DNA from: a virus
IMG/VR virus record: IMGVR_UViG_3300042987_002978
Location: 1 to 64,000 of that record
Direction: 5' to 3' (one strand)
DNA length: 64,000 nucleotides
Part shown: positions 1 to 64,000 of the stretch, piece after piece
Numbering within the stretch: the first letter of the stretch is position 1
Layout of the letters: every line of letters starts with the position of its first letter
Position numbers and translations under genes: made by a program
The notes under the pieces: model-generated
What the model was told of the DNA's origin: nothing
Database searches by the model: none
What the model saw: only the letters and a program-made list of their open reading frames with translations

Positions 1-42
1 GGTGGTGTGCGGTGGGGATTCCCCCCCCCCGCCCCGACCCGA

Positions 43-375
43 CTAGGCGAGCGAGGCTTTGAGAGCCTTCGCTTCCGCTTGCTTCGCTTGGATTTCGGCG
101 AGCAACTCGGCTGGCGTAGTCTCACGGACTTCGTGAGAGGGCTTTATGTTCTGGTTCAGGTACTTCCCGAAACTGACTGCCGAGATGAGTTCCATAAACT
201 CGGTCATCATCACGTCGGCGTACTCGTAAGAGCGACCCGACATAAAGGTCACTTCCAGAGTTCCGTCAGTCAGGTCAAGCGTACCGTCTTCGATTTCCAG
301 AGGGTCTACTTGCCCGAGCCAATACTCAACTTTTCGGGCTACGCCCGAGTTGAGGTGTTCTACGGTGATTTTCAT
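43..375 (-). CDS. KTSC domain protein
   Basis: TLEVTFMSGRSYEY...SAVSFGKYLNQNIK matches the KTSC pattern; start moved to the ATG after RBS AAGGAG. Confidence 0.75.
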   Translation of the reverse strand: MKITVEHLNSGVARKVEYWLGQVDPLEIEDGTLDLTDGTLEVTFMSGRSYEYADVMMTEFMELISAVSFGKYLNQNIKPSHEVRETTPAELLAEIQAKQAEAKALKASLA

Positions 376-531
376 TTTGTTCTCCTTTTGTGTTCGGTGG
401 GGCGTTTGCCCCACTAATAACAGTATACACTATGGGTGTACGATTTACGCCCCATTTGGGCAAGTTTTACAAAAAGTCATACAACTGTAATACACTACGC
501 TATGCGGTCGGCAGTCACTCAGAGTGAGGGC

Positions 532-540
532 TGTGGATAA
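532..540 (-). promoter_or_regulatory. perfect DnaA box (TTATCCACA)
   Basis: TGTGGATAA on the + strand. Confidence 0.5.
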
Positions 541-606
541 CTTGTTAGGCGAACCTAACAAACTCCCTGCCGTTTGTGAAAGTGCGAACTTTCACAAACC
601 TGCTCC

Positions 607-672
607 TGCCCCTGCCACAAAAAATGGTGTTCCAGAATGTTCGGATTTATTTCGCGCTGAGCGTTCCCTTGG
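607..672 (+). repeat. conserved ~65-bp intergenic element, copy 1
   Basis: TGCCCCTG-N4-AAAAAATGGTGTTCC-N9-GGATTTATT-N~11-GTTCCCTTGG. Confidence 0.9.
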
Positions 673-734
673 ACCCGCCCGGGGGCGCGAGGTGGGCGCG
701 GCCTTACACCCCGCAAGGCCGCGCCCAGACGCTT

Positions 735-1007
735 CTATTGCGCTTGTGGCGCGTCTGTTCCGTATCCGTACTGAAACTCGTAGCACTGCTCTCCAAAGAA
801 CCCTTCTAGGAATCCGTTGGTGAACGCCATGAGTAGTTCATCGGTGAGTTGTGTTCCGTATTTCATTGCGAGCAAGACAAATGCGCCTGAGATGTGTTCC
901 TCAATTTCGCCCTGCTTGCCTTCGCGGGATTCGAGTTGGGCAAACTTACACCCAGCGTCAAACCCCATTTCGCCGACCCACGATGAGTCAGATGTGTATT
1001 CGTTCAT
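735..1007 (-). CDS. hypothetical early protein
   Basis: ORF with own promoter and RBS AAGGAG. Confidence 0.7.
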   Translation of the reverse strand: MNEYTSDSSWVGEMGFDAGCKFAQLESREGKQGEIEEHISGAFVLLAMKYGTQLTDELLMAFTNGFLEGFFGEQCYEFQYGYGTDAPQAQ

Positions 1008-1203
1008 TGTGTTTCTCCTTGCTGTTGTATGAGGTGGGATTACCTCATACCCTAATTATAGGTGTTTGTTAGACAGTCGTCAAGTCAGAACGCTCGATGT
1101 CACACATTTGTAACATTCGCCCGCTGCCTCTGCCGCCCGGGGTCGAATTGCCCCGCGGGGGAAGGAGGTAGAACCCGCGGGGCTTCTCGACTTTCGCCCG
1201 CCG

Positions 1204-1341
1204 TCAGTCCCACTCTCGGACTGTCGGCGCGGGCTTGCGCTTGTGGTGGATAGTCACCGCGCGCGTACGCAGTCCGTCGGCGTAAGCCTGTCGGTCTGCC
1301 GTGTTCCACGCTCGGCGTTTGTTGTGTTTGTTCTTGCTCAT
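1204..1341 (-). CDS. small basic protein, probably leaderless
   Basis: TTGCGA-N17-TATACT lies 6 nt before the ATG of MSKNKHNKRR. Confidence 0.6.
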   Translation of the reverse strand: MSKNKHNKRRAWNTADRQAYADGLRTRAVTIHHKRKPAPTVREWD

Positions 1342-1451
1342 AAGTTTAGTATAACACCTTTCTAGTGTTTTCGCAACTTGTCGGGGAAGTTTTGTTCCTG
1401 TCGCCCTGTGGCTGGCGGTGGGCGCTTCTCGTCCCACCGCCAGCCCAGCCG

Positions 1452-1649
1452 TTAGCGTACGGCTACGGCTTCTTGGGCGAACTTCCGCAGGACTTCCAGC
1501 AACTCATTCGTGTAGAAGTGAATGCTGGTCGTATTGCGGTGCTCGTCGGTAATCTCAACGGTCAGCGATGCGCTGTCGTAGGGACTGCCGTTGACGGTGA
1601 CTATTACGTCGTCCGCTTTTACGCCGTGTGCGTGTATGTAGTGGTTCAT
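1452..1649 (-). CDS. hypothetical early protein
   Basis: promoter 1691-1719, RBS AAGGAG. Confidence 0.7.
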   Translation of the reverse strand: MNHYIHAHGVKADDVIVTVNGSPYDSASLTVEITDEHRNTTSIHFYTNELLEVLRKFAQEAVAVR

Positions 1650-1824
1650 TTCTATTTCTCCTTGTTGTGTTGGTATTGCCTTATGTTATTAGTATAACAC
1701 ACTTTCGGCAGTTTCGCAACTATCCGAAAGAGATTTTTTCGCCCGCTTGCCTCTGCCGCCCTTCGGCGGCTCTCGCCCTGGGGCTAGGTGGTTGCCCACC
1801 TAACCCCATTATGGCGAGGGGGTG

Positions 1825-2070
1825 TTACACGGTTTCGGTGTAACCCTTCAAGGCAACGCCTTTACGAAGTTTGCCCATGCCGTGCTTATCCGACATTGAG
1901 CCCCAGCCGTTGCTAACTTGCTGGAATTCGTTGCCGTTCAGCACCGCCATCAGCGTGGAGTAGTGCCAGATTTCCCGACGGGTGTCGGATACCTGAACCG
2001 CTCGCCACGATGACGCTTTGAGGGTGCGCCCCGTTTTGATTTCGTTTGTGATTAGGTTTGTGATTTTCAT
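1825..2070 (-). CDS. hypothetical early protein
   Basis: promoter 2093-2121, RBS GGAGGA. Confidence 0.7.
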   Translation of the reverse strand: MKITNLITNEIKTGRTLKASSWRAVQVSDTRREIWHYSTLMAVLNGNEFQQVSNGWGSMSDKHGMGKLRKGVALKGYTETV

Positions 2071-2151
2071 TTTGTTTATTCCTCCTAGTTTTAGTATAGC
2101 ATACTGTTAGACATTTAGCAACCTGAGACGCGAATTTCTGCCTCCGGCCGC

Positions 2152-2190
2152 CCGCCCGTTGGGTGGGGCTTGCGCCCCACCCGTTCGGCG
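2152..2190 (-). terminator. GC-rich terminator hairpin (representative of the cassette terminators)
   Basis: GGGTGGGGC-TTGC-GCCCCACCC directly after a stop codon; similar hairpins at ~4899-4928, 6574-6601, 9086-9114. Confidence 0.6.
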
Positions 2191-2191
2191 C

Positions 2192-2434
2192 TTAGTCCAG
2201 TTGGGGCTTTGCGCTGGTGTCGGTGTACCGCTTACCGCCACGCTCACGGGCGGGGAATAGCGGGTACGACTTTCTGCCCGTATCGGGGTCGGTGTAGGTC
2301 ACGGGCAGGAATGCGCGGGTGCGTACTCCGTTGCGGGTGACGATAGTGGCGCCTTTGCGGGCGTACTTGCGAAGCCATGCCGTATCGGGCAGGTTCATTT
2401 CGGGCATCTCACCCGAAGCGGTTAGGGTAATCAT
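2192..2434 (-). CDS. hypothetical early protein
   Basis: promoter 2481-2509, RBS AAGGAG. Confidence 0.7.
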   Translation of the reverse strand: MITLTASGEMPEMNLPDTAWLRKYARKGATIVTRNGVRTRAFLPVTYTDPDTGRKSYPLFPARERGGKRYTDTSAKPQLD

Positions 2435-2607
2435 TTTGTTCTCCTTAGGTTCGGTGAGGCGGGATTACCTCACTACTTATACTGTATCACAAACTAGGCA
2501 GTTTCGCAACTCCTGAGGCATTATTTTTGTTTCATTTGTGTTACAAGTTATTCATCACTCTGAGTGGTCGTTTCTCACGCTCCGTGGCCGCCGGCTCCCG
2601 GCAATGC

Positions 2608-2676
2608 TGCCTCCGCCCCCCCGAAAAATGGTGTTCCTTCACAATTGGATTTATTCCGTATGCGGCGTTTCCTTGA
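2608..2676 (+). repeat. conserved ~65-bp element, copy 2
   Basis: GAAAAATGGTGTTCC-ttcacaatt-GGATTTATT...CGTTTCCTTG. Confidence 0.9.
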
Positions 2677-2799
2677 TGGCACCCGCCCGCGCGCGGCACT
2701 CTCCCACTATCTCCATTATGGCGTAGGGGTGTTACACGGTTATCTGTCGGGCGGGCGTTCACCTTAGGCTGTTGCCCACCCGACAGAACTCCGTTGTGC

Positions 2800-3081
2800 T
2801 TAGGCGTTGGCGTACAAGGCTTTGGATACCTCGTCGCTGGCGTGGCGTCGCGCGTCGTCTTCGGCAGTCTCGCCGTAGAACGCCTGCTTGTAGATACGCT
2901 TGCCAGCGTCGTAGATAGTCACCATCGTTGCCGGGATTACGAACCCGTCAGCGTAAGTCATGTCTGCCTCGTAGTAGCACACGGTGACTTCGTTATTCCA
3001 CCCTTTGGGGTAGGCTTCCGAACTCACTTCGCACCACGCGGTAGTCAGTCGCGCGCCTTTGGGCATTCGTTTGAGTGTCAT
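2800..3081 (-). CDS. hypothetical early protein
   Basis: start MTLKRMPK after RBS AAGGAG; promoter 3128-3156. Confidence 0.7.
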   Translation of the reverse strand: MTLKRMPKGARLTTAWCEVSSEAYPKGWNNEVTVCYYEADMTYADGFVIPATMVTIYDAGKRIYKQAFYGETAEDDARRHASDEVSKALYANA

Positions 3082-3238
3082 TCTGTTCTCCTTGCTGTTC
3101 GTGTGGGCGGGATTGCCCACTACTATTATTGTATCACACTTATTCTGTTCTCGCAACCTGAGACACAAACTTTTAGTTTCTGCCTCCGCCCGCCCTATCG
3201 GGTTGGTCGGGCAGGTTGCCCTGCCCGACCGTATCCCG

Positions 3239-3499
3239 TTAGGCGTTTGCGGGTTCGTTTATGCGGGTGACGTTCTCAGCGGGGAACGCAGGCTTCACCG
3301 TGTGGGCGAAGTAGCGACCGACCGATGCTTGCGTCAGCATTGGCACGACCAGCGTCAGCGGGCAACCCGTGTAGGCGTACTGACTGCCGTTCTGAAAGCC
3401 GACAAACAAAGTGCCGATACCGCTTTCGTCGTCGGAATAGAACGCCCATTTGGCGATTGCCGTGCTGTTCGGCGTTGTCTGGTGGATTGTGATTTTCAT
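3239..3499 (-). CDS. KTSC domain protein (second paralogue)
   Basis: NSTAIAKWAF...TLFVGFQNGSQYAY...ASVGRYFAHTVK. Confidence 0.7.
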   Translation of the reverse strand: MKITIHQTTPNSTAIAKWAFYSDDESGIGTLFVGFQNGSQYAYTGCPLTLVVPMLTQASVGRYFAHTVKPAFPAENVTRINEPANA

Positions 3500-3711
3500 T
3501 CTCATTACCTCTTTCATTGGGTTGTAGTGGGCGGGATTGCCCACTACTTAGATTGTAGCGACTGTTAGACAGATTTACAACCTGCCCGACAGTTTTTTAT
3601 TCGGTGGGTTGCCCCACTAATAATAGGATACCATACTGTTAGACACTTGTCTAGTCCTGAGTGTTACAAGTGTGTTACAAGGTTTGTGCTTGTTCGCACT
3701 TTCACAAACTT

Positions 3712-3777
3712 TGCCCCTGCCACAAAAAATGGTGTTTCCTAATTATTGGATTTATTCTGCGGCGGCGATTTCCTTGG
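3712..3777 (+). repeat. conserved ~65-bp element, copy 3
   Basis: TGCCCCTGCCACAAAAAATGGTGTTTCC...GGATTTATT...TTTCCTTGG. Confidence 0.9.
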
Positions 3778-3837
3778 CCTCCGGCCCGCTGGCGTTGCGT
3801 GCCGGCACCAAGGAGACGATGCCGGCACGCTTGCCAA

Positions 3838-3993
3838 TCAGAGGAATTCGATTGGGTCGCGGTCCGAGATTTCCGAGACATCGCAATCGCGTAAGCACGC
3901 TTGCGCTTCCCAGAAGTCTTCTTCCGTGAGTGGCGCGAGGCCTTCTTGCACATCTTCTGGCAAGTAGTCCCACCACGTTAGTTTTTTATCCAT
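3838..3993 (-). CDS. small acidic hypothetical protein (51 aa, not in ORF track)
   Basis: MDKKLTWWDYLPEDV...PIEFL; RBS AAGGGAG, promoter 4015-4043. Confidence 0.65.
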   Translation of the reverse strand: MDKKLTWWDYLPEDVQEGLAPLTEEDFWEAQACLRDCDVSEISDRDPIEFL

Positions 3994-4086
3994 TGGGTTC
4001 TCCCTTCTATTATCAGTGTATCACACTATTTTATGTTTTGCAACTATTTATGCCAATTTGGCCTCCGCCGGGCCGCGGGCTCGGCC

Positions 4087-4320
4087 CTACCTTTCGGTAG
4101 AGACGAGGCCAGCGGGCACCAGCGAATTCACCAGCACTAGGCCATAGAACGCGCCTGTAATCGCGTCTTTGACGAAGCAGTGGCCCATAGTGCCATTCTT
4201 TGGCGCGCCTGCACCGCCAGAGCATTTCACGACGAGCGTGCCGCGCTTTGGCTGGTGCTTGCGGGCATCAAAGATGTCCATGCCTACGGGTTCGTATCGG
4301 TACTGTCTTACTTTTGCCAT
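4087..4320 (-). CDS. hypothetical early protein
   Basis: RBS AGGAG, promoter 4369-4397. Confidence 0.7.
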   Translation of the reverse strand: MAKVRQYRYEPVGMDIFDARKHQPKRGTLVVKCSGGAGAPKNGTMGHCFVKDAITGAFYGLVLVNSLVPAGLVSTER

Positions 4321-4374
4321 TGGGTTCTCCTATTCCGTTGAGTAGAGCGGGATTGCCCTACTAATTACAGTGTA

Positions 4375-4695
4375 TCACACTATTTTAGTTTTGCCAACCT
4401 CTACGGCCTTGTCAAAGTCACATTCCTCAAACCCCGTCAAACGGCGCTCTGCGAGGATACGGTCACGCACAGCCTCACGGTCGGCGCTGTCACCGTCAAA
4501 CGGGAACAGCGGATTTGGGTCGGTGAGATGGGCGTTCACCGCACTCACTATTTCCATTTCGTAGGCGAATGGATACAGTGCGTCTGGGTGCTCCAGCGAA
4601 TAGAACTCACGGCAGTAGTCCGTGAATTCCTCTACTGATGTCCATTCTGGTATTTCGCGTCCAGCGTGCGGGCTGGTTCCTAGTGTGTGTGTCAT
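4375..4695 (-). CDS. hypothetical acidic protein, probably leaderless
   Basis: TATAAT 6 nt upstream of the ATG. Confidence 0.65.
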   Translation of the reverse strand: MTHTLGTSPHAGREIPEWTSVEEFTDYCREFYSLEHPDALYPFAYEMEIVSAVNAHLTDPNPLFPFDGDSADREAVRDRILAERRLTGFEECDFDKAVEVGKTKIV

Positions 4696-4804
4696 ACTCT
4701 CATTATAGGGACTGTTAGACAGATTAGCAACAGTATTAGTATTACAATCTGATTACAGCCGGCCGGCCACGCTGCGTGGTGGGCCACCACCGTGAGTGAA
4801 CCCT

Positions 4805-4876
4805 TGCCCCTGCTCCCGCGCAAGAAATGGTGTTCCAAGATAATCGGATTTATTCAGCGCACTGCGTTTCCCTTGG
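4805..4876 (+). repeat. conserved ~65-bp element, copy 4
   Basis: AAGAAATGGTGTTCC-aagataatc-GGATTTATT...CGTTTCCCTTGG. Confidence 0.9.
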
Positions 4877-4934
4877 CCTCTGCCCGGCGGCGGGTAGTGG
4901 CTGGTGGGGAGGAGAGCCCCACCAGCCGAACCGC

Positions 4935-5345
4935 TTAGAGGTAGCGAGCGACTGCCCCATACGAGGAAGTACGGACATACTCCTCGTCGGAGAGTTCCAG
5001 CACGCGAATTGCGTTGCTGAGTTCCTCTACTGCTGCCCTGTTGGAGTGCTCGCAGAAACTATTGTCCTTCTTGGGAAGGGTAATTTTGTGCGAGAAGGTG
5101 ACGGTCACTTCCTCAAACTCGTTCGTGTCGTTACGGTACGAGTAGGGGAAAGACACTTCCTTCGGGGTCAGTTTGCCTGACTTGACGAGTGCCGCCACCG
5201 ACTTCTTGATTTCGGCGGTTGCCTTCGTTCGCGCCTTCTCTGCGTTGGCGTAGTCCTTGGCTTCCTGTTCTTTCTTGGCTAGTGCTGCTTTGAGTGCCGC
5301 GAGCAATTTCGCCTTCGTCACTCTCACATTTACTGTCTTACTCAT
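4935..5345 (-). CDS. hypothetical protein with Lys/Ala-rich coiled-coil N-terminus
   Basis: RBS GAAAGGA, promoter 5402-5430. Confidence 0.75.
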   Translation of the reverse strand: MSKTVNVRVTKAKLLAALKAALAKKEQEAKDYANAEKARTKATAEIKKSVAALVKSGKLTPKEVSFPYSYRNDTNEFEEVTVTFSHKITLPKKDNSFCEHSNRAAVEELSNAIRVLELSDEEYVRTSSYGAVARYL

Positions 5346-5432
5346 TATGTTGTATTCCTTTCCTGTTTGGTTTCTAGTGGTGCGGTTGCCCCACTAGTAT
5401 TATTGTATCACACGCTTTGGAGTTTCGCAACC

Positions 5433-5621
5433 TTACGGCGTGGGAGTGTTGTGGAGTTCGTACTCCAAATTCAGTTGTGCCGCTGCCCGCCGCGCTTCTT
5501 GCTCGGTGGCAAACACTTGTTCGCAGTTCTGCGGCTCGTTCTCGTCGCAGAACCACAGTTCCCAGCCCTCGCGGGTCGGGAATACTTGGTAGTTGTATGG
5601 GTACGGGTGTTTTGTTCTCAT
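5433..5621 (-). CDS. hypothetical protein, leaderless
   Basis: promoter 5628-5656 directly before the ATG. Confidence 0.6.
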   Translation of the reverse strand: MRTKHPYPYNYQVFPTREGWELWFCDENEPQNCEQVFATEQEARRAAAQLNLEYELHNTPTP

Positions 5622-5756
5622 AGTTCTAGTGTATCACACTTTCGGGAGTTTCGCAACCTTCTAGCGTTTCGCGGCACTCTTGGCAGAGGCCCCCGCTGAG
5701 GGCCGACCATTCGTCGCCGCAGTTCGTGCAGGCCTGCTCGTTGCCAAATTCTGGGT

Positions 5757-6104
5757 TCATCGCCAGCAACTCGCGCGGTAGGCGACTTCGGCTAGTTGGT
5801 CGCAGTAGACCTCGCGCTGCTCGAACTCCACCACGCCGCTATTGCGGTCTGCGCCGCGCGTAATGCGACGGACACGGCGCACAATATAGGTGTCGTTCCA
5901 GTCGAGGATTACCTCGACGGCTCGCGAAGTGCCGCAGTGAAGCCACGCGCCGATAATGCGGTTTTGGTCGGTGCTGTCGCGCAACGAAGCCCAAACGCCG
6001 CCGCAGATAGCGAGCGTGTTCATTCTGCCGATTTGCTCGATTATTTCGTGAGCGTTGCAGTCTCGACCTTCGCGGTCAATAATTGCCATTGTGTAAGTAG
6101 TCAT
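5757..6104 (-). CDS. hypothetical phage protein
   Basis: start MTTYTMAII after RBS GAAAGGA; promoter 6142-6170. Confidence 0.7.
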   Translation of the reverse strand: MTTYTMAIIDREGRDCNAHEIIEQIGRMNTLAICGGVWASLRDSTDQNRIIGAWLHCGTSRAVEVILDWNDTYIVRRVRRITRGADRNSGVVEFEQREVYCDQLAEVAYRASCWR

Positions 6105-6264
6105 TGTGTTTCCTTTCCTGTTGGTATTGCCTGATAATCTAAGTGTATCACACTCACGCGAGTTTTGCAACTCTCCGCGAGAAATTCTGCCTCCGGCCCG
6201 CCGCTTGCGGCGAGTTTGGGCTGGTGGGGGAAGGAGGGAACCCCACCAGCCGCACTCGTTCTGT

Positions 6265-6492
6265 TTACGCTTTCACGACTGCGCTACGGAGTAGAGCCAC
6301 CCACTCGTCGTAATCGCAGGTGATGCGGTCGGGCTCTGTGCCGCAGGGGTAGCAAGCCGCCTGATGCCAGACCTTAGCGTCGCACTCCATACACACGGGG
6401 CAGTCGTCTCCGAAAGCACCCCATGAGTGAGTAGCGAAGTTCGCATCTCGTTGTTCCTTTGTTCCCTGAAAGGGAACGGGGAAGTTTGCCAT
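6265..6492 (-). CDS. small Cys-rich (putative Zn-binding) protein
   Basis: CPVCMEC...CYPCG; RBS AGGAG. Confidence 0.6.
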   Translation of the reverse strand: MANFPVPFQGTKEQRDANFATHSWGAFGDDCPVCMECDAKVWHQAACYPCGTEPDRITCDYDEWVALLRSAVVKA

Positions 6493-6609
6493 TGTCTTGT
6501 CTCCTGTCTTGGGTTGGTATTGCCTTGTACCCTAAGTGTATCACACTTTCGGGAGTTTCGCAACTCGGTAGTGGTCGGGCAGGTAATCCCACCTGCCCGA
6601 CCGACCGAA

Positions 6610-6834
6610 CTAGACCCGAACCTTTGAGGTCGTGGTCTCGGTGACTTCCACCTCGCTGAATGCCTTAGCAAGGTCGAGCACCTTCTCGCCATTGGCAGGG
6701 CTGAGCAACACGGTGAGTTCGCCAATGCGAACTTCCAAGTTGTTGCCGCTGACCCTGACCTTGATTTGGTCAATGGCAGTGTTCCACGAATAGAGGCTTG
6801 CGCTCTGTCGTGGCTTTGCTTGTACGGTATCCAT
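6610..6834 (-). CDS. hypothetical early protein
   Basis: start MDTVQAK; promoter 6878-6906. Confidence 0.6.
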   Translation of the reverse strand: MDTVQAKPRQSASLYSWNTAIDQIKVRVSGNNLEVRIGELTVLLSPANGEKVLDLAKAFSEVEVTETTTSKVRV

Positions 6835-7037
6835 TCTGTTCTCTTTCTGTTCGGTGGGGCTTGTTCCCCACAACTCAATAGTACCACATTGTTAGACAGA
6901 TTACAACCTTTGCGGCGAGAAAGATTTATTTCTTTCTAAGTTGCTTTCTGCGTCAGTTTGTGCTACAATGGTAGTAGCGGGCAAGATACGAGCAGCCCTG
7001 TGCCGGTCGCCCGGGGCTGCCCCTGAGAGGCAGTTCC

Positions 7038-7107
7038 TGCCTCCGCCCTCCGCAAAAAATGGTGTTCCTTGAATATTGGTTTTATTCGGCGCGGCGATTT
7101 CCCTTGG
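7038..7107 (+). repeat. conserved ~65-bp element, copy 5
   Basis: CAAAAAATGGTGTTCC-ttgaatatt-GGTTTTATT...TTTCCCTTGG. Confidence 0.9.
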
Positions 7108-7158
7108 GCCTGATGGCCCTGGCGCGCGGAAAGGAGGGAAGGCGCGCCAGGACCTAGG

Positions 7159-7335
7159 TCAGGCGTTTTGGAACACGGCGTCCGACTCGCAGAACGAATT
7201 AAAGTTTTCGTCATCTGTCGGGTCTAGACGCAACGCACCGCACCAATTGTAGTAGCGGTTTATCTTGTCTTTAAAGCGTTTGAACTCCGCATCGCTTGTG
7301 GCGAAGGAGACAAATCCGCGATATTCGTTTTTCAT
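7159..7335 (-). CDS. hypothetical protein (58 aa, not in ORF track)
   Basis: MKNEYRGFVSF...VFQNA; RBS GAAAGG, promoter 7357-7385. Confidence 0.65.
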   Translation of the reverse strand: MKNEYRGFVSFATSDAEFKRFKDKINRYYNWCGALRLDPTDDENFNSFCESDAVFQNA

Positions 7336-7352
7336 TGTGTTTACCTTTCTAT

Positions 7353-7784
7353 TTATATTGTATCACTAAATTCGTCGGTTTCCAACTGTCCCGACAGGGT
7401 AAGTTTGGCGAGTTCTATCATCTCGTCAATGTCCCCGCCCACGCAGTCAAGGTGCTCCAAGTCGGGAAAGTTATCCGTCTCTTGGTACAAGTCGAACCAC
7501 GGGTTGTTGTGGAACTCTATTTTCTCGTTCTCGACCGCTTCTGCCATTGCTTCGTCGGAGTTGAGCCACTCTGGGAAGTCGTGGGAGTAGCGGATTACGT
7601 CCGTACCCTTGTCTTCGTTGTTGATGTGCAGGCGCATCTCGCCGTCGCAGTAGACGTGGATAGCCGGCAGGCCTTCCACTTCCACGGACGCGACCCAAGT
7701 GTGCGCGTAGCCGTCACAGTAGAACTCTGACCCCTTGCGGGCGTCGTCGTACTCTGGCGTTTTGCTTATCTTGAATTCGGTCAT
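7353..7784 (-). CDS. hypothetical acidic protein
   Basis: start MTEFKISK, coupled to the upstream gene by an ATGA overlap. Confidence 0.7.
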   Translation of the reverse strand: MTEFKISKTPEYDDARKGSEFYCDGYAHTWVASVEVEGLPAIHVYCDGEMRLHINNEDKGTDVIRYSHDFPEWLNSDEAMAEAVENEKIEFHNNPWFDLYQETDNFPDLEHLDCVGGDIDEMIELAKLTLSGQLETDEFSDTI

Positions 7785-7948
7785 TGTTCTACGGGTCCTT
7801 TCATGTCGTGATGCCACGCCCACGAGCGCTTGCAGGTTGCGCAGGCGTAATACTCGTAGCCGTTGTGTGGTTCTGACTGTTCGGAATACTCAATTTCTCC
7901 TGAGCAGTCTTTGTGTGACTCTAAGAGTTCTTCTATTGTTTGGTTCAT
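7781..7948 (-). CDS. small Zn-ribbon-like protein (55 aa, not in ORF track)
   Basis: HKDC...YACATC; RBS GAAAGG. Confidence 0.55.
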   Translation of the reverse strand: MNQTIEELLESHKDCSGEIEYSEQSEPHNGYEYYACATCKRSWAWHHDMKGPVEQ

Positions 7949-8070
7949 TGTTTTGCCTTTCCTGTTAGTTTCAGTATACCATACTGTTAGACAGATTACA
8001 ACTCTTTTGACAGAAATTGCCCCTGCCCGCCGTTGGCTGGTGGGGCTTTCGCCCCACCGAGCCTGTCGGT

Positions 8071-8514
8071 CTAGCGGAAGATACCTGCCACGGCGTTGGC
8101 AAGCGCACCTGTCGCTTTACCTTCGTCAATGGTGAGTTCTTCGTTGCCTGCCATTTGAAGTGCGCTGGCCATTGAGCCGTCACGGCCAACGACGACGAGC
8201 AACTCCACACGCCTGCGCTCTGGGTGAACGCTGGGTGGGCAGTCGTTGTCGTCTACGGGCGAGGCCCAGCCACCCGTGATGACTGCGTAGTAGTTCACGA
8301 ACGGGTCTGGGTTGATGTTCTCAATGAGTTTGTACACATCGCCGTTCTTCTGCTCGTAGTCAAGCACCAGAATCGGGTGGCCGTCAGCGAACGCCACGGG
8401 GGCGCAACGGGCCTTAGAAAGCCTGTCTGCTGGGGTCTTATTCAGGTGGTCGGCTCCGAGCAATAAGGCGATTTGCGCCATGCTCAGGTCGGTATTCGTT
8501 TCTAGGGTATTCAT
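8071..8514 (-). CDS. hypothetical protein
   Basis: RBS GAAAGGA, promoter 8562-8590. Confidence 0.75.
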   Translation of the reverse strand: MNTLETNTDLSMAQIALLLGADHLNKTPADRLSKARCAPVAFADGHPILVLDYEQKNGDVYKLIENINPDPFVNYYAVITGGWASPVDDNDCPPSVHPERRRVELLVVVGRDGSMASALQMAGNEELTIDEGKATGALANAVAGIFR

Positions 8515-8589
8515 TGGGTTGGTATTCCTTTCCTTGTTGGGTTGGTATTGCTCTTACTCATAGTGTATCACATACGGATACACTAAGCA

Positions 8590-8810
8590 ACTACCGACAG
8601 CAACCGTCGTTGCTCACATACTGACGCTCGGCGGATAGCAAGTCCGCTTGCGTCGGATTACAGGGACTGACAGGGAAGGCTCGACGCAGAAGGGACTACG
8701 AGCCGACTGCCTAGGACAGTCGTCGGTAAGTATTGCTGGTGATACAACTTGTGTAAGTGATGTATTCCTATGTGTTGTCAGTAATTGCTTACTGTATTCG
8801 TATTGCCTTA
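8590..8810 (-). ncRNA. candidate structured non-coding RNA
   Basis: consensus promoter 8818-8846 with no RBS-linked ORF; closing helix UACCGAC/GUCGGUA and several internal hairpins. Confidence 0.4.
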
Positions 8811-8972
8811 TACTCTAAGTGTATCACATCTTTGTCGCTTTCGCAACTCTTTGCGATACTTTCTTTCGGGCTTGCGCCCATATCTATACTGTACCATACT
8901 GTTAGACAGATTACAACTCGTCAATATTACAATTGTGTGACAGGCCAAGACAGCCCGGGGCTTGCCCCGGTC

Positions 8973-9038
8973 TGCCCCTGCCACAAAAAATGGTGTTCCA
9001 AGAGAATTGGTTTTATTCTGCTCACGCCGTTCCCTTGG
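8973..9038 (+). repeat. conserved ~65-bp element, copy 6
   Basis: TGCCCCTGCCACAAAAAATGGTGTTCC-aagagaatt-GGTTTTATT...CGTTCCCTTGG. Confidence 0.9.
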
Positions 9039-9121
9039 CCCCTGCTTCCGCCCGGGGGCGGGTTCGCATCCGCGGGCGAACGCCTGTTCGGGTGGGGGTT
9101 CGCCCCACCCGAACCTTGCGG

Positions 9122-10168
9122 TCAGACTCCGAGCAGGTCTAGAACCTTGCGGTCAGACTGTTCGGTCTTGCCCATGAGCGCGTTCATCATGTTGCGCTCA
9201 GCGCGGTTGCCATTCGCGCCCACGATGTGGTGGTTGTAGGTGTTGAACGCTTGGAGAACTCCAAGAGCCGAACCTTTCCACGGTGCTACGCGCGTGTCGT
9301 AGTTGTAGAGGTTCGTGAGTTCGTCGCGCTTATTCTCCGCGCGAGTCACTGCCGCCTTGTTTGCGTTGTCATCGTCAAGCGTCGGAATCGGCGCGAGCGC
9401 GGTGAGAACTTTCTCCCATTGTGCGTCACTCACTTTGTGCGATGAGAGCGCGAGAACTTCCGCGACGATGTCATCGGTCATCTTATGAACGATGCCGAGC
9501 GCGTCGCGCGCGGACTGAATCCGCATCGCTGAGTTCTTGCTGTGACGAGCCTTGAACTGACTCGTGTTTTCGCCCATCGCCATCGCGTGCGTGTTATCGC
9601 ACACGACGAAAGTTGAGACGCTCTTGTAGGTGGTCGCGAGTTGCCCGTTGTGCGAGGTAGTCGCGAGCAAGTGAGGACGGACTGAGAATCCGCTCAACAC
9701 TTCCACCGACTCTGGCATTTCAAGCGAGACGAACGCGACCGCGCCGTTCTTCAAGAGTCCTGCCGAGCCAAAGTTGATTTCGTCATCAACGATGTTGGCA
9801 AGGTTCTGAACGAGCCATTCGCCGTATTGGTGCGAACGGTATCCGTCCTTGAAGATTTCCATGAGGTCAAGCGTGTCATCGCGAAGAATCGCCTGACGGT
9901 TGCCTGCTTGGATGAACTTGTACGGATTGCCTGCGTCATCAACGCCCGTCGCGTCATCAAGCGTCGCGGGGACGCGGATGAACACGGGTGCGCTGATTGC
10001 CTTCCACGAGAACAGTCTGCGGAGAATGTCATCCGTAGGGACTGCGCCCGTGTAGTGGTTCGGCTCGTTGCCTTGTAGGTCGGCGCGGTAGTGCCACGCA
10101 TGACCACGCTCGTCGGTGTATCCGACGAGAATGTTGGAGTTGAGCCACTCCATGGTTTCTTTGGACAT
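9122..10168 (-). CDS. DUF932 family (phage/plasmid-like TIGR03299) protein
   Basis: AWH...SAGLLKNGAVAF...LLATTSHNG...VVCDNT...HSKN motifs. Confidence 0.85.
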   Translation of the reverse strand: MSKETMEWLNSNILVGYTDERGHAWHYRADLQGNEPNHYTGAVPTDDILRRLFSWKAISAPVFIRVPATLDDATGVDDAGNPYKFIQAGNRQAILRDDTLDLMEIFKDGYRSHQYGEWLVQNLANIVDDEINFGSAGLLKNGAVAFVSLEMPESVEVLSGFSVRPHLLATTSHNGQLATTYKSVSTFVVCDNTHAMAMGENTSQFKARHSKNSAMRIQSARDALGIVHKMTDDIVAEVLALSSHKVSDAQWEKVLTALAPIPTLDDDNANKAAVTRAENKRDELTNLYNYDTRVAPWKGSALGVLQAFNTYNHHIVGANGNRAERNMMNALMGKTEQSDRKVLDLLGV

Positions 10169-10339
10169 TGGTATTGCCTTTCTTGTTTGGGTTGATGTGG
10201 TTGGTATTACTGCTTACATTACTAAGTGTATCACATAGTTAGCGTTTCCGCAACTATCTACGAAACTTTCTTTCGTCCGTCTCGCATACTTACAATGTAT
10301 AGGGTAAATACTGAAACCACAACCTGTTTGGAAAATTAT

Positions 10340-10360
10340 TTATCCACAGGCTGTGGATAA
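10340..10360. promoter_or_regulatory. inverted pair of perfect DnaA boxes
   Basis: TTATCCACA-GGC-TGTGGATAA. Confidence 0.7.
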
Positions 10361-10391
10361 CTTTTGCCCGGTGGCCCCTGCCCTTGGGTTT

Positions 10392-10458
10392 TGCCCCTGA
10401 CCCAAAAAATGGTGTTCCAGAAATATCGGATTTATTTGGGTTCAGGCCGTTCCCTTGG
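10392..10458 (+). repeat. conserved ~65-bp element, copy 7
   Basis: TGCCCCTGACCCAAAAAATGGTGTTCC-agaaatatc-GGATTTATT...CGTTCCCTTGG. Confidence 0.9.
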
Positions 10459-10593
10459 GCCTGGCCGGAGGGCAGCGGGGCCGCTGGCGACAGAAAGGAA
10501 AGAACGCCAGCGGCCCACGGGCCGACGGTTGGGACACAAGGAAGGAAAGACCCAACCGCGCGAGTCACTGTACTCGCATGATTTTTTGTTTTG

Positions 10594-11028
10594 TTATAGG
10601 TCGCCGTATGCCCGAGCGATATCCCAGACGATGTCGGCGGTCTGACGGAAAACTTCCGTGTCAAGTTTGTAGAGCGGCGTCGTGTACGAGACGTGCTCCA
10701 CGGGAGTGCCCTCTATGCCCAGGATGTGCTTGGCTTCCCACTTGACGCCGTTCCAAACTTCGTAGCGGATTTCCGACTGTTCGTCGTACGCATTGCGGCG
10801 AATACTTGCCCGCAATTGGACTGGGATGCCGTGATTGACACGAGTCTTGGTTTCCGTGAAATACCACGACTGCTGATGGTTGCGAAGCGTCAGAACAGTG
10901 TCCTGACCTTCCGTCCACGTGGCGCCCTTGTCGGTTGCGTCAGTCAGATAGCGACGTTCGCCAGAGACGGTACCTCGCTCATTGCTGTACGGGACTGATT
11001 TGTTTTTGCCATATGTAGTTGTTGACAT
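10594..11028 (-). CDS. hypothetical protein
   Basis: start MSTTTYG; promoter 11124-11152 with a structured leader. Confidence 0.7.
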   Translation of the reverse strand: MSTTTYGKNKSVPYSNERGTVSGERRYLTDATDKGATWTEGQDTVLTLRNHQQSWYFTETKTRVNHGIPVQLRASIRRNAYDEQSEIRYEVWNGVKWEAKHILGIEGTPVEHVSYTTPLYKLDTEVFRQTADIVWDIARAYGDL

Positions 11029-11164
11029 TGTTTTTTCTTTCTGTGTTGAGTTGATTGAGTGTGGGGTAGACACCGACCGTCACGGTGTCTTTACGGGCGA
11101 TGGTTGCATCACCCCACAACTCTATTGTATCACTTAAAGGCTACTATCGCAACCTTGAAATACG

Positions 11165-11632
11165 TTATGACCAGATTTTCGTTGCTGACTGCTCGGAGAC
11201 TTTGCCGCCAGAAAAGAACCAGCGCCATTCAGCACCGTCTTCGCCGCGCCACTCAATGAACGAACCGTCTTTGACGAACGGTGCGATTACTGAGAAGAAG
11301 TGACCTTCTGCGCCAGTTTTATTGTCGTAGTGGACAAGGACAAGATTGCCTTCGGCATCAAGGTCTGTCTCAAATCCCATTTCGTTCAGGATTGAAATAA
11401 AGTCCTTGCACACTTCCGGATAGTTTGCGGGCATCCACGAGAACCAGCGGGCCGGGTGATAGGTCATACCTTCCGGTCGCGGGCTGTCTGCGTTGATTCC
11501 GTCTCCACCCCACGAGCCGCCGTGTTTTAGGTCGTCTCGGTCGTTGAGAGCGCACATTGCCTTGTACGCCGCGTCAAAGTTGTCCTTTGACACGAAGAAG
11601 TCCTGGTTCGTGATGTTTACGAAGTAGCCCAT
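11165..11632 (-). CDS. conserved hypothetical actinophage protein
   Basis: C-terminal IAPFVKDGSFIEWRGEDG.EWRW motif. Confidence 0.7.
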   Translation of the reverse strand: MGYFVNITNQDFFVSKDNFDAAYKAMCALNDRDDLKHGGSWGGDGINADSPRPEGMTYHPARWFSWMPANYPEVCKDFISILNEMGFETDLDAEGNLVLVHYDNKTGAEGHFFSVIAPFVKDGSFIEWRGEDGAEWRWFFSGGKVSEQSATKIWS

Positions 11633-11634
11633 GA

Positions 11635-12009
11635 TTAGCACTCAGCCCCATCTGGGTCCTCTTCCTCGCCACCGTCAAACACGATTGTTGCGCTGACGAT
11701 ACGACCGTCGTCGCCGTATTGGACATAGACAGGGTAGGAACCGTCGCCCCAACCGCTCGTGACGACGACACCAGTGCCGTTGCCGAGTTGCCCTGCTTGT
11801 TTGGTTGAGCAAGTTGCCGAGCAAGCACCGTTGTAGGTGTAGTTGTACTCGTTGCGAGTATTCGGCTTCTCGTCAGTGCTGAACGATTCGTCAAACTTAA
11901 AGTCCGAGACATAGCAAGGGTCGGTCAGCATAATCTGACCGCTATCTACGCCGCAGTACCCGACGAGTTCGCCGTGAGTTGTGTATTTGGATTGATACTT
12001 GGTTTTCAT
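11635..12009 (-). CDS. DUF4241-like protein
   Basis: GVDSGQIMLTDPCY...SGWGDGSYPVY. Confidence 0.65.
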   Translation of the reverse strand: MKTKYQSKYTTHGELVGYCGVDSGQIMLTDPCYVSDFKFDESFSTDEKPNTRNEYNYTYNGACSATCSTKQAGQLGNGTGVVVTSGWGDGSYPVYVQYGDDGRIVSATIVFDGGEEEDPDGAEC

Positions 12010-12108
12010 TGTTTTCTCTTTCTGTTTGGGTTGGTTATTTTGTGTGGGGTGGCACCGACTACGGTGCTCTTACTCGGGTATCATTGCGAACCCCACAACT
12101 CTATTGTA

Positions 12109-12264
12109 TCACGAAGTTGGCGTTTCCGCAACTTCTGATGTCAAAAGATGAAGCCTGATATCCAAAAGCAGGTCTGTCATCTCAGCCGAGGACACGAGGT
12201 CTCTACCGGAGATTCCGGCGAGGGCCTCATCCACGAGTTTCTTTATCGTCTCTTGGTTGTCCAT
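12109..12264 (-). CDS. hypothetical protein (51 aa, not in ORF track)
   Basis: MDNQETIKKLVDEAL... Confidence 0.55.
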   Translation of the reverse strand: MDNQETIKKLVDEALAGISGRDLVSSAEMTDLLLDIRLHLLTSEVAETPTS

Positions 12265-12273
12265 GCGGTCAGG

Positions 12274-12495
12274 TTAGTACTTTCCAATGTCTAGGAAGCC
12301 CGTACCGTTGAGTTCTGGGTCGGCAGCGACTAGCGCGTATGTCCCGTCCGTGAACTCAATGACAGTGGTCGGATTGCTTGACTCAAACCACATCAGGTCG
12401 TCCATCTCCACTTTCGTGACTGGACGAACGCTAGAAACAGTTTTCCCAACAAGTGATTGGGCGTAGTGCTTCATGGCGATTGTCGGGCGACTCAC
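12274..12495 (-). CDS. hypothetical protein
   Basis: overlaps the HTH gene stop; ADPELNGTGFL motif. Confidence 0.65.
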   Translation of the reverse strand: MSRPTIAMKHYAQSLVGKTVSSVRPVTKVEMDDLMWFESSNPTTVIEFTDGTYALVAADPELNGTGFLDIGKY

Positions 12496-12719
12496 TTGCC
12501 GATTCCCTTCATGAGGTCTGCTGGGCGCACGTCGAGTGCGATACAGAGACGGAAGAAGGTGTCGAGGTTCGGGGAAAAGTGCCCGTTCTCGATGCGATTC
12601 ACGGTCTTGCGGTCGATGCCTGCTGCTTTGGCGAGGTCATCCTGTGAGATACCTGCGTCAATGCGCAACTGCTTCATTCGGCTGCGAACCGTGTTCTGTT
12701 GGGTATTGGTGGTTGTCAT
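12492..12719 (-). CDS. XRE-family helix-turn-helix regulator
   Basis: MKQLRIDAGISQDDLAKAAGIDRKTVNRIENG. Confidence 0.9.
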   Translation of the reverse strand: MTTTNTQQNTVRSRMKQLRIDAGISQDDLAKAAGIDRKTVNRIENGHFSPNLDTFFRLCIALDVRPADLMKGIGK

Positions 12720-12834
12720 TGTTATTGCCTTTCTTTGGTTGGTTATTGCTTATGTTCTAAGGATACCACATAATGGACACGGACACAACCTCTTCTGAGG
12801 AAAATTTTGCCGGTGACCAGGCCGGCAGTGAAAC

Positions 12835-12901
12835 TGCCCCTGGCACAAAAAATGGTGTTCCTTGGAATTTGATTTAATTTCGCTTTTGCCGTTCCCTTAG
12901 G
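12835..12901 (+). repeat. conserved ~65-bp element, copy 8
   Basis: TGCCCCTGGCACAAAAAATGGTGTTCC...TGATTTAATT...CGTTCCCTTAG. Confidence 0.9.
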
Positions 12902-12930
12902 CTGGGTGTGTCCAGCCCGAGGGACGTGGA

Positions 12931-13098
12931 CTAGCCGCGCTTCTTCAGGTACGCCTCGATGGCGGACTTGATGACGGAGGACTTGCTGACGCCGTCTTCC
13001 TTCGCCGCAACCGCAATCTGCTTCTGCATGTCTGCAGTCAAGCGGAATGCGATGAGCGGGTACTTGGAGGCTGGCGCCTTCGTCTTGGTCTTGGTCAT
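12931..13098 (-). CDS. ribbon-helix-helix (CopG/Arc-like) DNA-binding protein (55 aa, not in ORF track)
   Basis: LIAFRLTADMQKQIAVAAKEDGVSKSSVIKSAIEAYL. Confidence 0.8.
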   Translation of the reverse strand: MTKTKTKAPASKYPLIAFRLTADMQKQIAVAAKEDGVSKSSVIKSAIEAYLKKRG

Positions 13099-13189
13099 TG
13101 CTTTCTTCTTTCTATGTTGGTTGGTATTACATCTTCATTATACATGTTTGTCTAACCATTCACAACCTCTGCGCGCACTTCTGTGCGCG

Positions 13190-13442
13190 TTGTGGTTAAC
13201 TGACGGTTATAAATAACGGTTAAGGGACGGTTAGGAAATTCGGATTCCCGGATTTCCCTTACTGGGCAAGGGTTTGCGGGGTTCTTGTACCACTGCTGGG
13301 GAGACAATCTGTCACCCCCCCCTGACAGCAGTGTCAGGGGTAGGGCTGACACAGGTGTCATACCCCCCTGACAGATTGTCATGGGTTGTGCCGGCCGTCA
13401 CATACAATATGTAGTAGGGGTGACAATCTGTCACCCCCCACA
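13190..13442. other. putative replication origin (iteron-like palindromes)
   Basis: five (T/A)GACA-N3/4-TGTCA palindromes flanked by G/C runs, plus four GGTTA direct repeats, in a gene-free gap. Confidence 0.55.
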
Positions 13443-13448
13443 TATTGA

Positions 13449-14126
13449 TTAGTTCATGCTGGACATCAACTCGGCTAGAGCCTTGTCGCAGGCGTTGGAC
13501 ACTTTGTCCTGAACCTCGCACTGCCAGTCACCGAGTTGTTCGAAGAAGGCATCTGGGTCCTTATCGTACAGTTCCTCAAGTTCCGCTGGTCGTACCGGCT
13601 CCTCACTGCCTTCTCCCTCCAAGAATCCGTTACGGAAGATGGAGTAGCAGGCAAATGCGTCGCTCTCTTCTGTGGAGACCACGGTGAAGATGAGTTTCGG
13701 GAACTTGGCTGAGATGTTGCGGATGAGTCCGTCTGCCGGACCCCACGCAGTCTCGTAGTACGCCGAGATGTATGTGTCGGTCGGTCCGACGATGTTGTTG
13801 TCATCGACATCAAACGAAGTCCAGTCGAAGTCACACGCACCCCACTTGGTTCCCCAGTTGTTGGAGTCGCAAGCCCAGTCGTACCAGTCCTTGTAGCCGT
13901 ACTTAGCGATGTTCGCCTGTTCTAAGGCGGTCTGCTCAGCCTGCTTCTCTGCGTCTCCGTACCACGCCGACGGCGTTGCTTGGAGTTCTGCCGGGATTGG
14001 GAAGAGGTGGTTCAGTCCGTGTTGGAAGGTCCCATCCTCTGCGACGGTCTTGGTTGCGTCAACGAACTTCTGGAGTTCGTCACGGTCACCGATGATGTCC
14101 ATGTTGTTGTAGCACCAGTTTGGCAT
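13449..14126 (-). CDS. DUF1281/Api92-YubB ferredoxin-like domain protein
   Basis: MPNWCYN...WYDW...NWGTKW...YETAWGP. Confidence 0.8.
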   Translation of the reverse strand: MPNWCYNNMDIIGDRDELQKFVDATKTVAEDGTFQHGLNHLFPIPAELQATPSAWYGDAEKQAEQTALEQANIAKYGYKDWYDWACDSNNWGTKWGACDFDWTSFDVDDNNIVGPTDTYISAYYETAWGPADGLIRNISAKFPKLIFTVVSTEESDAFACYSIFRNGFLEGEGSEEPVRPAELEELYDKDPDAFFEQLGDWQCEVQDKVSNACDKALAELMSSMN

Positions 14127-14258
14127 TATGTTCTCTTTCTGTTGAGTTGGTATTGCTTACACTTACATTGTATCACTTATCTGGCTTGTTTACAACCTTC
14201 CTGCCGACAATAACTGCCGTCAGATAGACGATAAACATCACCAGGAGAAGAAGGCCCT

Positions 14259-14492
14259 TCATACGTACGGCCATCCCGCAACATCGTTTGTGGGGTCGCA
14301 CCATTCGGACGGACTGACCTGTTTCGTCTGACCATACTGAAGATGGTATTCGCCCCATGCCTGACGGTCTAAGTCAGACATGGTTTCAGTCCAACACTCC
14401 CAGTCTTTTGCCAACCAGTCGTTTGCCCTGATGCGCAGTGGCGGATTCGAGTAGTAGGTACCACTCTCTATGTCAAGCCAGATGGTAGCCAT
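14259..14492 (-). CDS. hypothetical protein
   Basis: start MATIWLD, coupled to the upstream stop. Confidence 0.55.
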   Translation of the reverse strand: MATIWLDIESGTYYSNPPLRIRANDWLAKDWECWTETMSDLDRQAWGEYHLQYGQTKQVSPSEWCDPTNDVAGWPYV

Positions 14493-14722
14493 TAGAAGAA
14501 ACGCTCCGAAATGGCTGCCGACATCTCGCAGAAGTCTGCGATGTGCTCGACCAAGTCCCAATCGCTGAGTTCATGGTCGTCCTCGACATCCTTGATTGCC
14601 AAGATGCCGTCGAGCACGAATCCTGCGAAGCCATCCTCCATCTCGTCGGTCGGCTTAGCCGAGCCTTCTGCGACGGAGATAACTGCGCCGAGGTATCTCT
14701 GGTTCCATTCGTCTAGGGTCAT
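14492..14722 (-). CDS. hypothetical acidic protein
   Basis: RBS GAAAGG, promoter upstream. Confidence 0.65.
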   Translation of the reverse strand: MTLDEWNQRYLGAVISVAEGSAKPTDEMEDGFAGFVLDGILAIKDVEDDHELSDWDLVEHIADFCEMSAAISERFF

Positions 14723-14900
14723 TGTGTTGCCTTTCTGTTGAGTTGTGTTCATAACTAGATTGTACCACATATTTCGTCGTATGACAACCTGCGGTGGGGT
14801 TTGGGATGCAATCCCTCCCCACCACAGGCCGCTAGTGGCTGGGTCATGTTGCCGTGTAAATAAGAGGGGATACGCGCAGCCAAGCCCTAGCCATTAGCGA

Positions 14901-15365
14901 CTACCACGATGAGTGGTAGTAGAACTCCCACTCGTCAGGCATAGACAGACAGTTGTCAATGACGGCAACCGTGTGCTTGATGTCGTGGAAATAGTATTCG
15001 TCGTACTCGTACGAGCCGAAGAAGAAGCCCTGTTGAGTTGGCAGTTCTTCGTCTGCCACTGCTGGCTGGAGAAGAACCTTCTGGCACAAAGCCTTCAGTT
15101 CTTCCAACTTCTCACGCCCGACATAGGCGTAGCGACAGTCGTCCTCGCCGTTCTGGCAGTTGTCCACGAACCATTGGTGAATGGCGTTCGCCTTTCGCCA
15201 ATAGCCGATGGAGACTTCCAACTGAATACTCGGAAGGTCGGTTTTCACATGCTTTGCGATACCCGACTTCTTCAGGAGTTCGTGGAACTCTTTTTTATTC
15301 TCTTCTGTTCGCCACTCCGCACCTGAGTAATACTTCTTGGCGGAAAGGTACATATCTAATCCCAT
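14901..15365 (-). CDS. conserved phage hypothetical protein (MGLDMY...YWRK family)
   Basis: MGLDMYL, YWRKANAIHQWF, LPTQQGFFFGS, YYHSSW. Confidence 0.8.
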   Translation of the reverse strand: MGLDMYLSAKKYYSGAEWRTEENKKEFHELLKKSGIAKHVKTDLPSIQLEVSIGYWRKANAIHQWFVDNCQNGEDDCRYAYVGREKLEELKALCQKVLLQPAVADEELPTQQGFFFGSYEYDEYYFHDIKHTVAVIDNCLSMPDEWEFYYHSSW

Positions 15366-15446
15366 AGTGTTTTATCTTTCTGTGTTGAGTTGGTTATTGC
15401 TGTTACTTAGATTGTATCACTTATCTTCGGACTTTGCAACCTCTGG

Positions 15447-15683
15447 TTAGAGGATGCCCACTTCCTGCCACTTGTGGAGTTCTTTAGCGGAGAGGAAAGA
15501 CGGTGCTTTCCCTTCTACTTCTTCGGCATCCCACGGCTTGTCCCAGTCAAGAGGACAGATGTCCACGACTTTAGAACTATCGAAGTTGCCCCATGCTTTC
15601 TCAAGGGCATCTTCCACGGACTCCGCCTCAATCAACCACTGAAGGTCAAGGTCAACGGTCTGCCTGATAATAAATTGTTTCAT
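15447..15683 (-). CDS. hypothetical protein
   Basis: own promoter and structured leader. Confidence 0.65.
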   Translation of the reverse strand: MKQFIIRQTVDLDLQWLIEAESVEDALEKAWGNFDSSKVVDICPLDWDKPWDAEEVEGKAPSFLSAKELHKWQEVGIL

Positions 15684-15814
15684 TGGTTTCTTCTTTCTGT
15701 TGAGTTGATGTTGGTGTGGGGACGGGCTTTTTGGTCTAGAACCTCAACCCTTTACAGCAGACGATGTCATCTGCCCACAACTACATTGTACCACATTGTA
15801 GCACACTTGGCAAC

Positions 15815-16120
15815 CTACGAAACCTCGATTTCGTAGAAAGCCTCGGATTCTGCCGGCTTGTAGGTCACGAAATACCCGATGCGGTTGACGAGGTGGTAGC
15901 CGTTGGTGACTATCGTGCCGTCATCGCCGTCGATGTATGTCCAGACATTGTCAGGCTTGGCCTTGACATACGCAAGAACAAAGTCCAGTTCTTTCCCGTA
16001 TGTCTCAAACATAAGTCCGTAATCGCCGTCATTAAACGACGCATCTTTGTCAAAGACATTGACGATTGGCTCGTATTTCTCGCACCACTTGTCAAAGGGC
16101 ATCTTGATAAGAACGGTCAT
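15815..16120 (-). CDS. conserved hypothetical phage protein
   Basis: FETYGKEL...VWT..D...GYHLVNRIGYFVT. Confidence 0.7.
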   Translation of the reverse strand: MTVLIKMPFDKWCEKYEPIVNVFDKDASFNDGDYGLMFETYGKELDFVLAYVKAKPDNVWTYIDGDDGTIVTNGYHLVNRIGYFVTYKPAESEAFYEIEVS

Positions 16121-16287
16121 TCGTCGTCCCCGATTTCTTCGTAGTCTTCCACTTCCCAAGTGATTTCGCTTCGCTTGGCGTTGGTGAACATGTCTGCGAA
16201 CAAATCCATAGCCTCGTCTTCGGTCTCTGCCTCAACGAAGTCGGAGAAGTACGCCGACAAGTGATAACGGTATTTTGTTTTACTCAT
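16117..16287 (-). CDS. small acidic hypothetical protein
   Basis: start MSKTKY; VEAETEDEA motif. Confidence 0.6.
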   Translation of the reverse strand: MSKTKYRYHLSAYFSDFVEAETEDEAMDLFADMFTNAKRSEITWEVEDYEEIGDDE

Positions 16288-16343
16288 TTGGTTGTCTTTC
16301 TGTGATTGGGTTATGATTACATTGTAGCATACTCTAGCATGCT

Positions 16344-16649
16344 TTACAACTTGTGCCACCGGTATTCTTCGTTTTTATTCACTACATCTTGGCTACAAGT
16401 ACCGACTACTTCCAGCGTGTCGCCGTCAATGACTCGGTAGCAGGTCTCGCACAGCCAGTGCTTGCCGTCCCACTCTCCGATAGTCGGCTCGCAGCGTTCG
16501 CCTATTTCGCTACAAGAGGCGAAGCCGTCTCCGTCTGGTTTGTTGCCGCAGCGGCACACCCACCAGTCGCTTGCTTCCTCAATGATGTATTCACGAGTAA
16601 GAGCAGGGTGGGCGAGGAGCATGTCCGTCCAGTGAGGATTATTTTCCAT
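16344..16649 (-). CDS. Zn-finger-like hypothetical protein
   Basis: CRCGN...C...CETC. Confidence 0.65.
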   Translation of the reverse strand: MENNPHWTDMLLAHPALTREYIIEEASDWWVCRCGNKPDGDGFASCSEIGERCEPTIGEWDGKHWLCETCYRVIDGDTLEVVGTCSQDVVNKNEEYRWHKL

Positions 16650-16887
16650 TCTTCGCCGCCCAGTACGCTTTTGCTTCTGCTTCTTGGTCGTCAGTACCGT
16701 CCGAGAGAACTATCTCAAACTGGTGAAGGCCATTGATGATGCGGAAGGTCTCCGCATTGGCAGGGCTGTCCCAAGTGAGGGCATGATGGAGGGAACTGGT
16801 GGTTCCGCCTCGGTCTCCCAAGAGTTTTGCCGCGAATCGCCGGTATCCCTTGTCGTTTGTTTTCTGTAATAGGTATTGTGTTGTCAT
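16639..16887 (-). CDS. hypothetical protein, leaderless
   Basis: TTGACA-N17-TATACT just before MTTQY. Confidence 0.6.
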   Translation of the reverse strand: MTTQYLLQKTNDKGYRRFAAKLLGDRGGTTSSLHHALTWDSPANAETFRIINGLHQFEIVLSDGTDDQEAEAKAYWAAKNGK

Positions 16888-17001
16888 AACCCAAGTATAC
16901 CGGATGTCAGACAACTTGTCAACCTTTTTCCGAGATTGTTCAGAATTTCACAAACACTGTTAGGTATTTTATTTGAGACACTTTTGTCTTTTTGTCTCAT
17001 C

Positions 17002-17069
17002 TGCCCCTGTGCCAAAAAATGGTGTTCCAGATATTTCGGATTTATTTTGTGCGGAGCCGTTCCCTTAGG
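17002..17069 (+). repeat. conserved ~65-bp element, copy 9
   Basis: TGCCCCTGTGCCAAAAAATGGTGTTCC-agatatttc-GGATTTATT...CGTTCCCTTAGG; overlaps the stop of 17065-17301. Confidence 0.9.
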
Positions 17070-17301
17070 CCTGGTCGACGTCCCGCACCACGCACAGTGC
17101 GCCGGTCTCCCGGATGCGCCGGCGCAGCAGGTTGGTTTCCTCCTGCGGTATGCAGATGTGCGCGATGATGGACCAGCCGTTGCCGCGCTTGGCCTCGTGC
17201 AGGTGAACATCGGCGGTATCGTCGTGCTCTCGAATAAGATTTGCCAGCGTCACGCCCTCACGGTACGTGTTCACAGAAATACTCAGAGTGAGTGGCTTCA
17301 T
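17065..17301 (-). CDS. hypothetical protein
   Basis: ORF within an operon. Confidence 0.55.
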   Translation of the reverse strand: MKPLTLSISVNTYREGVTLANLIREHDDTADVHLHEAKRGNGWSIIAHICIPQEETNLLRRRIRETGALCVVRDVDQA

Positions 17302-17310
17302 GCCAGCACC

Positions 17311-17553
17311 TTACCCCACCCAGCGCCCAAAGACGGTGTAGCCGTCTTCTTCGCGCCGGACAATCCACTCGGTACCCGGGTAACGTTTTTTATATTGCTG
17401 TGCTTTGGAGTGGCCGGTGCGCGCGATGTTGCCGGTACAGTACACCGCCCACTCGCCTGGTTTCTCCTTGAGTTTGTCCACGAAGTTGGCGACCTGAAAC
17501 GGGCTGCCGTTCTTCGGGCCCGGCGGCTGCCGGAATTCAGTTTTCTTAGCCAT
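17311..17553 (-). CDS. hypothetical protein
   Basis: LKEKPGEWA...VFGRWVG, typical small actinophage protein. Confidence 0.65.
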   Translation of the reverse strand: MAKKTEFRQPPGPKNGSPFQVANFVDKLKEKPGEWAVYCTGNIARTGHSKAQQYKKRYPGTEWIVRREEDGYTVFGRWVG

Positions 17554-18049
17554 TTAGTTTCTCTCTTGCTCTGTCTTCTTTGGGGTCACGGACTTCCCAC
17601 TGGCCGCGCTGAATCTTGCGGAAGTACGGTGATGTCTTCACGTAGTTCAGTACGGTCTGGTAGGAGAATCCTGATATCTCCACGAGTTGCTCGGTCGTCA
17701 CCTCGTGGTATGTGTTCTTCTTGGCCCACTCTTCGAGGGCCTTCCACTTGTCCGCGCGCTTTACTGGCTTGGCTTCCTCGGCCTCGACCAGTTTTTGTTT
17801 TCCCAGAAACGACGGAATAAGTATTTCTATGACGTTGCGAGAAAGCGAGTACTCGCCCATGAACCGCACAGGATTGCCCTGACTGCCGCGCGCCTGCCAC
17901 GCCTGGATGACGTAGAGGCCCCGGACGAGTTCTGCGATGCGCTGCTGCTCGTCACGGGGGACCTTGAAGGCAGTCCCGTGCCGCTCGACGGCGCTCTTCC
18001 AGAGGTCGGCTTGGTAGTTGTGTACGACTTCGTCACTGATTGTTTTCAT
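17546..18049 (-). CDS. hypothetical protein with possible C-terminal winged helix
   Basis: start MKTISDE after GGGGAGG; TTEQLVEISGFSYQTV. Confidence 0.65.
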   Translation of the reverse strand: MKTISDEVVHNYQADLWKSAVERHGTAFKVPRDEQQRIAELVRGLYVIQAWQARGSQGNPVRFMGEYSLSRNVIEILIPSFLGKQKLVEAEEAKPVKRADKWKALEEWAKKNTYHEVTTEQLVEISGFSYQTVLNYVKTSPYFRKIQRGQWEVRDPKEDRAREKLNG

Positions 18050-18291
18050 ATAGTGCCTCCCCATGAGTAAACACCGTCGATTAAAGCCATTTTCCAGAAG
18101 GCATCTCCCGACAATCCGCCGAGACACACCTGACAAACCCACGCGCCGCTTTCCTGCTCGATGAGAACAGGCCTGGGCTGCGCGCACGAATCGCACTCAC
18201 TGCCTGGTTCGTGCCCGACAGTCACGGTGTATGTGACGAGCGGGGTCGACTTACGCGAGTGACGACTGGGCCTTTTCTTATGGCGGGCCAT
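18046..18291 (-). CDS. Zn-ribbon hypothetical protein
   Basis: CDSC...WVCQVC; start uncertain. Confidence 0.5.
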   Translation of the reverse strand: MARHKKRPSRHSRKSTPLVTYTVTVGHEPGSECDSCAQPRPVLIEQESGAWVCQVCLGGLSGDAFWKMALIDGVYSWGGTI

Positions 18292-18573
18292 ATACGCATC
18301 CATCCTTTCAAGAGTTGGAACGGGGTTGGGAAATAGTTGAATCGCAGGACTTTCCAAATCGATGCGTGAACCGCAGCAATTGGATAAATGATTGCCCACA
18401 TGTACATGCCAAAGGCCAGTGGCCAAGGCAGGCCCATGGCGGGCGAATTGAATGCGAACGTCGCGATGATTCCGTACTGGAACCATCTATTCGCAAAAAG
18501 TTTTTTCAGGAAGTTACCTCCATTGAGTTGTTATCACATTCTATCATATGGGTGTTACGGTCGAATTCCAACG

Positions 18574-18783
18574 TCAGACGTAAAGGTCCTTCCCGTTGCA
18601 GGAAAGCCAGTGCTCCAGCCAGTCGGTGGCCTGCCGGTACATGACGCCTTCGTACATCGGGTCAAAGTCGCCGCCGGAAATCTCTGGGAAACTCTCCACG
18701 ACGCTCGCCCAGAAGTGTTCGAGCGCTCTATCGACCGCTGCCTCAAGCCTGGCTTCCATCTCGATTTTGAGTATTGATGTCAT
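18574..18783 (-). CDS. hypothetical protein
   Basis: FWASVVESFPEISGGDFDP; RBS GAAAGG. Confidence 0.65.
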   Translation of the reverse strand: MTSILKIEMEARLEAAVDRALEHFWASVVESFPEISGGDFDPMYEGVMYRQATDWLEHWLSCNGKDLYV

Positions 18784-18958
18784 TGTCTTGCCTTTCATTA
18801 GGTTATACCTTGATTGTATCATGCTCTACCACACGTCACAACCTCCCGTGAAAGATTTCTGAGAAAAATTTCTTCCGGTAAAATGTTGGTTTCCGCGCCC
18901 GCTGCCGGTATAATTGATATCAACATGATGAATAAATACTCTTCGTTATTTCATTTTC

Positions 18959-19025
18959 TGCCCCTGTCCAAAAAAATGGTGTTCCAGCCAGAATGGTTTT
19001 ATTTTGCGCACCGCCGTTTCCTTGA
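18959..19025 (+). repeat. conserved ~65-bp element, copy 10
   Basis: TGCCCCTGTCCAAAAAAATGGTGTTCC-agccagaat-GGTTTTATT...CGTTTCCTTGA. Confidence 0.9.
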
Positions 19026-19034
19026 GGCCCTCTG

Positions 19035-19568
19035 ATGGCCCGGCCGCGCGACAGTCAACGCAGCCGGCTCTACGCGTCCGAGTGGGAGGTGTTCGGATGG
19101 TCAAAGGAGAAGTTCCGAGACATGGGGGAACTGGAGGAGTATCTCTGGAAAGTTTTAGAGCATCATGTGGTCCAGCGAAAATACCAAATGGCGCGGGACA
19201 TCGTATCTGGCACGCAGAGACTGAAGATATCCAACGGAGCCGGACACCGCAGGGCCTTGACCATACGACAGGAAGACAAAATCATCGTCTCATTCCCGCG
19301 CAAGATGCGCAGTGAGTGGGTGGTCGTGCACGAAATCGCCCACGTACTCACTCCTGCTGACGTCGCCGGACACGGAAGAGAGTTCTGCCGCACTTATCTG
19401 GAACTCGTAGGACTATTCTTCGGCGTCGAAACAAGAAACAAACTTAAGGCCGCGATGAAAAAACATAACTGCAAGTACTCAAAGACACACACACGCTGGA
19501 AAGGACCCATTCCTCAGGAGGAAAAAGACGCAATGCTCGCTAGATTGTTGGCCGGACGGAACAAATGA
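19035..19568 (+). CDS. HEXXH metallohydrolase, TIGR04338/Rv0185-like (SprT-like)
   Basis: RDSQRSRLYASE N-terminus; VVHEIAH...HGREFCRTYL. Confidence 0.8.
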   Translation: MARPRDSQRSRLYASEWEVFGWSKEKFRDMGELEEYLWKVLEHHVVQRKYQMARDIVSGTQRLKISNGAGHRRALTIRQEDKIIVSFPRKMRSEWVVVHEIAHVLTPADVAGHGREFCRTYLELVGLFFGVETRNKLKAAMKKHNCKYSKTHTRWKGPIPQEEKDAMLARLLAGRNK

Positions 19569-19942
19569 CGAATCACAAGTGGAACATCCTCAACATCATG
19601 CGGTTCTATAACCGAATCGGCAAGCAATTCAACGCCAAGGTGTACCTGGACTTCATCACACCGCACGAAGGTTCGAACGTAAAGAACAAGAAAGCACCGC
19701 CGCTGTCTGAAATCTATACATACATCCGTCGATACATCGCCAACGGATGGTGTGAGAGAGCCGGAGACAACGTCGTGATGACTCAGAAGGGTCTGATGGC
19801 CCTGATGGAGTGGGAAAAGAAGACCGCACTCGCACGCGCAGAGAAGCGCGAGCAGGATTATCTCGCGAAAGGGTTCGCGCGACCGAATACGCGCGGGCCC
19901 GACGGAAGTTATTTACCGGGAACACGCAAACCGCGCAAATAA
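19565..19942 (+). CDS. hypothetical protein
   Basis: ATGA-coupled ORF. Confidence 0.65.
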   Translation: MTNHKWNILNIMRFYNRIGKQFNAKVYLDFITPHEGSNVKNKKAPPLSEIYTYIRRYIANGWCERAGDNVVMTQKGLMALMEWEKKTALARAEKREQDYLAKGFARPNTRGPDGSYLPGTRKPRK

Positions 19943-19968
19943 TCCGGCGGTCAATCCGTCCGTCCGTC

Positions 19969-20004
19969 AAAAAAATGGTGTTCCAGACGGAATGGATTTA
20001 ATTT
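19969..20004 (+). repeat. conserved element, copy 11 (truncated)
   Basis: AAAAAAATGGTGTTCC-agacggaat-GGATTTAATT; lacks the TGCCCCTG head and GTTCCCTTGG tail. Confidence 0.8.
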
Positions 20005-20074
20005 CGCCTTTTCTTCAAAAAATTTCGCGCGCACAGACTCGTCGATTTTTTAGTTCTGAGCCCAAATTTCCGAA

Positions 20075-20629
20075 TCAGCGCTTGCGTGCGCCCTTCTTTG
20101 CCGGCTTATGTGCCCGCTTTTTTACGGGACGCTTACCCTTCTTGCCACCCGTTCCAGTTTTCTTGTTAGACTTGAGCGTGCGAGAGTATGCTAAAGTGTG
20201 CGATAATGTTTTGGATTGCGAACGTACCGGCAGTCTCGGCAGCGTCAGGTGCGGTGCCACCATCTCCGCCAGAGCGTCCGTGACTCTCTCGTTGACGTAG
20301 TTGAGACCCATCTTGCGTTCTTCTGCCGTACGGGGTGACAACTCTTCCAAGTGTTCTTCTGCGAGTTCGTTGATGGGGTTGACGTGACAGTGCATGAGTT
20401 CGTGTGTTATCGTTGAACGCATTACCGAAGGGTTCCACTTTCTCCACTCGTTGGAGAGGGTGAGTGTCGCCGTGTGCTGTGCGGGAGAGATTGATATCTC
20501 CGCCATCGCGACATCGCTGCAGTAAGTTTTTCCGAAGTTGATTGTCCAGTGGGCGAGTTTGAGTTCGCCTTGCAACTTGGCTACGTAGGCCTTGAGCCAC
20601 AGGGGATACCGGGTTTTGGTGAGAGGCAT
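20075..20629 (-). CDS. HEXXH metallopeptidase-like protein with basic tail
   Basis: TITHELMHCH. Confidence 0.7.
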   Translation of the reverse strand: MPLTKTRYPLWLKAYVAKLQGELKLAHWTINFGKTYCSDVAMAEISISPAQHTATLTLSNEWRKWNPSVMRSTITHELMHCHVNPINELAEEHLEELSPRTAEERKMGLNYVNERVTDALAEMVAPHLTLPRLPVRSQSKTLSHTLAYSRTLKSNKKTGTGGKKGKRPVKKRAHKPAKKGARKR

Positions 20630-20700
20630 GATTCTTGAGTGTAGGGCTATGGCTGTTGTATGCTGTAGATAGTACCGGCTGTATAGGGAGACTGTAGGAA

Positions 20701-21282
20701 ATGGCAATGGTCAAGGTGGCAGTAGTGGCTGACGGGATATCGGCCCGGACCCAGTTGTTCAGTCCTTCAGAGTGCTTGGCTATCACCGACTGGGCCATCC
20801 GCTACGCAGAAAGCCACGAGGGACTCGTCCACGCGCGTCAGGAGGCCTCCAGAAGCGTTCTAAGGCGCTGTAGGGAGTATTTGGTAGACCCACACGCCAT
20901 AACGTTTCCTGACGGCTCTAGCGTGGCTTCTAGGGTGTACGGGGCGTTTGCCGTAGGGAACGTCTGGGAACTGGAGTATTCCGAGGTTCCGTCCATCCGT
21001 GTGATGGAGTATCAGAGGGGCGACGGATATGGAGCCCATACGGATTGGTCGAATGGGGCGGCTCGGGAGCGCAAGTTGTCGATGACCTGCCAGTTGACCG
21101 CCGAGAAGAATTACGAGGGGGGCGATGTGGTTCTGTACGCAGGTCCGGAGGACTCGCCTATCTCCAGGGTTCAGGGGATGGCGACGGTCTGGCCTTCGTG
21201 GACCCTGCACGAGGTCCTTCCGGTGGATTCCGGGGTCCGGTACTCTCTGACTGCATGGGCACACGGGACTCCCTACCGATGA
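20701..21282 (+). CDS. 2OG-Fe(II) oxygenase (PKHD/P4H-like)
   Basis: HTD...RKLS...YEGG...[17 protein letters not shown]. Confidence 0.85.
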
Positions 21283-21779
21283 GCGACTTCTACTACAACT
21301 TGAAAACGCAGAAGCGGATATGGAAGTACATCAAGGTAGTGGAGGGTGACGGGTGCTGGGAGTGGCAAGGGCACGTCGACAAGAAGGGGTACGGGAGAAT
21401 CGGGTTCAACACCTTCCATAACCGGACTTGCATCAACGCTCACCGGGCGGTTTACGAGACGACAAACGGGAAAATACTTCCGAAGGGGATTCTGGTCTGC
21501 CACAAGTGCGATAACCGAAAGTGCTGCAGGCCGGACCATCTGTTCGAGGGAACGGCGGCGGACAACATGGCTGATTGCGCCAAGAAGGGCCGTCAGTCAA
21601 ACATGAAAAAGACTCACTGCAAACAGGGACATCCGTTCGACGAAAAGAACACTCGTTCTAGACAGACCAAGCACGCGCAGTGGAGAAGGTGCAGAGCGTG
21701 TGCGCGAAAGTGGAAGAGGGAATCTGAAGCACGGAAACGACAGAGGGAACTGCAGCAGAAACAAAGTGCCCTGTTTTGA
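21279..21779 (+). CDS. HNH homing-type endonuclease
   Basis: CWEWQG...AHR...[22 protein letters not shown]; KTHCKQGH...CRAC. Confidence 0.9.
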
Positions 21780-21808
21780 ACACTGGGTCGGGAGAGTAAA
21801 CTTTCGGC

Positions 21809-22273
21809 ATGGTTGACGACAAGAAAATCCACAACCGCATCGTCCTTATGGACTTGAACGTGGCGCTGTCGTCAAACTTCGGCTCGATGTACCAGTACGG
21901 CTTTGAGGATTTCGTGAAGAACCACGAGAAGTATCGCCAGTGGATGGTGGAGTTGTTGCGGCCGGAGTTCGTCATCCTGATTACCGCACGGAACATCAAG
22001 TGGGCGATTCCGACTTTGAAGCGGATTGCCGACGAGACGCAGTGGCAGCCGAACGTGGCGCTGTTCAACGACACTGGCTACGACGGACAGGATGCTCCGA
22101 AAATCAAGGAGCACCAGATGCTGAACCACGTGTTCGAGAGTTACGGCACAGACCCGTCGATTTACCACGCCATCGATTCGAACTCAGGGACGCGGGCGAT
22201 GTACCGGCGTCTGGGTATCACGTCGGTCCACGACGCAGCGCGGCGGGGACGCTGGGCGAAACTTCCGTTCTGA
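21809..22273 (+). CDS. HAD-superfamily-like protein
   Basis: VLMDLN, LITAR, K, AIDS...RAMY resemble the phage HAD/PNK phosphatase fold. Confidence 0.55.
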   Translation: MVDDKKIHNRIVLMDLNVALSSNFGSMYQYGFEDFVKNHEKYRQWMVELLRPEFVILITARNIKWAIPTLKRIADETQWQPNVALFNDTGYDGQDAPKIKEHQMLNHVFESYGTDPSIYHAIDSNSGTRAMYRRLGITSVHDAARRGRWAKLPF

Positions 22274-22283
22274 CAAGGAGAAA

Positions 22284-22811
22284 ATGAAAAAATTCAGTTT
22301 GGAAGTCCCATACGTGATTTCCAAGTTCGCGCGCCACGAGGAAATCAAGGAGAAGTTGCTGGAGTTGATTGGCAAGGCTTCGGCAATCAATATCTATGAC
22401 AGGGAGAACAACGTCTACATTTCTCGGACTGACTGGCTGCTTAAGGGAACTGCACGGCGCGAATATTTTGAGTTCATAAACCCGATGATGACGGAGCACA
22501 TTTCTCCAATAATGAAGGGATTAGACCACGACGGTTTTATCGTAGGTTCTTACTGGTTCCAGCAATATTTGAAAGATGACACGCACAACTGGCACCAACA
22601 TAGAGGGGCAAGTTGGTCAAACGTCTATTACGTCGAACTTGGCGACGGCGCACCACGCACGACTTTCAGGAATCCGGTGAATAGGGAGGAGGTGGTGACT
22701 CCTGAAGTACAGGAAGGCGACGTTCTAACGATGCCGGGATTCATTTGGCATTGTTCGCAGCCGAACCGTTCAGAGGGTCGAAAGACGGTCTACGTGTTCA
22801 ACGTGCGCTAG
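22284..22811 (+). CDS. putative 2OG-Fe(II) oxygenase
   Basis: WFQQY..D.H.WH.H...SNVYY...H.S.PN.S..RK. Confidence 0.75.
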   Translation: MKKFSLEVPYVISKFARHEEIKEKLLELIGKASAINIYDRENNVYISRTDWLLKGTARREYFEFINPMMTEHISPIMKGLDHDGFIVGSYWFQQYLKDDTHNWHQHRGASWSNVYYVELGDGAPRTTFRNPVNREEVVTPEVQEGDVLTMPGFIWHCSQPNRSEGRKTVYVFNVR

Positions 22812-23017
22812 TAATCCTCGGAGTAACCCTTCTTCTTTTCTTGCCACGCTCTCATGCGCGCGAGTTCCGGGTTGTATCTCTCGTAGAGACTCTGCATCGA
22901 GCGGCGGTAGGCGCGAGAGGCGTTGTCGAAGCCCATCAATTTTTTTGCTTTGTTGTATTCGTTCAGGATGTTCATCCTGTTGACCAGAGGCGGGATGTCG
23001 ATGTCGATGTCCATCAA
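22808..23017 (-). CDS. hypothetical protein
   Basis: ORF. Confidence 0.5.
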   Translation of the reverse strand: MMDIDIDIPPLVNRMNILNEYNKAKKLMGFDNASRAYRRSMQSLYERYNPELARMRAWQEKKKGYSEDY

Positions 23018-23032
23018 GTCAGGCTACCGGCG

Positions 23033-23239
23033 TCACTCTTCTTCTTCGCGCCTGCTCTTCTTTGACTTCTTGCCGACCGGGCCGTGCAAGTCGTGCGTGC
23101 GCAGCGGGTCTCCGTACGAGAGGCGCTGGCGTTTCTTTCCTGCCTTGGTGCCGGGAACAATCTCGGTCTTGCCGGTGAGGTAGTTGAACCTTTCGCGCTG
23201 CTGTGCGCCGCGGCTGACCTTCTTGTTCTTCTTGCCCAT
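23033..23239 (-). CDS. small basic hypothetical protein
   Basis: ORF directly after speD. Confidence 0.6.
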   Translation of the reverse strand: MGKKNKKVSRGAQQRERFNYLTGKTEIVPGTKAGKKRQRLSYGDPLRTHDLHGPVGKKSKKSRREEEE

Positions 23240-23241
23240 GG

Positions 23242-23631
23242 CTAGATGCGCTGCCCGGTCTTCTCGATGACGAAGCCGTCTTCACGGTTGAGAACTACGT
23301 AGTTGTAATCCACCATGTCGAAGAACTTCTCGCATTCGGCCAAGACTTTGTCGACCGGAAGTGTCGAGCACGTGTACAAGTCAAACTGCACGCGCGCCGG
23401 AACTTCTTCGTCCCAGACATGAAAGGCGATGTGCGAAGTCTCGATGCACACGCACGCGGTGATTCCGCGGTTTCCTTCGCTTTCCACGTAGTAGGCATGA
23501 GGACCGGTCACAATCTTCATGCCGATTTTGTCAACTAGTTGTGTCAGCCAATCCGAGACGGACTCGACGCTGCGCGGTGGCTGATAGGCCTGACCGTTGA
23601 GCAAAAGGTGGTTGTGCAAGATGTTTGTCAT
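23242..23631 (-). CDS. speD: S-adenosylmethionine decarboxylase proenzyme
   Basis: HLLL, GITACVCIETSHIAFHVW, FDLYTC. Confidence 0.85.
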   Translation of the reverse strand: MTNILHNHLLLNGQAYQPPRSVESVSDWLTQLVDKIGMKIVTGPHAYYVESEGNRGITACVCIETSHIAFHVWDEEVPARVQFDLYTCSTLPVDKVLAECEKFFDMVDYNYVVLNREDGFVIEKTGQRI

Positions 23632-24094
23632 GTGCCAGTGCCTTTATGAACTTGATGTCTTCCGGATGGACAATATAGTCGACAACCTTCCTATACTTCA
23701 CAAAGGATGACCTGACATTCCACGTTCTCTTGTTGTGGATTTTCCAGAAGGTGCCGAGAAGCGCCCTGGCAGTTTCCGGGAAGCCTCCCCAGATTCCGAG
23801 GGGTTCGTGTTCCAGCGAGTACATCAGGCACTCTCCGCGAATCGGGCAGAGCCGGCAGATTGCCACGGCCTGCTTCTGCTTTTCCAGGTCCTTCTTGGAG
23901 TACGAGCCGTTATTAGAAATCGGGAACCACAGCGAAACGTCCTGGCCTTCGCACGAGCCGCCTTTCGGAGCGCGGGCAGCATCGTCCAGGAGGTACTTGT
24001 TGTTCTGCAAGAACGAGTCCTGCGGAACGTGCGCTCGCTCTTTCGGGCACACTTCGAATGCGCCGTTTTCTCTCATCCTGTTTTGACTGACCAT
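23531..24094 (-). CDS. whiB: WhiB family transcription regulator
   Basis: C...WFP...AICRLCPIRGECL.YSL..E..GIWGG. Confidence 0.9.
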   Translation of the reverse strand: MVSQNRMRENGAFEVCPKERAHVPQDSFLQNNKYLLDDAARAPKGGSCEGQDVSLWFPISNNGSYSKKDLEKQKQAVAICRLCPIRGECLMYSLEHEPLGIWGGFPETARALLGTFWKIHNKRTWNVRSSFVKYRKVVDYIVHPEDIKFIKALAHDKHLAQPPFAQRSGLSATAQRRVRLGLADTTS

Positions 24095-24106
24095 TTCGTT
24101 CTCCGT

Positions 24107-24323
24107 TCAGTTGTTGCGGTTATCGTACGACCACTTGTGGCGTTCTTCCAACATCAAGACCGCGATTTTGAACACCACGTCCTCCTCGAAGGTGAATATT
24201 CCGTTCGATGTGAGGATGTAGTGGATTTCGGACGGCGAGAACGTCTCGCACTCGCTGGGGTCGACCGAGTGGCTTTGTAAGGCTTGTGTGATTACGACCG
24301 CAGAGGCGTACATGCGCTGCCAA
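24107..24323 (-). CDS. hypothetical protein
   Basis: short ORF (MYASAVV...); start approximate. Confidence 0.5.
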
Positions 24324-24570
24324 TACTTAGCGCTGCCGCCTTCTGGACTAAAGGGTCGACCACCCTCTTTGAGAACAAATCAACCACGACATCCCAGGTT
24401 TCTTGGGACGGTGCCGGGAATCCCGCTTGTGCTGCGAGTTTGACTCTGTTCTTGATGTCCATGTTCCGGACCGTGAACGGCTTGAGGCCTAGTTCCTCGA
24501 TTCGGTCGACTATTTTCACTGCCTTGAAGAAGCGGTTCTGCCTCTTGTACGGATTGTCTTCAATCTCCAA
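24292..24570 (-). CDS. hypothetical protein
   Basis: LAAQAGFPAPSQETW motif. Confidence 0.6.
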   Translation of the reverse strand: MEIEDNPYKRQNRFFKAVKIVDRIEELGLKPFTVRNMDIKNRVKLAAQAGFPAPSQETWDVVVDLFSKRVVDPLVQKAAALSIGSACTPLRS

Positions 24571-24766
24571 ATGGAATCTCTTTTTCCTTGTTGGGCGACC
24601 ACATTAAAGTGCGGGTCTTCTTTGTTTGCTCAATCGTATTCTTGATTTGTTCTTTCATCAACTCTTCGTGCGCTCCCATTGCCATGGCAACGATGATGAC
24701 GATGGCCATGCAGATAAATGCAGCAAGCCACCCAAAGATAGCCATCAATAAAAGAAACAGCGTCAT
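24560..24766 (-). CDS. small membrane protein
   Basis: hydrophobic N-terminal helix. Confidence 0.55.
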   Translation of the reverse strand: MTLFLLLMAIFGWLAAFICMAIVIIVAMAMGAHEELMKEQIKNTIEQTKKTRTLMWSPNKEKEIPFGD

Positions 24767-25047
24767 TCGAGCGGAGCGCGACCGCCGGCGATTATTTTGC
24801 GGGCGAGGGCGACCATCTGCTGGATGAGGGGCTTGGACACTGTTAGTTCTCCTGCCATGGCGGAGTATGAAAGTCCGTCACCGTCGTTGCCACCGAACTC
24901 GCACGACTCCTTGATTGCTAGGGCGCGGAGTTCAATGATGTTGCGGCGAATCTCAGCGACGTTCGGCAGAAGTTCGTAGTGCAGGACGCGCGCACGCTCG
25001 ACTGGGTCAGTTATCTTCTGAACCTCTTTGATTTTGCTCTCAATCAT
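24763..25047 (-). CDS. hypothetical HTH-like protein
   Basis: GLSYSAMAGELTVSKPLIQQMV. Confidence 0.55.
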   Translation of the reverse strand: MIESKIKEVQKITDPVERARVLHYELLPNVAEIRRNIIELRALAIKESCEFGGNDGDGLSYSAMAGELTVSKPLIQQMVALARKIIAGGRAPLE

Positions 25048-25050
25048 GTC

Positions 25051-25422
25051 CTACTCCAACTCGGTTATTTCGACTGTTGCCTTGCTTTCGCCGGATACAA
25101 CAGGTGCTTCGAATATCAGTCTACGCACAGTATCCGGTCCATCGCCAATAAGGATGCCGGCATCAACAAGCCCGTCAATCATGGCTTTTACGACCGGGAA
25201 ATGGCCACCCACGTCTGCCAGACCGCGTCTGTTGACGCGATGGGGGGTGAATCGGACCTCGATTGCCTTCATCTTCGGGATGCGGCGGGCCTTGGCAGCC
25301 ACGCACGCTGCGTCTCTCCATTCCTTGACCTTCTTAGCGCGGGTGAAGTGATGCAATGTTCTTTCCTTGTTCAAGGTCCACATTTCTCCCCAAACTTCGA
25401 GTGTGTAAGTCTTTTTGCTCAT
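25051..25422 (-). CDS. RusA-like Holliday junction resolvase
   Basis: D.GG.FP..KAMIDGLVDAGILIGD. Confidence 0.7.
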   Translation of the reverse strand: MSKKTYTLEVWGEMWTLNKERTLHHFTRAKKVKEWRDAACVAAKARRIPKMKAIEVRFTPHRVNRRGLADVGGHFPVVKAMIDGLVDAGILIGDGPDTVRRLIFEAPVVSGESKATVEITELE

Positions 25423-26141
25423 TTTGTGGCCATCCATCCAGCAAAGTTGAGACACTGCCAGAAGCGCTGCACGTTGGAGAATCCGGCGTCCTTGAGCATC
25501 GCTTCGTTCTCTGAAGCCCGGAGGGGTACAAGGACTCCTTGCAACGACTTTCGCTTGGCCTCGATTTGTTCGGCTGTATAACCCTTTTCGCTCTTGTAGT
25601 TGTGATAAATGTCAACCAGCAAACCCTGCGAAGCAGGGGTCTCACCGAGTACTTTCTCAACGACAATAAACACCCCATCGTATGAAAGACCCTTATGAAC
25701 ATTTTGATAGAACTCTTGGCGGACATCGAGCGGAATGAACTGCGCCGTCAAAACCGACGTTATGACCGTATATTTGCCGGGCGTGATTTCAATACTGGTC
25801 ATGTCACCCAAAACAAAGTTGACGTTGTCAAAATCCCGAAAAAGTTCTTCGGCAGCAAGAATCATCTCTTGCGAAGAGTCGACTCCAACGCAACCGACTT
25901 CAACTTTGGCATCAAGGGAGTCAAGTACGTCGTAGATGGTGTCACCACGGGAACAGCCAAGGTCAAGTAAATACTGCCCGCTTTGTTCGGTATTTAGAAA
26001 TCTGTTGGCCACTCTCACGACAGATTCACGCATTGTTCCATATCCGGGGATTGAGCGTGAAATCATGTCTGGGAATACGGATGTAACTGCCTCGTCAAAC
26101 TTCCACTTTCCTGTTGGAACAATGTTGTCTTTTCCGGTCAT
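25419..26141 (-). CDS. cmoA: CmoA-like carboxy-SAM synthase / SAM-dependent methyltransferase
   Basis: WKFDEAVTSVFPDMISRSIPGY, LDLGCSRG, TAQFI, VVEK, KRKSLQGVL, FWQCLNFAG. Confidence 0.8.
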   Translation of the reverse strand: MTGKDNIVPTGKWKFDEAVTSVFPDMISRSIPGYGTMRESVVRVANRFLNTEQSGQYLLDLGCSRGDTIYDVLDSLDAKVEVGCVGVDSSQEMILAAEELFRDFDNVNFVLGDMTSIEITPGKYTVITSVLTAQFIPLDVRQEFYQNVHKGLSYDGVFIVVEKVLGETPASQGLLVDIYHNYKSEKGYTAEQIEAKRKSLQGVLVPLRASENEAMLKDAGFSNVQRFWQCLNFAGWMATK

Positions 26142-27685
26142 AGTTTGATTCCCAATCTTTGCGAGAAGGCAGCCTTGGCTTCTTCTGCCATGCCAAGCCG
26201 GCGCCCTTCTGGATGGGGAACGTCGAACTCGAACTCAAGTGCCGCACGTAGAACGTCAGGCTCAATCTTTCTGGCATTCCACGCCACTGCTTGCACGCAA
26301 CCGCTTTTTGCCGTCATGAAGGTATCCACGCTCTTGAAACCGTAAAGGTGCAGTTCGGCGAACTCCGTTTCCGTGTGGTACTTCTGGACCTTGGGTTTCA
26401 ACGCGATGTCCGATAGAACTGTGCGCGGTTCGTAATCCAATGTGAAACCCCTACTGGAAGTGTCGTGGCTCTTTTTCAAGTCTCCGCGTGTGTGGTTGTA
26501 CCAGCGGTCGGATTCGGAAGACACGGCGACCGAATGGCACTTAGTGTTCTCGGAACTGAGCGCGGCGATTATCGCCATGATGTGCAGACGGTCTTGCAGG
26601 AACGGCACGCTGTTGAAAACGTGGGAGATGAAGATACTGTCCCATTCTGTTCCGTCAGCCACACGCTCCAAGAACTTGGCAGTGAGTTTGCGAGCGCCTT
26701 CGGTGTCGATGTTCTCGTTGTCTTTGCCCAAGAAGAACGGCTCGAATGCGACTGCGTCGACTCCGATACCGCAGAGAATCTCCGTCTTGTCGCACAGCCC
26801 GGCACCGAAATCGATTACGTGCGTCCCGTAGTACTTCTTCCACATCTCGACATGCTGGGGATTCTCCAACTGGAACGCCCTGACTCGATTGCCGGTGTTG
26901 ATGTAGTGGCGGACCATCTCCTCGACGAATACCGTCGACAAGGCCGTCTGGCGCTGGTTCTTGCGCCGGAAAGAGTTGTAGCGCAGCAAGTCCTCGTAAC
27001 GCTCCTGAATGTTGTAGTCCATCGTCAGAAGATTGAGCATCGCTTTTATCTGCTCGGCGTTTTCGTGCCCGACCATGACCACGTTGCAGGTATCCCATTT
27101 TTCCTGGATTGCGAAGGTGAGACGGGCAAGGCCGTTCAGGACCTTGTAGTCCGGAGTGCAGATGAGGGGGAGTTGCGGAAGGCCGTTGGACTTCAGGTAC
27201 GAGGCCATCTGAACGGCGTGGGCTTCTGGCCACCGCTCGTTGAGTTTGGCCAAACGCAGCGTGGCGACTGGCTTCTGGTTGAGAATCGGGTACCACTCCG
27301 GAGAGTCGACTGGAATGTCTGGCAGCGCCTTGATTTTGTTGATGTCTTCAATCCTGTCGAAAAGGTCGTTCTTCAGTTCCTTTGTGGAACGCGTCTTATA
27401 CATGTCGTTTGTTGCGCGGTTGTACAAGACGTTGATGCCCATGCGGCGGTCCACCTTGAACACCGGAACCCTGACGACCGGGACCATCGTCGCACCGATG
27501 CGGCCGGCGACCATGTGGCGCTGGTGGCCGCTCAGGATTTCGCCGTTCACGTCGGCGTAAATCGGCAAGAGCCACCCGAACTTGCGCAGGGACAACTCGA
27601 CCAGGTCGAGTCTTTCTGCGTCTGCTTTGCGCGGGTTGTAGGCGGACGGAGACAGGTCTCCAATCGGCGTCAGGACTGGTTTCAT
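26138..27685 (-). CDS. ParB/Srx-domain + Rossmann methyltransferase fusion (phage DNA-modification protein)
   Basis: LSPSAYNPR...SLRKFGW..PI...ILSGHQR; second ParB-like repeat (VLNGLARL); VIDFGAG and HVFNSVP. Confidence 0.75.
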   Translation of the reverse strand: MKPVLTPIGDLSPSAYNPRKADAERLDLVELSLRKFGWLLPIYADVNGEILSGHQRHMVAGRIGATMVPVVRVPVFKVDRRMGINVLYNRATNDMYKTRSTKELKNDLFDRIEDINKIKALPDIPVDSPEWYPILNQKPVATLRLAKLNERWPEAHAVQMASYLKSNGLPQLPLICTPDYKVLNGLARLTFAIQEKWDTCNVVMVGHENAEQIKAMLNLLTMDYNIQERYEDLLRYNSFRRKNQRQTALSTVFVEEMVRHYINTGNRVRAFQLENPQHVEMWKKYYGTHVIDFGAGLCDKTEILCGIGVDAVAFEPFFLGKDNENIDTEGARKLTAKFLERVADGTEWDSIFISHVFNSVPFLQDRLHIMAIIAALSSENTKCHSVAVSSESDRWYNHTRGDLKKSHDTSSRGFTLDYEPRTVLSDIALKPKVQKYHTETEFAELHLYGFKSVDTFMTAKSGCVQAVAWNARKIEPDVLRAALEFEFDVPHPEGRRLGMAEEAKAAFSQRLGIKL

Positions 27686-29001
27686 GAGTCTTGTGCTGTG
27701 CGCCTCGGGCTGCTTCTCTTGGAGTTTCTCTGGCGCGTCGCCACGTACGCATCGCTTGGTAGGCCGAGCATCGCAATCATCCCGGCGCACACTTCTTCCA
27801 GCGAATATCCAAACTCTTGGAACATCTTTTCTTCCCACTCGTCAAAATATTCGGGAGCCATCTTGAACTCCCACTTGCCGATGGTGGCCGTGACATTGCG
27901 CGGCTTGTCAGAGACCTTGGTCTGCTTTTCCTTGATGCCCCAACCTGCGACTTCCTGCATGAGTTCGTCGAGGTCGTCGCCCGTGTATCCGGTTCCTTCG
28001 AATGCTGGCAGAGTCTGTAGGACCTCCGCGAGTTCGACATGGTCGTAGGAACCCAGGTCTGCCGTGCGGTTGTCTGCCAGCACAATCTTGGCAGCGGCTT
28101 CGTCATCGACGTCGATGAACGTGGCGGCGATTTCTTTCCAGCCCAGCATCTTCGCGGCCTTCCACGTGTGGTTGCCGACAAGAATCGAGTTGTCGCGACG
28201 GTTCACGACAATCGGCCTGAACTGACCGTTTTTGGCGAGGGACTCGGAGATGAGCCCGACATCGCCCTGTCTGGCATTCATGGGGTACGGAAACACGCTG
28301 TTGATGTCCACGTTCTCGGTGGAAAGCATGACCGAATGCATCTGCTGACGGTCGATGTTTTTCTTAGGTTTTTTGTTCTTGGGCTTTTCTGGCGGAATGT
28401 AGTCGACATTCGACAGGTGAAGCCGGCGCTTGACCTCTTTCAGCGCTCCGTCATCGTCACCGTGGGCCTCGATGATTTCGTCTGCCCAGTCCCTGTAGAC
28501 ATCGTCGTCGACCATCGCCCTGTAGGTTCCTACGCAAACACGAATCTCGTCACCGACTTTGCCTGTTCTGTCGGAGTTCGGCGCAGTGAAAGCGCCTTCT
28601 CCAGATACCAGTGTCTGAAGTTGCTCCAAATCGACCGGCTTGAAGCCAGTTCCGTCAAGGGTCGGCAAAGACTCCAGGAGTTCCAACAGTTTCGTGTCGT
28701 CATAGGAAGACATGTCGGAGGTGCGGTTGTCGGCCAGCACTATTTTCTGAGCACCGTAGTCATCAACGTCTACGTAACTGACAGCGATGTGGGTCCAGCC
28801 GAGACTGCGTGCCGCTCTCCACGTGTGGTTTCCGGCAAGGATTGTCTGGTCGCGCCTGTTGACGACGATTGGCTTGTATTGCCCGTTCACCTTCAGGGAT
28901 TGGGCTATTTCATCCACGTCTCCACGCCTTGGATTCTTGGGATAAGGCTTGAGGCTGGTGATGTCAACTACTTCTGTTTCAACGCGGATATTGTCTGGCA
29001 T
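27682..29001 (-). CDS. tandem ParB/Sulfiredoxin-domain protein
   Basis: two copies of PYP.N.R.GDV..I..SL..NGQ..PIVVNRRD..IL.GNHTW.AA..LGW...LADNRT. Confidence 0.85.
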   Translation of the reverse strand: MPDNIRVETEVVDITSLKPYPKNPRRGDVDEIAQSLKVNGQYKPIVVNRRDQTILAGNHTWRAARSLGWTHIAVSYVDVDDYGAQKIVLADNRTSDMSSYDDTKLLELLESLPTLDGTGFKPVDLEQLQTLVSGEGAFTAPNSDRTGKVGDEIRVCVGTYRAMVDDDVYRDWADEIIEAHGDDDGALKEVKRRLHLSNVDYIPPEKPKNKKPKKNIDRQQMHSVMLSTENVDINSVFPYPMNARQGDVGLISESLAKNGQFRPIVVNRRDNSILVGNHTWKAAKMLGWKEIAATFIDVDDEAAAKIVLADNRTADLGSYDHVELAEVLQTLPAFEGTGYTGDDLDELMQEVAGWGIKEKQTKVSDKPRNVTATIGKWEFKMAPEYFDEWEEKMFQEFGYSLEEVCAGMIAMLGLPSDAYVATRQRNSKRSSPRRTAQDS

Positions 29002-29024
29002 GTCTGCCAGTATAGACCACGTAT

Positions 29025-29372
29025 CTACGCGCGCTTAGACAGGTTTTCTTTTATGCCCTGGATGATGTCCTGGATTCGCGCCGTTTCTTCCGGTGTTCTG
29101 GCGGGCATCAACTGTCGTTGCTCGCGCTCGCGTCGCTCTTTTTCTATCCACAAGCGCTCCTTGTGCATAGGCATGATGGCTTCTCGGAACTCTGACCACG
29201 ACGGCCAAAACTTCGAGGTGTCTTCAATGTGTTTGACTGCTCTCTTCGCGTCATCGTAGTGGAAAGGTGCCAAGTTGCCTTCCCAGCGCTTGACTTCCTC
29301 AACAAGCAATTGCTTGCCAGGAAAGCAGATGTTCAACTCTGCGATGATTGCGTCTGCCTCATCAATGTTCAT
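29025..29372 (-). CDS. putative helicase loader/inhibitor (G39P-like)
   Basis: position downstream of the initiator; KFWPSWSEF motif. Confidence 0.55.
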   Translation of the reverse strand: MNIDEADAIIAELNICFPGKQLLVEEVKRWEGNLAPFHYDDAKRAVKHIEDTSKFWPSWSEFREAIMPMHKERLWIEKERREREQRQLMPARTPEETARIQDIIQGIKENLSKRA

Positions 29373-29671
29373 GACGTGTAATGATTTCTCCAGTTGGTTG
29401 GGGAATGGGTTTTTTCGACCGATGCTTTCTGCTCGGCATCCTCGTACATTCGAATGACGTGCACGCATGGGTCGTGGCCTTCTTCCCACTGCAACTCTTC
29501 GTCTTCGGAGAATGGGATTCCGTCATGCGTGGAGCAAACAGGAGGACCACACCAGCCTTTTCTCATGCCGAACTCGACCCACTCTTCGAACGATGTTTCT
29601 GACGGCACTTGGTTTCTTCCGGCACCCAGGTAATTCTTTTCCGGGTCGTAAAAGTTTTCAGTTCCCGACAT
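29369..29671 (-). CDS. conserved actinophage hypothetical protein
   Basis: GWCGPPVCSTHDG...DPCVHVIR. Confidence 0.7.
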   Translation of the reverse strand: MSGTENFYDPEKNYLGAGRNQVPSETSFEEWVEFGMRKGWCGPPVCSTHDGIPFSEDEELQWEEGHDPCVHVIRMYEDAEQKASVEKTHSPTNWRNHYTS

Positions 29672-30338
29672 TCAATTCTCCCTTGCTTGATGATGCTGCT
29701 AACTCTCTCTGTTCGCGTGCGGCCTTGATGGCGTTCCATCCTTGCGGCACGACTCCCTTGAGGCCGTTCATTTCTACGCGCGACGGGTCGCACTCCGACC
29801 ACCTGTTCACCAGTGCGGTCGGCGTCAATGTTGCCTTAGGGAACTTGTATTTGTACGTCTGTGCTCTGGCAAAGATTTCTTCCGGAGTCGCGTCGCTGTT
29901 CTTGAGCACCTTGACCAATTTGCCGTACCGGCTTGCCTCATTTTCATTGACGTTGTCAGGGCTGACGTTGCAGGCGGTCAAGAGCGCGTCCCAAATCGGA
30001 TTACGCTCGCGTTCAGCGCGCTTTTTGGACTTTGGCTTGACCTCTTGTTTTTGCTGAATCGGTTCTTCGTCTGCATTCAGGCCCGGAATGACAATCCTGT
30101 ACAGATTGGAGGTCCCAGGACGTTGAATCACCTCTAACTCGCCCAATGCGACGAGGTCGTTAATCCTGCGCCTCACTGTGCGTTCGGTGACGTTCGCACG
30201 CCGCGCGATGACACTCACGCGAGGGAAGGCATTCTCGCCTTCCACGTTGCAGTGGTCGGCGATTACGAGCAGGATGAGCCGCTCGATGCCTTGCGCTTTT
30301 GAGTTGTCGAATACCCAATCCATTACTTTGATTGCCAT
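29658..30338 (-). CDS. HTH replication initiator
   Basis: RLILLVIADH...AFP.V..IAR...VTERTVRR.I..L...G.L; C-terminal TPTALVNRW. Confidence 0.75.
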   Translation of the reverse strand: MAIKVMDWVFDNSKAQGIERLILLVIADHCNVEGENAFPRVSVIARRANVTERTVRRRINDLVALGELEVIQRPGTSNLYRIVIPGLNADEEPIQQKQEVKPKSKKRAERERNPIWDALLTACNVSPDNVNENEASRYGKLVKVLKNSDATPEEIFARAQTYKYKFPKATLTPTALVNRWSECDPSRVEMNGLKGVVPQGWNAIKAAREQRELAASSSKGELNVGN

Positions 30339-30520
30339 TATTTCCTCACTGCCCTGTGTGCAATCCTCGAAATCGAGGCCGTAACTTCCGCATGACTGTA
30401 CCGGGTCCTGGAACTGATTGCGTGGACCGTCAGCGGTTTGTCGCTTTGCTTTAGGTACGAGGTAATCGTGGCGTCAATGATGTCCGGATGGGTCCGTGTC
30501 GGGACTCCGGATTCGCTCAT
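30338..30520 (-). CDS. small hypothetical (winged-helix-like) protein
   Basis: coupled ORF. Confidence 0.5.
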   Translation of the reverse strand: MSESGVPTRTHPDIIDATITSYLKQSDKPLTVHAISSRTRYSHAEVTASISRIAHRAVRK

Positions 30521-31059
30521 TGCTTCTTCCTGATTGAAACCCGCTCGGCCTTCTCGACCTCGCAGAAATTGTCCGGGTCCATGCCAGGCAGCATCGCTCG
30601 CAGCGCCGTGACGCGCCAGTCGCCGATTCTCGCGGCCTTGGTGACGTTCTCTACGACTGCGTCGATTATGGGTCGCGCAATCGTCGTAAGGTCGATTACC
30701 TCACCGCTGGCTGGGTCTACAACGACGGTCGATTCTTGGGAAAGCGACTTGTTGATTACCGCTTCCAATAGGGTGCCGTGTTGCCAGTTCTTGCGATTCG
30801 CAGTGAACTTGCGCTCGGCGGTCATGTCGCCAAAATCAAGGACCTTTTCGCCTTGTGCTCGCATCCATGAAGTAAGCAGAACATTGATTCTGTTCTCAAG
30901 GTCTCGCACCACTCCCTTAAGTTCGTTGAGGGAAACAAGGGCATCAAACGCTTCCGATTCACTGAACGCTTCAGCCTCGTTTTCCAAGCGTTCTACCGTT
31001 CTGGCCACGTTTTCTTTTAGTGTTGTTTCTGCTTCTTTAATTGCATCAAACATCAGCAT
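30517..31059 (-). CDS. hypothetical coiled-coil protein
   Basis: coupled ORF in the replication operon. Confidence 0.7.
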   Translation of the reverse strand: MLMFDAIKEAETTLKENVARTVERLENEAEAFSESEAFDALVSLNELKGVVRDLENRINVLLTSWMRAQGEKVLDFGDMTAERKFTANRKNWQHGTLLEAVINKSLSQESTVVVDPASGEVIDLTTIARPIIDAVVENVTKAARIGDWRVTALRAMLPGMDPDNFCEVEKAERVSIRKKQ

Positions 31060-31408
31060 TTTCTTGTCTCCATACGTTGATTTTCAATCCTGGTTGGTTT
31101 ACGTTCTCATTCGAAACGACGATTGAGTGGACAGATGCCACCCATTTCTCGCCTTTGTCCATCTTGGGCGCGAGTATCAGGGCAATCAATCGCGGGATGT
31201 GGCCGATTGTCGAACCGTTCACATCCACGCGGATTGCGTGCTCGTCATGCTCGTTGTCGGGTTCTCTTACCAACTGGCACGGCGCGGTCATGAGTGCCAC
31301 GTCTTTTGCCAGTGCGTAAATGTTGTTCGGATAATTCTCCGAAAACGAGACTCCGACCACCTTGGTCAGAAACTGTTCAGGCATCATGCCCTCTATGTAG
31401 GTTTTCAC
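31046..31408 (-). CDS. HIRAN domain protein
   Basis: VVGVSF...LVREPDNEHDEHAIRV...IGHIPR. Confidence 0.85.
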   Translation of the reverse strand: MKTYIEGMMPEQFLTKVVGVSFSENYPNNIYALAKDVALMTAPCQLVREPDNEHDEHAIRVDVNGSTIGHIPRLIALILAPKMDKGEKWVASVHSIVVSNENVNQPGLKINVWRQENADV

Positions 31409-32280
31409 TCAGCCTCAGACGCAGCCTCAAAAATCTCCACGATGCGGTCGTATTCAGCCTCGCTTACTTCGGCAGGCCAGGTCTCTGGGGCACCAAGTTC
31501 CTTGCGAACGATTTCCTGGATGTGCGGCGAGGAGAACTCGTACATCGACTTGACTGTCATGATGTCGACGTTCCCACCAGTCTTGCGACTGGCACGGATG
31601 CCTTCAAGGGTGATGATGAGAGTGTTCAACTCAGCCTTTGACATCGGCCATTGGCGGTTGTTGAGTTTGTCGTGCGATTCACGAAGCGTCTCCAACTCTT
31701 CTGGAGTGAGGTCAGAGCAGGTCTGTTTGAACAGACGATGCGCCTCGTCGCGCTCGGACTCAGAACGCCAGTCAAACATCGGCTTGACAGGCTGCTCCTT
31801 TGACTCAATCGGCAGGCTCGGCTGAGTCAGTTTCTGACCAGCAACTACCGAAGCGTGAGTCGTCTCGGCGACAGCCTTTGTTTCGGCGACCGGGGCAGCG
31901 GGAGCCGCTTTTGTCTCGACTTTCTTGGCCGTGCCGATTGCCTCGCGGAATCGCATCAGAACCTTCAGGTCGTTCATGTTGTCGGGGCTGCCAGCCTTCT
32001 TCAGCGCGCGTCCCATCGCTTTTGAGCAGAGAACGTTCCATGCATCAGTGTCGCGGCCTTTTGCATCAGACACGGACTTGTAACCGATGAACGGAGTATC
32101 GCCCTTGAAGCGCGTCACCGTAGCAATGCAGACCTTTTCGTCTTTCTTGCTGAACGACGCAGGGATTCCCGCATCAGCGGCAGTACCTTCCGTGAATTCG
32201 ACAGTGGCATCAGGCCAATCTGCCTTAAACATTGACCACCTCAGTGAGGTGGAGATGTAATCGTCAAAGTTTATGGGCAT
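31405..32280 (-). CDS. hypothetical protein, possible single-strand annealing protein
   Basis: first gene of the replication operon; SKAMGRAL resembles SSAP motifs. Confidence 0.45.
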   Translation of the reverse strand: MPINFDDYISTSLRWSMFKADWPDATVEFTEGTAADAGIPASFSKKDEKVCIATVTRFKGDTPFIGYKSVSDAKGRDTDAWNVLCSKAMGRALKKAGSPDNMNDLKVLMRFREAIGTAKKVETKAAPAAPVAETKAVAETTHASVVAGQKLTQPSLPIESKEQPVKPMFDWRSESERDEAHRLFKQTCSDLTPEELETLRESHDKLNNRQWPMSKAELNTLIITLEGIRASRKTGGNVDIMTVKSMYEFSSPHIQEIVRKELGAPETWPAEVSEAEYDRIVEIFEAASEAE

Positions 32281-32338
32281 ACGCCCTCCTAACTTATTTG
32301 TGGGTTGGTTTGATTACGACCACTATACAGGGCCGGCG

Positions 32339-32509
32339 TTACAATTCCAACTCGCCACCGTCAGCAACGTTTTGCTGCTGTTTTTGGGATTGGGGCTGGA
32401 CTCGCATTGCCTGGATTGTGGCTTTGAGTATGGCATTTTCACGGGTCAAATTGGCGATTTGCAAAGTTAGTTCACCAATTACGACATTGACATCTGGCTG
32501 TTGGTTCAT
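32339..32509 (-). CDS. small coiled-coil protein (56 aa, not in ORF track)
   Basis: MNQQPDVNVVIGELTLQIANLTRENAILKA. Confidence 0.6.
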   Translation of the reverse strand: MNQQPDVNVVIGELTLQIANLTRENAILKATIQAMRVQPQSQKQQQNVADGGELEL

Positions 32510-33483
32510 ACTCTAAGCATACACCTAGCCACGTGTCTTCTGACCGCTCTCCTGTCTTTCATATGATTAAAAATATCGATATATCTGAATTCCACATCAA
32601 CCACGGATTTGATGTCATCCTCAAACGGATACCAATAATCCGGATGTATTGTAATACCAATAAACTTAGTCCCGCGTTTGCAAAACAAGCCGTTGTAAAA
32701 TCCGGTTCCGAGTATTCCGGCGACGTGGGTAGCAGAAGCAAAAAGTCCTATTTGTTCGTCCATTGGCATGCCAGACGGCTGAATTATTGAATAGCCGTTT
32801 TCAATAAAAACACTTTCTATTTCTTCTTCAACCCAGTCCTCGTTGTAACGCAGGCGCCTTTGTTCTTTTAACCAGTCGCTGTTAACGGGATGCTCAAACT
32901 TCCATTCATCTAGTTGTTTGCTAACAACCCGACGAGATATAAAAATCTTTTCTTGCTTTTTCTCCGGGTATTTTGCCTTTTCCAAGAACATGTATCGCAA
33001 TTCATTGTTTAGGCCCGGAGTTTTCGTATAGTCCTTAAACTTGTCTTGATAGTCGGCAAGGATTTGCTGCCCATCAAACACGACGACAAGACGCTCTATT
33101 ATGTAGCAAGACTTGTTGAATGAATATACGTCTATGTTCCCAGCACAGTCTTTTTTTATGAAAGACTCTGTCCATTCGCATACGTCGCACATTTGTTGGT
33201 GTTTCGGGTATACATAAGCATAATTTTCAACCCATAGATATTTTGCCGAGTGGTCATATGTGTGTTTGTAGTGAAGAAAAGACGCAAAGTATTCTTTTAA
33301 GTAGTGAAAATAGTGCGGCGTACACGTGATTATTAAATTGGTTCCGTTGAAGCATTGAATATCATCGCTTTCGACGTTCCCAATCACAACATTTTCATAA
33401 ACCCTTATGTAATTGTTTTCGTCATCAATGATTTTGTATGAATCGTACCCAATAGGCCACTTGAACCTAGCGTGGTCATCCAT
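32506..33483 (-). CDS. glycosyltransferase family 61 (DUF563)-like
   Basis: HYFHY, KIFISR, R.NE...E..F...GY, EQI.LF..A..VAG..G.G..N.LF. Confidence 0.75.
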   Translation of the reverse strand: MDDHARFKWPIGYDSYKIIDDENNYIRVYENVVIGNVESDDIQCFNGTNLIITCTPHYFHYLKEYFASFLHYKHTYDHSAKYLWVENYAYVYPKHQQMCDVCEWTESFIKKDCAGNIDVYSFNKSCYIIERLVVVFDGQQILADYQDKFKDYTKTPGLNNELRYMFLEKAKYPEKKQEKIFISRRVVSKQLDEWKFEHPVNSDWLKEQRRLRYNEDWVEEEIESVFIENGYSIIQPSGMPMDEQIGLFASATHVAGILGTGFYNGLFCKRGTKFIGITIHPDYWYPFEDDIKSVVDVEFRYIDIFNHMKDRRAVRRHVARCMLRV

Positions 33484-34810
33484 ATTTATACCATCTGACT
33501 GCTGTTTGCTTGTTTCCTCTCAGTACGGAATTTATGCGATGGAAAAATGCATAAGTAGATGGGAAAACAATTATTTTTCCTGGCTCAGATGGTATTGATA
33601 TGCCGTGTTTTTCAAACACCATTTCGCCTCCTTCAAAATCATCATTTAACATCACGGTTACTGAAGTAATGCGGTTATAGTTTGGCGCATCATCAAAATG
33701 GTCGTGAAATTTACCTCCTTGCTCGTACCGCAAAAGAGTCCATTCGCTTGATATGAGTTCTGGGATATTGTAAGTCTCTCTATAATCACGCATTATGTCA
33801 TCCATGGCTTTATTTAGATTTACATAAAGCCGTTTTGCTGGGTCATGGGGGTGACAATCATTAACTTTTTCATTAAGTATGTATGAAAAAGAACTCCTAG
33901 CGTTAAGGTTTACGACAGGGTCTCCGTTTGGCCCAATAACGCGAGACCTTTCCCACATTTTGAATCCAACGTTTCGCGACAGACCATCAAGCACCATTGC
34001 GGACTCTTTTGAAATTGAATACTGAATTAGCCCAGGAGCAAGTGTTTGCTTGCTTTGAAATCCCATATCCATTATTTCTATATCGTCATCTACATAACGC
34101 CCGAATTGCGCGTTATATATGTTTAAAACGTTTGAATAGTCATGACACTTTCCGCAAATTGGTTGTTCAACCGGAGAATCTGGCAATGGGAAAAAACGGG
34201 CTCTGTTGAAGTATCTTACATCTCCGTCATTTCCATACTTGTGAATGTCTTGGGCATTGGTCTGTATCCAATGGTCAGGTTTGGTAAATTCAAGAAAAAG
34301 CACCGTTGTATATAAAGATGGGTCATCAGTTGGATACGGAGGCCTTGAATGCATGTTTTGCTGACCAGCAAATATGATTGCGCTATTTTCTATCTGTTTG
34401 TAACTCACTCGCTCAACACGTAAATCCCAATCAGCGTTGTTATCAATCGTTATGTCAATGGTTGATTGTGTGCCGTTCTGGTCGCAATGCTCCCAAAGCG
34501 AGGGAATGCAACCTTCGTGAATTTGATATCTGGAAACGAAAAAAAATGACTTTTGCAAAGTTGGGTCGTTGCATAATTCGCGTGCTTTTTGAGTGCAATA
34601 TGATTCAATATCGGCATCGAATGTAATTCCTGCTTCCCACCTTCCCATCATGGTGTGATATTTGTGGGGGCCAGATGGTCCCAGATTCAGTGCGGCAATG
34701 GCTGATTTGACACGCGAAAACATCTCATCGGGGAAAAAATTTGGCGACACATACGGTGAGCCAATAGTCGGCTCAGGAAGCGGAAATTCAATTACTCCGT
34801 TGCGCCGCAT
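33476..34810 (-). CDS. two-domain 2OG-Fe(II) oxygenase (prolyl-4-hydroxylase-like)
   Basis: LWEHCD...H.R; LLRY..G.KF..HFD...LNDDFEGG...FPS...FHRI. Confidence 0.8.
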   Translation of the reverse strand: MRRNGVIEFPLPEPTIGSPYVSPNFFPDEMFSRVKSAIAALNLGPSGPHKYHTMMGRWEAGITFDADIESYCTQKARELCNDPTLQKSFFFVSRYQIHEGCIPSLWEHCDQNGTQSTIDITIDNNADWDLRVERVSYKQIENSAIIFAGQQNMHSRPPYPTDDPSLYTTVLFLEFTKPDHWIQTNAQDIHKYGNDGDVRYFNRARFFPLPDSPVEQPICGKCHDYSNVLNIYNAQFGRYVDDDIEIMDMGFQSKQTLAPGLIQYSISKESAMVLDGLSRNVGFKMWERSRVIGPNGDPVVNLNARSSFSYILNEKVNDCHPHDPAKRLYVNLNKAMDDIMRDYRETYNIPELISSEWTLLRYEQGGKFHDHFDDAPNYNRITSVTVMLNDDFEGGEMVFEKHGISIPSEPGKIIVFPSTYAFFHRINSVLRGNKQTAVRWYKYG

Positions 34811-34816
34811 GGCGGG

Positions 34817-35080
34817 TTACCATTTTTCTATCGGACAAGAAGCGTTAGAAAGACGCGTTTTTAATGGCATTATGCACCCACACTCGCGACACTGCTGAGT
34901 GGCTTTTATGAACCTGTCACATTCCCTACAAATTGCCAAACGCGATTGAATCACATCTTCAGTTACGCGCAATCCTGGATTAAGAATATGCCATGGCCTA
35001 GCCTTACCATTTGCGCTTTGCGACTCTTTATATTTATCCCAATTGCTTTTAGGCTGATTCTGTGAAGGTTCCATTTGCAT
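34817..35080 (-). CDS. small Cys-rich protein (DUF6171-like)
   Basis: RLAICRECDRF...QCRECGCIMPLKTRL..ASCPIEKW. Confidence 0.75.
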   Translation of the reverse strand: MQMEPSQNQPKSNWDKYKESQSANGKARPWHILNPGLRVTEDVIQSRLAICRECDRFIKATQQCRECGCIMPLKTRLSNASCPIEKW

Positions 35081-35453
35081 ATGTCCATCCTGTGACCACT
35101 GCCGGAGTTGCTGAAGTTATTTCTGCCAATGTTGGGTTACTTGTAAGCGCTGCGGCAAGCAGTTCGTTTGATATGTGAAGTGTGTAAAGCGCAGAGCCAT
35201 TTACATGCAGTTCAATCACGGCATGACCTTCCGGAACACTGTGCGCCGAAGTTACGTCGACGATTGTCCCATCTCTAAACGCTTCCCACAAGGGCGGATA
35301 CGTCGGAAAAGTTGCGACAACCCGACCGTCTATAACCACCGCGACGGCGACACCCTTTGACGAGCCTTCTGGAAGGCCGCGACGCACAGAGGGAATCCAC
35401 TCCCATCCACAATCAGACCCCAAATACTCAAAACCAGATGTTTTCGTAATCAT
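35049..35453 (-). CDS. hypothetical fibre-accessory protein (paralogue of 60026-60367)
   Basis: VVIDGRV...ELLAAALTSNP...GWTY..GTF. Confidence 0.65.
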   Translation of the reverse strand: MITKTSGFEYLGSDCGWEWIPSVRRGLPEGSSKGVAVAVVIDGRVVATFPTYPPLWEAFRDGTIVDVTSAHSVPEGHAVIELHVNGSALYTLHISNELLAAALTSNPTLAEITSATPAVVTGWTYANGTFTESA

Positions 35454-35486
35454 ATAATCATCCTACCTTTTCGTTAATGGCTGTTC

Positions 35487-39475
<3,989 letters not shown>

Positions 39476-39476
<1 letters not shown>

Positions 39477-40348
39477 TAGTAATACGCCTTCCTATACGAG
39501 ATTGAAACAGTACCAGTTCCAGAGGTGGCGGAGAACGTTATGTCATTGGCCATCGGAAAAATTTCAAACCAAGACTGACGCGCACCGGCACGATACAACT
39601 TGGAGACGTCGTTGACCGCATTTTTCTCAAGCGTCAAGGCATCAGTATCGATAATTACCGATTGTCCAGTAGGAATCGTACCCGTGTATCCAAGTGACGA
39701 GAGACTGTCCGGATAGGTTTCGTTGGTTATCTTTGGGTTTTGAAGACTCGAAGTAGACGTGAAAGTTATAGTCATATACGTCGTGGGCGCAGTGCCAACG
39801 GCGGTGGCAGGCATCGGTACTGCAATATTCGAGCCAGAGAAGGTGGCAGAAGAAGACACCGACGTCAGCGAGAACCAACGCGGGTCAGGAAACTGGACAT
39901 CGACGCTGAACTCTGTGTAGTTAAGGTCTCGGTGGTCAGAAACCGTTATAGAACTAACGACTTCCCCATATGCGACCCTGGAAGAATACACGCCTGGGTT
40001 TGAAGGGTCAACCCTTACGTGCGTAACCGTAAGAAGTTGCGGCATTTCATTCAATAGATTGAAGACGGTGTCGTAGTTCTCGTTGAACTGTGAGCGGCGC
40101 CCTGCTTCTGTAGTTGCGACAGAACCGCTCACTGGGTCGTTGTCAGTTATCCAAATTGTCCAGGTTTCTGTCCTGGTATCGAGGCGCTTTTCGCGCCACT
40201 GTTGGCCATGAATAATTGCCGAGCCAACGTTTTCTCCTTTTTTCGCCGGTATTCCACGGTCAACCGCCGAAAGCATGTACCCGTGCGTGGCAAGTTCGAC
40301 TCCGTTGACGTCGTACCACTCAAGAACATTTGGAAGAACTGTCGCCAT
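39476..40348 (-). CDS. distal tail protein (Dit)
   Basis: directly after the tape measure; FPDPRWF, YRKAYY end. Confidence 0.8.
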
Positions 40349-40353
40349 TTACA

Positions 40354-43300
40354 TCACCCGAACAATCCGCTGTTTGCCAGGACCTTCATGCGGCGAGTGA
40401 TTGAGTCTTCTGCTGCTTCTGGGACCGGGTTGTTCACTGTTACAACAATATTATTGGGAGCAGATGTCGTGCTGGCACCCTGTGTCACTTCACGGGTACG
40501 GGTATATCTGTCCATGGCTGAATTCGTAACTATAGTGCCGCTTACCTTTGGCACGAATATTTCAGGTCCGCGTTCTCCAACAAGATACGGAGTTTCCTGT
40601 TTTACTGGTCCACCGACAGCCATTCCCTTGATTCGACGTGATGCAAGATATGTTGAGTACTGACTTTGTGCAATTACAGCCATTGCATTCACGTATTCTG
40701 CGCTTTGTTGAACGCCGACAATTGAGCCATACCTAGTTGCTGCAGCACCGTAAAGTGATTTCAAGGTCTCAGTGTTGAGGTTTGATTTGTTCTTTGCAAA
40801 CCACGAATCATAGTCAAGAGTCCCAAGTTGGTAATCACCAAGTCCTGGCACTGTTGCTCCAGGACCCTTGCCTCCACTGCTTGTGACCGTGGCATTGACG
40901 CTTACATTCAGACGCAACGGCGATTTATCAAGCGCATCTTGTGCGGCCGTTTGAATAGCCTTGAAAATTGTCGGTCCTAGCGACTTTAGATTTTGATACA
41001 TCTCGCTTTTTTCATCGAGAAGACCTTTTGACAAATCAGTGAAGTTTGCACCGATTGAGGCGGTCAAGGCGCTGACACTTCCACCTGTTTTGACGATGTT
41101 GGCAAATACTCCATCCGGACCATAAAGATTTTGGTCGAACAGTCCTTTTGTCGTTGTTATGTTATTGCCGAGCGTCGAGACGTATCCACCGACTGTTGAT
41201 GTGTACCCACCAAGGCCTTTAACACTTTCGCCAAGATTGAACAAATCACTGTTGCCGACTTGAAGTTTTCCGCTCGCTATCCCGGTAGCAGCAGCAAGGT
41301 CGTTATAAACCTTTCCAAGTTCCGCGTGATTTATGTAAAGAAGAGCAGCGGCTTCTTGCACGTCTTGATATGCGCTAAGAATGTTCACCGTTGCGCCGGC
41401 AAGATTCAACTGTTTGTTTTCTAGTTCTACAGTTGCGTCTATAAATCCGTTTTGCGCACCGAGAACATCATCGCTCACTTCTGATGCTGCAGCCCTTGCT
41501 TCGTAAAGGGCGATTTCTGCATCGACAAGTTCCGTGTAGGACAGGCGGCCCATTGCATAATCACGCGACGCGCGCTCGAACTCAATTTGTAATTGGTCAA
41601 TTCTGGATTGTTCATATCCAGTGACCTCTGCTCCGCCACCCATCCCGTAGCGGGTCTCTGCATATTGCTGTTCGCGAGCGGCTTTCTTCCGTCGAGACTC
41701 AAGACCGCGTTGCATGTTTATCAATTTGGCAAGGTCTGTTTGTGCTTTGCGAAAATCTAGTTGTGACCTGATGTAATCACCAAGCGAGCCAATGATGTCT
41801 TTCATCCGACCAATGGTTTCTTTAACAAAATCCGCTGCCGGAGTCTCCACATCTCCCTTCTTCTCCAAGAAGTCTTTGTAGAACTTGTTTGCACCCTTTC
41901 GCCCACCTGATTTGTATGCCTTATTAACTGCTTCCGCAAGTGACTTTTCAATCGCCCTGCCTGAACGACCGCCCATTTCGTCTTTGAAACCCTTTGCAAA
42001 ACCTTGCGCAGTGGGAACACCGACTTCCTTTGCCATGACTGCCGACGGGCTCTTGATTCCAAGGCGAATCTTGAGGCGAGCAATGACATCGTTGCCCAAA
42101 GCGTCAATGGCCTTGCTTACTGCTGGTCGACCGTTTTCTATACCGCGTGACATTCCGTCGGTCAGCGCAGTTCCAATCAATTCTGCTTTTGTGCCAGCAA
42201 CATCTTCCGTGTCTTGCGCTCCGAGAAGTGTGTCAAGCATTTGCGGACCAAAATTATGGAGTTCAAAGAATGCCATGATGTCTTCTTCTTTGAGGCCTGC
42301 GGCGATTCCGGTTCCCAATATTTGCGTCATTCCTTGACCAAGTGCAGCCGCAGCACCCTCTTCATCCATTTGGGCTGCATAAGTATTTACAACTTCAAGA
42401 ACGGCGTCCATTGAGTCAAGGAGGGCGGCTTTTGCCTTGTCCGCCGCTTCCGTTCCGGCAAAAAGGTCTCCACCGGCACTCTTTGCATCATCTCCAAGGT
42501 CTCGTATTGAGGAACGGTAATCGATTTGCGCTTCGGTCATGTCCCTTGCAAGACCCATGAGCGCTTCTTGCCCGCGCTGGAATTCTTTTATTGCGTTTGT
42601 CGCGGCATCGTATTCAGTGACGAGGTCGCGAATACTCAGGGCATAACCTTGCGAGAACCTGTCTTCTAGCCCAGATATGACAGTGTCAAGAGTTTGATGC
42701 TGTGTGGTTACGCCTTTTGCGCTTGCCTTGAATTCATCATAAACTTTGCGGAAGCGAGTGAATGCCTCCGTGTTTCCACGGGCATTTGTCTCGACCCCCT
42801 TCATCGCGTCTTGTAACTTCTTATAAACCGCCTGTACCTCAGTGTTGTCTGTTACGCCAAACGTATTCTTGATGAAGTCTTCAGCCGCAGATTTGTTTTT
42901 ATCCGAAAACTGCTCATTGAATATATTGGCGAGGTTTCCAGTTGAGTCTCCGACAAGGTCAAATTTGTCTTTAAGGCCAGTAAGTGCAGAACCGACGATG
43001 TCCGAAATGGCCATAGATTGGTCGTGTGCTTTCACTCCAGCCTTTGTCCATGCGTCCTGGAATTTGCTGATTGTCTCTACCAGGGGGTTAAGTTGTCCTG
43101 TGTCTTGGATGCCTTGCGTAAATGCCTTTCCGTATTCAACTGCCGCATCGTAATATCCAGAGACGTCAGTCCCCTTGGCGAACGCCGCTGCCTGTTCTTC
43201 AAGTGAGCCAAAAGGATTGAAAATGTTTGCAAAGTCAGTGCCACGAGATGCATCTTCTGCCGCGACGCTGGCAACTTGAATCAAGCCGTCTGTCAACGTG

Positions 43301-45288
43301 TCACCGGTACGATTCTTGACTGCTCCGGCAGTTACTTGTTGAGGTGTGAGTTTAAGTGTGTCGGTGAAAAAGTTGACAAAGTTGTCTTTCAGTTCTTGTG
43401 TGTTGCCGCCTAAACTCGTCGCTGCCAATCCGCGCACGTATGCCGCTGCGTATTCTTTGCCTTGCGTGTCCGCAATTTTCTTAATTGTTGCGATTAGGCC
43501 AGGAGAGGATTCTTCAAGTTCTTTTTCTAACTGAGCGTTTATGTCTTCGCGTTTTGACGTTGTAAAGTCGACCTGAATATCGAATATGATTCCAGTACGT
43601 CCAAATTTTGCGGTTTCATTCAATAATTCTTTGACTTTTGTTACTCCATCAGACACGCTTTCAAGCGCATCGGAGCCATCGTTTTTGAACTTATTGAACA
43701 CCCACTTGAAGGCCATGAAGCCAAGGTATAAAGCAGTTATTCCCATCATTATCGGGCCCATAACAGACATCAGCGTGCCCATCGCTGTTGTCAAATAATA
43801 AACTGAGGTTCCGGCAATCCTTACGGTAGAGGCCAAAAATCCAGTAGCGGTTGTCCATGTTCCTGTCGCTGCCGCTGCCGTTCCGGTTGCGCCGGCAGCA
43901 GTTGAAGTTGCGGCTGTATATTTCAACACCTCACCAGTGGCTGCGTTGTACTGGAATTGTTGACCGAACAACATCATGTTTGTCTGCGCGCCAAGACGAA
44001 CGAATGCCGACATTGTTTTCATCACCATCGCAAGAGCAGATGTCATTATCACCAAACCAGTGACGACGTATGTCAACACCTTGCCAACGCCACTGCCAAA
44101 CACCTTTGAGAATCCCTTGGCTATCATTGTCCCTGCTTTGAGAAAAACCTGAACAACTGGCTTTAGCGCGTCGCCAAGTTGAATCAAAGCAGCCTGTTGT
44201 TCCGCAAGCGCTCTGTTGAAATCGGCATCTATCGTTTCTTGATATGTCTTAAAGGCGTAGTCAAGGTCGCCTGTCGATGCGGCCATTCGCTCAAAAATCT
44301 TTTCATTTTCTTCTGCTGCCGGACCGACAAGTGACAAAACTGCGGTGAGCGCTCGGACGTTACCGAAGACTTTCGTAAAGTCTCCTGCTTGTTCAATTCC
44401 TCCGATTGCGTCGCGTAATTCAATGAGTGCAGCAAACAGACCTTTTTCGCGGACATTTTGTCTGATTTCGTCAGCGCTTGTTCCGACGCCCTTTAAGACT
44501 TCTTGTGCCTGTTTTGACGGTTTTAGCAACTGCGACAAAGTTTGACGAACATAAATTGCCGCAGTACCTGCCGACAAACCGCCTCTTGATAGGGCGGCAA
44601 TGGCGGCTGATACGTCTTCAAATGATGCACCATATGCTGCCGCCACTGGCAACACTTTGCCCAGAGCAGGAGCGAATGTATCGGCTTCCGCTTTACCTTC
44701 TCGCACCGTTGCCACAAGCACGTCTGTCGCTCTCGCAGCAGACATATTTGCGACTCCGTAGGCGTTCATGGTCGACGTGACTGCATCGGCAACCGTGTTG
44801 GTAGTACCGAGGCCTGCTGCGGCAGCCTTTGCCGAAGACTCAAGAACTTCTAGGGCGATGTTTGCATCTTTGATACCGGCTGATGTGATGTAGTAAAGAG
44901 CATCAGCAAGTTCAATCGGTGCCCTGGTAGTTTCTCCCGCCAAGGAAAGAACCTTTTTCTTCATCAGGTCCAATGAGTCGCCAGTTACTACCACCAATCC
45001 CTTGATGCGATTGAACGAAAGTTCGAATTGGCGAGACATCTGAATCGCTTGCTTGCCAGCATTCACAAATACGCCGACGACCGTATATTTGATGAGTGAT
45101 GCGGTCATTCGCATTGCGTCGCCGAGAGTTCGTGCGCTTATCGTGCCAACGCCCAACCCTTTTGCCATACCACCAGAAGCAGCAGTAACTGCGCCCATGC
45201 TGCGGGCTGCAGTCGTAGCACCAGTGGTTGTGATGCGAACTTGGATGTTTAGCGGCGGCATTCCGCCTGTTCCTGCTGCTGCTGGCAT
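40354..45288 (-). CDS. tape measure protein (TP901-type)
   Basis: 1644 aa, Ala-rich; ELADALYYITSAG; C-terminal GGPV...YLVGERGPEIFVP. Confidence 0.95.
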   Translation of the reverse strand: MPAAAGTGGMPPLNIQVRITTTGATTAARSMGAVTAASGGMAKGLGVGTISARTLGDAMRMTASLIKYTVVGVFVNAGKQAIQMSRQFELSFNRIKGLVVVTGDSLDLMKKKVLSLAGETTRAPIELADALYYITSAGIKDANIALEVLESSAKAAAAGLGTTNTVADAVTSTMNAYGVANMSAARATDVLVATVREGKAEADTFAPALGKVLPVAAAYGASFEDVSAAIAALSRGGLSAGTAAIYVRQTLSQLLKPSKQAQEVLKGVGTSADEIRQNVREKGLFAALIELRDAIGGIEQAGDFTKVFGNVRALTAVLSLVGPAAEENEKIFERMAASTGDLDYAFKTYQETIDADFNRALAEQQAALIQLGDALKPVVQVFLKAGTMIAKGFSKVFGSGVGKVLTYVVTGLVIMTSALAMVMKTMSAFVRLGAQTNMMLFGQQFQYNAATGEVLKYTAATSTAAGATGTAAAATGTWTTATGFLASTVRIAGTSVYYLTTAMGTLMSVMGPIMMGITALYLGFMAFKWVFNKFKNDGSDALESVSDGVTKVKELLNETAKFGRTGIIFDIQVDFTTSKREDINAQLEKELEESSPGLIATIKKIADTQGKEYAAAYVRGLAATSLGGNTQELKDNFVNFFTDTLKLTPQQVTAGAVKNRTGDTLTDGLIQVASVAAEDASRGTDFANIFNPFGSLEEQAAAFAKGTDVSGYYDAAVEYGKAFTQGIQDTGQLNPLVETISKFQDAWTKAGVKAHDQSMAISDIVGSALTGLKDKFDLVGDSTGNLANIFNEQFSDKNKSAAEDFIKNTFGVTDNTEVQAVYKKLQDAMKGVETNARGNTEAFTRFRKVYDEFKASAKGVTTQHQTLDTVISGLEDRFSQGYALSIRDLVTEYDAATNAIKEFQRGQEALMGLARDMTEAQIDYRSSIRDLGDDAKSAGGDLFAGTEAADKAKAALLDSMDAVLEVVNTYAAQMDEEGAAAALGQGMTQILGTGIAAGLKEEDIMAFFELHNFGPQMLDTLLGAQDTEDVAGTKAELIGTALTDGMSRGIENGRPAVSKAIDALGNDVIARLKIRLGIKSPSAVMAKEVGVPTAQGFAKGFKDEMGGRSGRAIEKSLAEAVNKAYKSGGRKGANKFYKDFLEKKGDVETPAADFVKETIGRMKDIIGSLGDYIRSQLDFRKAQTDLAKLINMQRGLESRRKKAAREQQYAETRYGMGGGAEVTGYEQSRIDQLQIEFERASRDYAMGRLSYTELVDAEIALYEARAAASEVSDDVLGAQNGFIDATVELENKQLNLAGATVNILSAYQDVQEAAALLYINHAELGKVYNDLAAATGIASGKLQVGNSDLFNLGESVKGLGGYTSTVGGYVSTLGNNITTTKGLFDQNLYGPDGVFANIVKTGGSVSALTASIGANFTDLSKGLLDEKSEMYQNLKSLGPTIFKAIQTAAQDALDKSPLRLNVSVNATVTSSGGKGPGATVPGLGDYQLGTLDYDSWFAKNKSNLNTETLKSLYGAAATRYGSIVGVQQSAEYVNAMAVIAQSQYSTYLASRRIKGMAVGGPVKQETPYLVGERGPEIFVPKVSGTIVTNSAMDRYTRTREVTQGASTTSAPNNIVVTVNNPVPEAAEDSITRRMKVLANSGLFG

Positions 45289-45452
45289 GCAAATATTTTC
45301 TCATAAGCATGTCAAATTCGCAAACGGCTAAAAGCCGGTCTATTTGTTTACTGCCATTCCCATCTGGGCAGCAAAAGCCATCAATTGTTCTGCACCAGCC
45401 CGTTTCTTCATCCAGCCACGAGCCTCGAACATTATCGCTGTTTGTGCGGGGC

Positions 45453-45986
45453 TCAGTTCCCAGAATTCTTGGAGCGGGCGGCCCGTTTGACACCAGAGTC
45501 CGAGCCACTGGTGCCATTGTCCTGTGCTGGAGGCATTATCTGTTCCAGGTTTTCCAGGAGTTTTTCTTTGTTTTCTTCGGCGAGCGCGAGCGCCTGCTTT
45601 AGCATCCGGCTCGCCGCGATAGGGTCCACGCCGTTGGCAATCGACCATGCCGTCCCCACAACGTTCGAATAGGTGATGATTTCTCCGTCAAGCATTGCTT
45701 CGCCGACATCGTGAAGCGGCCTACGCAAAACGAACGCCAATGTCTGGCGCATCGTGTTATAGGGCTTTTTCTCAAGTTGTTCTTGCCATGACTCAAGGCC
45801 ACCAAAATATTCCTCAATGTCAGAAATCGAATTGTTATTGAAACGAATGAAAAGGGTCTCTGTAACGACCTCTTCTTTCTCGTCGAGCACTCGTGCCCAA
45901 TCCGATTCACCCGCACCAGTTTTTTGCGTCTTGGCAAATTGGCACGGAATTCCCTTGTTCTTTAGCACTGTAGGTGTATAGTCCAT
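45453..45986 (-). CDS. tail assembly chaperone (probable -1 frameshift extension to 45340)
   Basis: between the major tail protein and tape measure; overlapping -1 frame encodes FWELSPAQ. Confidence 0.75.
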   Translation of the reverse strand: MDYTPTVLKNKGIPCQFAKTQKTGAGESDWARVLDEKEEVVTETLFIRFNNNSISDIEEYFGGLESWQEQLEKKPYNTMRQTLAFVLRRPLHDVGEAMLDGEIITYSNVVGTAWSIANGVDPIAASRMLKQALALAEENKEKLLENLEQIMPPAQDNGTSGSDSGVKRAARSKNSGN

Positions 45987-46022
45987 GCAGCCAGCATACA
46001 CACGGACCTAGATACGCGCAAA

Positions 46023-46061
46023 CGCCAGCCTTGGGGCCACACACAACCCCAAGACTGGCGA
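46023..46061 (-). terminator. hairpin downstream of the major tail gene
   Basis: CGCCAG-CCTTGGGG...CCCCAAG-A-CTGGCG. Confidence 0.5.
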
Positions 46062-46084
46062 GCGCCAGCAGAACTATTTAGTTA

Positions 46085-46642
46085 TTAGGCGGAAAGCCCA
46101 GTCGCCGCTTCGCGCAGCGTGATGGTGCCGAATCCGAGACCGCTCGCGATGGGGAGGATGGCCTCCGCGTCGAACGACGGTGTCGAGAAGTTGTCGGTCG
46201 AACCCGACATCAGCGTGCCACCAGTAATCTGGCACTTGTTGAGGACGAACACCATTTCGGCGAGGTCGCTCTCCAAGTCGTTCACCAGCACTTCAATCTT
46301 GAAGTACGGGAGGCTGTCACCGTCGAACTCGTACGAGGCGGCCTCAGCCGAGCCAGAGCCCGACGTGCCGACCGAACCACCGAACAACGTCGCAAGGACG
46401 CCGAGGCTGAGTTCGCTGTAGGTGGCCGAGAAGTTCAGACGGTCGACTTTGCCTTTCTTGGCAAGAACCTTTCCGTCACCCTTCAACTCGACGCTGATGA
46501 AGTTCGGCTCAACCGAAACTTCCTGAATGCCGGGGACATCGACGGCCGCGCCGTAAGTGATGCCACCAGTTGCATCTGCAGTGACGGGGTAGACCTTGCA
46601 GTCATGAACGTCAAATGAGATTGTGGATGTTGATGCAGCCAT
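46085..46642 (-). CDS. major tail protein
   Basis: phi13-like major tail pattern (YG.AVDVPGI, ELKGD, PYF); position. Confidence 0.8.
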   Translation of the reverse strand: MAASTSTISFDVHDCKVYPVTADATGGITYGAAVDVPGIQEVSVEPNFISVELKGDGKVLAKKGKVDRLNFSATYSELSLGVLATLFGGSVGTSGSGSAEAASYEFDGDSLPYFKIEVLVNDLESDLAEMVFVLNKCQITGGTLMSGSTDNFSTPSFDAEAILPIASGLGFGTITLREAATGLSA

Positions 46643-46731
46643 TGTTATGACTCCTTTTTTTGCTCTGCTAGTCGTGTCGTTTCCGACACGGTTGAAGTCT
46701 CACACGTTTGTGTGTATAGACGAAGTATTCT

Positions 46732-47613
46732 CTACGGATTTATCTTCGCCCACGTCTTGTGGTTGACGATTCCCGTTGCTTCGAGTCCAACTTTTGTTTG
46801 GAACTCTTTCACTGCCGCCTGTGTCTTCGGACCGAAATCTCCGTCAGTGGCGCACTTGACTCCTGCTTTATTGAGAAGTTCTTGCAATGTGCGAACTGCA
46901 CCTCCCTTTGAGCCGAGTTGAAGAACCGGATTTGTGGCAGCATTCGCTTTGCCGCGCTTGACGGCGGCATCGGCATTTCCTGCCGGAGCAGCGGGAGCAG
47001 CCGGAGCAGCGGCTTTCGGCGCTTCTGGTGCTGGCGTTGGAGCGGGAGCGGGTGCGGCCGCTTGACCCGGAGCACATGCCTCTGTCGGATTGGCATCCAT
47101 CCAAGCCTTCACGGCTTCCGGAACGTTGTCACCTTCCGTATAACGAATGTGCCATGGTTCCTCTGGGACCACTTCCCAACTCCACCCGAACTTTGCGCAG
47201 TTGGCAATCATCCACTGCAAACGCGCACCACTTGCGGTATGAACATCACAGGCCAAACCGCTGTTGTGCTGCGATGTGCCCGGTGCAGCCAAGGGAGCCA
47301 TCCCTTTCTTGAGCCAGTATTTCTTGCCCTCAAAGGTACGAGTCGACTGACCTGGGATTTCATGGTCAACATAGCGTTGATTGAAAGCCGTCAATTGGGC
47401 ATCGTAGGAGCGGTACAGGTCACCTGCCGAAGTCGGCTTGAGTTCAACACCTTCAGCAGCCGCAGCGGCCTTCATGGCTTTCCAAGCATTTGCCGCGCGC
47501 CAGTGGAGTTTGCCGCCATCGACTTTGGCGAGGATGGCTTCCGGCAAACGACCCGGCTTGTGGCCTGCGACGTCAGCGGGCGGGGTGACTTTCTTGATGT
47601 ACAGTTCCGACAT
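46732..47613 (-). CDS. endolysin: M15 peptidase + peptidoglycan-binding domain
   Basis: YRSY..Q, APGTSQHNSGLACD, EPWH; GSKG..V..LQ..L...DGDFGPKT..AVKEFQ. Confidence 0.9.
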   Translation of the reverse strand: MSELYIKKVTPPADVAGHKPGRLPEAILAKVDGGKLHWRAANAWKAMKAAAAAEGVELKPTSAGDLYRSYDAQLTAFNQRYVDHEIPGQSTRTFEGKKYWLKKGMAPLAAPGTSQHNSGLACDVHTASGARLQWMIANCAKFGWSWEVVPEEPWHIRYTEGDNVPEAVKAWMDANPTEACAPGQAAAPAPAPTPAPEAPKAAAPAAPAAPAGNADAAVKRGKANAATNPVLQLGSKGGAVRTLQELLNKAGVKCATDGDFGPKTQAAVKEFQTKVGLEATGIVNHKTWAKINP

Positions 47614-47622
47614 TGCTATCTC

Positions 47623-47871
47623 CTAAGCGTGTGGGGGGTTGTCTTGTTCGACTTTGCTGAATACCTGGTTCACTTCTTCTTCCGACAACTTTCCGTCAGT
47701 GAGGAATGCACGTGCCAATCCTTCAAGCACATTCGCCACGCCGCCGATTCCGGCCATAAACACGGCCTTTTCCATCGACACGCCAGCAATGGTGCCGGCG
47801 CCAATGACGCCAAGACCAGTCACGATGAAGGTCGCGAAGATTCTCAGGATTACGTTTTTGATGAGTTCCAT
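47623..47871 (-). CDS. putative holin
   Basis: two TM segments next to the endolysin. Confidence 0.6.
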   Translation of the reverse strand: MELIKNVILRIFATFIVTGLGVIGAGTIAGVSMEKAVFMAGIGGVANVLEGLARAFLTDGKLSEEEVNQVFSKVEQDNPPHA

Positions 47872-47941
47872 GTTCTGTCAGCCAGATTGTGCGCCCGGCG
47901 GAGTGTTTACGCACCGGGCGCACACTCCGAGGTAGCGATAC

Positions 47942-48166
47942 CTACTTCTTGGCCTTCTCCTTTGTAGTTTCAGGTTTCTTCGCGAGGAACGATGCGACGG
48001 AAGGGTCGCCGACCTTCGTGCTTGCCAACGCAAGTGCGTAGGCAGCGAGCGGCATCAAGAGAGCAGTAAGTGTCGGGTCAACGTTGTACTTATCGCACAG
48101 ATAGACGACGACGCCGAGCGCTCCGCCTTTGACGACCTGGTCAAAACTCTGGCTCTTCTTGTCCAT
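47942..48166 (-). CDS. putative holin / membrane protein
   Basis: hydrophobic segments, KVGDPSVASFL. Confidence 0.5.
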   Translation of the reverse strand: MDKKSQSFDQVVKGGALGVVVYLCDKYNVDPTLTALLMPLAAYALALASTKVGDPSVASFLAKKPETTKEKAKK

Positions 48167-48240
48167 GGATTGCTCCTTTGTTGAGGGCCACATCGGCCGC
48201 TTACAGTCTCAACGAAGGATGCGTATAGTCGGACTATGGT

Positions 48241-50430
48241 CTAGTCGCTTTTCTTCTCCATCAATCTCTTCATCAAATCCTTGACAAGTGACTGCTGCTC
48301 GATTTCGTCGCCTTCGGTCACTGCGTCGACGACGGAACGCTTCGCGTCGACCAAATCGTAAATGTCTTCGTCAATTGTTCCGGAGGCAAGCAAGTACCAG
48401 GCCTGCACATTGTTCTTTTGTCCGATTCTGTGGCAACGGTCTTCTGCCTGGTCGTGCTCGCCGGGAGTCCAACCCATCTGGACGAAGACAACGTCGGAGC
48501 CTGCCGTCAATGTGATACCTACTCCACCAGCCTGAAGGTTGAGGACGATGACTCTTGCGGAAGGGTCAGTCTGGAATGCATCGACCGCTGCCTGTCTTTC
48601 TTCGAGTGAGTCGCGCCCGCTGATTCTCAGATTGCCGTACTTCTCGGCAAGATGGTCGACCACGTCGATGTTGTGGGCAAACACAACAAGTTTGCGGTCA
48701 CACGATTCAAGGAACGAATCAATCCATTCCTCGACTGCGTCCATCTTCGCCCATGCGGCGAGGCGCTTAAGTACTTGGGTTCGCGCCAGATGCTCGCCTG
48801 AGTCTTTTGCCTTGTAGCCGTTCTCTCGCAAGAACAGAACGAGGTCATCTTCTGCCGATGAGTAATCTTTGTAACCTTTTCCGGCCACGTCGAGGTGAAC
48901 GATGTTGCGGCTCTTTTCGGGAAGTTCCTTCAGGACTTCGTCTTTGGTCCTGCGGATGTAGCAGTTCTGCCTGAGTTTGGTATTGAGTTCAATCAGGTTG
49001 CTTGCTCCGCTTGTATCCCAGCCGAATCCGTTGTGGTAGGCGCCTGCATAACGCTTGAGGAACGCCCATTTACCGCCGAAGCGGCCCAGCATCCCCATGA
49101 TTTCCAATTGGCTCACAAGTTCAGACGGGCGATTGGTCACCGGCGTTCCGGACAGCAGTAGAACGCTGCCCGAATTTGGGACCATCTCGGCTATGTCCTT
49201 TGCCGCCTTGGTGCGCTTGGACGAGGCGGTCTTGACATAGTGGGACTCGTCCAGCACCAGCCCGTTGATTCCTAAGTGTTCTATTGCCTCCACGAATTTG
49301 TACAAAATGTCGTAGTTCACTACGTTCACATCGCAAGCAACTATATCCGTCTTGCCGGACACGATATTGACCGTTCGGTGCGGCAGCCACTTGTTTATTT
49401 CTCGCCTCCAGTTCTCCTTGAGCGAGGCGGGACAGACTATGACCGCAGGAAACGCATCGCGCATTTCCAGTGTTGCTATCGCTTCTACGGTCTTGCCAAG
49501 GCCCATTTGGTCAGCGACAAGACACCTTCCGACAGAAGACGCATAGGCGACACCAGCCTTCTGGTACGGCATCAGAGTTCCGGAAAGATTCGGGACATGG
49601 ATGTCGGCGTCGGTTGAAGCCGACTTTTCAAGCAGTTCTGCCTCGCGTTTCGCCGAAGTCAACAGAGTCTTGCGCAGACTCTCCGACATTGAGAATCCGT
49701 ACTTGTCCGCTATCTCCACGACCGACAAGACGGGTGGGGTGGACCAAACCTTTTTCTTTGCGTCCCACAGCCGACCTGGGATGTTCTTGATGTCGGCGAC
49801 AATGTCCGGGTGGTAGGCGAACTCAAAGAGCAGGCGCCCGCTCTTGGACGTTGTTATCTTGCGGTCTTCTATTTGTGTTTGTTGCATTGTTGTGTTCATA
49901 TGGTTGAGTTCTTCCGATGGGACGAATCCGTATTGAGAGACCAGTTTAGCGACTTGTTCGGAACTGGACAAGGGTGCCACCCAAACGAGTGCTTTATTGT
50001 TCCACGAGACTCCGGGTATTTTCCTGATTTCCTCAATCAACTGCTCGTCATATTCGCAGCGCACGACGAACAGTTCCCCGTTGCTCGACACGGTATTCCG
50101 CGCTGCCGCATTTGTCGAAGACACCATTTCGTTGAATCCATGAGTGAAATCATCCGGTCGCATCGGTGCAGGAATCTGGTCGTACTCGATTCCCAGCCCG
50201 GAAAGTTGGGTCTGATACTTGGCGAGCATTTTCCACGCTTCGTAGACGACCACAGAATTCCACTTCGATACCGGGATGAGGGCCAGCATCGTGCCGTACC
50301 GTGCGTCGGCCTTGTTGAATCCGATTCCGTCCGTCGACTCTGCGCCGTCACAAATTCCGGCAAGCGTGCGTATTGCTTTTGCAAGCAGTGACGCGTCGTA
50401 GCCGTCTATTTGTCGGTCAGGTTCGCCCAC
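48241..50430 (-). CDS. SNF2/HARP-like helicase
   Basis: ADQMGLGKT, DESH, LSGTP..NRP, QAEDRCHRIGQ; probable GTG start at 50430. Confidence 0.9.
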   Translation of the reverse strand: MGEPDRQIDGYDASLLAKAIRTLAGICDGAESTDGIGFNKADARYGTMLALIPVSKWNSVVVYEAWKMLAKYQTQLSGLGIEYDQIPAPMRPDDFTHGFNEMVSSTNAAARNTVSSNGELFVVRCEYDEQLIEEIRKIPGVSWNNKALVWVAPLSSSEQVAKLVSQYGFVPSEELNHMNTTMQQTQIEDRKITTSKSGRLLFEFAYHPDIVADIKNIPGRLWDAKKKVWSTPPVLSVVEIADKYGFSMSESLRKTLLTSAKREAELLEKSASTDADIHVPNLSGTLMPYQKAGVAYASSVGRCLVADQMGLGKTVEAIATLEMRDAFPAVIVCPASLKENWRREINKWLPHRTVNIVSGKTDIVACDVNVVNYDILYKFVEAIEHLGINGLVLDESHYVKTASSKRTKAAKDIAEMVPNSGSVLLLSGTPVTNRPSELVSQLEIMGMLGRFGGKWAFLKRYAGAYHNGFGWDTSGASNLIELNTKLRQNCYIRRTKDEVLKELPEKSRNIVHLDVAGKGYKDYSSAEDDLVLFLRENGYKAKDSGEHLARTQVLKRLAAWAKMDAVEEWIDSFLESCDRKLVVFAHNIDVVDHLAEKYGNLRISGRDSLEERQAAVDAFQTDPSARVIVLNLQAGGVGITLTAGSDVVFVQMGWTPGEHDQAEDRCHRIGQKNNVQAWYLLASGTIDEDIYDLVDAKRSVVDAVTEGDEIEQQSLVKDLMKRLMEKKSD

Positions 50431-50876
50431 AGCCTTATGTCGTGCGGTTCGGCGGTGTAATCGCCTTCGAACGATGCCCTTTTGTGCTCGACTATTGCCT
50501 TTACCAAGCGGGCATTTTCCTCCACGACATTGAGCGAATCCATGTTGCTCAAAATCGTCTTGACTTCCGACAGTCGCTTGTTGATGCCGTTGCGATAGCG
50601 CTGAGCCTTGCGCAACCACTCGTCGAACTTGAGTTTCTCTTCCGCGAAATCTTCAGGATTGGTGAGGCCAAGTTCCACGTCTCTGGCGAGCATGTCAATG
50701 CGCGTCTTGTGAAAGACCATCTGTGAATCAGAGTCTGACAAGGCTGTAATTAGCGCATGACACCACGCGAGTCTGTTCTCCTCGTCATGAAGCCAAGCGA
50801 TTTCTTCTGAAGTAGCGTCTCCCTTGCATTCGCGTTTTGCCATGTCAAGGACGTCTTTGTTGGGCAGCATTTTCAC
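50406..50876 (-). CDS. hypothetical coiled-coil protein
   Basis: ORF with RBS GAGG. Confidence 0.7.
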   Translation of the reverse strand: MKMLPNKDVLDMAKRECKGDATSEEIAWLHDEENRLAWCHALITALSDSDSQMVFHKTRIDMLARDVELGLTNPEDFAEEKLKFDEWLRKAQRYRNGINKRLSEVKTILSNMDSLNVVEENARLVKAIVEHKRASFEGDYTAEPHDIRLWANLTDK

Positions 50877-50925
50877 CTCGTTGGGTAGTTGTGTTGTCCG
50901 TCTAGTCTACAGACGAACGGGGTGA

Positions 50926-53900
50926 TTACTCGGTATCCGGCTCTTTCATGTGCAGCCACATCGCCGCGGCAATGGCAAGAACCGTCGATATTCCGGCAAT
51001 TTTCTGAATAGGCCCGGACAAAGTTAAATAAACGACAAGTGAGCCCGCAATCGTGAAGCCCATGTTCATGAGCCCGTACGAGAACTTCTTGAAGAATGCT
51101 TTCCAGTCCATCACTTTCACCCCATTTACGTACTTAAAGATGCTGATGTTCTTTATCCAATCTAAACCATCGCCGGCAATCTCGCCTTGAGGCTCTTCCT
51201 CGTCATCCTCTCGTCTAGCCGCAGTGTCCTGTCGCGTGCTCGGCGCACTTGGGCCAGACGATGAAGGTGAGCCACCCGACATTCCGCCAGTCGCTGTCAT
51301 TGAAACGGCAGCAGCAGACGTGAGCAGTCCCGCTGCGATGACCGTGCGGCGCTCTCCGACGCTGATGTTCTGGTTCAACATCTTGTATCCGTCAAATGCG
51401 CCTTGGAACAAGTCCACGACATCCTCAAAGACTTCACGGACATCAGAGGGTGCTTCCTGGACCGCGTCCACGATTTGCTCGGCAACTTCTTCTGTAAGTT
51501 GCTCTGCCTCGACGCTCTCAAATACCTGTGCGGCCTGTTCCGTACTGACCGACTCAAGAACGGCAGGATTGGAGGCAAGAGTTGCTGCTACTTCTTGACT
51601 GACCCCAGCCTCGATTACAGCGGCCACCACGGCCACGATTTGTTCTTTCTGCTCTTCTGTCAAGGACTTGGGGTCTTCCACTTTGGTGATTGCCTCGATT
51701 ACCTCGGCCACCACCTCAGCAACCCTGTCTTCGGGGACGGAATCAATCAGGTCAGCCACGACTTCTGCCGTCTCTTCGGGGGAGGCGTCCTCCAGTTCGG
51801 AAACTGCCTCTTCTACGGCTTCAGAAACCTCAGACTCTGGCTCTGGTACCGTTGTTTCTGGTGAGACAGGTTCTGGGTCTTCTTGCTCTTGGGGCAACAC
51901 TGTTGTTTCAGTTGGCTGTTCTTCTTGCTCTGGCTCTACGGGGTCCTCTGGAAGAGTCGTATCTGGAGAAACATCAGCAGGGGTAGACGGTGTTGTTGTT
52001 TCGGGCTCTTCGACAGGCTCTGGTGTCGTGGTGGTCGTTGAATCGGTCTCTTCGGGAATGGTCGTCTCAACAGGCTCAGGCTGAGTGGTCGTCGTCGTCT
52101 CAGGCTCAGGCTCAGGCTCGGTCGTTGTTGTCGGAGGAACAGTCGTTATCGGGGGAGGCGCTTCCGTCGTCGTTGGAGCGGGGGCTTGGGTCGTAGTCGT
52201 CTGAGGAGCAGGGGCGACAGTCGTCGTAGTAGTGCTGGTCGTGGTAGTAGTCGTGGTACTGGTCGTCGTGGTCGTGGTGGTCGTCGAAGTAGTGGGGTCA
52301 ACCACCGTCACGTCGACAGTCGAGTACGGCCCGTATGTGCATGAGCCTTGGCCTTCGCCAACACATGCAGCGCTTCCGGCGCGAACCTTGAATCTGACAG
52401 GTCCGTATCCGGTGGTTCCCGGAAATTGATACGAACCGACCACATAGGCGGTATTCGTGGCGTATGTCCACACACCCCAGCCGCCAGACTCGACATTATT
52501 GTTCAAGTCGAACCAACTGACGTCGTACATGTGCGGTGAAAGATTGCCTGAGGCTGGGGCATCCCAATCAAGAGAAACGCTTCCGTCTTGGTTGGCCGAA
52601 CCTGTCAAGTTTTGAACTTGATTAAAATACGGGACAACCGTAGTCGTAGTTGTAGTCGTAGTGGTCGTAGTGGTTGTTGTGGTTGTTGTAAAAGTTGGAT
52701 TCGGGTCGACAACGCTCGCCACCGCAGTTGAATTGCTGTAGCGGAGCATGTCAACAAAGTAAATGTCTCCTTCTGCCGGAAGGGAGAATGACGAAATAAT
52801 CTTGCCGTTTCCGTTGAAGTAAATCTCTTTGTAATAGCCAGGTGCTTGGCAGGTCGAGCATCCTGCTGTCAATACCGAGTTTCCAATGGTAAATGTTGTG
52901 GTTGTTCCGTCTGAATATGTCACAGTTCCAGTTGCATCACCGTTCTTCGCCCCGACACGGAAGTAAAAACTTCTTGGAGTTGCCGATGATGGAAGTGTGA
53001 ACAGCGCTGACTGCGACGGGTTGCCGGCATACACGGCAACACCGGTCGTGCCGTAACCGTTGTTCATGTTTGCGTAATACCAACCTGATTGATTGCTTGA
53101 CGTGAGCGCACTTCCATTCACTGAAACCGTCACTCCAGTTGTCGGTCCTGGACCCTCAAAATCCTCCGTTGTTTCCGTTCCGGTGCCAGGAGAGGGAACA
53201 GTCGTGCTCGTAGTGGTCGTTGTCGTTGGCGCAGGCGCAGTCACGGTGATGTTCATTGATTCGCTTACCACGATGCTTGACGGCATGTTGTATTCAGCGA
53301 CATAACCTCCGACGCTTGACCAGGAATCGGGAAGGTCGTTCCAGCAGTTGCCGCCACTCCATTTGGTGACAGCGGCATCCTCGTTGCCTGAGTTGTTGGG
53401 CTCGCCACCGCACCACTTGGCGTAGTTCCCGCCTTGTGCAGACCCGTTGCTAACGCCGCGCCAGACAAGCGTTCCTTGTTCAGGAGAGCCGTCGTATGGG
53501 TCAAGAACCCAGTCACCTTCGACTGCCCTGTCGGAAAGGGCTATCCAGATGTTGTACGCACCTTGGATTTTGCTGAGGACGAACTCGTGTTCCGCGTCGG
53601 ATGTGATGGTCACCAAATAGCCATTTACTCCGCTGATTGTTCTTGTCCGCGCCGCTGTCCTTGCATTCAAGTAACTGATGTTCCCTTGGACAAATTCATA
53701 CAAATGGCCGTTAAAAAATGCAGTGTTGTTGACTTTCTCAGATACCTCAATAGTCAATGTTGCGGAACCAGCCGTCGCGCCAGAATCCAGAGTCATCGCA
53801 TCAAGCGCCGTATTGATGTTCGTTTGATTGCCAGTGAAATTGATTTGCGAAGTGTTGGTCCAAGACGTGTACCCAGACTCAAGCGTCAATCCAGTCGTCG

Positions 53901-54159
53901 TCGGCAAGTTGACCTTCGCAGCAGTTGAGCCAGAAACAGTGATGCTCACCAAAAGATTGGCGGATTCACTAAAGCCAGAAACTTGAAAATCATCACTGAG
54001 GGCAAGCCCGTTTTGGCCGCTGACAGTTGTTATGTCAGAAGGTGCCGCAACGGACTCTCCCGCAGCGTTCGCTGTTTTCAGAGGTGTGCCAAAACTGAAA
54101 AGCATGCACATGAAACACGTCAACCAAATCAGTGCTTCGAACGGTCTGCGCCTCAACAT
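50926..54159 (-). CDS. exported membrane-anchored protein: C-type lectin, FN3-like domains, Thr/Pro/Glu mucin-like stalk, C-terminal TM
   Basis: signal peptide; GHLYEF...YLVTITS...WCGGEPNN...WNDL; poly-Thr; C-terminal hydrophobic helices. Confidence 0.8.
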   Translation of the reverse strand: MLRRRPFEALIWLTCFMCMLFSFGTPLKTANAAGESVAAPSDITTVSGQNGLALSDDFQVSGFSESANLLVSITVSGSTAAKVNLPTTTGLTLESGYTSWTNTSQINFTGNQTNINTALDAMTLDSGATAGSATLTIEVSEKVNNTAFFNGHLYEFVQGNISYLNARTAARTRTISGVNGYLVTITSDAEHEFVLSKIQGAYNIWIALSDRAVEGDWVLDPYDGSPEQGTLVWRGVSNGSAQGGNYAKWCGGEPNNSGNEDAAVTKWSGGNCWNDLPDSWSSVGGYVAEYNMPSSIVVSESMNITVTAPAPTTTTTTSTTVPSPGTGTETTEDFEGPGPTTGVTVSVNGSALTSSNQSGWYYANMNNGYGTTGVAVYAGNPSQSALFTLPSSATPRSFYFRVGAKNGDATGTVTYSDGTTTTFTIGNSVLTAGCSTCQAPGYYKEIYFNGNGKIISSFSLPAEGDIYFVDMLRYSNSTAVASVVDPNPTFTTTTTTTTTTTTTTTTTVVPYFNQVQNLTGSANQDGSVSLDWDAPASGNLSPHMYDVSWFDLNNNVESGGWGVWTYATNTAYVVGSYQFPGTTGYGPVRFKVRAGSAACVGEGQGSCTYGPYSTVDVTVVDPTTSTTTTTTTTSTTTTTTTSTTTTTVAPAPQTTTTQAPAPTTTEAPPPITTVPPTTTTEPEPEPETTTTTQPEPVETTIPEETDSTTTTTPEPVEEPETTTPSTPADVSPDTTLPEDPVEPEQEEQPTETTVLPQEQEDPEPVSPETTVPEPESEVSEAVEEAVSELEDASPEETAEVVADLIDSVPEDRVAEVVAEVIEAITKVEDPKSLTEEQKEQIVAVVAAVIEAGVSQEVAATLASNPAVLESVSTEQAAQVFESVEAEQLTEEVAEQIVDAVQEAPSDVREVFEDVVDLFQGAFDGYKMLNQNISVGERRTVIAAGLLTSAAAVSMTATGGMSGGSPSSSGPSAPSTRQDTAARREDDEEEPQGEIAGDGLDWIKNISIFKYVNGVKVMDWKAFFKKFSYGLMNMGFTIAGSLVVYLTLSGPIQKIAGISTVLAIAAAMWLHMKEPDTE

Positions 54160-54207
54160 AGCAGGAAGAATAAATCTTCCGGCTAGATAGTGTTTATAAT
54201 TGCGCGA

Positions 54208-55320
54208 TTATAGTTTCGCTATCTTGTTAAAGACTTCTATCCACTGCGACGCTGTTTGTTTGATGGAAAACTGTTTGGACACTATCGTTCTTGCTCTTCT
54301 TGACTCTTCTTCTCGTTTAGCAAGATTCAGGAACGAATCAAGGTGATTTTCCCATTCTTGTTGTGATGAGGCGACTCGGCCCACCCCAGCATTGGCAAGG
54401 TACTCGTACTCCGGAAGATTTGATGCGACAAAAGGAATTCCTGCCGCCGCATACTCAAGACCTTTTATGAATGACTTGGCTCGATTGAACGGTATGTCGT
54501 TTAGCGGGACGATTCCGATATCAAAATTTGCGTAGACATTGGGCAAGTCGTAGAGCGGCACCATGGGACTGACGGAGCACAAATCGGGGTTTATCTTGAG
54601 CCTCAGATAGGCAGGACCAGCCCAAGGGATGTGTCCTGCATGGTGGAAACGGGCATCGCGACTGGTCAGATATTCGTTGAAGAACGGCGATATCTGCTCA
54701 AGGTCCATGGACCGCCACGGCGTGGCACCGAGCCACCCAATTATCGGCTTGCGCTTCACCGTCCTGAATCGAGTCCATCTTTCTATGTCAATGGCGTTGC
54801 GGACCATGAATATGGGCTTCTTGGGGTATTTCTTTTTGTAGTACTGCTCTATGAATGGCGTAGAGCAGATTAGGGCGTCGGCGTTCTTGATTATCTCCGC
54901 GTAAATCTCCCTGTTGCTTTCTTTGGATTTTGCAGGGTCGGTCGACCTATAGGCGTGGTTTGTTTCGTGCAGTTCTTCGTGAAGGTCGTCGATATCTACC
55001 ACGATTTTTTGACCGATGGCTTTTGCTTTCGGCATCGCCTCAAGGGTCTGTGCCGACATGATTACCTTGAGAACGATTATTCCGTGCCTGTGCGAAAACG
55101 TGTCGTTCAGCCGCTTGATGACGAACTTACCGTTTGGCTTTATGGACAAGAACCCGAAACTTGCGTGGATTCCGGCAAGATTCAACTGCTGTGCCGGAAG
55201 TATGCACCTGTACCACGTGCAGCCGTTCGGTACGTATTGGTCTTCGTCTCTTCCCCAATCGAGCGAAGCAAACCCGACGCTGAACGTAAGTCCTTCGTCT
55301 TTGAAAACGTGGCGATTCAT
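54208..55320 (-). CDS. glycosyltransferase (GT-B, GT4-like)
   Basis: WYRC..P, DIDD, DIGIVPL....FN.AKS.IKGLEYAAAGIP. Confidence 0.85.
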   Translation of the reverse strand: MNRHVFKDEGLTFSVGFASLDWGRDEDQYVPNGCTWYRCILPAQQLNLAGIHASFGFLSIKPNGKFVIKRLNDTFSHRHGIIVLKVIMSAQTLEAMPKAKAIGQKIVVDIDDLHEELHETNHAYRSTDPAKSKESNREIYAEIIKNADALICSTPFIEQYYKKKYPKKPIFMVRNAIDIERWTRFRTVKRKPIIGWLGATPWRSMDLEQISPFFNEYLTSRDARFHHAGHIPWAGPAYLRLKINPDLCSVSPMVPLYDLPNVYANFDIGIVPLNDIPFNRAKSFIKGLEYAAAGIPFVASNLPEYEYLANAGVGRVASSQQEWENHLDSFLNLAKREEESRRARTIVSKQFSIKQTASQWIEVFNKIAKL

Positions 55321-56423
55321 GTTATGTCCATGATGCTGGTGTACACGTGTTCCCATTGCGATGCGAAAGAATCGATTGAGAAGTGCTCGGTTATTATTTC
55401 TTTGTTCAACTCCGACTCGTCGACGCGCATGTTGTAATCCATCAGTTCGTTGAAATGCGCAATCCACTCTTCGTCCGTTTTCGCTATTCTTCCCACTCCG
55501 GCGTCCGCCAGGTATTGATATTCTGGAGTATGGGACGCGACGAACGGGATTCCTGCGGCGGCATATTCAAGGCCTTTCAAATATGACTTTGCGTGGTTGA
55601 ATTCGACGTTGTTCAAAGGGACTATGCCGATATCGATGTTCTTGTAGAGTTCCGGAAGTTGCGTCATAGGAAGCATCGGCGTGGTGCTTACTTGCTTGTC
55701 GTCGATTCCAAGAAGCGAGGCGGCGCTGTCCGCCGCGGCTATGTGGCCGGAGTGGTGAAAAGTCGTGTTCTGCGATATCAGGTATTCCTTGAAGAAGGAC
55801 GACAACTGCTCTAAGTCTCTTGAACGCCACGGAGTCGCGCCAACCCAACCGATTACAGGTACGGAACGTCTGGTGTTGCGCTTGGGCCACCGACCGATGT
55901 CGATGGAGTTTCTCACCATGAACACAGGCTTTGTAGGGTGCTTTTTTGAATAAAAGTCGTACAGGAACGGCGTCGAGCAAATCAGGGCATCGGCCATTTC
56001 AATGACTTGAAAATAGATATCGCGATTGTTGTCCTTGTGAAGTTCCGGGTCGGTCTGCTGACGAGCCCTGTTCGTCTCGGGAAGATTGTCGAACCAGTCG
56101 TCTATATCAACGACCACACGGACCTTGTTCGCTTTTGCTATTTGTACCGCTATGAGGTTTGCGGCGTGCATCGGCAGTTTGAACACCAGCATTTTGTGAC
56201 CCGAATAGATACCTTCCGTCTTGTACAGAGGTGCACGTACGCGAACGCCCACCTTGCCGTCGGCGACCGATATGGTTCCGATTTGGCAGGCATGATTACG
56301 TCGAATCATTGCCATTGCCGGAAGAATGCAGCGATACCAAGTGCAGCCGTTGGGAAAAGACAGATTCTGGACTTGAGACCAGTCCTGAGAGATGAACCCG
56401 ATGCTGAGCGGCGTGGTTGGCAC
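55317..56423 (-). CDS. glycosyltransferase (tandem paralogue)
   Basis: same motifs as 54208-55320. Confidence 0.85.
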   Translation of the reverse strand: MPTTPLSIGFISQDWSQVQNLSFPNGCTWYRCILPAMAMIRRNHACQIGTISVADGKVGVRVRAPLYKTEGIYSGHKMLVFKLPMHAANLIAVQIAKANKVRVVVDIDDWFDNLPETNRARQQTDPELHKDNNRDIYFQVIEMADALICSTPFLYDFYSKKHPTKPVFMVRNSIDIGRWPKRNTRRSVPVIGWVGATPWRSRDLEQLSSFFKEYLISQNTTFHHSGHIAAADSAASLLGIDDKQVSTTPMLPMTQLPELYKNIDIGIVPLNNVEFNHAKSYLKGLEYAAAGIPFVASHTPEYQYLADAGVGRIAKTDEEWIAHFNELMDYNMRVDESELNKEIITEHFSIDSFASQWEHVYTSIMDIT

Positions 56424-56472
56424 GCCTATACGTTAGCGAAAATACTTGCTCAGCACCCGCAGATTATGTGTT

Positions 56473-57060
56473 TTATAGGGGCACCCAGTGGTCAAGCGAA
56501 TTCAAAGATTTTTGTATGCTGCCGTATGAATGTATGTCAAACGCAATCGTTATTCGTGGTTCATCTTTTAGGGGCTTGGATGTTTTGTGGAAATTATCGT
56601 TTGACTTTGCAAACACCAGCAACCCGTCCTTTGAGTCAACTTTTATGCGTTGACCATCATCGAACTTGTACTGAGTATTTCCTGCACTTGACTTGACACA
56701 AAAAAATCCGTGGTACGAATGCTTGCTGCCATAGTGTCTGTGCCAATCAAGTTTTTGTTTGTCTCTGTAAACATTCACCCAGCCTTGAATGTAGTATTTT
56801 TTGGACACATCAATGTCTGCCGAATAAAAGGTATCTCTTATCGCACAGTAGAGAGAATTAAGTTCTACGGACGGATAGCAAAAAACGTTGTAAAAGTCTG
56901 CCACCCGCGTGCCGAACGGGGTGTCTTCATCAATTTTGTAGTTTTGTGGTTTGTCTGAAAGCGTGCTGGCAACCAACTCTTCTATCTCCAGACATTGTTC
57001 AGAAAGTTCTCGCAGGTCAATTTCTTCCAGCAGAACAGAAACTATTTTTCTTCTTGCCAT
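56473..57060 (-). CDS. putative 2OG-Fe(II) oxygenase
   Basis: GWVNVY...WHRH...H.T...RITIAFD. Confidence 0.7.
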   Translation of the reverse strand: MARRKIVSVLLEEIDLRELSEQCLEIEELVASTLSDKPQNYKIDEDTPFGTRVADFYNVFCYPSVELNSLYCAIRDTFYSADIDVSKKYYIQGWVNVYRDKQKLDWHRHYGSKHSYHGFFCVKSSAGNTQYKFDDGQRIKVDSKDGLLVFAKSNDNFHKTSKPLKDEPRITIAFDIHSYGSIQKSLNSLDHWVPL

Positions 57061-57070
57061 ATGCTCAGTC

Positions 57071-57592
57071 TCAGAAATAGTTAAAGTTGATAACAATTCT
57101 GTATTTCGTGTTCGTGTGCGTTGTCCCAGCGTGGCTCATTGTTGCCGGGAATACAACGACTCTATTGGCAACACTTTCTACTTTTGTGCCATCCTCGAAC
57201 AATGTATATCCGTCATTCGTGTTTAAGTAGTAAATGGCAGTCTTCATTGCTGACATGACCTCAGGTTTTCGCAGCATCGTAGGATAAGCAATGTCCGTGT
57301 GCATGTCTGATACTTCTATGGTCGGTGTTGATGGTCTGAAATTTGCTTTTGCCCTGACAAGTACGTCCGACTTCAAATTGCGCAGAAGTGGGGCCAGCAC
57401 AGAGTAGTAGGGGCTCGTCTGACTGTTGTCCCTGTAGAAAATGTGGGTGAATTGAAAATCGTTCAGCGAGCGACTGGGTTTGTCTTTGTAGACTACGCTG
57501 TTGTTGTAATGCCAATTAAATTTCACGTCGGTCAGCGTCGTAAATATAGCCGAGTGTTCTTCCTTTTTGAGGAATTCGTCAATGATTTCCAC
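57071..57592 (-). CDS. 2OG-Fe(II) oxygenase
   Basis: HTD...IYYLN.NDGYT.F...VESVANR..FP....H.G....RIVINFN. Confidence 0.8.
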   Translation of the reverse strand: MEIIDEFLKKEEHSAIFTTLTDVKFNWHYNNSVVYKDKPSRSLNDFQFTHIFYRDNSQTSPYYSVLAPLLRNLKSDVLVRAKANFRPSTPTIEVSDMHTDIAYPTMLRKPEVMSAMKTAIYYLNTNDGYTLFEDGTKVESVANRVVVFPATMSHAGTTHTNTKYRIVINFNYF

Positions 57593-57627
57593 GCTGCCAA
57601 GTATAGTAGAATGATACGGAGAAAAAT

Positions 57628-58302
57628 ATGTTGATTCAGCCGTACGCAATCTACGACAATTTCTTGGATGACCCAAGCGCAGTAATCAGGTCTCTTCGCT
57701 CGCAAAGGTATTACGTGCAGGGACTACCGGATACGGGACAAGTGTCGAACAATGACATACCTCTGGAAATCAACTACGGAGACGAAAGCGTCACCGGAGA
57801 CCCGAGGTTTGGTTCGCCCTACTGGAAGGGCTACAGGACCAGGGACCTGCAAGAAATAGACATGGACAGTTACAACATAATCATGAGCAAGTTGCTTGAG
57901 CACATATTCGGCTCGTTCACATTGGCACAGATTGAGTTTGACGCCGAAACACATTTCCACCTCATGACCAAAGACTTTGTTTTTACTGATACGTGGTTCC
58001 ACTCCGACGCCAGCAAATTCATTGCCGGCGTTTTGTACCTGGCAGAAGACCCTGGTCCGAACAGTGGGACGGCGCTGATGATAAACGGTGAAAAAGTCTC
58101 AATAGAAAACAAGTTCAACAGGTTGATTGTCTATAACGCTGGCTTGACGCACAGCGCAGAAGGCTGTTTCGGGGACTCGCTTGAGAACTGCAGGGCTACG
58201 TTTGTATTTTTTATCCGGAATATCTTGCTGTTCAACGACATATTGGAACAGCAGGAACCGACATCAATGGGCAATCAGCACAATTACATAGGCGGATACT
58301 GA
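57628..58302 (+). CDS. 2OG-Fe(II) oxygenase (DUF6445-like)
   Basis: DNFLDDP, WKGYRT, HSD...AGVLYL...SGT...NKFNRLIVY....HS. Confidence 0.75.
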   Translation: MLIQPYAIYDNFLDDPSAVIRSLRSQRYYVQGLPDTGQVSNNDIPLEINYGDESVTGDPRFGSPYWKGYRTRDLQEIDMDSYNIIMSKLLEHIFGSFTLAQIEFDAETHFHLMTKDFVFTDTWFHSDASKFIAGVLYLAEDPGPNSGTALMINGEKVSIENKFNRLIVYNAGLTHSAEGCFGDSLENCRATFVFFIRNILLFNDILEQQEPTSMGNQHNYIGGY

Positions 58303-58309
58303 CAGGCCA

Positions 58310-60016
58310 ATGAGAATCGTAGGAATAAGTACCGCGCACGATAGTTCTGTTGCCTCATATTGCGACGGCGAAATTGAGTTCTTCATGAAAGAAGAGCGGA
58401 TTACCAAGCGCAAGAGGGACAAGAACCCATTCGCAGCCATGGTGGAAACGGCCAAATTCTTGGGCAACAAGAAAATCGACGCAGTCGCGGTATCTGCACC
58501 GCACAACACTGATGTCGACAGTTACTTGTTCGCGATAATCGATGCCGCGACAAAGATTTTCAAGACAAACAACATATACAAACTCTTCAACAGCCATCAC
58601 TTGTGCCATGCTTCGTTGGCTTTTTACAACAGTGGATTTGACAATGCTGTCGTGGTAATCGTGGACAGAAACGGCTCGAACAATCCGAATTCAAATATGC
58701 TGCTTTTCGAGTCCGAAACGGTTTTCACCGCGGAATACCCAAGTTCATTCAAGGAAATAAAGAAGAACTACTGGCTTGCGCAGCGCGGGCAAAGTTCTGA
58801 TGCGTTCCTGTTGGAACTCGTTCCCAGAGAGAAAACAAAGAGACCAGGATGTGAAATATCGTACGAGAGTTTGTACGGCATCACCAAGGTCTACGAAACT
58901 GCGACCATTCTCATAGGCGAAGGAATTCTGGAAAACGGCAAGACGATGGGACTTGCTGCATACGGGAACGAAAACCAAGATTTTCCCAATCTGTTTCTTG
59001 ACAACGGCTGTCCCAACGACTCCCTGTTCTCCTATGCGATGAGCAGTCGTGACAATACGCTTGCTGCGATATATAAAGAATACGCAGGCAAGATGACCAA
59101 AACGGTCGACAAAAACGACTATCAGTTTTATGCGGACTATGCGTATCAAGTTCAAAAGCAAACACAAGAACAGGTGGCAAAACTCATTGAGACGGCGGTA
59201 CAGCGAACAGGCATAAAGAACGTTTGCGTCTCTGGTGGTTACGGTTTGAACGTTGTTGCCAACGGCTACTACATATCGAAGTTCCCAGACGTCAATTTCT
59301 TCTTTGAGCCGCTCGCCGATGACACCGGGAACAGCATTGGCGCGGCAATGCTTGTTTATAGAGAATTGTCAAAAGACAAAACCATACGACCGTTGAAGTC
59401 GACTTTCTTCAACGGCCACGAGCCGCATATTTCAGCAGAAGAATTTGACAGGCACCCGATTTCATATGGCAAGGCAACCGTCAACGATGTTGCAAGATTG
59501 TTGGCGGACAACGCAAAACTTGCCATGTTTGCCGGCAAGGCGGAGGGCGGTCCGAGAGCGCTCGGGAACAGGTCGATTTTGTTTTACCCAAATCTTGCCG
59601 ACTCAAAAGACATCGTAAATCGAATTAAGAAACGAGAGTGGTACAGGCCGTTTGCGGCATGTGTCTTGAAAGAAGATGCCTGGGAATACTTTGACATGAT
59701 GTCGCTGACCGAAAGCCCGTACATGACCGTTTCTTTCGACTGCCGCGCCATGACAAAAGAATTGTTTCCGGGGATTGTCCATGTTGACAATTCGTGCAGA
59801 GTGCAGACGGTAGGCGAGGAGAACAAGAACCTACATTCCTTGTTGACGGCAATAAAAGAACTGACTGGTCACGGGTTGTTGTTGAATACAAGTTTCAATT
59901 TGGCCGGCAGCCCGCTGGTTGAAACTATTGACGATGCGATAAAGGTCATGATGGAATCAGAACTTGAATACATCTGGATTCCAGAACACCAGACGCTGCT
60001 AGGCAAGCAGCGATAG
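58310..60016 (+). CDS. carbamoyltransferase (NodU/CmcH family)
   Basis: HDSS, EERITKRK, HHLCHA, GKTMGLAAYG, GPRALGNRS, KREWYRPFA, LLNTSFN. Confidence 0.92.
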   Translation: MRIVGISTAHDSSVASYCDGEIEFFMKEERITKRKRDKNPFAAMVETAKFLGNKKIDAVAVSAPHNTDVDSYLFAIIDAATKIFKTNNIYKLFNSHHLCHASLAFYNSGFDNAVVVIVDRNGSNNPNSNMLLFESETVFTAEYPSSFKEIKKNYWLAQRGQSSDAFLLELVPREKTKRPGCEISYESLYGITKVYETATILIGEGILENGKTMGLAAYGNENQDFPNLFLDNGCPNDSLFSYAMSSRDNTLAAIYKEYAGKMTKTVDKNDYQFYADYAYQVQKQTQEQVAKLIETAVQRTGIKNVCVSGGYGLNVVANGYYISKFPDVNFFFEPLADDTGNSIGAAMLVYRELSKDKTIRPLKSTFFNGHEPHISAEEFDRHPISYGKATVNDVARLLADNAKLAMFAGKAEGGPRALGNRSILFYPNLADSKDIVNRIKKREWYRPFAACVLKEDAWEYFDMMSLTESPYMTVSFDCRAMTKELFPGIVHVDNSCRVQTVGEENKNLHSLLTAIKELTGHGLLLNTSFNLAGSPLVETIDDAIKVMMESELEYIWIPEHQTLLGKQR

Positions 60017-60025
60017 CCGCAAAGG

Positions 60026-60367
60026 CTATTGATTGTTGGCCGTAAAATCTCCGGTCGTTTCGTCGTAAGTCCAATTTGGCTGGACGACGTTTTTCTGGGT
60101 CGCCTGCATGTGAACGACCTTCGGGTTGGCAGCAAGGGCAGCGGCGAGTTCTGCCGCGAGTTCTTTGTGCGCAACATGGACAGCACCGACAACCCCGTCG
60201 ACGACAAGGGCAAAAAATTCATAGTCTTCTGGGTGCTCGGCAGAAGTACGCACGGCAGGAACCTCGGAATCCACGGCATCCTGGTGATAACGAATCAACT
60301 CTTCAAGAGTCAAATTCTCGATTATCGCTCGCAGTTCTTGTTCTGTGCTCGAATCTAATGCTGCCAT
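60026..60367 (-). CDS. hypothetical fibre-accessory protein (paralogue of 35049-35453)
   Basis: FALVVDGVV...ELAAALAANP...NWTYD...F. Confidence 0.65.
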   Translation of the reverse strand: MAALDSSTEQELRAIIENLTLEELIRYHQDAVDSEVPAVRTSAEHPEDYEFFALVVDGVVGAVHVAHKELAAELAAALAANPKVVHMQATQKNVVQPNWTYDETTGDFTANNQ

Positions 60368-60389
60368 GTTGACCCCTTAATAAGGTACA

Positions 60390-60554
60390 TCACCATTTGC
60401 CGATTGGACATGAGGCCAATTTCAGGCGCGTTTTTACGCGCATGAAACACTTGCACTCTTTGCATTGGCCGGTCGGCTTGAAAAAGCGAGGACAGGCCTT
60501 GCATATGTCAAGCCGCTCTTCATGAAAAGGTCGAGATTGCGTTGACCCTGTCAT
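60390..60554 (-). CDS. small Cys-rich protein (DUF6171-like, 54 aa, not in ORF track)
   Basis: ERLDICKACPRFFKPTGQCKECKCFMRVKTRLKLASCPIGKW. Confidence 0.75.
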   Translation of the reverse strand: MTGSTQSRPFHEERLDICKACPRFFKPTGQCKECKCFMRVKTRLKLASCPIGKW

Positions 60555-60865
60555 TGTCCCTCTTCGGTGCCTTCAAGTGCATCAAGATATGCAGGCCATC
60601 TGTGGTTTTCAAAAATCCAAAGGCTTTGAGTCGCATTGATGTATGAATAAATTTTTGTCGGAGGGGGATTGATGCCAGAGTCAGCGGCATCTAAAAATGC
60701 CTCGACCGCAGACCTCAATTCGCTTTTTACGTGCTCTTCAAGTGCTTCAATGAGGCTTTCATCCTTCTCGCACAATTCAACAAGTGCGTCATCGTCAGAA
60801 AGAACGATGAACTCGCCATCGTGAATGATTACCGGACCGTTTGTTGTCGAACGAATTTCAAACAT
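60551..60865 (-). CDS. hypothetical acidic protein
   Basis: coupled ORF. Confidence 0.6.
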   Translation of the reverse strand: MFEIRSTTNGPVIIHDGEFIVLSDDDALVELCEKDESLIEALEEHVKSELRSAVEAFLDAADSGINPPPTKIYSYINATQSLWIFENHRWPAYLDALEGTEEGQ

Positions 60866-60914
60866 TTTTCCTGCCTTTAATAAGTTATTGCATTATACCA
60901 AAATGGATGGGTTT

Positions 60915-61331
60915 TCAGCCGTTTTCTGTCGCGGCGTACGAGGGTGGATAGTTGCAAGAAGTGGATACCCTTGTGACAACGCTCGTGTTTGTTGGGCATG
61001 AATATGTCGTCGTATAGGTTGGGGAAGCCCCATAACCCCATTCTGGTCTGTGCAGGTTGGCGTTGTCACACGGTCCGCACCAGTTGGTGCAGTTACATCC
61101 ACAACCTTGACCTGCTCCGATGCACCATCCACCGCAATTTGCGCCGCCAGATGGGCAGTAACTGCCGCTTTGCCATGTCCACGCTGTTGCAGAATAATTC
61201 GCCGGGTAGTTGCAAGTCGTTCCGCTCAAAGAAACGATTGCCGTGTTGGTATTGCAGGTATAGAACACGCTCCTGCGGGACAGGCCGAATCTCCTTGCCG
61301 AGCCGCCGCCCAACTTGTTTACGAATGGCAT
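60915..61331 (-). CDS. Cys-rich fibre/decoration subunit
   Basis: MPFVNKLGGGSARRFG leader; multiple Cys; duplicated Y.C.TNT..V....T.CNYP..Y.AT. Confidence 0.6.
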   Translation of the reverse strand: MPFVNKLGGGSARRFGLSRRSVFYTCNTNTAIVSLSGTTCNYPANYSATAWTWQSGSYCPSGGANCGGWCIGAGQGCGCNCTNWCGPCDNANLHRPEWGYGASPTYTTTYSCPTNTSVVTRVSTSCNYPPSYAATENG

Positions 61332-61350
61332 AAGTCCCCTTGTTTAAATA

Positions 61351-62214
61351 TTAGGCGAATCGTGTCTGCGCGGCGAACACGGTGAATGTGGCAGCACCAG
61401 TCTTTACTGCGGTCATGGTGTACATATCCACCGAGTTGGCGTTTCCAGATGTCGGTGCGCCAGTAGAACCCTGCCATTCTGTCGTCACACCAGACGTCGT
61501 TCCGTTGATTTGAATCGATGTCGCGTAGTAGGGAGTCGCGCCGTTGGTGACCATGAACGACGTGGTGGCCATTTCGCCAGTGGCGAGTTTGCTGTCCAAC
61601 GTCGTGGAAGAATTCCAGCGCAGGTTGATGACAAAGTTGGCGGCCGCGTTCGACGTGTAGTAGGTGGTTCCGTTTGCGACATCAACCGCAATCGTTCCCG
61701 TTGCCGCAGTCGCAGAAATTGTGATTGGCTCGATGACCGATGTGGTCTTGACGCTGGAGAAGGTAACTTCACTTGTCGTGCCTACGGCCTGACCAATGGC
61801 AATTGACGCAGAAGAGCCTTCGCCAGGAGTATGAGTGACAGTAACGCCCGTGCCGGCAACTACGTCAGCGACATAGTTTCCGGTTGTGTCGGTACCGAGA
61901 GCGACCGAATTGGCGGCAATCGAGGCGACACCGCCGCTTGTGATTGTCAGGTCTCCGCTTACCTTGCCAAACACGTACGTCGGGATTCTGCTTGCGTCCA
62001 TTTTTCTATTGGCAGAAGCGCTAACGTCGTAAATTGGGATGTCGTCAGCGTCAACTATGTCGGCGTTGATGTCTACTGCGTTTGTAATGTCGATTCCGGC
62101 AAGGGCTGGGATGCCACTGAGCAGTCGCCAGGTGGTGCCGTCCCATTTCCAGGTTCGCTCATCGGCCACATACGTGTCATTTACCGATGGAGAGTTTGGG
62201 AAATCGATTGCCAT
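61351..62214 (-). CDS. fibre/appendage protein
   Basis: MAIDFPNSP...WKWDGTTW N-terminus; C-terminal SGNANSVD.Y.....KTG..TFTVFA.QT.F. Confidence 0.7.
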   Translation of the reverse strand: MAIDFPNSPSVNDTYVADERTWKWDGTTWRLLSGIPALAGIDITNAVDINADIVDADDIPIYDVSASANRKMDASRIPTYVFGKVSGDLTITSGGVASIAANSVALGTDTTGNYVADVVAGTGVTVTHTPGEGSSASIAIGQAVGTTSEVTFSSVKTTSVIEPITISATAATGTIAVDVANGTTYYTSNAAANFVINLRWNSSTTLDSKLATGEMATTSFMVTNGATPYYATSIQINGTTSGVTTEWQGSTGAPTSGNANSVDMYTMTAVKTGAATFTVFAAQTRFA

Positions 62215-62306
62215 TGTTCGCCTCCAAGTGGTCCCTGTAATTATGACATATCGACGGGGGGACTAGTTAGAAGGGAAAATCGCCCCTTGGTAATAAGGCG
62301 CAAAAA

Positions 62307-62657
62307 TCAGCCAGCGGAGACGGCGACCCATGAGGTCGTATCCTCATCCCAGCGGTATGTTTCCCCGTCGGTTGGATACGGCACCGGTGCCTGCCATCGA
62401 CAGGTTGACTCGTCAAGAATCCATGAAGCAAAACGCTTAGGGATTATGAATGCGTCTCTTTCCTGGTCATACACGCCACCGATAATTGCGTAGTTTTTCC
62501 TGAAAGAACCATTTTCGCAAGTTTCTTTCCAGGTTCCGGTCAGACCAAGAGAAGCGATAAACTGAAGGCCAATTTCTTCAGTTGGGGCATCTTCATCTGA
62601 TACAAGAATGACATTGGTTACAAAATTATTTTCGTCAAGCGAAGCGTAGTATTTCAT
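62307..62657 (-). CDS. companion/chaperone of Gly-rich fibre proteins
   Basis: YASLDENN.V..V...FRKNYA.IG..YD..RDAFI.P..F.SW. Confidence 0.65.
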   Translation of the reverse strand: MKYYASLDENNFVTNVILVSDEDAPTEEIGLQFIASLGLTGTWKETCENGSFRKNYAIIGGVYDQERDAFIIPKRFASWILDESTCRWQAPVPYPTDGETYRWDEDTTSWVAVSAG

Positions 62658-62666
62658 GTCGTAATC

Positions 62667-63440
62667 CTACGGACGGAACCTTACGTAGACGATTCCAGAG
62701 CCGCCACTTTCGCCTCCGCTGCGCACTGCGCCGCCACCTGCCGACCAACGAGTTCCACCACCACCGCCACCAGAGTAACTTCCATTGCCAGGACCAGCAC
62801 CGTTAGAACCGCCCGCACCGTTTCCACCGTTTCTTCCAGAGGTGCCGTTACCGCCACCCATGCCGCCTTGCCCCAGCATCGGACCACCACCACCGCCGCC
62901 AGCACCACGATAAGTATGACCAGCCGGCTGACCGATGAAAGCCGAAATGTCGGTTCCGTTACCGCCATTTTGTCCTTGACCTCCACCGTTCGGGGAGCCA
63001 CCACCGTCGTTACCGCCGCCACCGCCGCCGCCAGTTGAGTTGGTTTGTGAACCAAATGTCGTAGTGCCACCATTGCCGCCGTTGCTACTAAGTGCGCCGC
63101 CACCGCCACCACCACCAATTGTGATGCTTTGATTTGATGTAAGAGTCAGAAGCAAACTTTGACGAACCTGTCCGCCACCGCCACCGCCGCCGCCGGCATC
63201 GCTACCTTCGTTGCAGCCACCTCCTCCTCCACCGCCGCCACACCATAAGACATCAAACTGCCCCGAGCGAGTGACGGTCAGGGTACCAGAACTGGTGAAT
63301 GTCAATAAAGTATATGTCTGTCCGTCGACAGTTATGGATGAGGAACTACCACCAGTGGCAGCGCCGTAAGGGTTGGGCACTGAGCGAAGAGAGCCAAACC
63401 CTCTTCCCGAAGAAGAACCGAATGTTCCAATAATAGGCAT
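62667..63440 (-). CDS. glycine-rich fibre protein
   Basis: ATGG...TFTSSGT...GGGGGGG...GGSGIVYVR. Confidence 0.8.
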   Translation of the reverse strand: MPIIGTFGSSSGRGFGSLRSVPNPYGAATGGSSSSITVDGQTYTLLTFTSSGTLTVTRSGQFDVLWCGGGGGGGGCNEGSDAGGGGGGGGQVRQSLLLTLTSNQSITIGGGGGGGALSSNGGNGGTTTFGSQTNSTGGGGGGGNDGGGSPNGGGQGQNGGNGTDISAFIGQPAGHTYRGAGGGGGGPMLGQGGMGGGNGTSGRNGGNGAGGSNGAGPGNGSYSGGGGGGTRWSAGGGAVRSGGESGGSGIVYVRFRP

Positions 63441-63442
63441 AG

Positions 63443-64000
63443 TTACACCACCACCAAAGAGCCGCTGCCAGTAAACGTGTGAATTGTGTACGAGCCAGAA
63501 GTAGTTTTCGAGCCGCCAGTAATTGTGTAGGCACTTGCGCTTGAGGTCAAGTAGCGAACAATTACGATTCCGGAGCCGCCGCTTAAACCGCCGCCGCCGC
63601 CACCTCCACCGCCGCCAGTGTTTGCCGCTCCTACAGTTGCTCCGTTGCCAGCATCGTAATATCCACCGTTTCCACCACCACCCGCACCACCTGCTTGACT
63701 ACTCGGGTCTTGACTGGCTCCACCACCACCACCGGCACGAGTTACAGAAGAGCCTGTTATGGAAGATGCCCTACCAGAGCCACCTCCACTTGTTCCTCCA
63801 CCTGCAGCGGCACCACCTCCACCACCGGCTGCATCCGCACCGTTTCCGTTTCCACCACCATAACCTTGACTTGCAGTGCCGCCAAATCCGCCAGTTGCGC
63901 CTGAAGATGCACCGCCACCGCCGGAACCACCAGTACCACCGCCACCGCCGTTTCTACGACCGCCACCGCCACCCGTAGAAGTTATCGTATGAAAAACGGA
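63443..64000 (-). CDS. glycine-rich fibre protein (5' end outside window)
   Basis: open frame TITSTGGGGG...GGSGIVIVRY...YTIHTFTGSGSLVVV*. Confidence 0.75.
   Translation of the reverse strand, partial: SVFHTITSTGGGGGRRNGGGGGTGGSGGGGASSGATGGFGGTASQGYGGGNGNGADAAGGGGGAAAGGGTSGGGSGRASSITGSSVTRAGGGGGASQDPSSQAGGAGGGGNGGYYDAGNGATVGAANTGGGGGGGGGGLSGGSGIVIVRYLTSSASAYTITGGSKTTSGSYTIHTFTGSGSLVVV

What the first reader, a model, noticed from the sequence alone, without database searches (positions are those of the whole stretch)
478..16953. Host master-regulator-like boxes (GlnR/MtrA, DnaA, IdeR, Rex) clustered between the repeat and the next early promoter
Seen: an exact GlnR-type GTAAC-N6-GAAAC box at 2529-2544 (minus strand). 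Related 11-bp-period direct repeats occur at 478-493, 1099-1114, 3663-3678, 4741-4756 and 8926-8941, mostly 10-30 bp upstream of a -35 element. Perfect DnaA boxes occur at 532-540 and as an inverted pair at 10340-10360. An IdeR/DtxR-like GTTAGGCGAACCTAA lies at 544-558. Rex-like TTGT-N-TTCACAA dyads lie at 574-597, 3690-3707 and 16936-16953. A CACTC(A/T)GAGTG palindrome lies at 515-527 and 2556-2566. Established: these resemble actinobacterial nitrogen/envelope, replication, iron and redox regulator sites. Inference: the phage either wires early cassettes to host physiology (a sensor panel) or uses the first-entering DNA as a decoy for host regulators. Region 478-600 stacks five different sites in ~120 bp.
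Basis: partly seen in the sequence, partly recalled or inferred. Interest (0 to 1): 0.8.

Follow-up and report, generated by a model that had tools for sequence, protein, structure and literature searches.

The report
Operator stacks before phage early promoters
An uncultured freshwater phage of Actinobacteria places conserved stacks of short protein-binding-type DNA motifs in front of several early promoters; the DnaA boxes probably recruit the host replication initiator, but the "GlnR", "IdeR" and "Rex" labels do not hold up, and those motifs look like the phage lineage's own operators.

Summary
They are not scattered. Each lies in the 50-200 bp between a copy of a ~75-nt repeated junction element and the next minus-strand sigma-A-type promoter. 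One exception, 1099-1114, lies before a promoter with no junction copy.

The same motif families recur in five related uncultured phage contigs, partly in the same order (dyad M1, palindrome M2, M3, direct repeats M4, then the promoter). They are real cis elements, not chance.

Read as host consensus sites, only the perfect DnaA box is clearly over-represented: 6 against 0.47 in shuffles. All six are non-coding, and the inverted pair is conserved in four phages. The Rex consensus is weakly enriched. All 23 distinct M1 copies carry G where Rex needs T, and they have invariant bases in the spacer that Rex leaves free. The GlnR and IdeR consensus matches are at chance level. The "GlnR box" is a degenerate copy of a TGTnACA-N4-TGTnACA repeat, and the "IdeR box" is a separate palindrome, TGTTAGG-N4-CCTAACA.

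I also found an SOS-box-like family, CGAAC-N4-GTTCG.

The host is actinobacterial (two WhiB genes, leaderless genes). Which proteins bind these motifs is untested. Earlier notes of this scan cover the junction repeat and the promoter-spacer motif on this same genome.

The parts
607..682 (-). Copy of the ~75-nt junction repeat ('D2'). It marks the upstream edge of the control region. Other copies start near 2605, 3712, 4804, 7036, 8967, 10392, 12829, 16996, 18959 and 19968.
   Evidence: 8-11 co-oriented copies in relatives G001, G008, G009 and G010, 3 each in the fragments G002 and G003
571..600 (.). M1 long dyad: TTGTGAAAGT-N4-ACTTTCACAA with an inner palindrome GTKCGMAC.
   Evidence: near-invariant in a 4-phage alignment
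543..560 (.). M2 palindrome TGTTAGG-N4-CCTAACA.
   Evidence: 6 copies in G001 with variable centres; absent from the matching module of G008 and G010
532..540 (-). Single perfect DnaA box, TTATCCACA.
   Evidence: specific to this genome at this position
515..527 (.). M3: core YCACTC-WSM-GYGR followed by CTGCCGACC.
   Evidence: tandem duplicate in G008 and G010
466..500 (-). M4-type 11-bp-period units (TGTATTA, TGTATGA, TTGTAAA).
2555..2567 (.). M3 copy.
2528..2545 (-). M4 copy whose second unit is degenerate (TGAAACA). This produces the 'exact GlnR box' at 2529-2544.
   Evidence: identical in G008; G001 and G010 carry TGTTACA or TGTGACA units instead
3681..3710 (.). M1 copy.
3662..3679 (-). 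M4 perfect direct repeat, TGTAACA-N4-TGTAACA.
4740..4757 (-). M4 copy, 16 bp (second unit start to -35 start) before the -35 of the promoter at 4702-4730, which drives a leaderless gene.
8925..8942 (-). M4 copy, 15 bp (second unit start to -35 start) before the -35 of the promoter at 8888-8916.
1098..1115 (-). M4 copy before the promoter at 1055-1083. No junction repeat is adjacent.
10340..10360 (.). Inverted pair of perfect DnaA boxes, about 13 bp upstream of the -35 of the promoter at 10294-10322. That block starts with a DUF932 gene.
   Evidence: conserved in G008 and G010; one arm is degenerate in G001
16936..16953 (-). M1 short form, TTGTGAA-ATTN-YGAACAA, before the promoter at 16894-16922, which drives a leaderless gene.
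   Evidence: conserved in 6 phages, where it abuts the -35; here it lies 11 bp further away
16975..16998 (.). Dyad GAGACA-N12-TGTCTC.
   Evidence: conserved in 6 phages
9077..9090 (.). M6, an SOS-box-like palindrome CGAAC-N4-GTTCG, directly after a terminator-type hairpin and 77 nt before the core of the next junction repeat.
12492..12719 (-). The only recognisable DNA-binding protein among 31 early ORFs scanned: an XRE/Cro-type helix-turn-helix protein, first gene after the junction copy at 12829.

Best explanation
The boxes are cis-regulatory protein-binding sites of a phage lineage. The early region (window 1-20 kb, continuing at 102.8-104.85 kb of the record) is cut into blocks by a ~75-nt junction repeat.

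Behind most junction copies lies a control region built from a small vocabulary of motifs:
- M1: TTGTGAAAgT-N-G-M-AC, often extended to a 26-bp dyad.
- M2: TGTTAGG-N4-CCTAACA.
- M3: CACTC-WSM-GYG.
- M4: TGTnACA units with an 11-bp period.
- DnaA boxes.
- SOS-like boxes.

A near-consensus sigma-A promoter follows each control region.

Most likely (inferred): sequence-specific proteins bound here tune the block-leading promoters. M4 sits next to the -35 in an activator- or repressor-type position. M1 to M3 lie further upstream.

The DnaA boxes most likely bind host DnaA and couple some promoters to the host's replication state.

M1 to M4 are most likely operators of phage-encoded early proteins (the XRE protein or small proteins without known relatives). 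Their invariant positions do not follow the Rex, GlnR or IdeR consensus sequences.

Shown here: existence, placement, enrichment and conservation. Not shown: any binding or any regulatory effect.
For: Placement between the junction repeat and the promoter.

Conservation of motif types and order in five related contigs.

Enrichment in relatives of patterns defined on this genome, with 0 of 100 shuffles reaching the observed count.

M1 logo from 23 distinct copies. A8, T10, G13, A15 and C16 are invariant, and there is an inner palindrome GTKCGMAC that Rex operators lack.

M2 arms are conserved while the centre varies. Arm changes in relatives are not compensated, which argues against RNA hairpins.

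DnaA:
- 6 vs 0.47 expected.
- 4 vs 0.74, 4 vs 0.13 and 2 vs 0.16 in relatives.
- All six copies are in non-coding regulatory DNA, and the pair is conserved in four phages.
- TTATCCACA forms arrays next to dnaA in sampled Actinobacteria.

There is no phage homologue of the DNA-binding domain of DnaA, LexA, Rex, DtxR or OmpR.

Host DnaA acting at phage promoters has precedent in lambda: PMC3985674.
Against: Only one recognisable DNA-binding protein was found among 31 early ORFs. That is one candidate for at least five motif families, so phage-encoded binders are assumed, not identified.

M1 variants with a CGCACAA right half are only 2 mismatches from the Rex consensus. They are 1 mismatch from the validated S. 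avermitilis rex-promoter operator read on the other strand.

The perfect 24-bp outer arms of M1 occur in four actinobacterial genomes, next to cydA in two and a whiB-like gene in one. Both are known Rex targets in Streptomyces.

M4 fits the published degenerate MtrA pattern GTnACn-n5-GTnACn.

The host genome is unknown, so its own regulator motifs could not be compared.

The DnaA box at 532-540 is not conserved.
Confidence: 0.5

Rival explanations
1. Host sensor panel. Most or all box types are read by conserved host global regulators: DnaA, LexA, Rex, and an MtrA/GlnR-type response regulator. Each early block would then be wired to a different aspect of host physiology.
For: The host is actinobacterial.

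The phage record has no homologues of these regulators' DNA-binding domains and only one recognisable DNA-binding protein among the early genes.

DnaA boxes and SOS-like boxes match their consensus cores exactly and are strongly enriched.

The Rex consensus with <=2 mismatches is enriched in G008 (4 vs 0.14) and G010 (2 vs 0.15).

The composite arms of M1 occur at cydA and whiB-like genes of Actinobacteria.

M4 has the 11-bp direct-repeat architecture of the OmpR/PhoB family, placed upstream of the -35.
Against: GlnR and IdeR consensus matches are never above chance.

None of the 23 M1 copies has the Rex base at position 13, and A8 and T10 are invariant in Rex's free spacer.

The M1 core was not found in 401 genomes sampled evenly across the phylum.

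M2 keeps its own arms while the positions that would matter to IdeR vary.

Most M1 copies lie upstream of the promoter rather than over it, which is unlike known Rex operators.

Any palindrome can be matched loosely to one of the many known consensus sequences.
Confidence: 0.2
2. Passenger sequence. The boxes are parts of a repeated junction DNA that spreads by recombination between cassettes, and they are similar because of common descent, not because of function.
For: The junction repeats are recombination breakpoints in natural populations. Contigs from three freshwater metagenomes join 599 to 1739 and 4878 to 9077, and contigs from two of them join 8945 to 4821. Boxes are gained and lost as blocks between relatives.
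Against: Boxes stay near-invariant while the DNA between them diverges or is replaced.

The same box types occur in different combinations, spacings and orientations, so they are not one repeat.

Symmetric arms with free centres are the signature of dimer binding sites.
Confidence: 0.08
3. RNA-level elements. The dyads act as hairpins in transcripts, for example as terminators, processing sites or leader structures.
For: Several are perfect inverted repeats. The pair at 10340-10360 was picked up by the terminator-like scan, with a 9-bp stem and a T-rich tail.
Against: Arm changes in relatives are not compensated: M2 has CCTTACA and CCTGACA, and the DnaA pair has TGTGGAAAA.

Sequence rather than pairing is conserved.

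M4 is a direct repeat.

The sites lie upstream of the mapped promoter motifs. The eight RNA contigs listed of the eleven laid from one metatranscriptome fall in coding parts only, which is weak evidence.
Confidence: 0.05
4. Replication or partition sites. The direct repeats and DnaA boxes are iterons or origin elements, or the dyads are centromere sites for the two ParB-like proteins encoded at 26-29 kb.
For: DnaA boxes are combined with 11-bp-period repeats. A denser cluster lies at 102.85-103.1 kb, with a DnaA-box pair, CACAAGCG repeats and a poly-C run. ParB-like genes are present.
Against: The boxes recur before seven or more separate promoters at fixed distances from the -35. An origin would be a single locus.

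In M1 the half-sites GTGAAA and TTTCAC face away from each other. That is the reverse of the bacterial parS arrangement, which I give from my own knowledge of the parS consensus.
Confidence: 0.07

Closest known systems
Host DnaA acting at phage promoters (phage lambda: DnaA boxes near pO, DnaA-stimulated transcription at the origin; PMC3985674). DnaA as a general transcription factor (PMC8203912).
   Same: Perfect DnaA boxes in phage regulatory DNA next to promoters. The phage has no DnaA of its own.
   Different: Here there is an inverted pair about 13 bp upstream of a -35, plus single boxes in several control regions of an actinophage. Binding and effect are untested.
Stoperators and operators of Cluster A mycobacteriophages (PMC9283540, PMC6550527)
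   Same: An actinophage genome carries many copies of short conserved sites in intergenic DNA of the early region, read by a phage-encoded repressor.
   Different: Stoperators are one asymmetric 13-14-bp site type with one known repressor. Here at least five site types are stacked in a partly conserved order upstream of promoters, and no cognate protein has been identified.
Actinobacterial Rex operators, including composite sites at cydA and wblE (PMC5355995)
   Same: The left half-site TTGTGAA is perfect. The short form has the same 18-bp geometry. The outer arms of the 24-bp form equal those at cydA of Kitasatospora and Streptacidiphilus.
   Different: The right half is YGMACAA, never TTCACAA. 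There are invariant bases in the spacer and an inner palindrome GTKCGMAC. Most copies lie upstream of promoters.
OmpR/PhoB-family tandem sites (MtrA GTnACn-n5-GTnACn; GlnR gTnAc-n6-GaAAc; PMC13189361, PMC10235972)
   Same: Two units with an 11-bp period, placed just upstream of the -35.
   Different: The unit is the small palindrome TGTnACA. The degenerate host patterns are not enriched. Distances to the -35 fall on both faces of the helix (15-16, 21 and 25-26 bp).
Actinobacterial SOS box tCGAAC-N4-GNNCGa (PMC9380542). LexA-controlled phages such as CTXphi, 186 and GIL01 are cited from my own knowledge.
   Same: The M6 core CGAAC-A-NN-Y-GTTCG matches in 17 distinct copies across four phages.
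   Different: The outer bases are G or C instead of T and A. Many copies sit after terminator hairpins and before the junction repeat, not over promoters.

Membership tests
DnaA box (site for host DnaA) | 9-bp consensus TTATCCACA (TTWTNCACA) | tested here: met
   Exact at 532-540, 10340-10348 and 10352-10360, plus three copies outside the window.
DnaA box (site for host DnaA) | More frequent than composition predicts, and placed in regulatory DNA | tested here: met
   6 vs 0.47 expected, 0 of 200 shuffles reach it. All six copies are non-coding. Relatives show 4 vs 0.74, 4 vs 0.13 and 2 vs 0.16.
DnaA box (site for host DnaA) | The same 9-mer is used by the host phylum at its own origins | tested here: met
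   Arrays of up to 18 copies in 3.2-kb loci around dnaA, in 28 sampled actinobacterial genomes. Two unpublished genomes were left out.
DnaA box (site for host DnaA) | Conserved in relatives at the same position | tested here: inconclusive
   The pair at 10340-10360 is conserved in four phages. The box at 532-540 is present only in this genome.
DnaA box (site for host DnaA) | Bound by DnaA | not testable with these tools
   Needs a gel shift or footprint.
Rex operator | 18-bp inverted repeat TTGTGAA-N4-TTCACAA with few mismatches | tested here: inconclusive
   The three sites have 2, 3 and 4 mismatches. With <=2 mismatches: 3 vs 0.57 expected. With <=3 mismatches: 7 vs 6.3.
Rex operator | Symmetric right half-site (TCAC core) and a free 4-bp spacer | tested here: not met
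   None of 23 distinct copies has T at position 13. A8 and T10 are invariant.
Rex operator | The operator form occurs in host-phylum genomes | tested here: inconclusive
   The phage core TTGTGAAAGTNCGNAC was not found in 401 sampled genomes. The outer arms with a TTCAC-forming centre occur at cydA and whiB-like genes.
GlnR box | gTnAc-n6-GaAAc, above chance and conserved | tested here: not met
   One exact site at 2529-2544. The pattern GTNAC-N6-GANAC gives 2 vs 3.7 here and is not enriched in relatives. In G001 and G010 the matching site has GTTAC or GTGAC units.
MtrA-type (OmpR/PhoB family) tandem site | Direct repeat GTnACn-n5-GTnACn upstream of the -35 | tested here: inconclusive
   Exact at 1099-1114 and 3663-3678; the others have one degenerate unit. 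The degenerate pattern gives 3 vs 1.5. The stricter TGTNACA-N4-TGTNACA is enriched in relatives. Distances to the -35 are 15-26 bp.
IdeR/DtxR iron box | 19-bp palindrome TTAGGTTAGGCTAACCTAA, above chance, with the same centre of symmetry | tested here: not met
   Best match is 14 of 19. With <=5 mismatches: 1 vs 0.57. The site's own symmetry centre is offset by 2.5 bp. Relatives keep TGTTAGG and CCTAACA and vary the centre.
LexA SOS box (added here) | tCGAAC-N4-GNNCGa | tested here: inconclusive
   The core is exact in 17 distinct copies. Counts: 2 vs 0.30 here; 6 vs 0.10, 5 vs 0.05 and 4 vs 0.01 in relatives. Outer bases differ, and many copies are not at promoters.
Phage-repressor operator array (stoperator-like) | Multiple copies of a conserved site confined to phage regulatory DNA, plus a cognate phage repressor | tested here: inconclusive
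   Copy number and confinement are met. No cognate protein is identified; the XRE gene at 12492-12719 is the only candidate.

The most novel reading that the evidence does not exclude
A widespread lineage of freshwater actinophages builds each early gene block's control region from interchangeable sites for several host global regulators (DnaA, LexA, a Rex-like and an MtrA-like protein). These sites sit behind a shared junction element that also serves as a recombination point. Early expression would then be a combinatorial read-out of host replication, DNA damage, redox state and envelope or cell-cycle state.
Probability: 0.15. Interest if true: 0.75.

Novelty: new variant of a known kind. 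Interest (0 to 1): 0.42.

Why it matters
The phage occurs in lake and reservoir metagenomes of 11 studies; up to two of these may be the source of the assembly. Its hosts, freshwater Actinobacteria, are abundant and hard to culture.

A defined vocabulary of conserved operator motifs, and a probable direct use of host DnaA, give concrete targets for three lines of work:
- Working out how such phages time their early genes.
- Assigning functions to early proteins without known relatives, by asking which protein binds which box.
- Linking phages to hosts through shared regulator motifs.

This result also corrects an over-reading. Most of the host-regulator labels rest on loose similarity.

Tried and rejected
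- Near-identity search of 17 kb against the phage collection found no match.
- Rfam gave only one sub-threshold hit, and no tRNA is in the window.
- Most hits of the 17-mer junction core in viral contigs were single chance matches; only three contigs were relatives.
- The genome-collection scan for the 24-bp M1 arms gave 38 hits across many phyla, about a dozen of them in Marinimicrobia or unnamed MAGs with an identical TTAT centre. Only four were in Actinobacteria, and no host lineage emerged.
- The phylum-wide scan for the M1 core gave nothing, and the tool showed no taxonomy, so host families could not be picked.
- Pfam and PHROGs scans of 31 early ORFs gave one regulator and otherwise unknowns.
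The RNA contigs cover coding parts only, which says nothing about the boxes.
- I considered and dropped parS (the half-sites are in reverse order), CIRCE (same arms as M3 but spacing 1 rather than 9) and CRP/GlxR (same geometry problem as Rex). These three comparisons rest on consensus sequences from my own knowledge.
- I did not resolve what the junction repeat itself does. By eye it has no consistent RNA stem and no sigma-A or sigma-54 promoter pattern.

Full report
**What the DNA is.** The window is the first 64 kb of a 104,851-bp virus record. It has about 53% G+C. It encodes a siphovirus-type tape measure protein, ParB-like proteins and a helicase, and has no close relative among deposited phages.

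Two WhiB-family genes and leaderless genes point to an actinobacterial host. In the leaderless genes a TATAAT-type -10 lies 6-7 nt before the ATG, at 4695 and 16887. The sequence is present in lake, reservoir and other freshwater metagenomes of 11 studies, up to two of which may be the source of the assembly.

**Architecture of the early region.** Genes in 1-20 kb run on the minus strand. I count 36 promoter-like sites of the form TTGnnn-N17-TAnnnT on that strand.

Twelve co-oriented copies of a ~75-nt element divide the region. Eleven are in the window and one is at 104,640. Its conserved blocks on the minus strand are CCAAGGGAACG, AATAAATCC, TGGAACACCATTTTTTG and CAGGGGCA.

The exception also precedes a promoter. 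The record's two ends cut through this region, and in relative G001 the same region lies inside a permuted contig. Nothing therefore marks 478-600 as a physical genome end or as first-entering DNA.

**Observation check.** All 14 strings exist as stated.

**Relatives.** A pattern scan and a protein-based scan of viral contigs found five related contigs. G001 is 106 kb. G008 is 59 kb and close (94% identity for one early protein). G009 and G010 resemble each other closely. G002 and G003 are fragments. The four larger contigs carry 8-11 co-oriented junction repeats and the two fragments carry three each.

Behind the repeats they carry the same kinds of boxes. In the module that matches 478-600 the order is:
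- This genome: M1, M2, DnaA box, M3, M4, promoter.
- G008: M1, M3, M3, M4.
- G001: M1, M2, M3, M4.
- G010: SOS-like box, M1, M3, M3, M4.

A four-way alignment shows M1, M3, M4 and the -10 region as conserved islands. M2 and the DnaA box at 532-540 come and go as blocks.

**The motif families:**
- **M1.** From 23 distinct copies the consensus is YTTGTGAAA(G/T)T(G/T)(C/T)G(A/C)AC, often continued to ..CACAAR. A8, T10, G13, A15 and C16 are invariant, and there is an inner palindrome GTKCGMAC. A short form, TTGTGAA-ATTN-YGAACAA, precedes a conserved leaderless gene in six phages.
- **M2.** TGTTAGG-N4-CCTAACA with a variable centre.
- **M3.** YCACTC-WSM-GYGR, often followed by CTGCCGACC and sometimes tandem.
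- **M4.** Two or three TGTnACA-like units with an 11-bp period. From the start of the second unit to the start of the -35 is 15-16, 21 or 25-26 bp. Most M4 copies precede promoters that carry TGTCTAACA in the spacer.

Patterns defined on this genome are strongly enriched in the relatives and confined to their early regions.

**Are they host regulator sites?** I took the consensus sequences from papers:
- Rex: TTGTGAANNNNTTCACAA (PMC5355995).
- MtrA: GtnAcC-n5-GTnAcn, or GTCACAgcg repeats (PMC13189361).
- LexA: tCGAAC-N4-GNNCGa (PMC9380542).

*GlnR.* The degenerate pattern is expected 3.7 times by chance and occurs twice. It is not enriched in any relative. The single exact box is an M4 copy whose second unit reads TGAAACA. 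In G001 and G010 the corresponding units are TGTTACA or TGTGACA.

*IdeR.* The site matches 14 of 19 positions. Matches of that quality are expected 0.57 times per genome. Its own centre of symmetry is offset from that of the iron box. The relatives conserve the arms TGTTAGG and CCTAACA rather than the positions the iron box needs.

*Rex.* The case is mixed.
- For: the left half is a perfect Rex half-site. The short form has Rex geometry with 2 mismatches. The consensus with <=2 mismatches is mildly enriched: 3 vs 0.57 here, 4 vs 0.14 in G008 and 2 vs 0.15 in G010.
- For: a scan of about 186,000 species' genomes for the 24-bp arms found only four actinobacterial hits. Two lie directly upstream of cydA (Streptacidiphilus and Kitasatospora), one lies upstream of a whiB-like gene, and one is next to a gene unrelated to Rex.
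- For: two of those four genomes, Streptacidiphilus and Kitasatospora, also carry the wblE-type site that Rex footprints in S. avermitilis.
- Against: in those genomes the centre creates a proper inner TTCAC half-site, and the phage centre does not.
- Against: none of 23 M1 copies has the Rex base at position 13, and bases that Rex leaves free are invariant.
- Against: the M1 core was not found in 401 genomes drawn evenly from the phylum.
- Against: most copies lie upstream of promoters, not over them.

I put Rex binding at roughly one in four.

*MtrA-type.* M4 has the family's architecture and fits the degenerate pattern. That pattern alone is not enriched (3 vs 1.5), and the distances to the -35 fall on both faces of the helix.

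*DnaA.* This is the strong case.
- The perfect 9-mer occurs six times against 0.47 expected. The relaxed consensus adds only one more site (7 vs 7.05), so the excess is specific to the perfect box.
- All six copies are in non-coding regulatory DNA.
- The inverted pair at 10340-10360 is conserved in G008 and G010, and with one degenerate arm in G001. In each it lies about 13 bp upstream of the -35.
- Relatives are enriched too.
- The same 9-mer forms arrays beside dnaA in sampled actinobacterial genomes.

**An added family.** CGAAC-N4-GTTCG, more fully sCGAAC-A-NN-Y-GTTCGs, occurs in 17 distinct copies across four phages. Counts are 2 vs 0.30 here and 6 vs 0.10, 5 vs 0.05 and 4 vs 0.01 in relatives.

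It matches the core of the actinobacterial SOS box. Many copies sit right after a terminator-type hairpin, 77-99 nt before a junction repeat. That is not where a LexA operator is expected.

**Who binds?** The phage record is 75% complete by the tool's estimate. It encodes no homologue of the DNA-binding domains of Rex, OmpR/PhoB-type regulators, DtxR/IdeR, LexA or DnaA. Among 31 early ORFs only the XRE-type protein at 12492-12719 is a recognisable DNA binder.

Both readings therefore stay open for M1 to M4: proteins of unknown family made by the phage, or host proteins. The invariant positions of M1, the self-defined palindrome of M2 and the chance-level host-consensus counts make me favour lineage-specific operators. 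For the DnaA boxes I favour the host protein.

**RNA structure as an alternative.** Arm changes in relatives are not compensated, and sequence rather than pairing is conserved. This argues against hairpin function.

**Population data.** Contigs from three freshwater metagenomes show joints at or next to the junction repeats: 599 to 1739 and 4878 to 9077 in all three, and 8945 to 4821 in two. The repeats therefore act as recombination points, and boxes can travel with cassettes. The eight RNA contigs listed of the eleven laid from one metatranscriptome lie in coding parts of early cassettes. That shows presence in an RNA library only.

**Verdict.** The kind of thing, operator arrays and host-factor sites in phage early control regions, is known. 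The multi-motif stack behind a recombining junction element in uncultured freshwater actinophages is a new variant.

Noticed in passing
window 9077-9090; also 104,597-104,610 of the record; relatives L109-L111 and L174-L177: SOS-box-like palindrome CGAAC-N4-GTTCG in 17 distinct copies across four related phages. It is strongly enriched and often sits directly after a terminator-type hairpin, 77-99 nt before a junction repeat.
   Followed up: partly
window 599, 1739, 4821, 4878, 8945, 9077: Contigs from three freshwater metagenomes join these places to each other. The junction repeats therefore act as recombination points that reshuffle early cassettes in natural populations.
   Followed up: partly
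window 16975-16998: Dyad GAGACA-N12-TGTCTC followed by AAATAAAATACC. It is conserved in six phages between the junction repeat and the M1 site before a leaderless gene.
   Followed up: partly
record 102,850-103,100 (outside the window): A dense non-coding cluster: a DnaA box with a degenerate inverted partner, CACAAGCG repeats, two AGGAGAAAT repeats and a poly-C run. It is conserved in G008. In G001 the DnaA box is flanked by two SOS-like boxes. This is a candidate replication origin or master control region.
   Followed up: partly
window 4695 and 16887 (start codons, minus strand): Leaderless genes. The ATG lies 6-7 nt after a TATAAT or TATACT -10 with no ribosome-binding site. The same holds in the relatives.
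   Followed up: partly
window 23762-23959 (minus) and record 101,004-101,195 (plus): Two WhiB-family genes, which mark an actinobacterial host.
   Followed up: partly
window 396-415, 2449-2470, 3103-3120, 3527-3548: G+C-rich stem-loops between the -10 and the ribosome-binding site of many early cassettes (GTGGGGC..GCCCCAC type). This is a conserved leader structure of unknown role.
   Followed up: no
window 1067, 2105, 3563, 3637, 4713, 6890, 7985, 8900 (start coordinates): TGTCTAACA sits in the spacer of a promoter subclass: nine copies in the record, all in one orientation, and nine in G001. Most M4 repeats precede promoters of this subclass.
   Followed up: partly
L134:6065-6086, L153:706-727, L148:2515-2536: In Streptacidiphilus and Kitasatospora a perfect 24-bp dyad TTGTGAAAGT-N4-ACTTTCACAA lies just upstream of cydA. 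In a Mycobacteriales genome it lies upstream of a whiB-like gene. These are probably composite Rex operators.
   Followed up: partly
window 2815-2984, 3237-3417, 5172-5371, 7160-7331, 12108-12258, 12491-12641, 15389-15539, 15699-15915: Short contigs from one freshwater metatranscriptome match coding parts of eight early cassettes at 99-100% identity.
   Followed up: no

Follow-up and report, generated by a model that had tools for sequence, protein, structure and literature searches.

A four-box intergenic element repeated on one strand between small early genes of a large freshwater siphovirus and its relatives: a possible phage-specific promoter

Host RNA polymerase is retargeted to phage-specific promoters in several phages, including the middle promoters of T4 (MotA/AsiA) and SPO1 (gp28) and the novel early promoters of the Streptomyces phage phiC31. 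Another kind of repeated regulatory site is the stoperator of Cluster A mycobacteriophages, a single site of 13-14 bp that is bound by the immunity repressor of these temperate phages and occurs genome-wide, with dozens of copies per genome. In T4-type myoviruses, the promoter-early stem-loop (PeSL) joins a stop hairpin to a restart signal; the promoter is a host sigma-70 early promoter, the stem-loop lies inside the conserved repeat, and the repeats recur, all pointing the same way, in a plastic region among small early genes that are mostly unknown (PMC2839356, PMC4122927). Cluster DJ Gordonia phages (Vardy) carry a 50-bp intergenic motif in the non-structural part of the genome, which includes a canonical TATAAT -10, runs as far as the start codon and has been proposed to regulate expression (PMC9671010). 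By analogy, the terminator-promoter cassette of the PeSL appears to be the closest known counterpart of the element described here.

The window, that is, the whole 64,000-nucleotide stretch analysed, belongs to a viral contig of 104.9 kb. Its source is a large, uncultured siphovirus from freshwater, and the two WhiB-like genes of the phage imply that the hosts are probably actinobacterial. A sequence-only reading had listed 11 copies of the element, all on the same strand, and both a count of the core and a covariance model bear this out. The core AAAAATGGTGTTYC occurs 11 times on the plus strand of the window (starts at 620, 2624, 3725, 4823, 7055, 8986, 10405, 12848, 17015, 18972 and 19971) and never on the minus strand, and a sequence-only covariance model recovers 11 of the 11 copies with E values of 1e-13 to 1e-22. 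Searching for a 15-mer with up to three mismatches gave 14 matches, compared with 2.5 expected from shuffled sequence. Because nearly all genes lie on the minus strand, the element is to be read as the reverse complement. The co-orientation described earlier is therefore right as to the shared strand, but it matches transcription only in the reverse complement, the gene strand having been overlooked. The copies are as follows.

Copy 1: 19951..20018, minus strand; between convergent genes; array-opening variant; model R1 E 8e-13.
Copy 2: 18953..19028, minus strand; in a divergent intergenic region, adjoining a plus-strand gene start at 19035; E 1.4e-20.
Copy 3: 16996..17072, minus strand; E 1.2e-20.
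Copy 4: 12830..12903, minus strand; E 4.6e-18.
Copy 5: 10386..10462, minus strand; upstream of a DUF932 gene (Pfam match); E 6e-21.
Copy 6: 8967..9042, minus strand; E 9e-22.
Copy 7: 7036..7111, minus strand; E 4e-18.
Copy 8: 4805..4880, minus strand; E 6e-19.
Copy 9: 3706..3781, minus strand; E 1e-18.
Copy 10: 2606..2677, minus strand; E 4e-17.
Copy 11: 601..676, minus strand; E 7e-22.

The statement that no copy lies past 20.1 kb holds for the window but not for the contig, in which a twelfth copy was found outside the window (contig 104620-104695, minus strand). All 12 contig copies thus share one strand, and nothing comparable occurs elsewhere in the contig; at 22439-22505, within a plus-strand gene, the opposite strand gives a weak match (E 3e-4) that is probably due to chance. 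At the contig junction, about 5 kb of sequence may be missing. The copies are restricted to a small-gene arm of ~20-21 kb, where about 45 small genes accompany them.

The element is present in at least 14 related IMG/VR contigs, at least 10 of which hold arrays of 4-13 same-strand copies. This search used a two-box pattern, a loose 15-mer scan having returned mostly chance matches. The source samples of these contigs include IMG 3300020548, 3300020557, 3300023179, 3300010354 and 3300005805. Across ten related contigs, 79 of 79 copies lie on one strand, and the element strand is the gene strand in all four genomes checked (this contig, G001, G002 and G004). In the more distant G008 (43% portal identity) the element is absent, and a different short repeat is present. 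Genome-wide scatter in both orientations, which had been named as evidence against a distinct element, was not seen, and related phages conserve it. No match was found among GenBank phages by megablast (1-20 kb) or by blastn with one copy, and Rfam at E<=1 returned nothing on the element, with a sub-threshold 6C RNA match beside a copy; the earlier impression that this is not a described element is in line with these searches. A pattern search in 185,579 genomes of bacteria and archaea gave 23 single matches in unrelated phyla and none in Actinobacteria, and it offered no pointer to the host. Since this is about the level of chance (~35 by a back-of-envelope estimate), the element is not a host motif.

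Read in the gene sense, the element spans ~75 bp and consists of four boxes, A (CCAAGGGAAC), B (AATAAATCC), C (TGGAACACCATTTTTT) and D (CAGGGGCA); over 40 nucleotides are invariant, in boxes whose spacing is rigid. The B-C spacing is identical in every copy that was aligned and inspected, while the A-B spacer varies by about ±3 nt and the C-D spacer from 0 to 5 nt; the consensus and the pattern of conserved blocks and variable spacers proposed from the letters hold in these alignments. ACCAT(A/T)TT is the best-conserved part, being kept in variants without GGAAC and in a relative whose portal identity is only 63%, and the frequency of T or A after CAT differs between genomes. GGAAC occurs twice as a direct repeat, at a distance of 34 bp, on either side of an A/T-rich centre. 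A TCC-N9-GGA dyad, noticed earlier, is present, but it comprises just 3 bp, and the more distant relative G006 has not kept it. The copy at 19969 had been called truncated, and box D is indeed missing from it; however, it also has a degenerate box A and a shorter A-B spacer, so it is not a simple truncation, and the same variant stands first in the arrays of G001, G002 and G004. A coding reading, in which an ATG opens box C on the plus strand, was ruled out because the length of the A-B spacer shifts out of frame.

A polar, protein-type DNA site had been preferred over an RNA fold, and the absence of consensus structure on either strand agrees with that view. An RNA element on the sense transcript, serving as a processing, stabilising or antitermination site, would be transcribed if the hairpins that precede the copies leak, and it would offer A/U-rich single-stranded stretches between stable stems, as often in RNase E-type sites. 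We give this reading almost no weight: no consensus pairs were predicted in 44 copies, the mean folding z is about -0.5 on both strands, Rfam gave no match, and so many invariant nucleotides in rigid boxes are unexpected for a nuclease site.

The element also proved distinct from SigA promoters and hairpins, as had been proposed. No TTGACA/TANNNT pair with a 16-18 bp spacer occurs inside it, the closest SigA fit being TAAATC-17-CAT(T/A)TT, which matches at 2/6 and 3-4/6 positions. A consensus promoter scan found no same-sense (minus-strand) promoter inside any copy; one antisense (plus-strand) SigA-type match at 3701-3730 overlaps copy 9. An ECF sigma promoter was rejected because neither GGAAC box is followed by GTT or CGT after 16-18 nt, the sequence there being non-matching or variable. 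A sigma-54 promoter has GG and GC spaced by 10 nt (TGGCAC-N5-TTGC), whereas TGGAAC is followed in all copies by TTTT where GC is required; actinobacterial hosts, moreover, are not known to carry sigma-54. Two further candidates were discarded: an intrinsic terminator, since the T run of box C has no preceding stem and is interrupted by A in relatives, and an integron attC site, since the GGAAC boxes are direct rather than inverted and neither strand folds.

Every copy is intergenic and preceded by a strong GC hairpin (best 50-nt dG -23.4 vs -14.5 for background, p 2.5e-12). These hairpins lack U tracts, copy 1 excepted, and their sequence is not conserved. SigA-type promoters are nearly limited to this arm, with almost none before middle and late genes, and most units have a consensus-grade SigA promoter 50-250 bp downstream of the element; among 54 copies, 16 are not followed by any recognisable SigA-type promoter in the next 275 nt. 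The element stands at about half of the gaps between small early gene units. Its absence from the other half or so of the hairpin-to-promoter junctions in the arm, together with the absence of copy 6 from this position in the closest relative, G010, in a pairwise alignment, indicates that it is dispensable at any single place.

This arrangement resembles the PeSL in combining a stop hairpin with a restart-type signal, in its single orientation among small early genes and in having copies similar enough to act as exchange points. Unlike in the PeSL, the conserved part fits no SigA, ECF or sigma-54 pattern, the hairpins are not part of the conserved sequence, separate SigA promoters follow downstream, and the breakpoints between relatives appear to lie mostly away from the element; the phages differ as well, in that T4-type myoviruses are replaced here by a large siphovirus of actinobacterial hosts. 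The Cluster DJ motif is likewise repeated and intergenic in the non-structural part of an actinophage, but in the present element a canonical -10 is missing, and 100-470 nt separate it from the next start codon.

Several pieces of evidence suggest that the element could be a phage-specific promoter at which the host RNA polymerase is retargeted by a phage factor: (i) The rigid B-C spacing, combined with flexible A-B and C-D spacers, resembles the constraints on sigma-type promoters. (ii) A span of ~75 bp is the size of a polymerase footprint. (iii) The copies are polar, all on one strand, and occupy intergenic sites after a hairpin. (iv) In the arrays examined, the second copy lies in a divergent gap with no co-directional upstream gene, where initiation fits and termination does not. 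(v) At the 16 copies that lack a nearby SigA-type promoter, the element is possibly the sole promoter. The conservation of ACCAT(A/T)TT, the absence of a fold and of helical phasing with the next SigA-type promoter, the specificity to phages and the presence of two WhiB genes count in favour of this reading as well. Against this, no copy precedes the SigA-poor middle and late genes, which seem needier, and the first copy of each array would drive transcription antisense to one or two genes of reverse orientation. Moreover, most units already have SigA promoters, so that a further class serving the same early genes calls for an explanation, for example a temporal switch. We favour the promoter reading tentatively, at somewhat less than an even chance. 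Of the four roles offered by the sequence-only reading, a site for a phage polymerase or sigma factor is the best fit, although the searches turned up neither a sigma nor an RNA polymerase gene of the phage.

In the mechanism we propose, the module would come straight after the hairpin at which the preceding unit stops and would restart transcription of the next small-gene unit, and it would be read by the host RNA polymerase only once a phage protein alters promoter recognition. The -10/-35 assignment is our own fit, made from the sequence 17 bp upstream of the A/T core. In this layout, CAT(T/A)TT in box C would be the -10 element, with A at -11 and T at -7; box B would occupy the -35 place (-37 to -29) at a 17-bp spacer; TGGAAC would fall at -20 to -15; positions -58 to -46 (about -52), which upstream activators or alpha subunits bind, would hold box A; and box D would be the start site, +1. 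Because the copies are near-identical, they may also be sites for duplication or exchange of units, as a side effect rather than a primary role. A promoter of this kind would share with the T4 MotA/AsiA, SPO1 gp28 and phiC31 classes its many near-identical copies, the lack of a normal -35, a usable A/T-rich -10 and, putatively, dependence on a phage factor. It differs from them in its unrelated sequence, in its four boxes over ~75 bp and in being confined to genes that also have host-type promoters.

The candidates for a retargeting factor are WhiB-like proteins, a family that binds SigA region 4, or a small region-4-like HTH protein. The relevant regulator genes of the window are as follows.

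23531..24094, minus strand: WhiB-like gene, 187 aa; Pfam WhiB, 52.9 bits; candidate trans factor.
24763..25047, minus strand: HTH protein, 95 aa; weak similarity to sigma-70 region 4; second candidate factor.
12492-12719: XRE-type HTH regulator gene; first gene downstream of copy 4; PHROG match.

The 187-aa WhiB-like protein has a conserved C-terminal extension of ~80 aa, which matched no solved fold. Its gene is present in five of five relatives searched, with 27 full-length homologues, and its structural model matches WhiB1/WhiB3-SigA region 4 complexes (TM ~0.74, target-normalised). At the syntenic place of the 95-aa HTH gene, relatives give PF08281 matches below cutoff, and the nearest atlas cluster of this protein is viral, with Sigma70_r4_2 in 12% of members. 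Searches for sigma-70 region 2 and for a T7-type RNA polymerase found neither; the T7-type family was silent in all 14 bacterial and archaeal control genomes too, which makes that negative weak. No homologues of MotA or AsiA were found, and PDB sequence searches with three neighbouring unknown proteins gave nothing informative. The link between the element and WhiB is circumstantial. It is rather improbable that a phage WhiB-like protein creates the promoter class by docking on SigA region 4 and swapping -35 recognition for contacts with the A/T-rich box B and the sequences beside it, which would be a first example; the polymerase would then switch from the SigA-type early promoters of the phage to these modules.

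The same placement could instead reflect a polar array of sites, itself no promoter, to which a DNA-binding protein of the phage attaches, either a stoperator-like roadblock or insulator backing the weak, U-less hairpins, or a long-range silencer or activator loading site for the SigA promoters. Such an array would account for the strict orientation just past the hairpins and for the multi-box composite with its spaced GGAAC repeats and A/T-rich centre. It is also consistent with the service of most units by ordinary SigA promoters and with the variable distances from copies to the next promoter, as in long-range sites. Proteins to bind it are available, the phage carrying several ParB-domain, HTH_36 and other HTH proteins besides the XRE regulator. 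However, the second copy of the arrays has no co-directional upstream transcription to block, a roadblock upstream of a unit's own SigA promoter cannot silence that unit, and there is no helical phasing between element and next SigA-type promoter (R 0.03). ParB sites, moreover, are normally short palindromes, and the ParB genes here sit in an apparent DNA-modification operon. We regard a binding array as unlikely but credible. The lack of periodicity also led us to reject a reading as an activator site placed upstream in phase with the following SigA promoter. Like Cluster A stoperators, the copies are asymmetric, keep one orientation to transcription and lie in short intergenic gaps of an actinophage; unlike them, they are ~75 bp long, multi-box and confined to one arm, and among the proteins scanned there was no integrase and no immunity repressor was identified. 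The stoperator-like repressor site suggested earlier, as well as the recombination site, finds little support.

Recombination as the primary role would make the copies PeSL-like portable homology patches for duplication, deletion and exchange of units between co-infecting phages. Paralogous families 48 and 50 recur mostly as the first gene past a copy, as unequal exchange predicts, some gene blocks stand in different order among relatives, and the genome-dependent T or A after CAT hints at homogenisation or co-evolution. Yet the arrays are largely syntenic at 65-90% identity, and the indels relative to G010 and G004 do not extend from one copy to another; a 1.2-kb difference from G010, for instance, spans promoter to gene end. 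In both of these genomes the element has been gained or lost without its accompanying genes. That four boxes and an unchanged B-C distance persist down to 63% portal identity points to protein recognition rather than mere homology. A primary role in recombination is thus distinctly improbable, and the earlier suggestion of a site for swapping gene blocks has little support, as gene gain and loss between relatives appears mostly not to break at the copies.

The shared strand and the clustering in one arm, beside a probable genome end, would also suit some other DNA transaction, such as strand-specific nicking (as in T5), ejection pausing, replication priming or packaging. Very little probability attaches to these roles: there is no linked nickase or related gene, placement follows transcription-unit boundaries rather than distance along the genome, and positive evidence for nicking, ejection, priming or packaging is absent, so that nothing points towards the ejection or packaging guide proposed from the letters.

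Transcription programmes are little known in large actinophages, above all in uncultured freshwater ones. A signal of 75 bp and four boxes that is shared across the clade and is clearly of another type than host promoters provides a handle for locating transcript starts, and it can be used as bait for a factor that reprograms the host polymerase. The element also adds a non-sigma-70 example of the recurring design in which a stop hairpin and a restart signal are placed among small early genes. If it is a factor-dependent promoter, it could possibly serve as an orthogonal expression switch for actinobacteria, and if the factor is the WhiB-like protein, the system would be an actinophage sigma-appropriation system analogous to T4 AsiA/MotA.

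The 15-mer core occurs 11 times in the window, always on the plus strand, which confirms the eleven co-oriented copies of the sequence-only reading at the positions it had given; with up to three mismatches there are 14 matches, compared with 2.5 expected from shuffles. The window covers bases 1–64000 of an IMG/VR viral contig of 104,851 bp; searching that whole contig added one further copy, the twelfth, at 104.6 kb. All 12 contig copies lie on one strand, and the opposite strand has none. In a self-trained ORF call the minus strand carries almost all contig genes, and the biologically relevant reading of the element is therefore its reverse complement, as follows:

Box A, reverse-complement sense: CCAAGGGAAC(GGC)
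A–B spacer: about 8–11 variable nt
Box B, reverse-complement sense: AATAAATCC
B–C spacer: 8 variable nt
Box C, reverse-complement sense: TGGAACACCAT(T/A)TTTT
C–D spacer: 3–5 nt
Box D, reverse-complement sense: CAGGGGCA

The proposed pattern of constant blocks and spacers of variable sequence is borne out by alignments of the copies. The B–C spacing is constant in every copy inspected; the A–B and C–D spacings are flexible. The element model also gives a weak, partial match on the opposite strand (window 22439–22505, +; E 3e-4), which falls within a 2OG-Fe(II) oxygenase gene and is probably due to chance.

Using a sequence-only covariance model trained on 12 copies, we found element arrays of 4–13 copies in ten related contigs, on one strand per contig, for a total of 91 copies including those of our own contig. 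A two-box pattern scan detected the element in 14 IMG/VR contigs without stray matches. One relative shares only 63% portal identity and still has the boxes, with small changes (GAGGAAACGG, AAATAAAATCA, TGGAACACCATTTTCT). The best-conserved part is ACCAT(A/T)TT, which is retained in a few copies from which GGAAC is gone. The element was not found among 50,697 GenBank phage records and no Rfam family matches it, in line with the earlier reading, which had not recognised it as a described element, and a scan of 185,579 prokaryotic genomes gave just 23 single matches (0 in Actinobacteria; rough chance estimate ~35). On the basis of these absences and chance-level matches, the element is a clade-specific phage signal. 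A more distant relative (G008; 43% portal identity) is without the element; its first 11 kb (L249 596–10644) instead hold at least nine occurrences of a 12–13 nt word, CCAGATTCACAC with a variant form CCAAATTCACAC.

The phage is a large siphovirus with a tape measure protein of 1644 aa, a portal that shares 38% identity with its Gordonia phage GMA6 counterpart, TerS and TerL genes, and further genes for an SNF2 helicase, ParB-domain proteins, RusA, a class II ribonucleotide reductase and a carbamoyltransferase. Its two WhiB genes indicate a host among Actinobacteria. Along the direction of transcription, the gene order is terminase, structural, tail, DNA metabolism and finally a small-gene arm of ~21 kb, whose roughly 45 small genes are mostly unknown and which holds every element copy. 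The closest relative, G010, is colinear at 84–90% nucleotide identity and spans both ends of our contig; by this comparison ~5.3 kb may be missing at the junction, where G010 has no element copy, and our contig probably represents an almost complete assembly that is circularly permuted. The contig start adjoins a C10 homopolymer (window 1–60). Beyond the window, a ~1-kb GC-rich repetitive stretch with no ORF called (contig 102160–103175; 2160–3175 of L011, a part of the same contig) separates the small genes from the terminase side and includes a tRNA-Thr(TGT); the genome end or an origin may be located there. Perfect DnaA-box nonamers (TTATCCACA) occur at window 10340–10360 and 532–540 and at contig 102865–102873, 104556–104564 and 90854–90862, with an inverted pair directly downstream of the 10405 element copy.

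Within 1–20 kb the gene strand (minus) carries 31 consensus-grade SigA-type promoters (TTGnnn-17-TAnnnT), often TG-extended, and their frequency in the rest of the 105-kb contig is close to chance. This concentration suggests that it is the small-gene arm that unmodified host polymerase reads, which would hence make it the early region. Several of these promoters end 4–7 nt ahead of the start codon, which implies that several arm mRNAs are leaderless. Units usually run from a gene stop through a strong GC hairpin that has no U tract to the element, then often a second hairpin, one to three SigA-type promoters, and the gene. Hairpins are strongly enriched upstream of the element (mean best 50-nt dG −23.4 vs −14.5 background, p 2.5e-12) and not enriched downstream (p 0.08); of the arm's hairpin-to-promoter junctions, about one in two lacks the element. 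The next SigA-type promoter follows at 76–267 nt without helical phasing (Rayleigh R 0.03 at 10.5 bp), and none was found within 275 nt of 16 of 54 copies. One promoter subset on the minus strand (~1074, 2112, 3570, 3644, 4720, 6897, 7992 and 8907) shares a palindrome in the −35/−10 spacer, either CTGTCTAACAG or just the core GTCTAACA, which looks like an operator for a repressor; a second class shares TTGCGAAA and TGTGATACAST.

Action at the RNA level is very improbable: in keeping with the earlier preference for a protein footprint over an RNA fold, RNAalifold gave 0 base pairs over 44 aligned copies (sense strand), essentially none was predicted for the antisense strand, and single-sequence folding z-scores average −0.5. 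A coding sequence was also rejected because spacer-length changes shift the frame.

The element is polar and intergenic, is of the protein-type class of signals, is about as large as a polymerase footprint, and combines one rigid spacing with two flexible ones; it would most simply be a promoter, here a phage-specific one. Its core is A/T-rich, followed by a G-rich stretch and CA, and is placed behind a stop hairpin. In the fit we propose, CAT(T/A)TT would be the −10 hexamer, TGGAAC would lie at −20 to −15, box B at −37 to −29, leaving a spacer of 17 bp to the hexamer TAAATC, and box A at −58 to −46; the box D CA would coincide with the expected start site. The boxes match no SigA, ECF or sigma-54 pattern, so recognition would require a phage factor. 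Neither sigma region 2 nor a T7-type polymerase was found in five contigs, all incomplete; the polymerase family also went unmatched in 14 of 14 control genomes. Two WhiB-like genes are present:

Window 23531–24094, minus strand: WhiB-like gene, 187 aa
Contig 101004–101195, plus strand: WhiB-like gene

G001, a related contig, likewise has two, and the other three relatives searched have one each. The first gene, a few kb upstream of the array, is kept in 5 of 5 relatives searched, and its product has 27 full-length metagenomic homologues (172–203 aa, mostly 184–187). A conserved, well-predicted helical C-terminal extension of about 80 aa gave no structural match. PDB entries for WhiB–SigA complexes show WhiB-family proteins seated at the −35 position on SigA region 4, so these proteins offer a route to altered −35 recognition. 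The model of the 187-aa protein (pLDDT 76) can be superposed on the SigA region 4-bound forms of WhiB1, WhiB3 and WhiB7; that it acts on the element is our conjecture. A second candidate is a 95-aa protein whose HTH resembles region 4.

Several observations hold the promoter reading to slightly below an even chance. (i) Good SigA promoters already serve most of the same units. (ii) The element is not in front of middle and late genes, although those lack SigA promoters. (iii) In every array, transcription from the first copy would run antisense into reverse-oriented genes. This copy is a variant that lacks box D and has a degenerate box A; it is placed between convergent genes, right behind a canonical hairpin that carries a T run. 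The second copy occupies a divergent gap, adjoining the start of a reverse-oriented gene, and both placements recur in G001, G002 and G004. The one or two genes they bracket (window 19035–19942, +), one weakly SprT-like, have the same arrangement in these three relatives. A polar roadblock, insulator or silencer site is an unlikely alternative.

The nearest described system is the promoter-early stem-loop cassette (PeSL), a terminator-promoter cassette of T4-type phages (PMC2839356, PMC4122927), which the element resembles in design and genomic setting. The promoter type differs, and breakpoints appear not to be concentrated at the repeat. Stoperators share the polarity but differ in size, distribution and lifestyle, and the Cluster DJ 50-bp motif differs in having a canonical −10 (PMC9671010).

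Gene-family maps of four genomes show broadly syntenic arrays, with copies at equivalent positions preceding families 14, 18, 30, 36, 37, 41/42, 45, 48 and 50. The earlier suggestion that the element could be a recombination site for swapping gene blocks has little support: genes are gained and lost within units, the family 41 gene changes unit from genome to genome, and in G004 the element alone is missing between families 44 and 45. In G010, unrelated sequence beginning exactly at the box A 5′ edge replaces the c8986 copy and its downstream leader. A primarily recombinational role is improbable; service in other DNA transactions is less probable still. Families 48 and 50 are recurring paralogous small genes, mostly first after a copy, in our phage, G001, G002 and G004:

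Window 43–414: family 48/50 paralogue
Window 3239–3544: family 48/50 paralogue
Window 2192–2434: family 48/50 paralogue
L011 4009–4386: family 48/50 paralogue

Their recurrence behind copies suggests occasional copy-to-copy exchange, and element-plus-gene units may have been tandemly duplicated. Judging from synteny, within-unit gene changes and element-only loss, the element appears to behave as a portable regulatory module rather than as an obligatory border of mobile cassettes.
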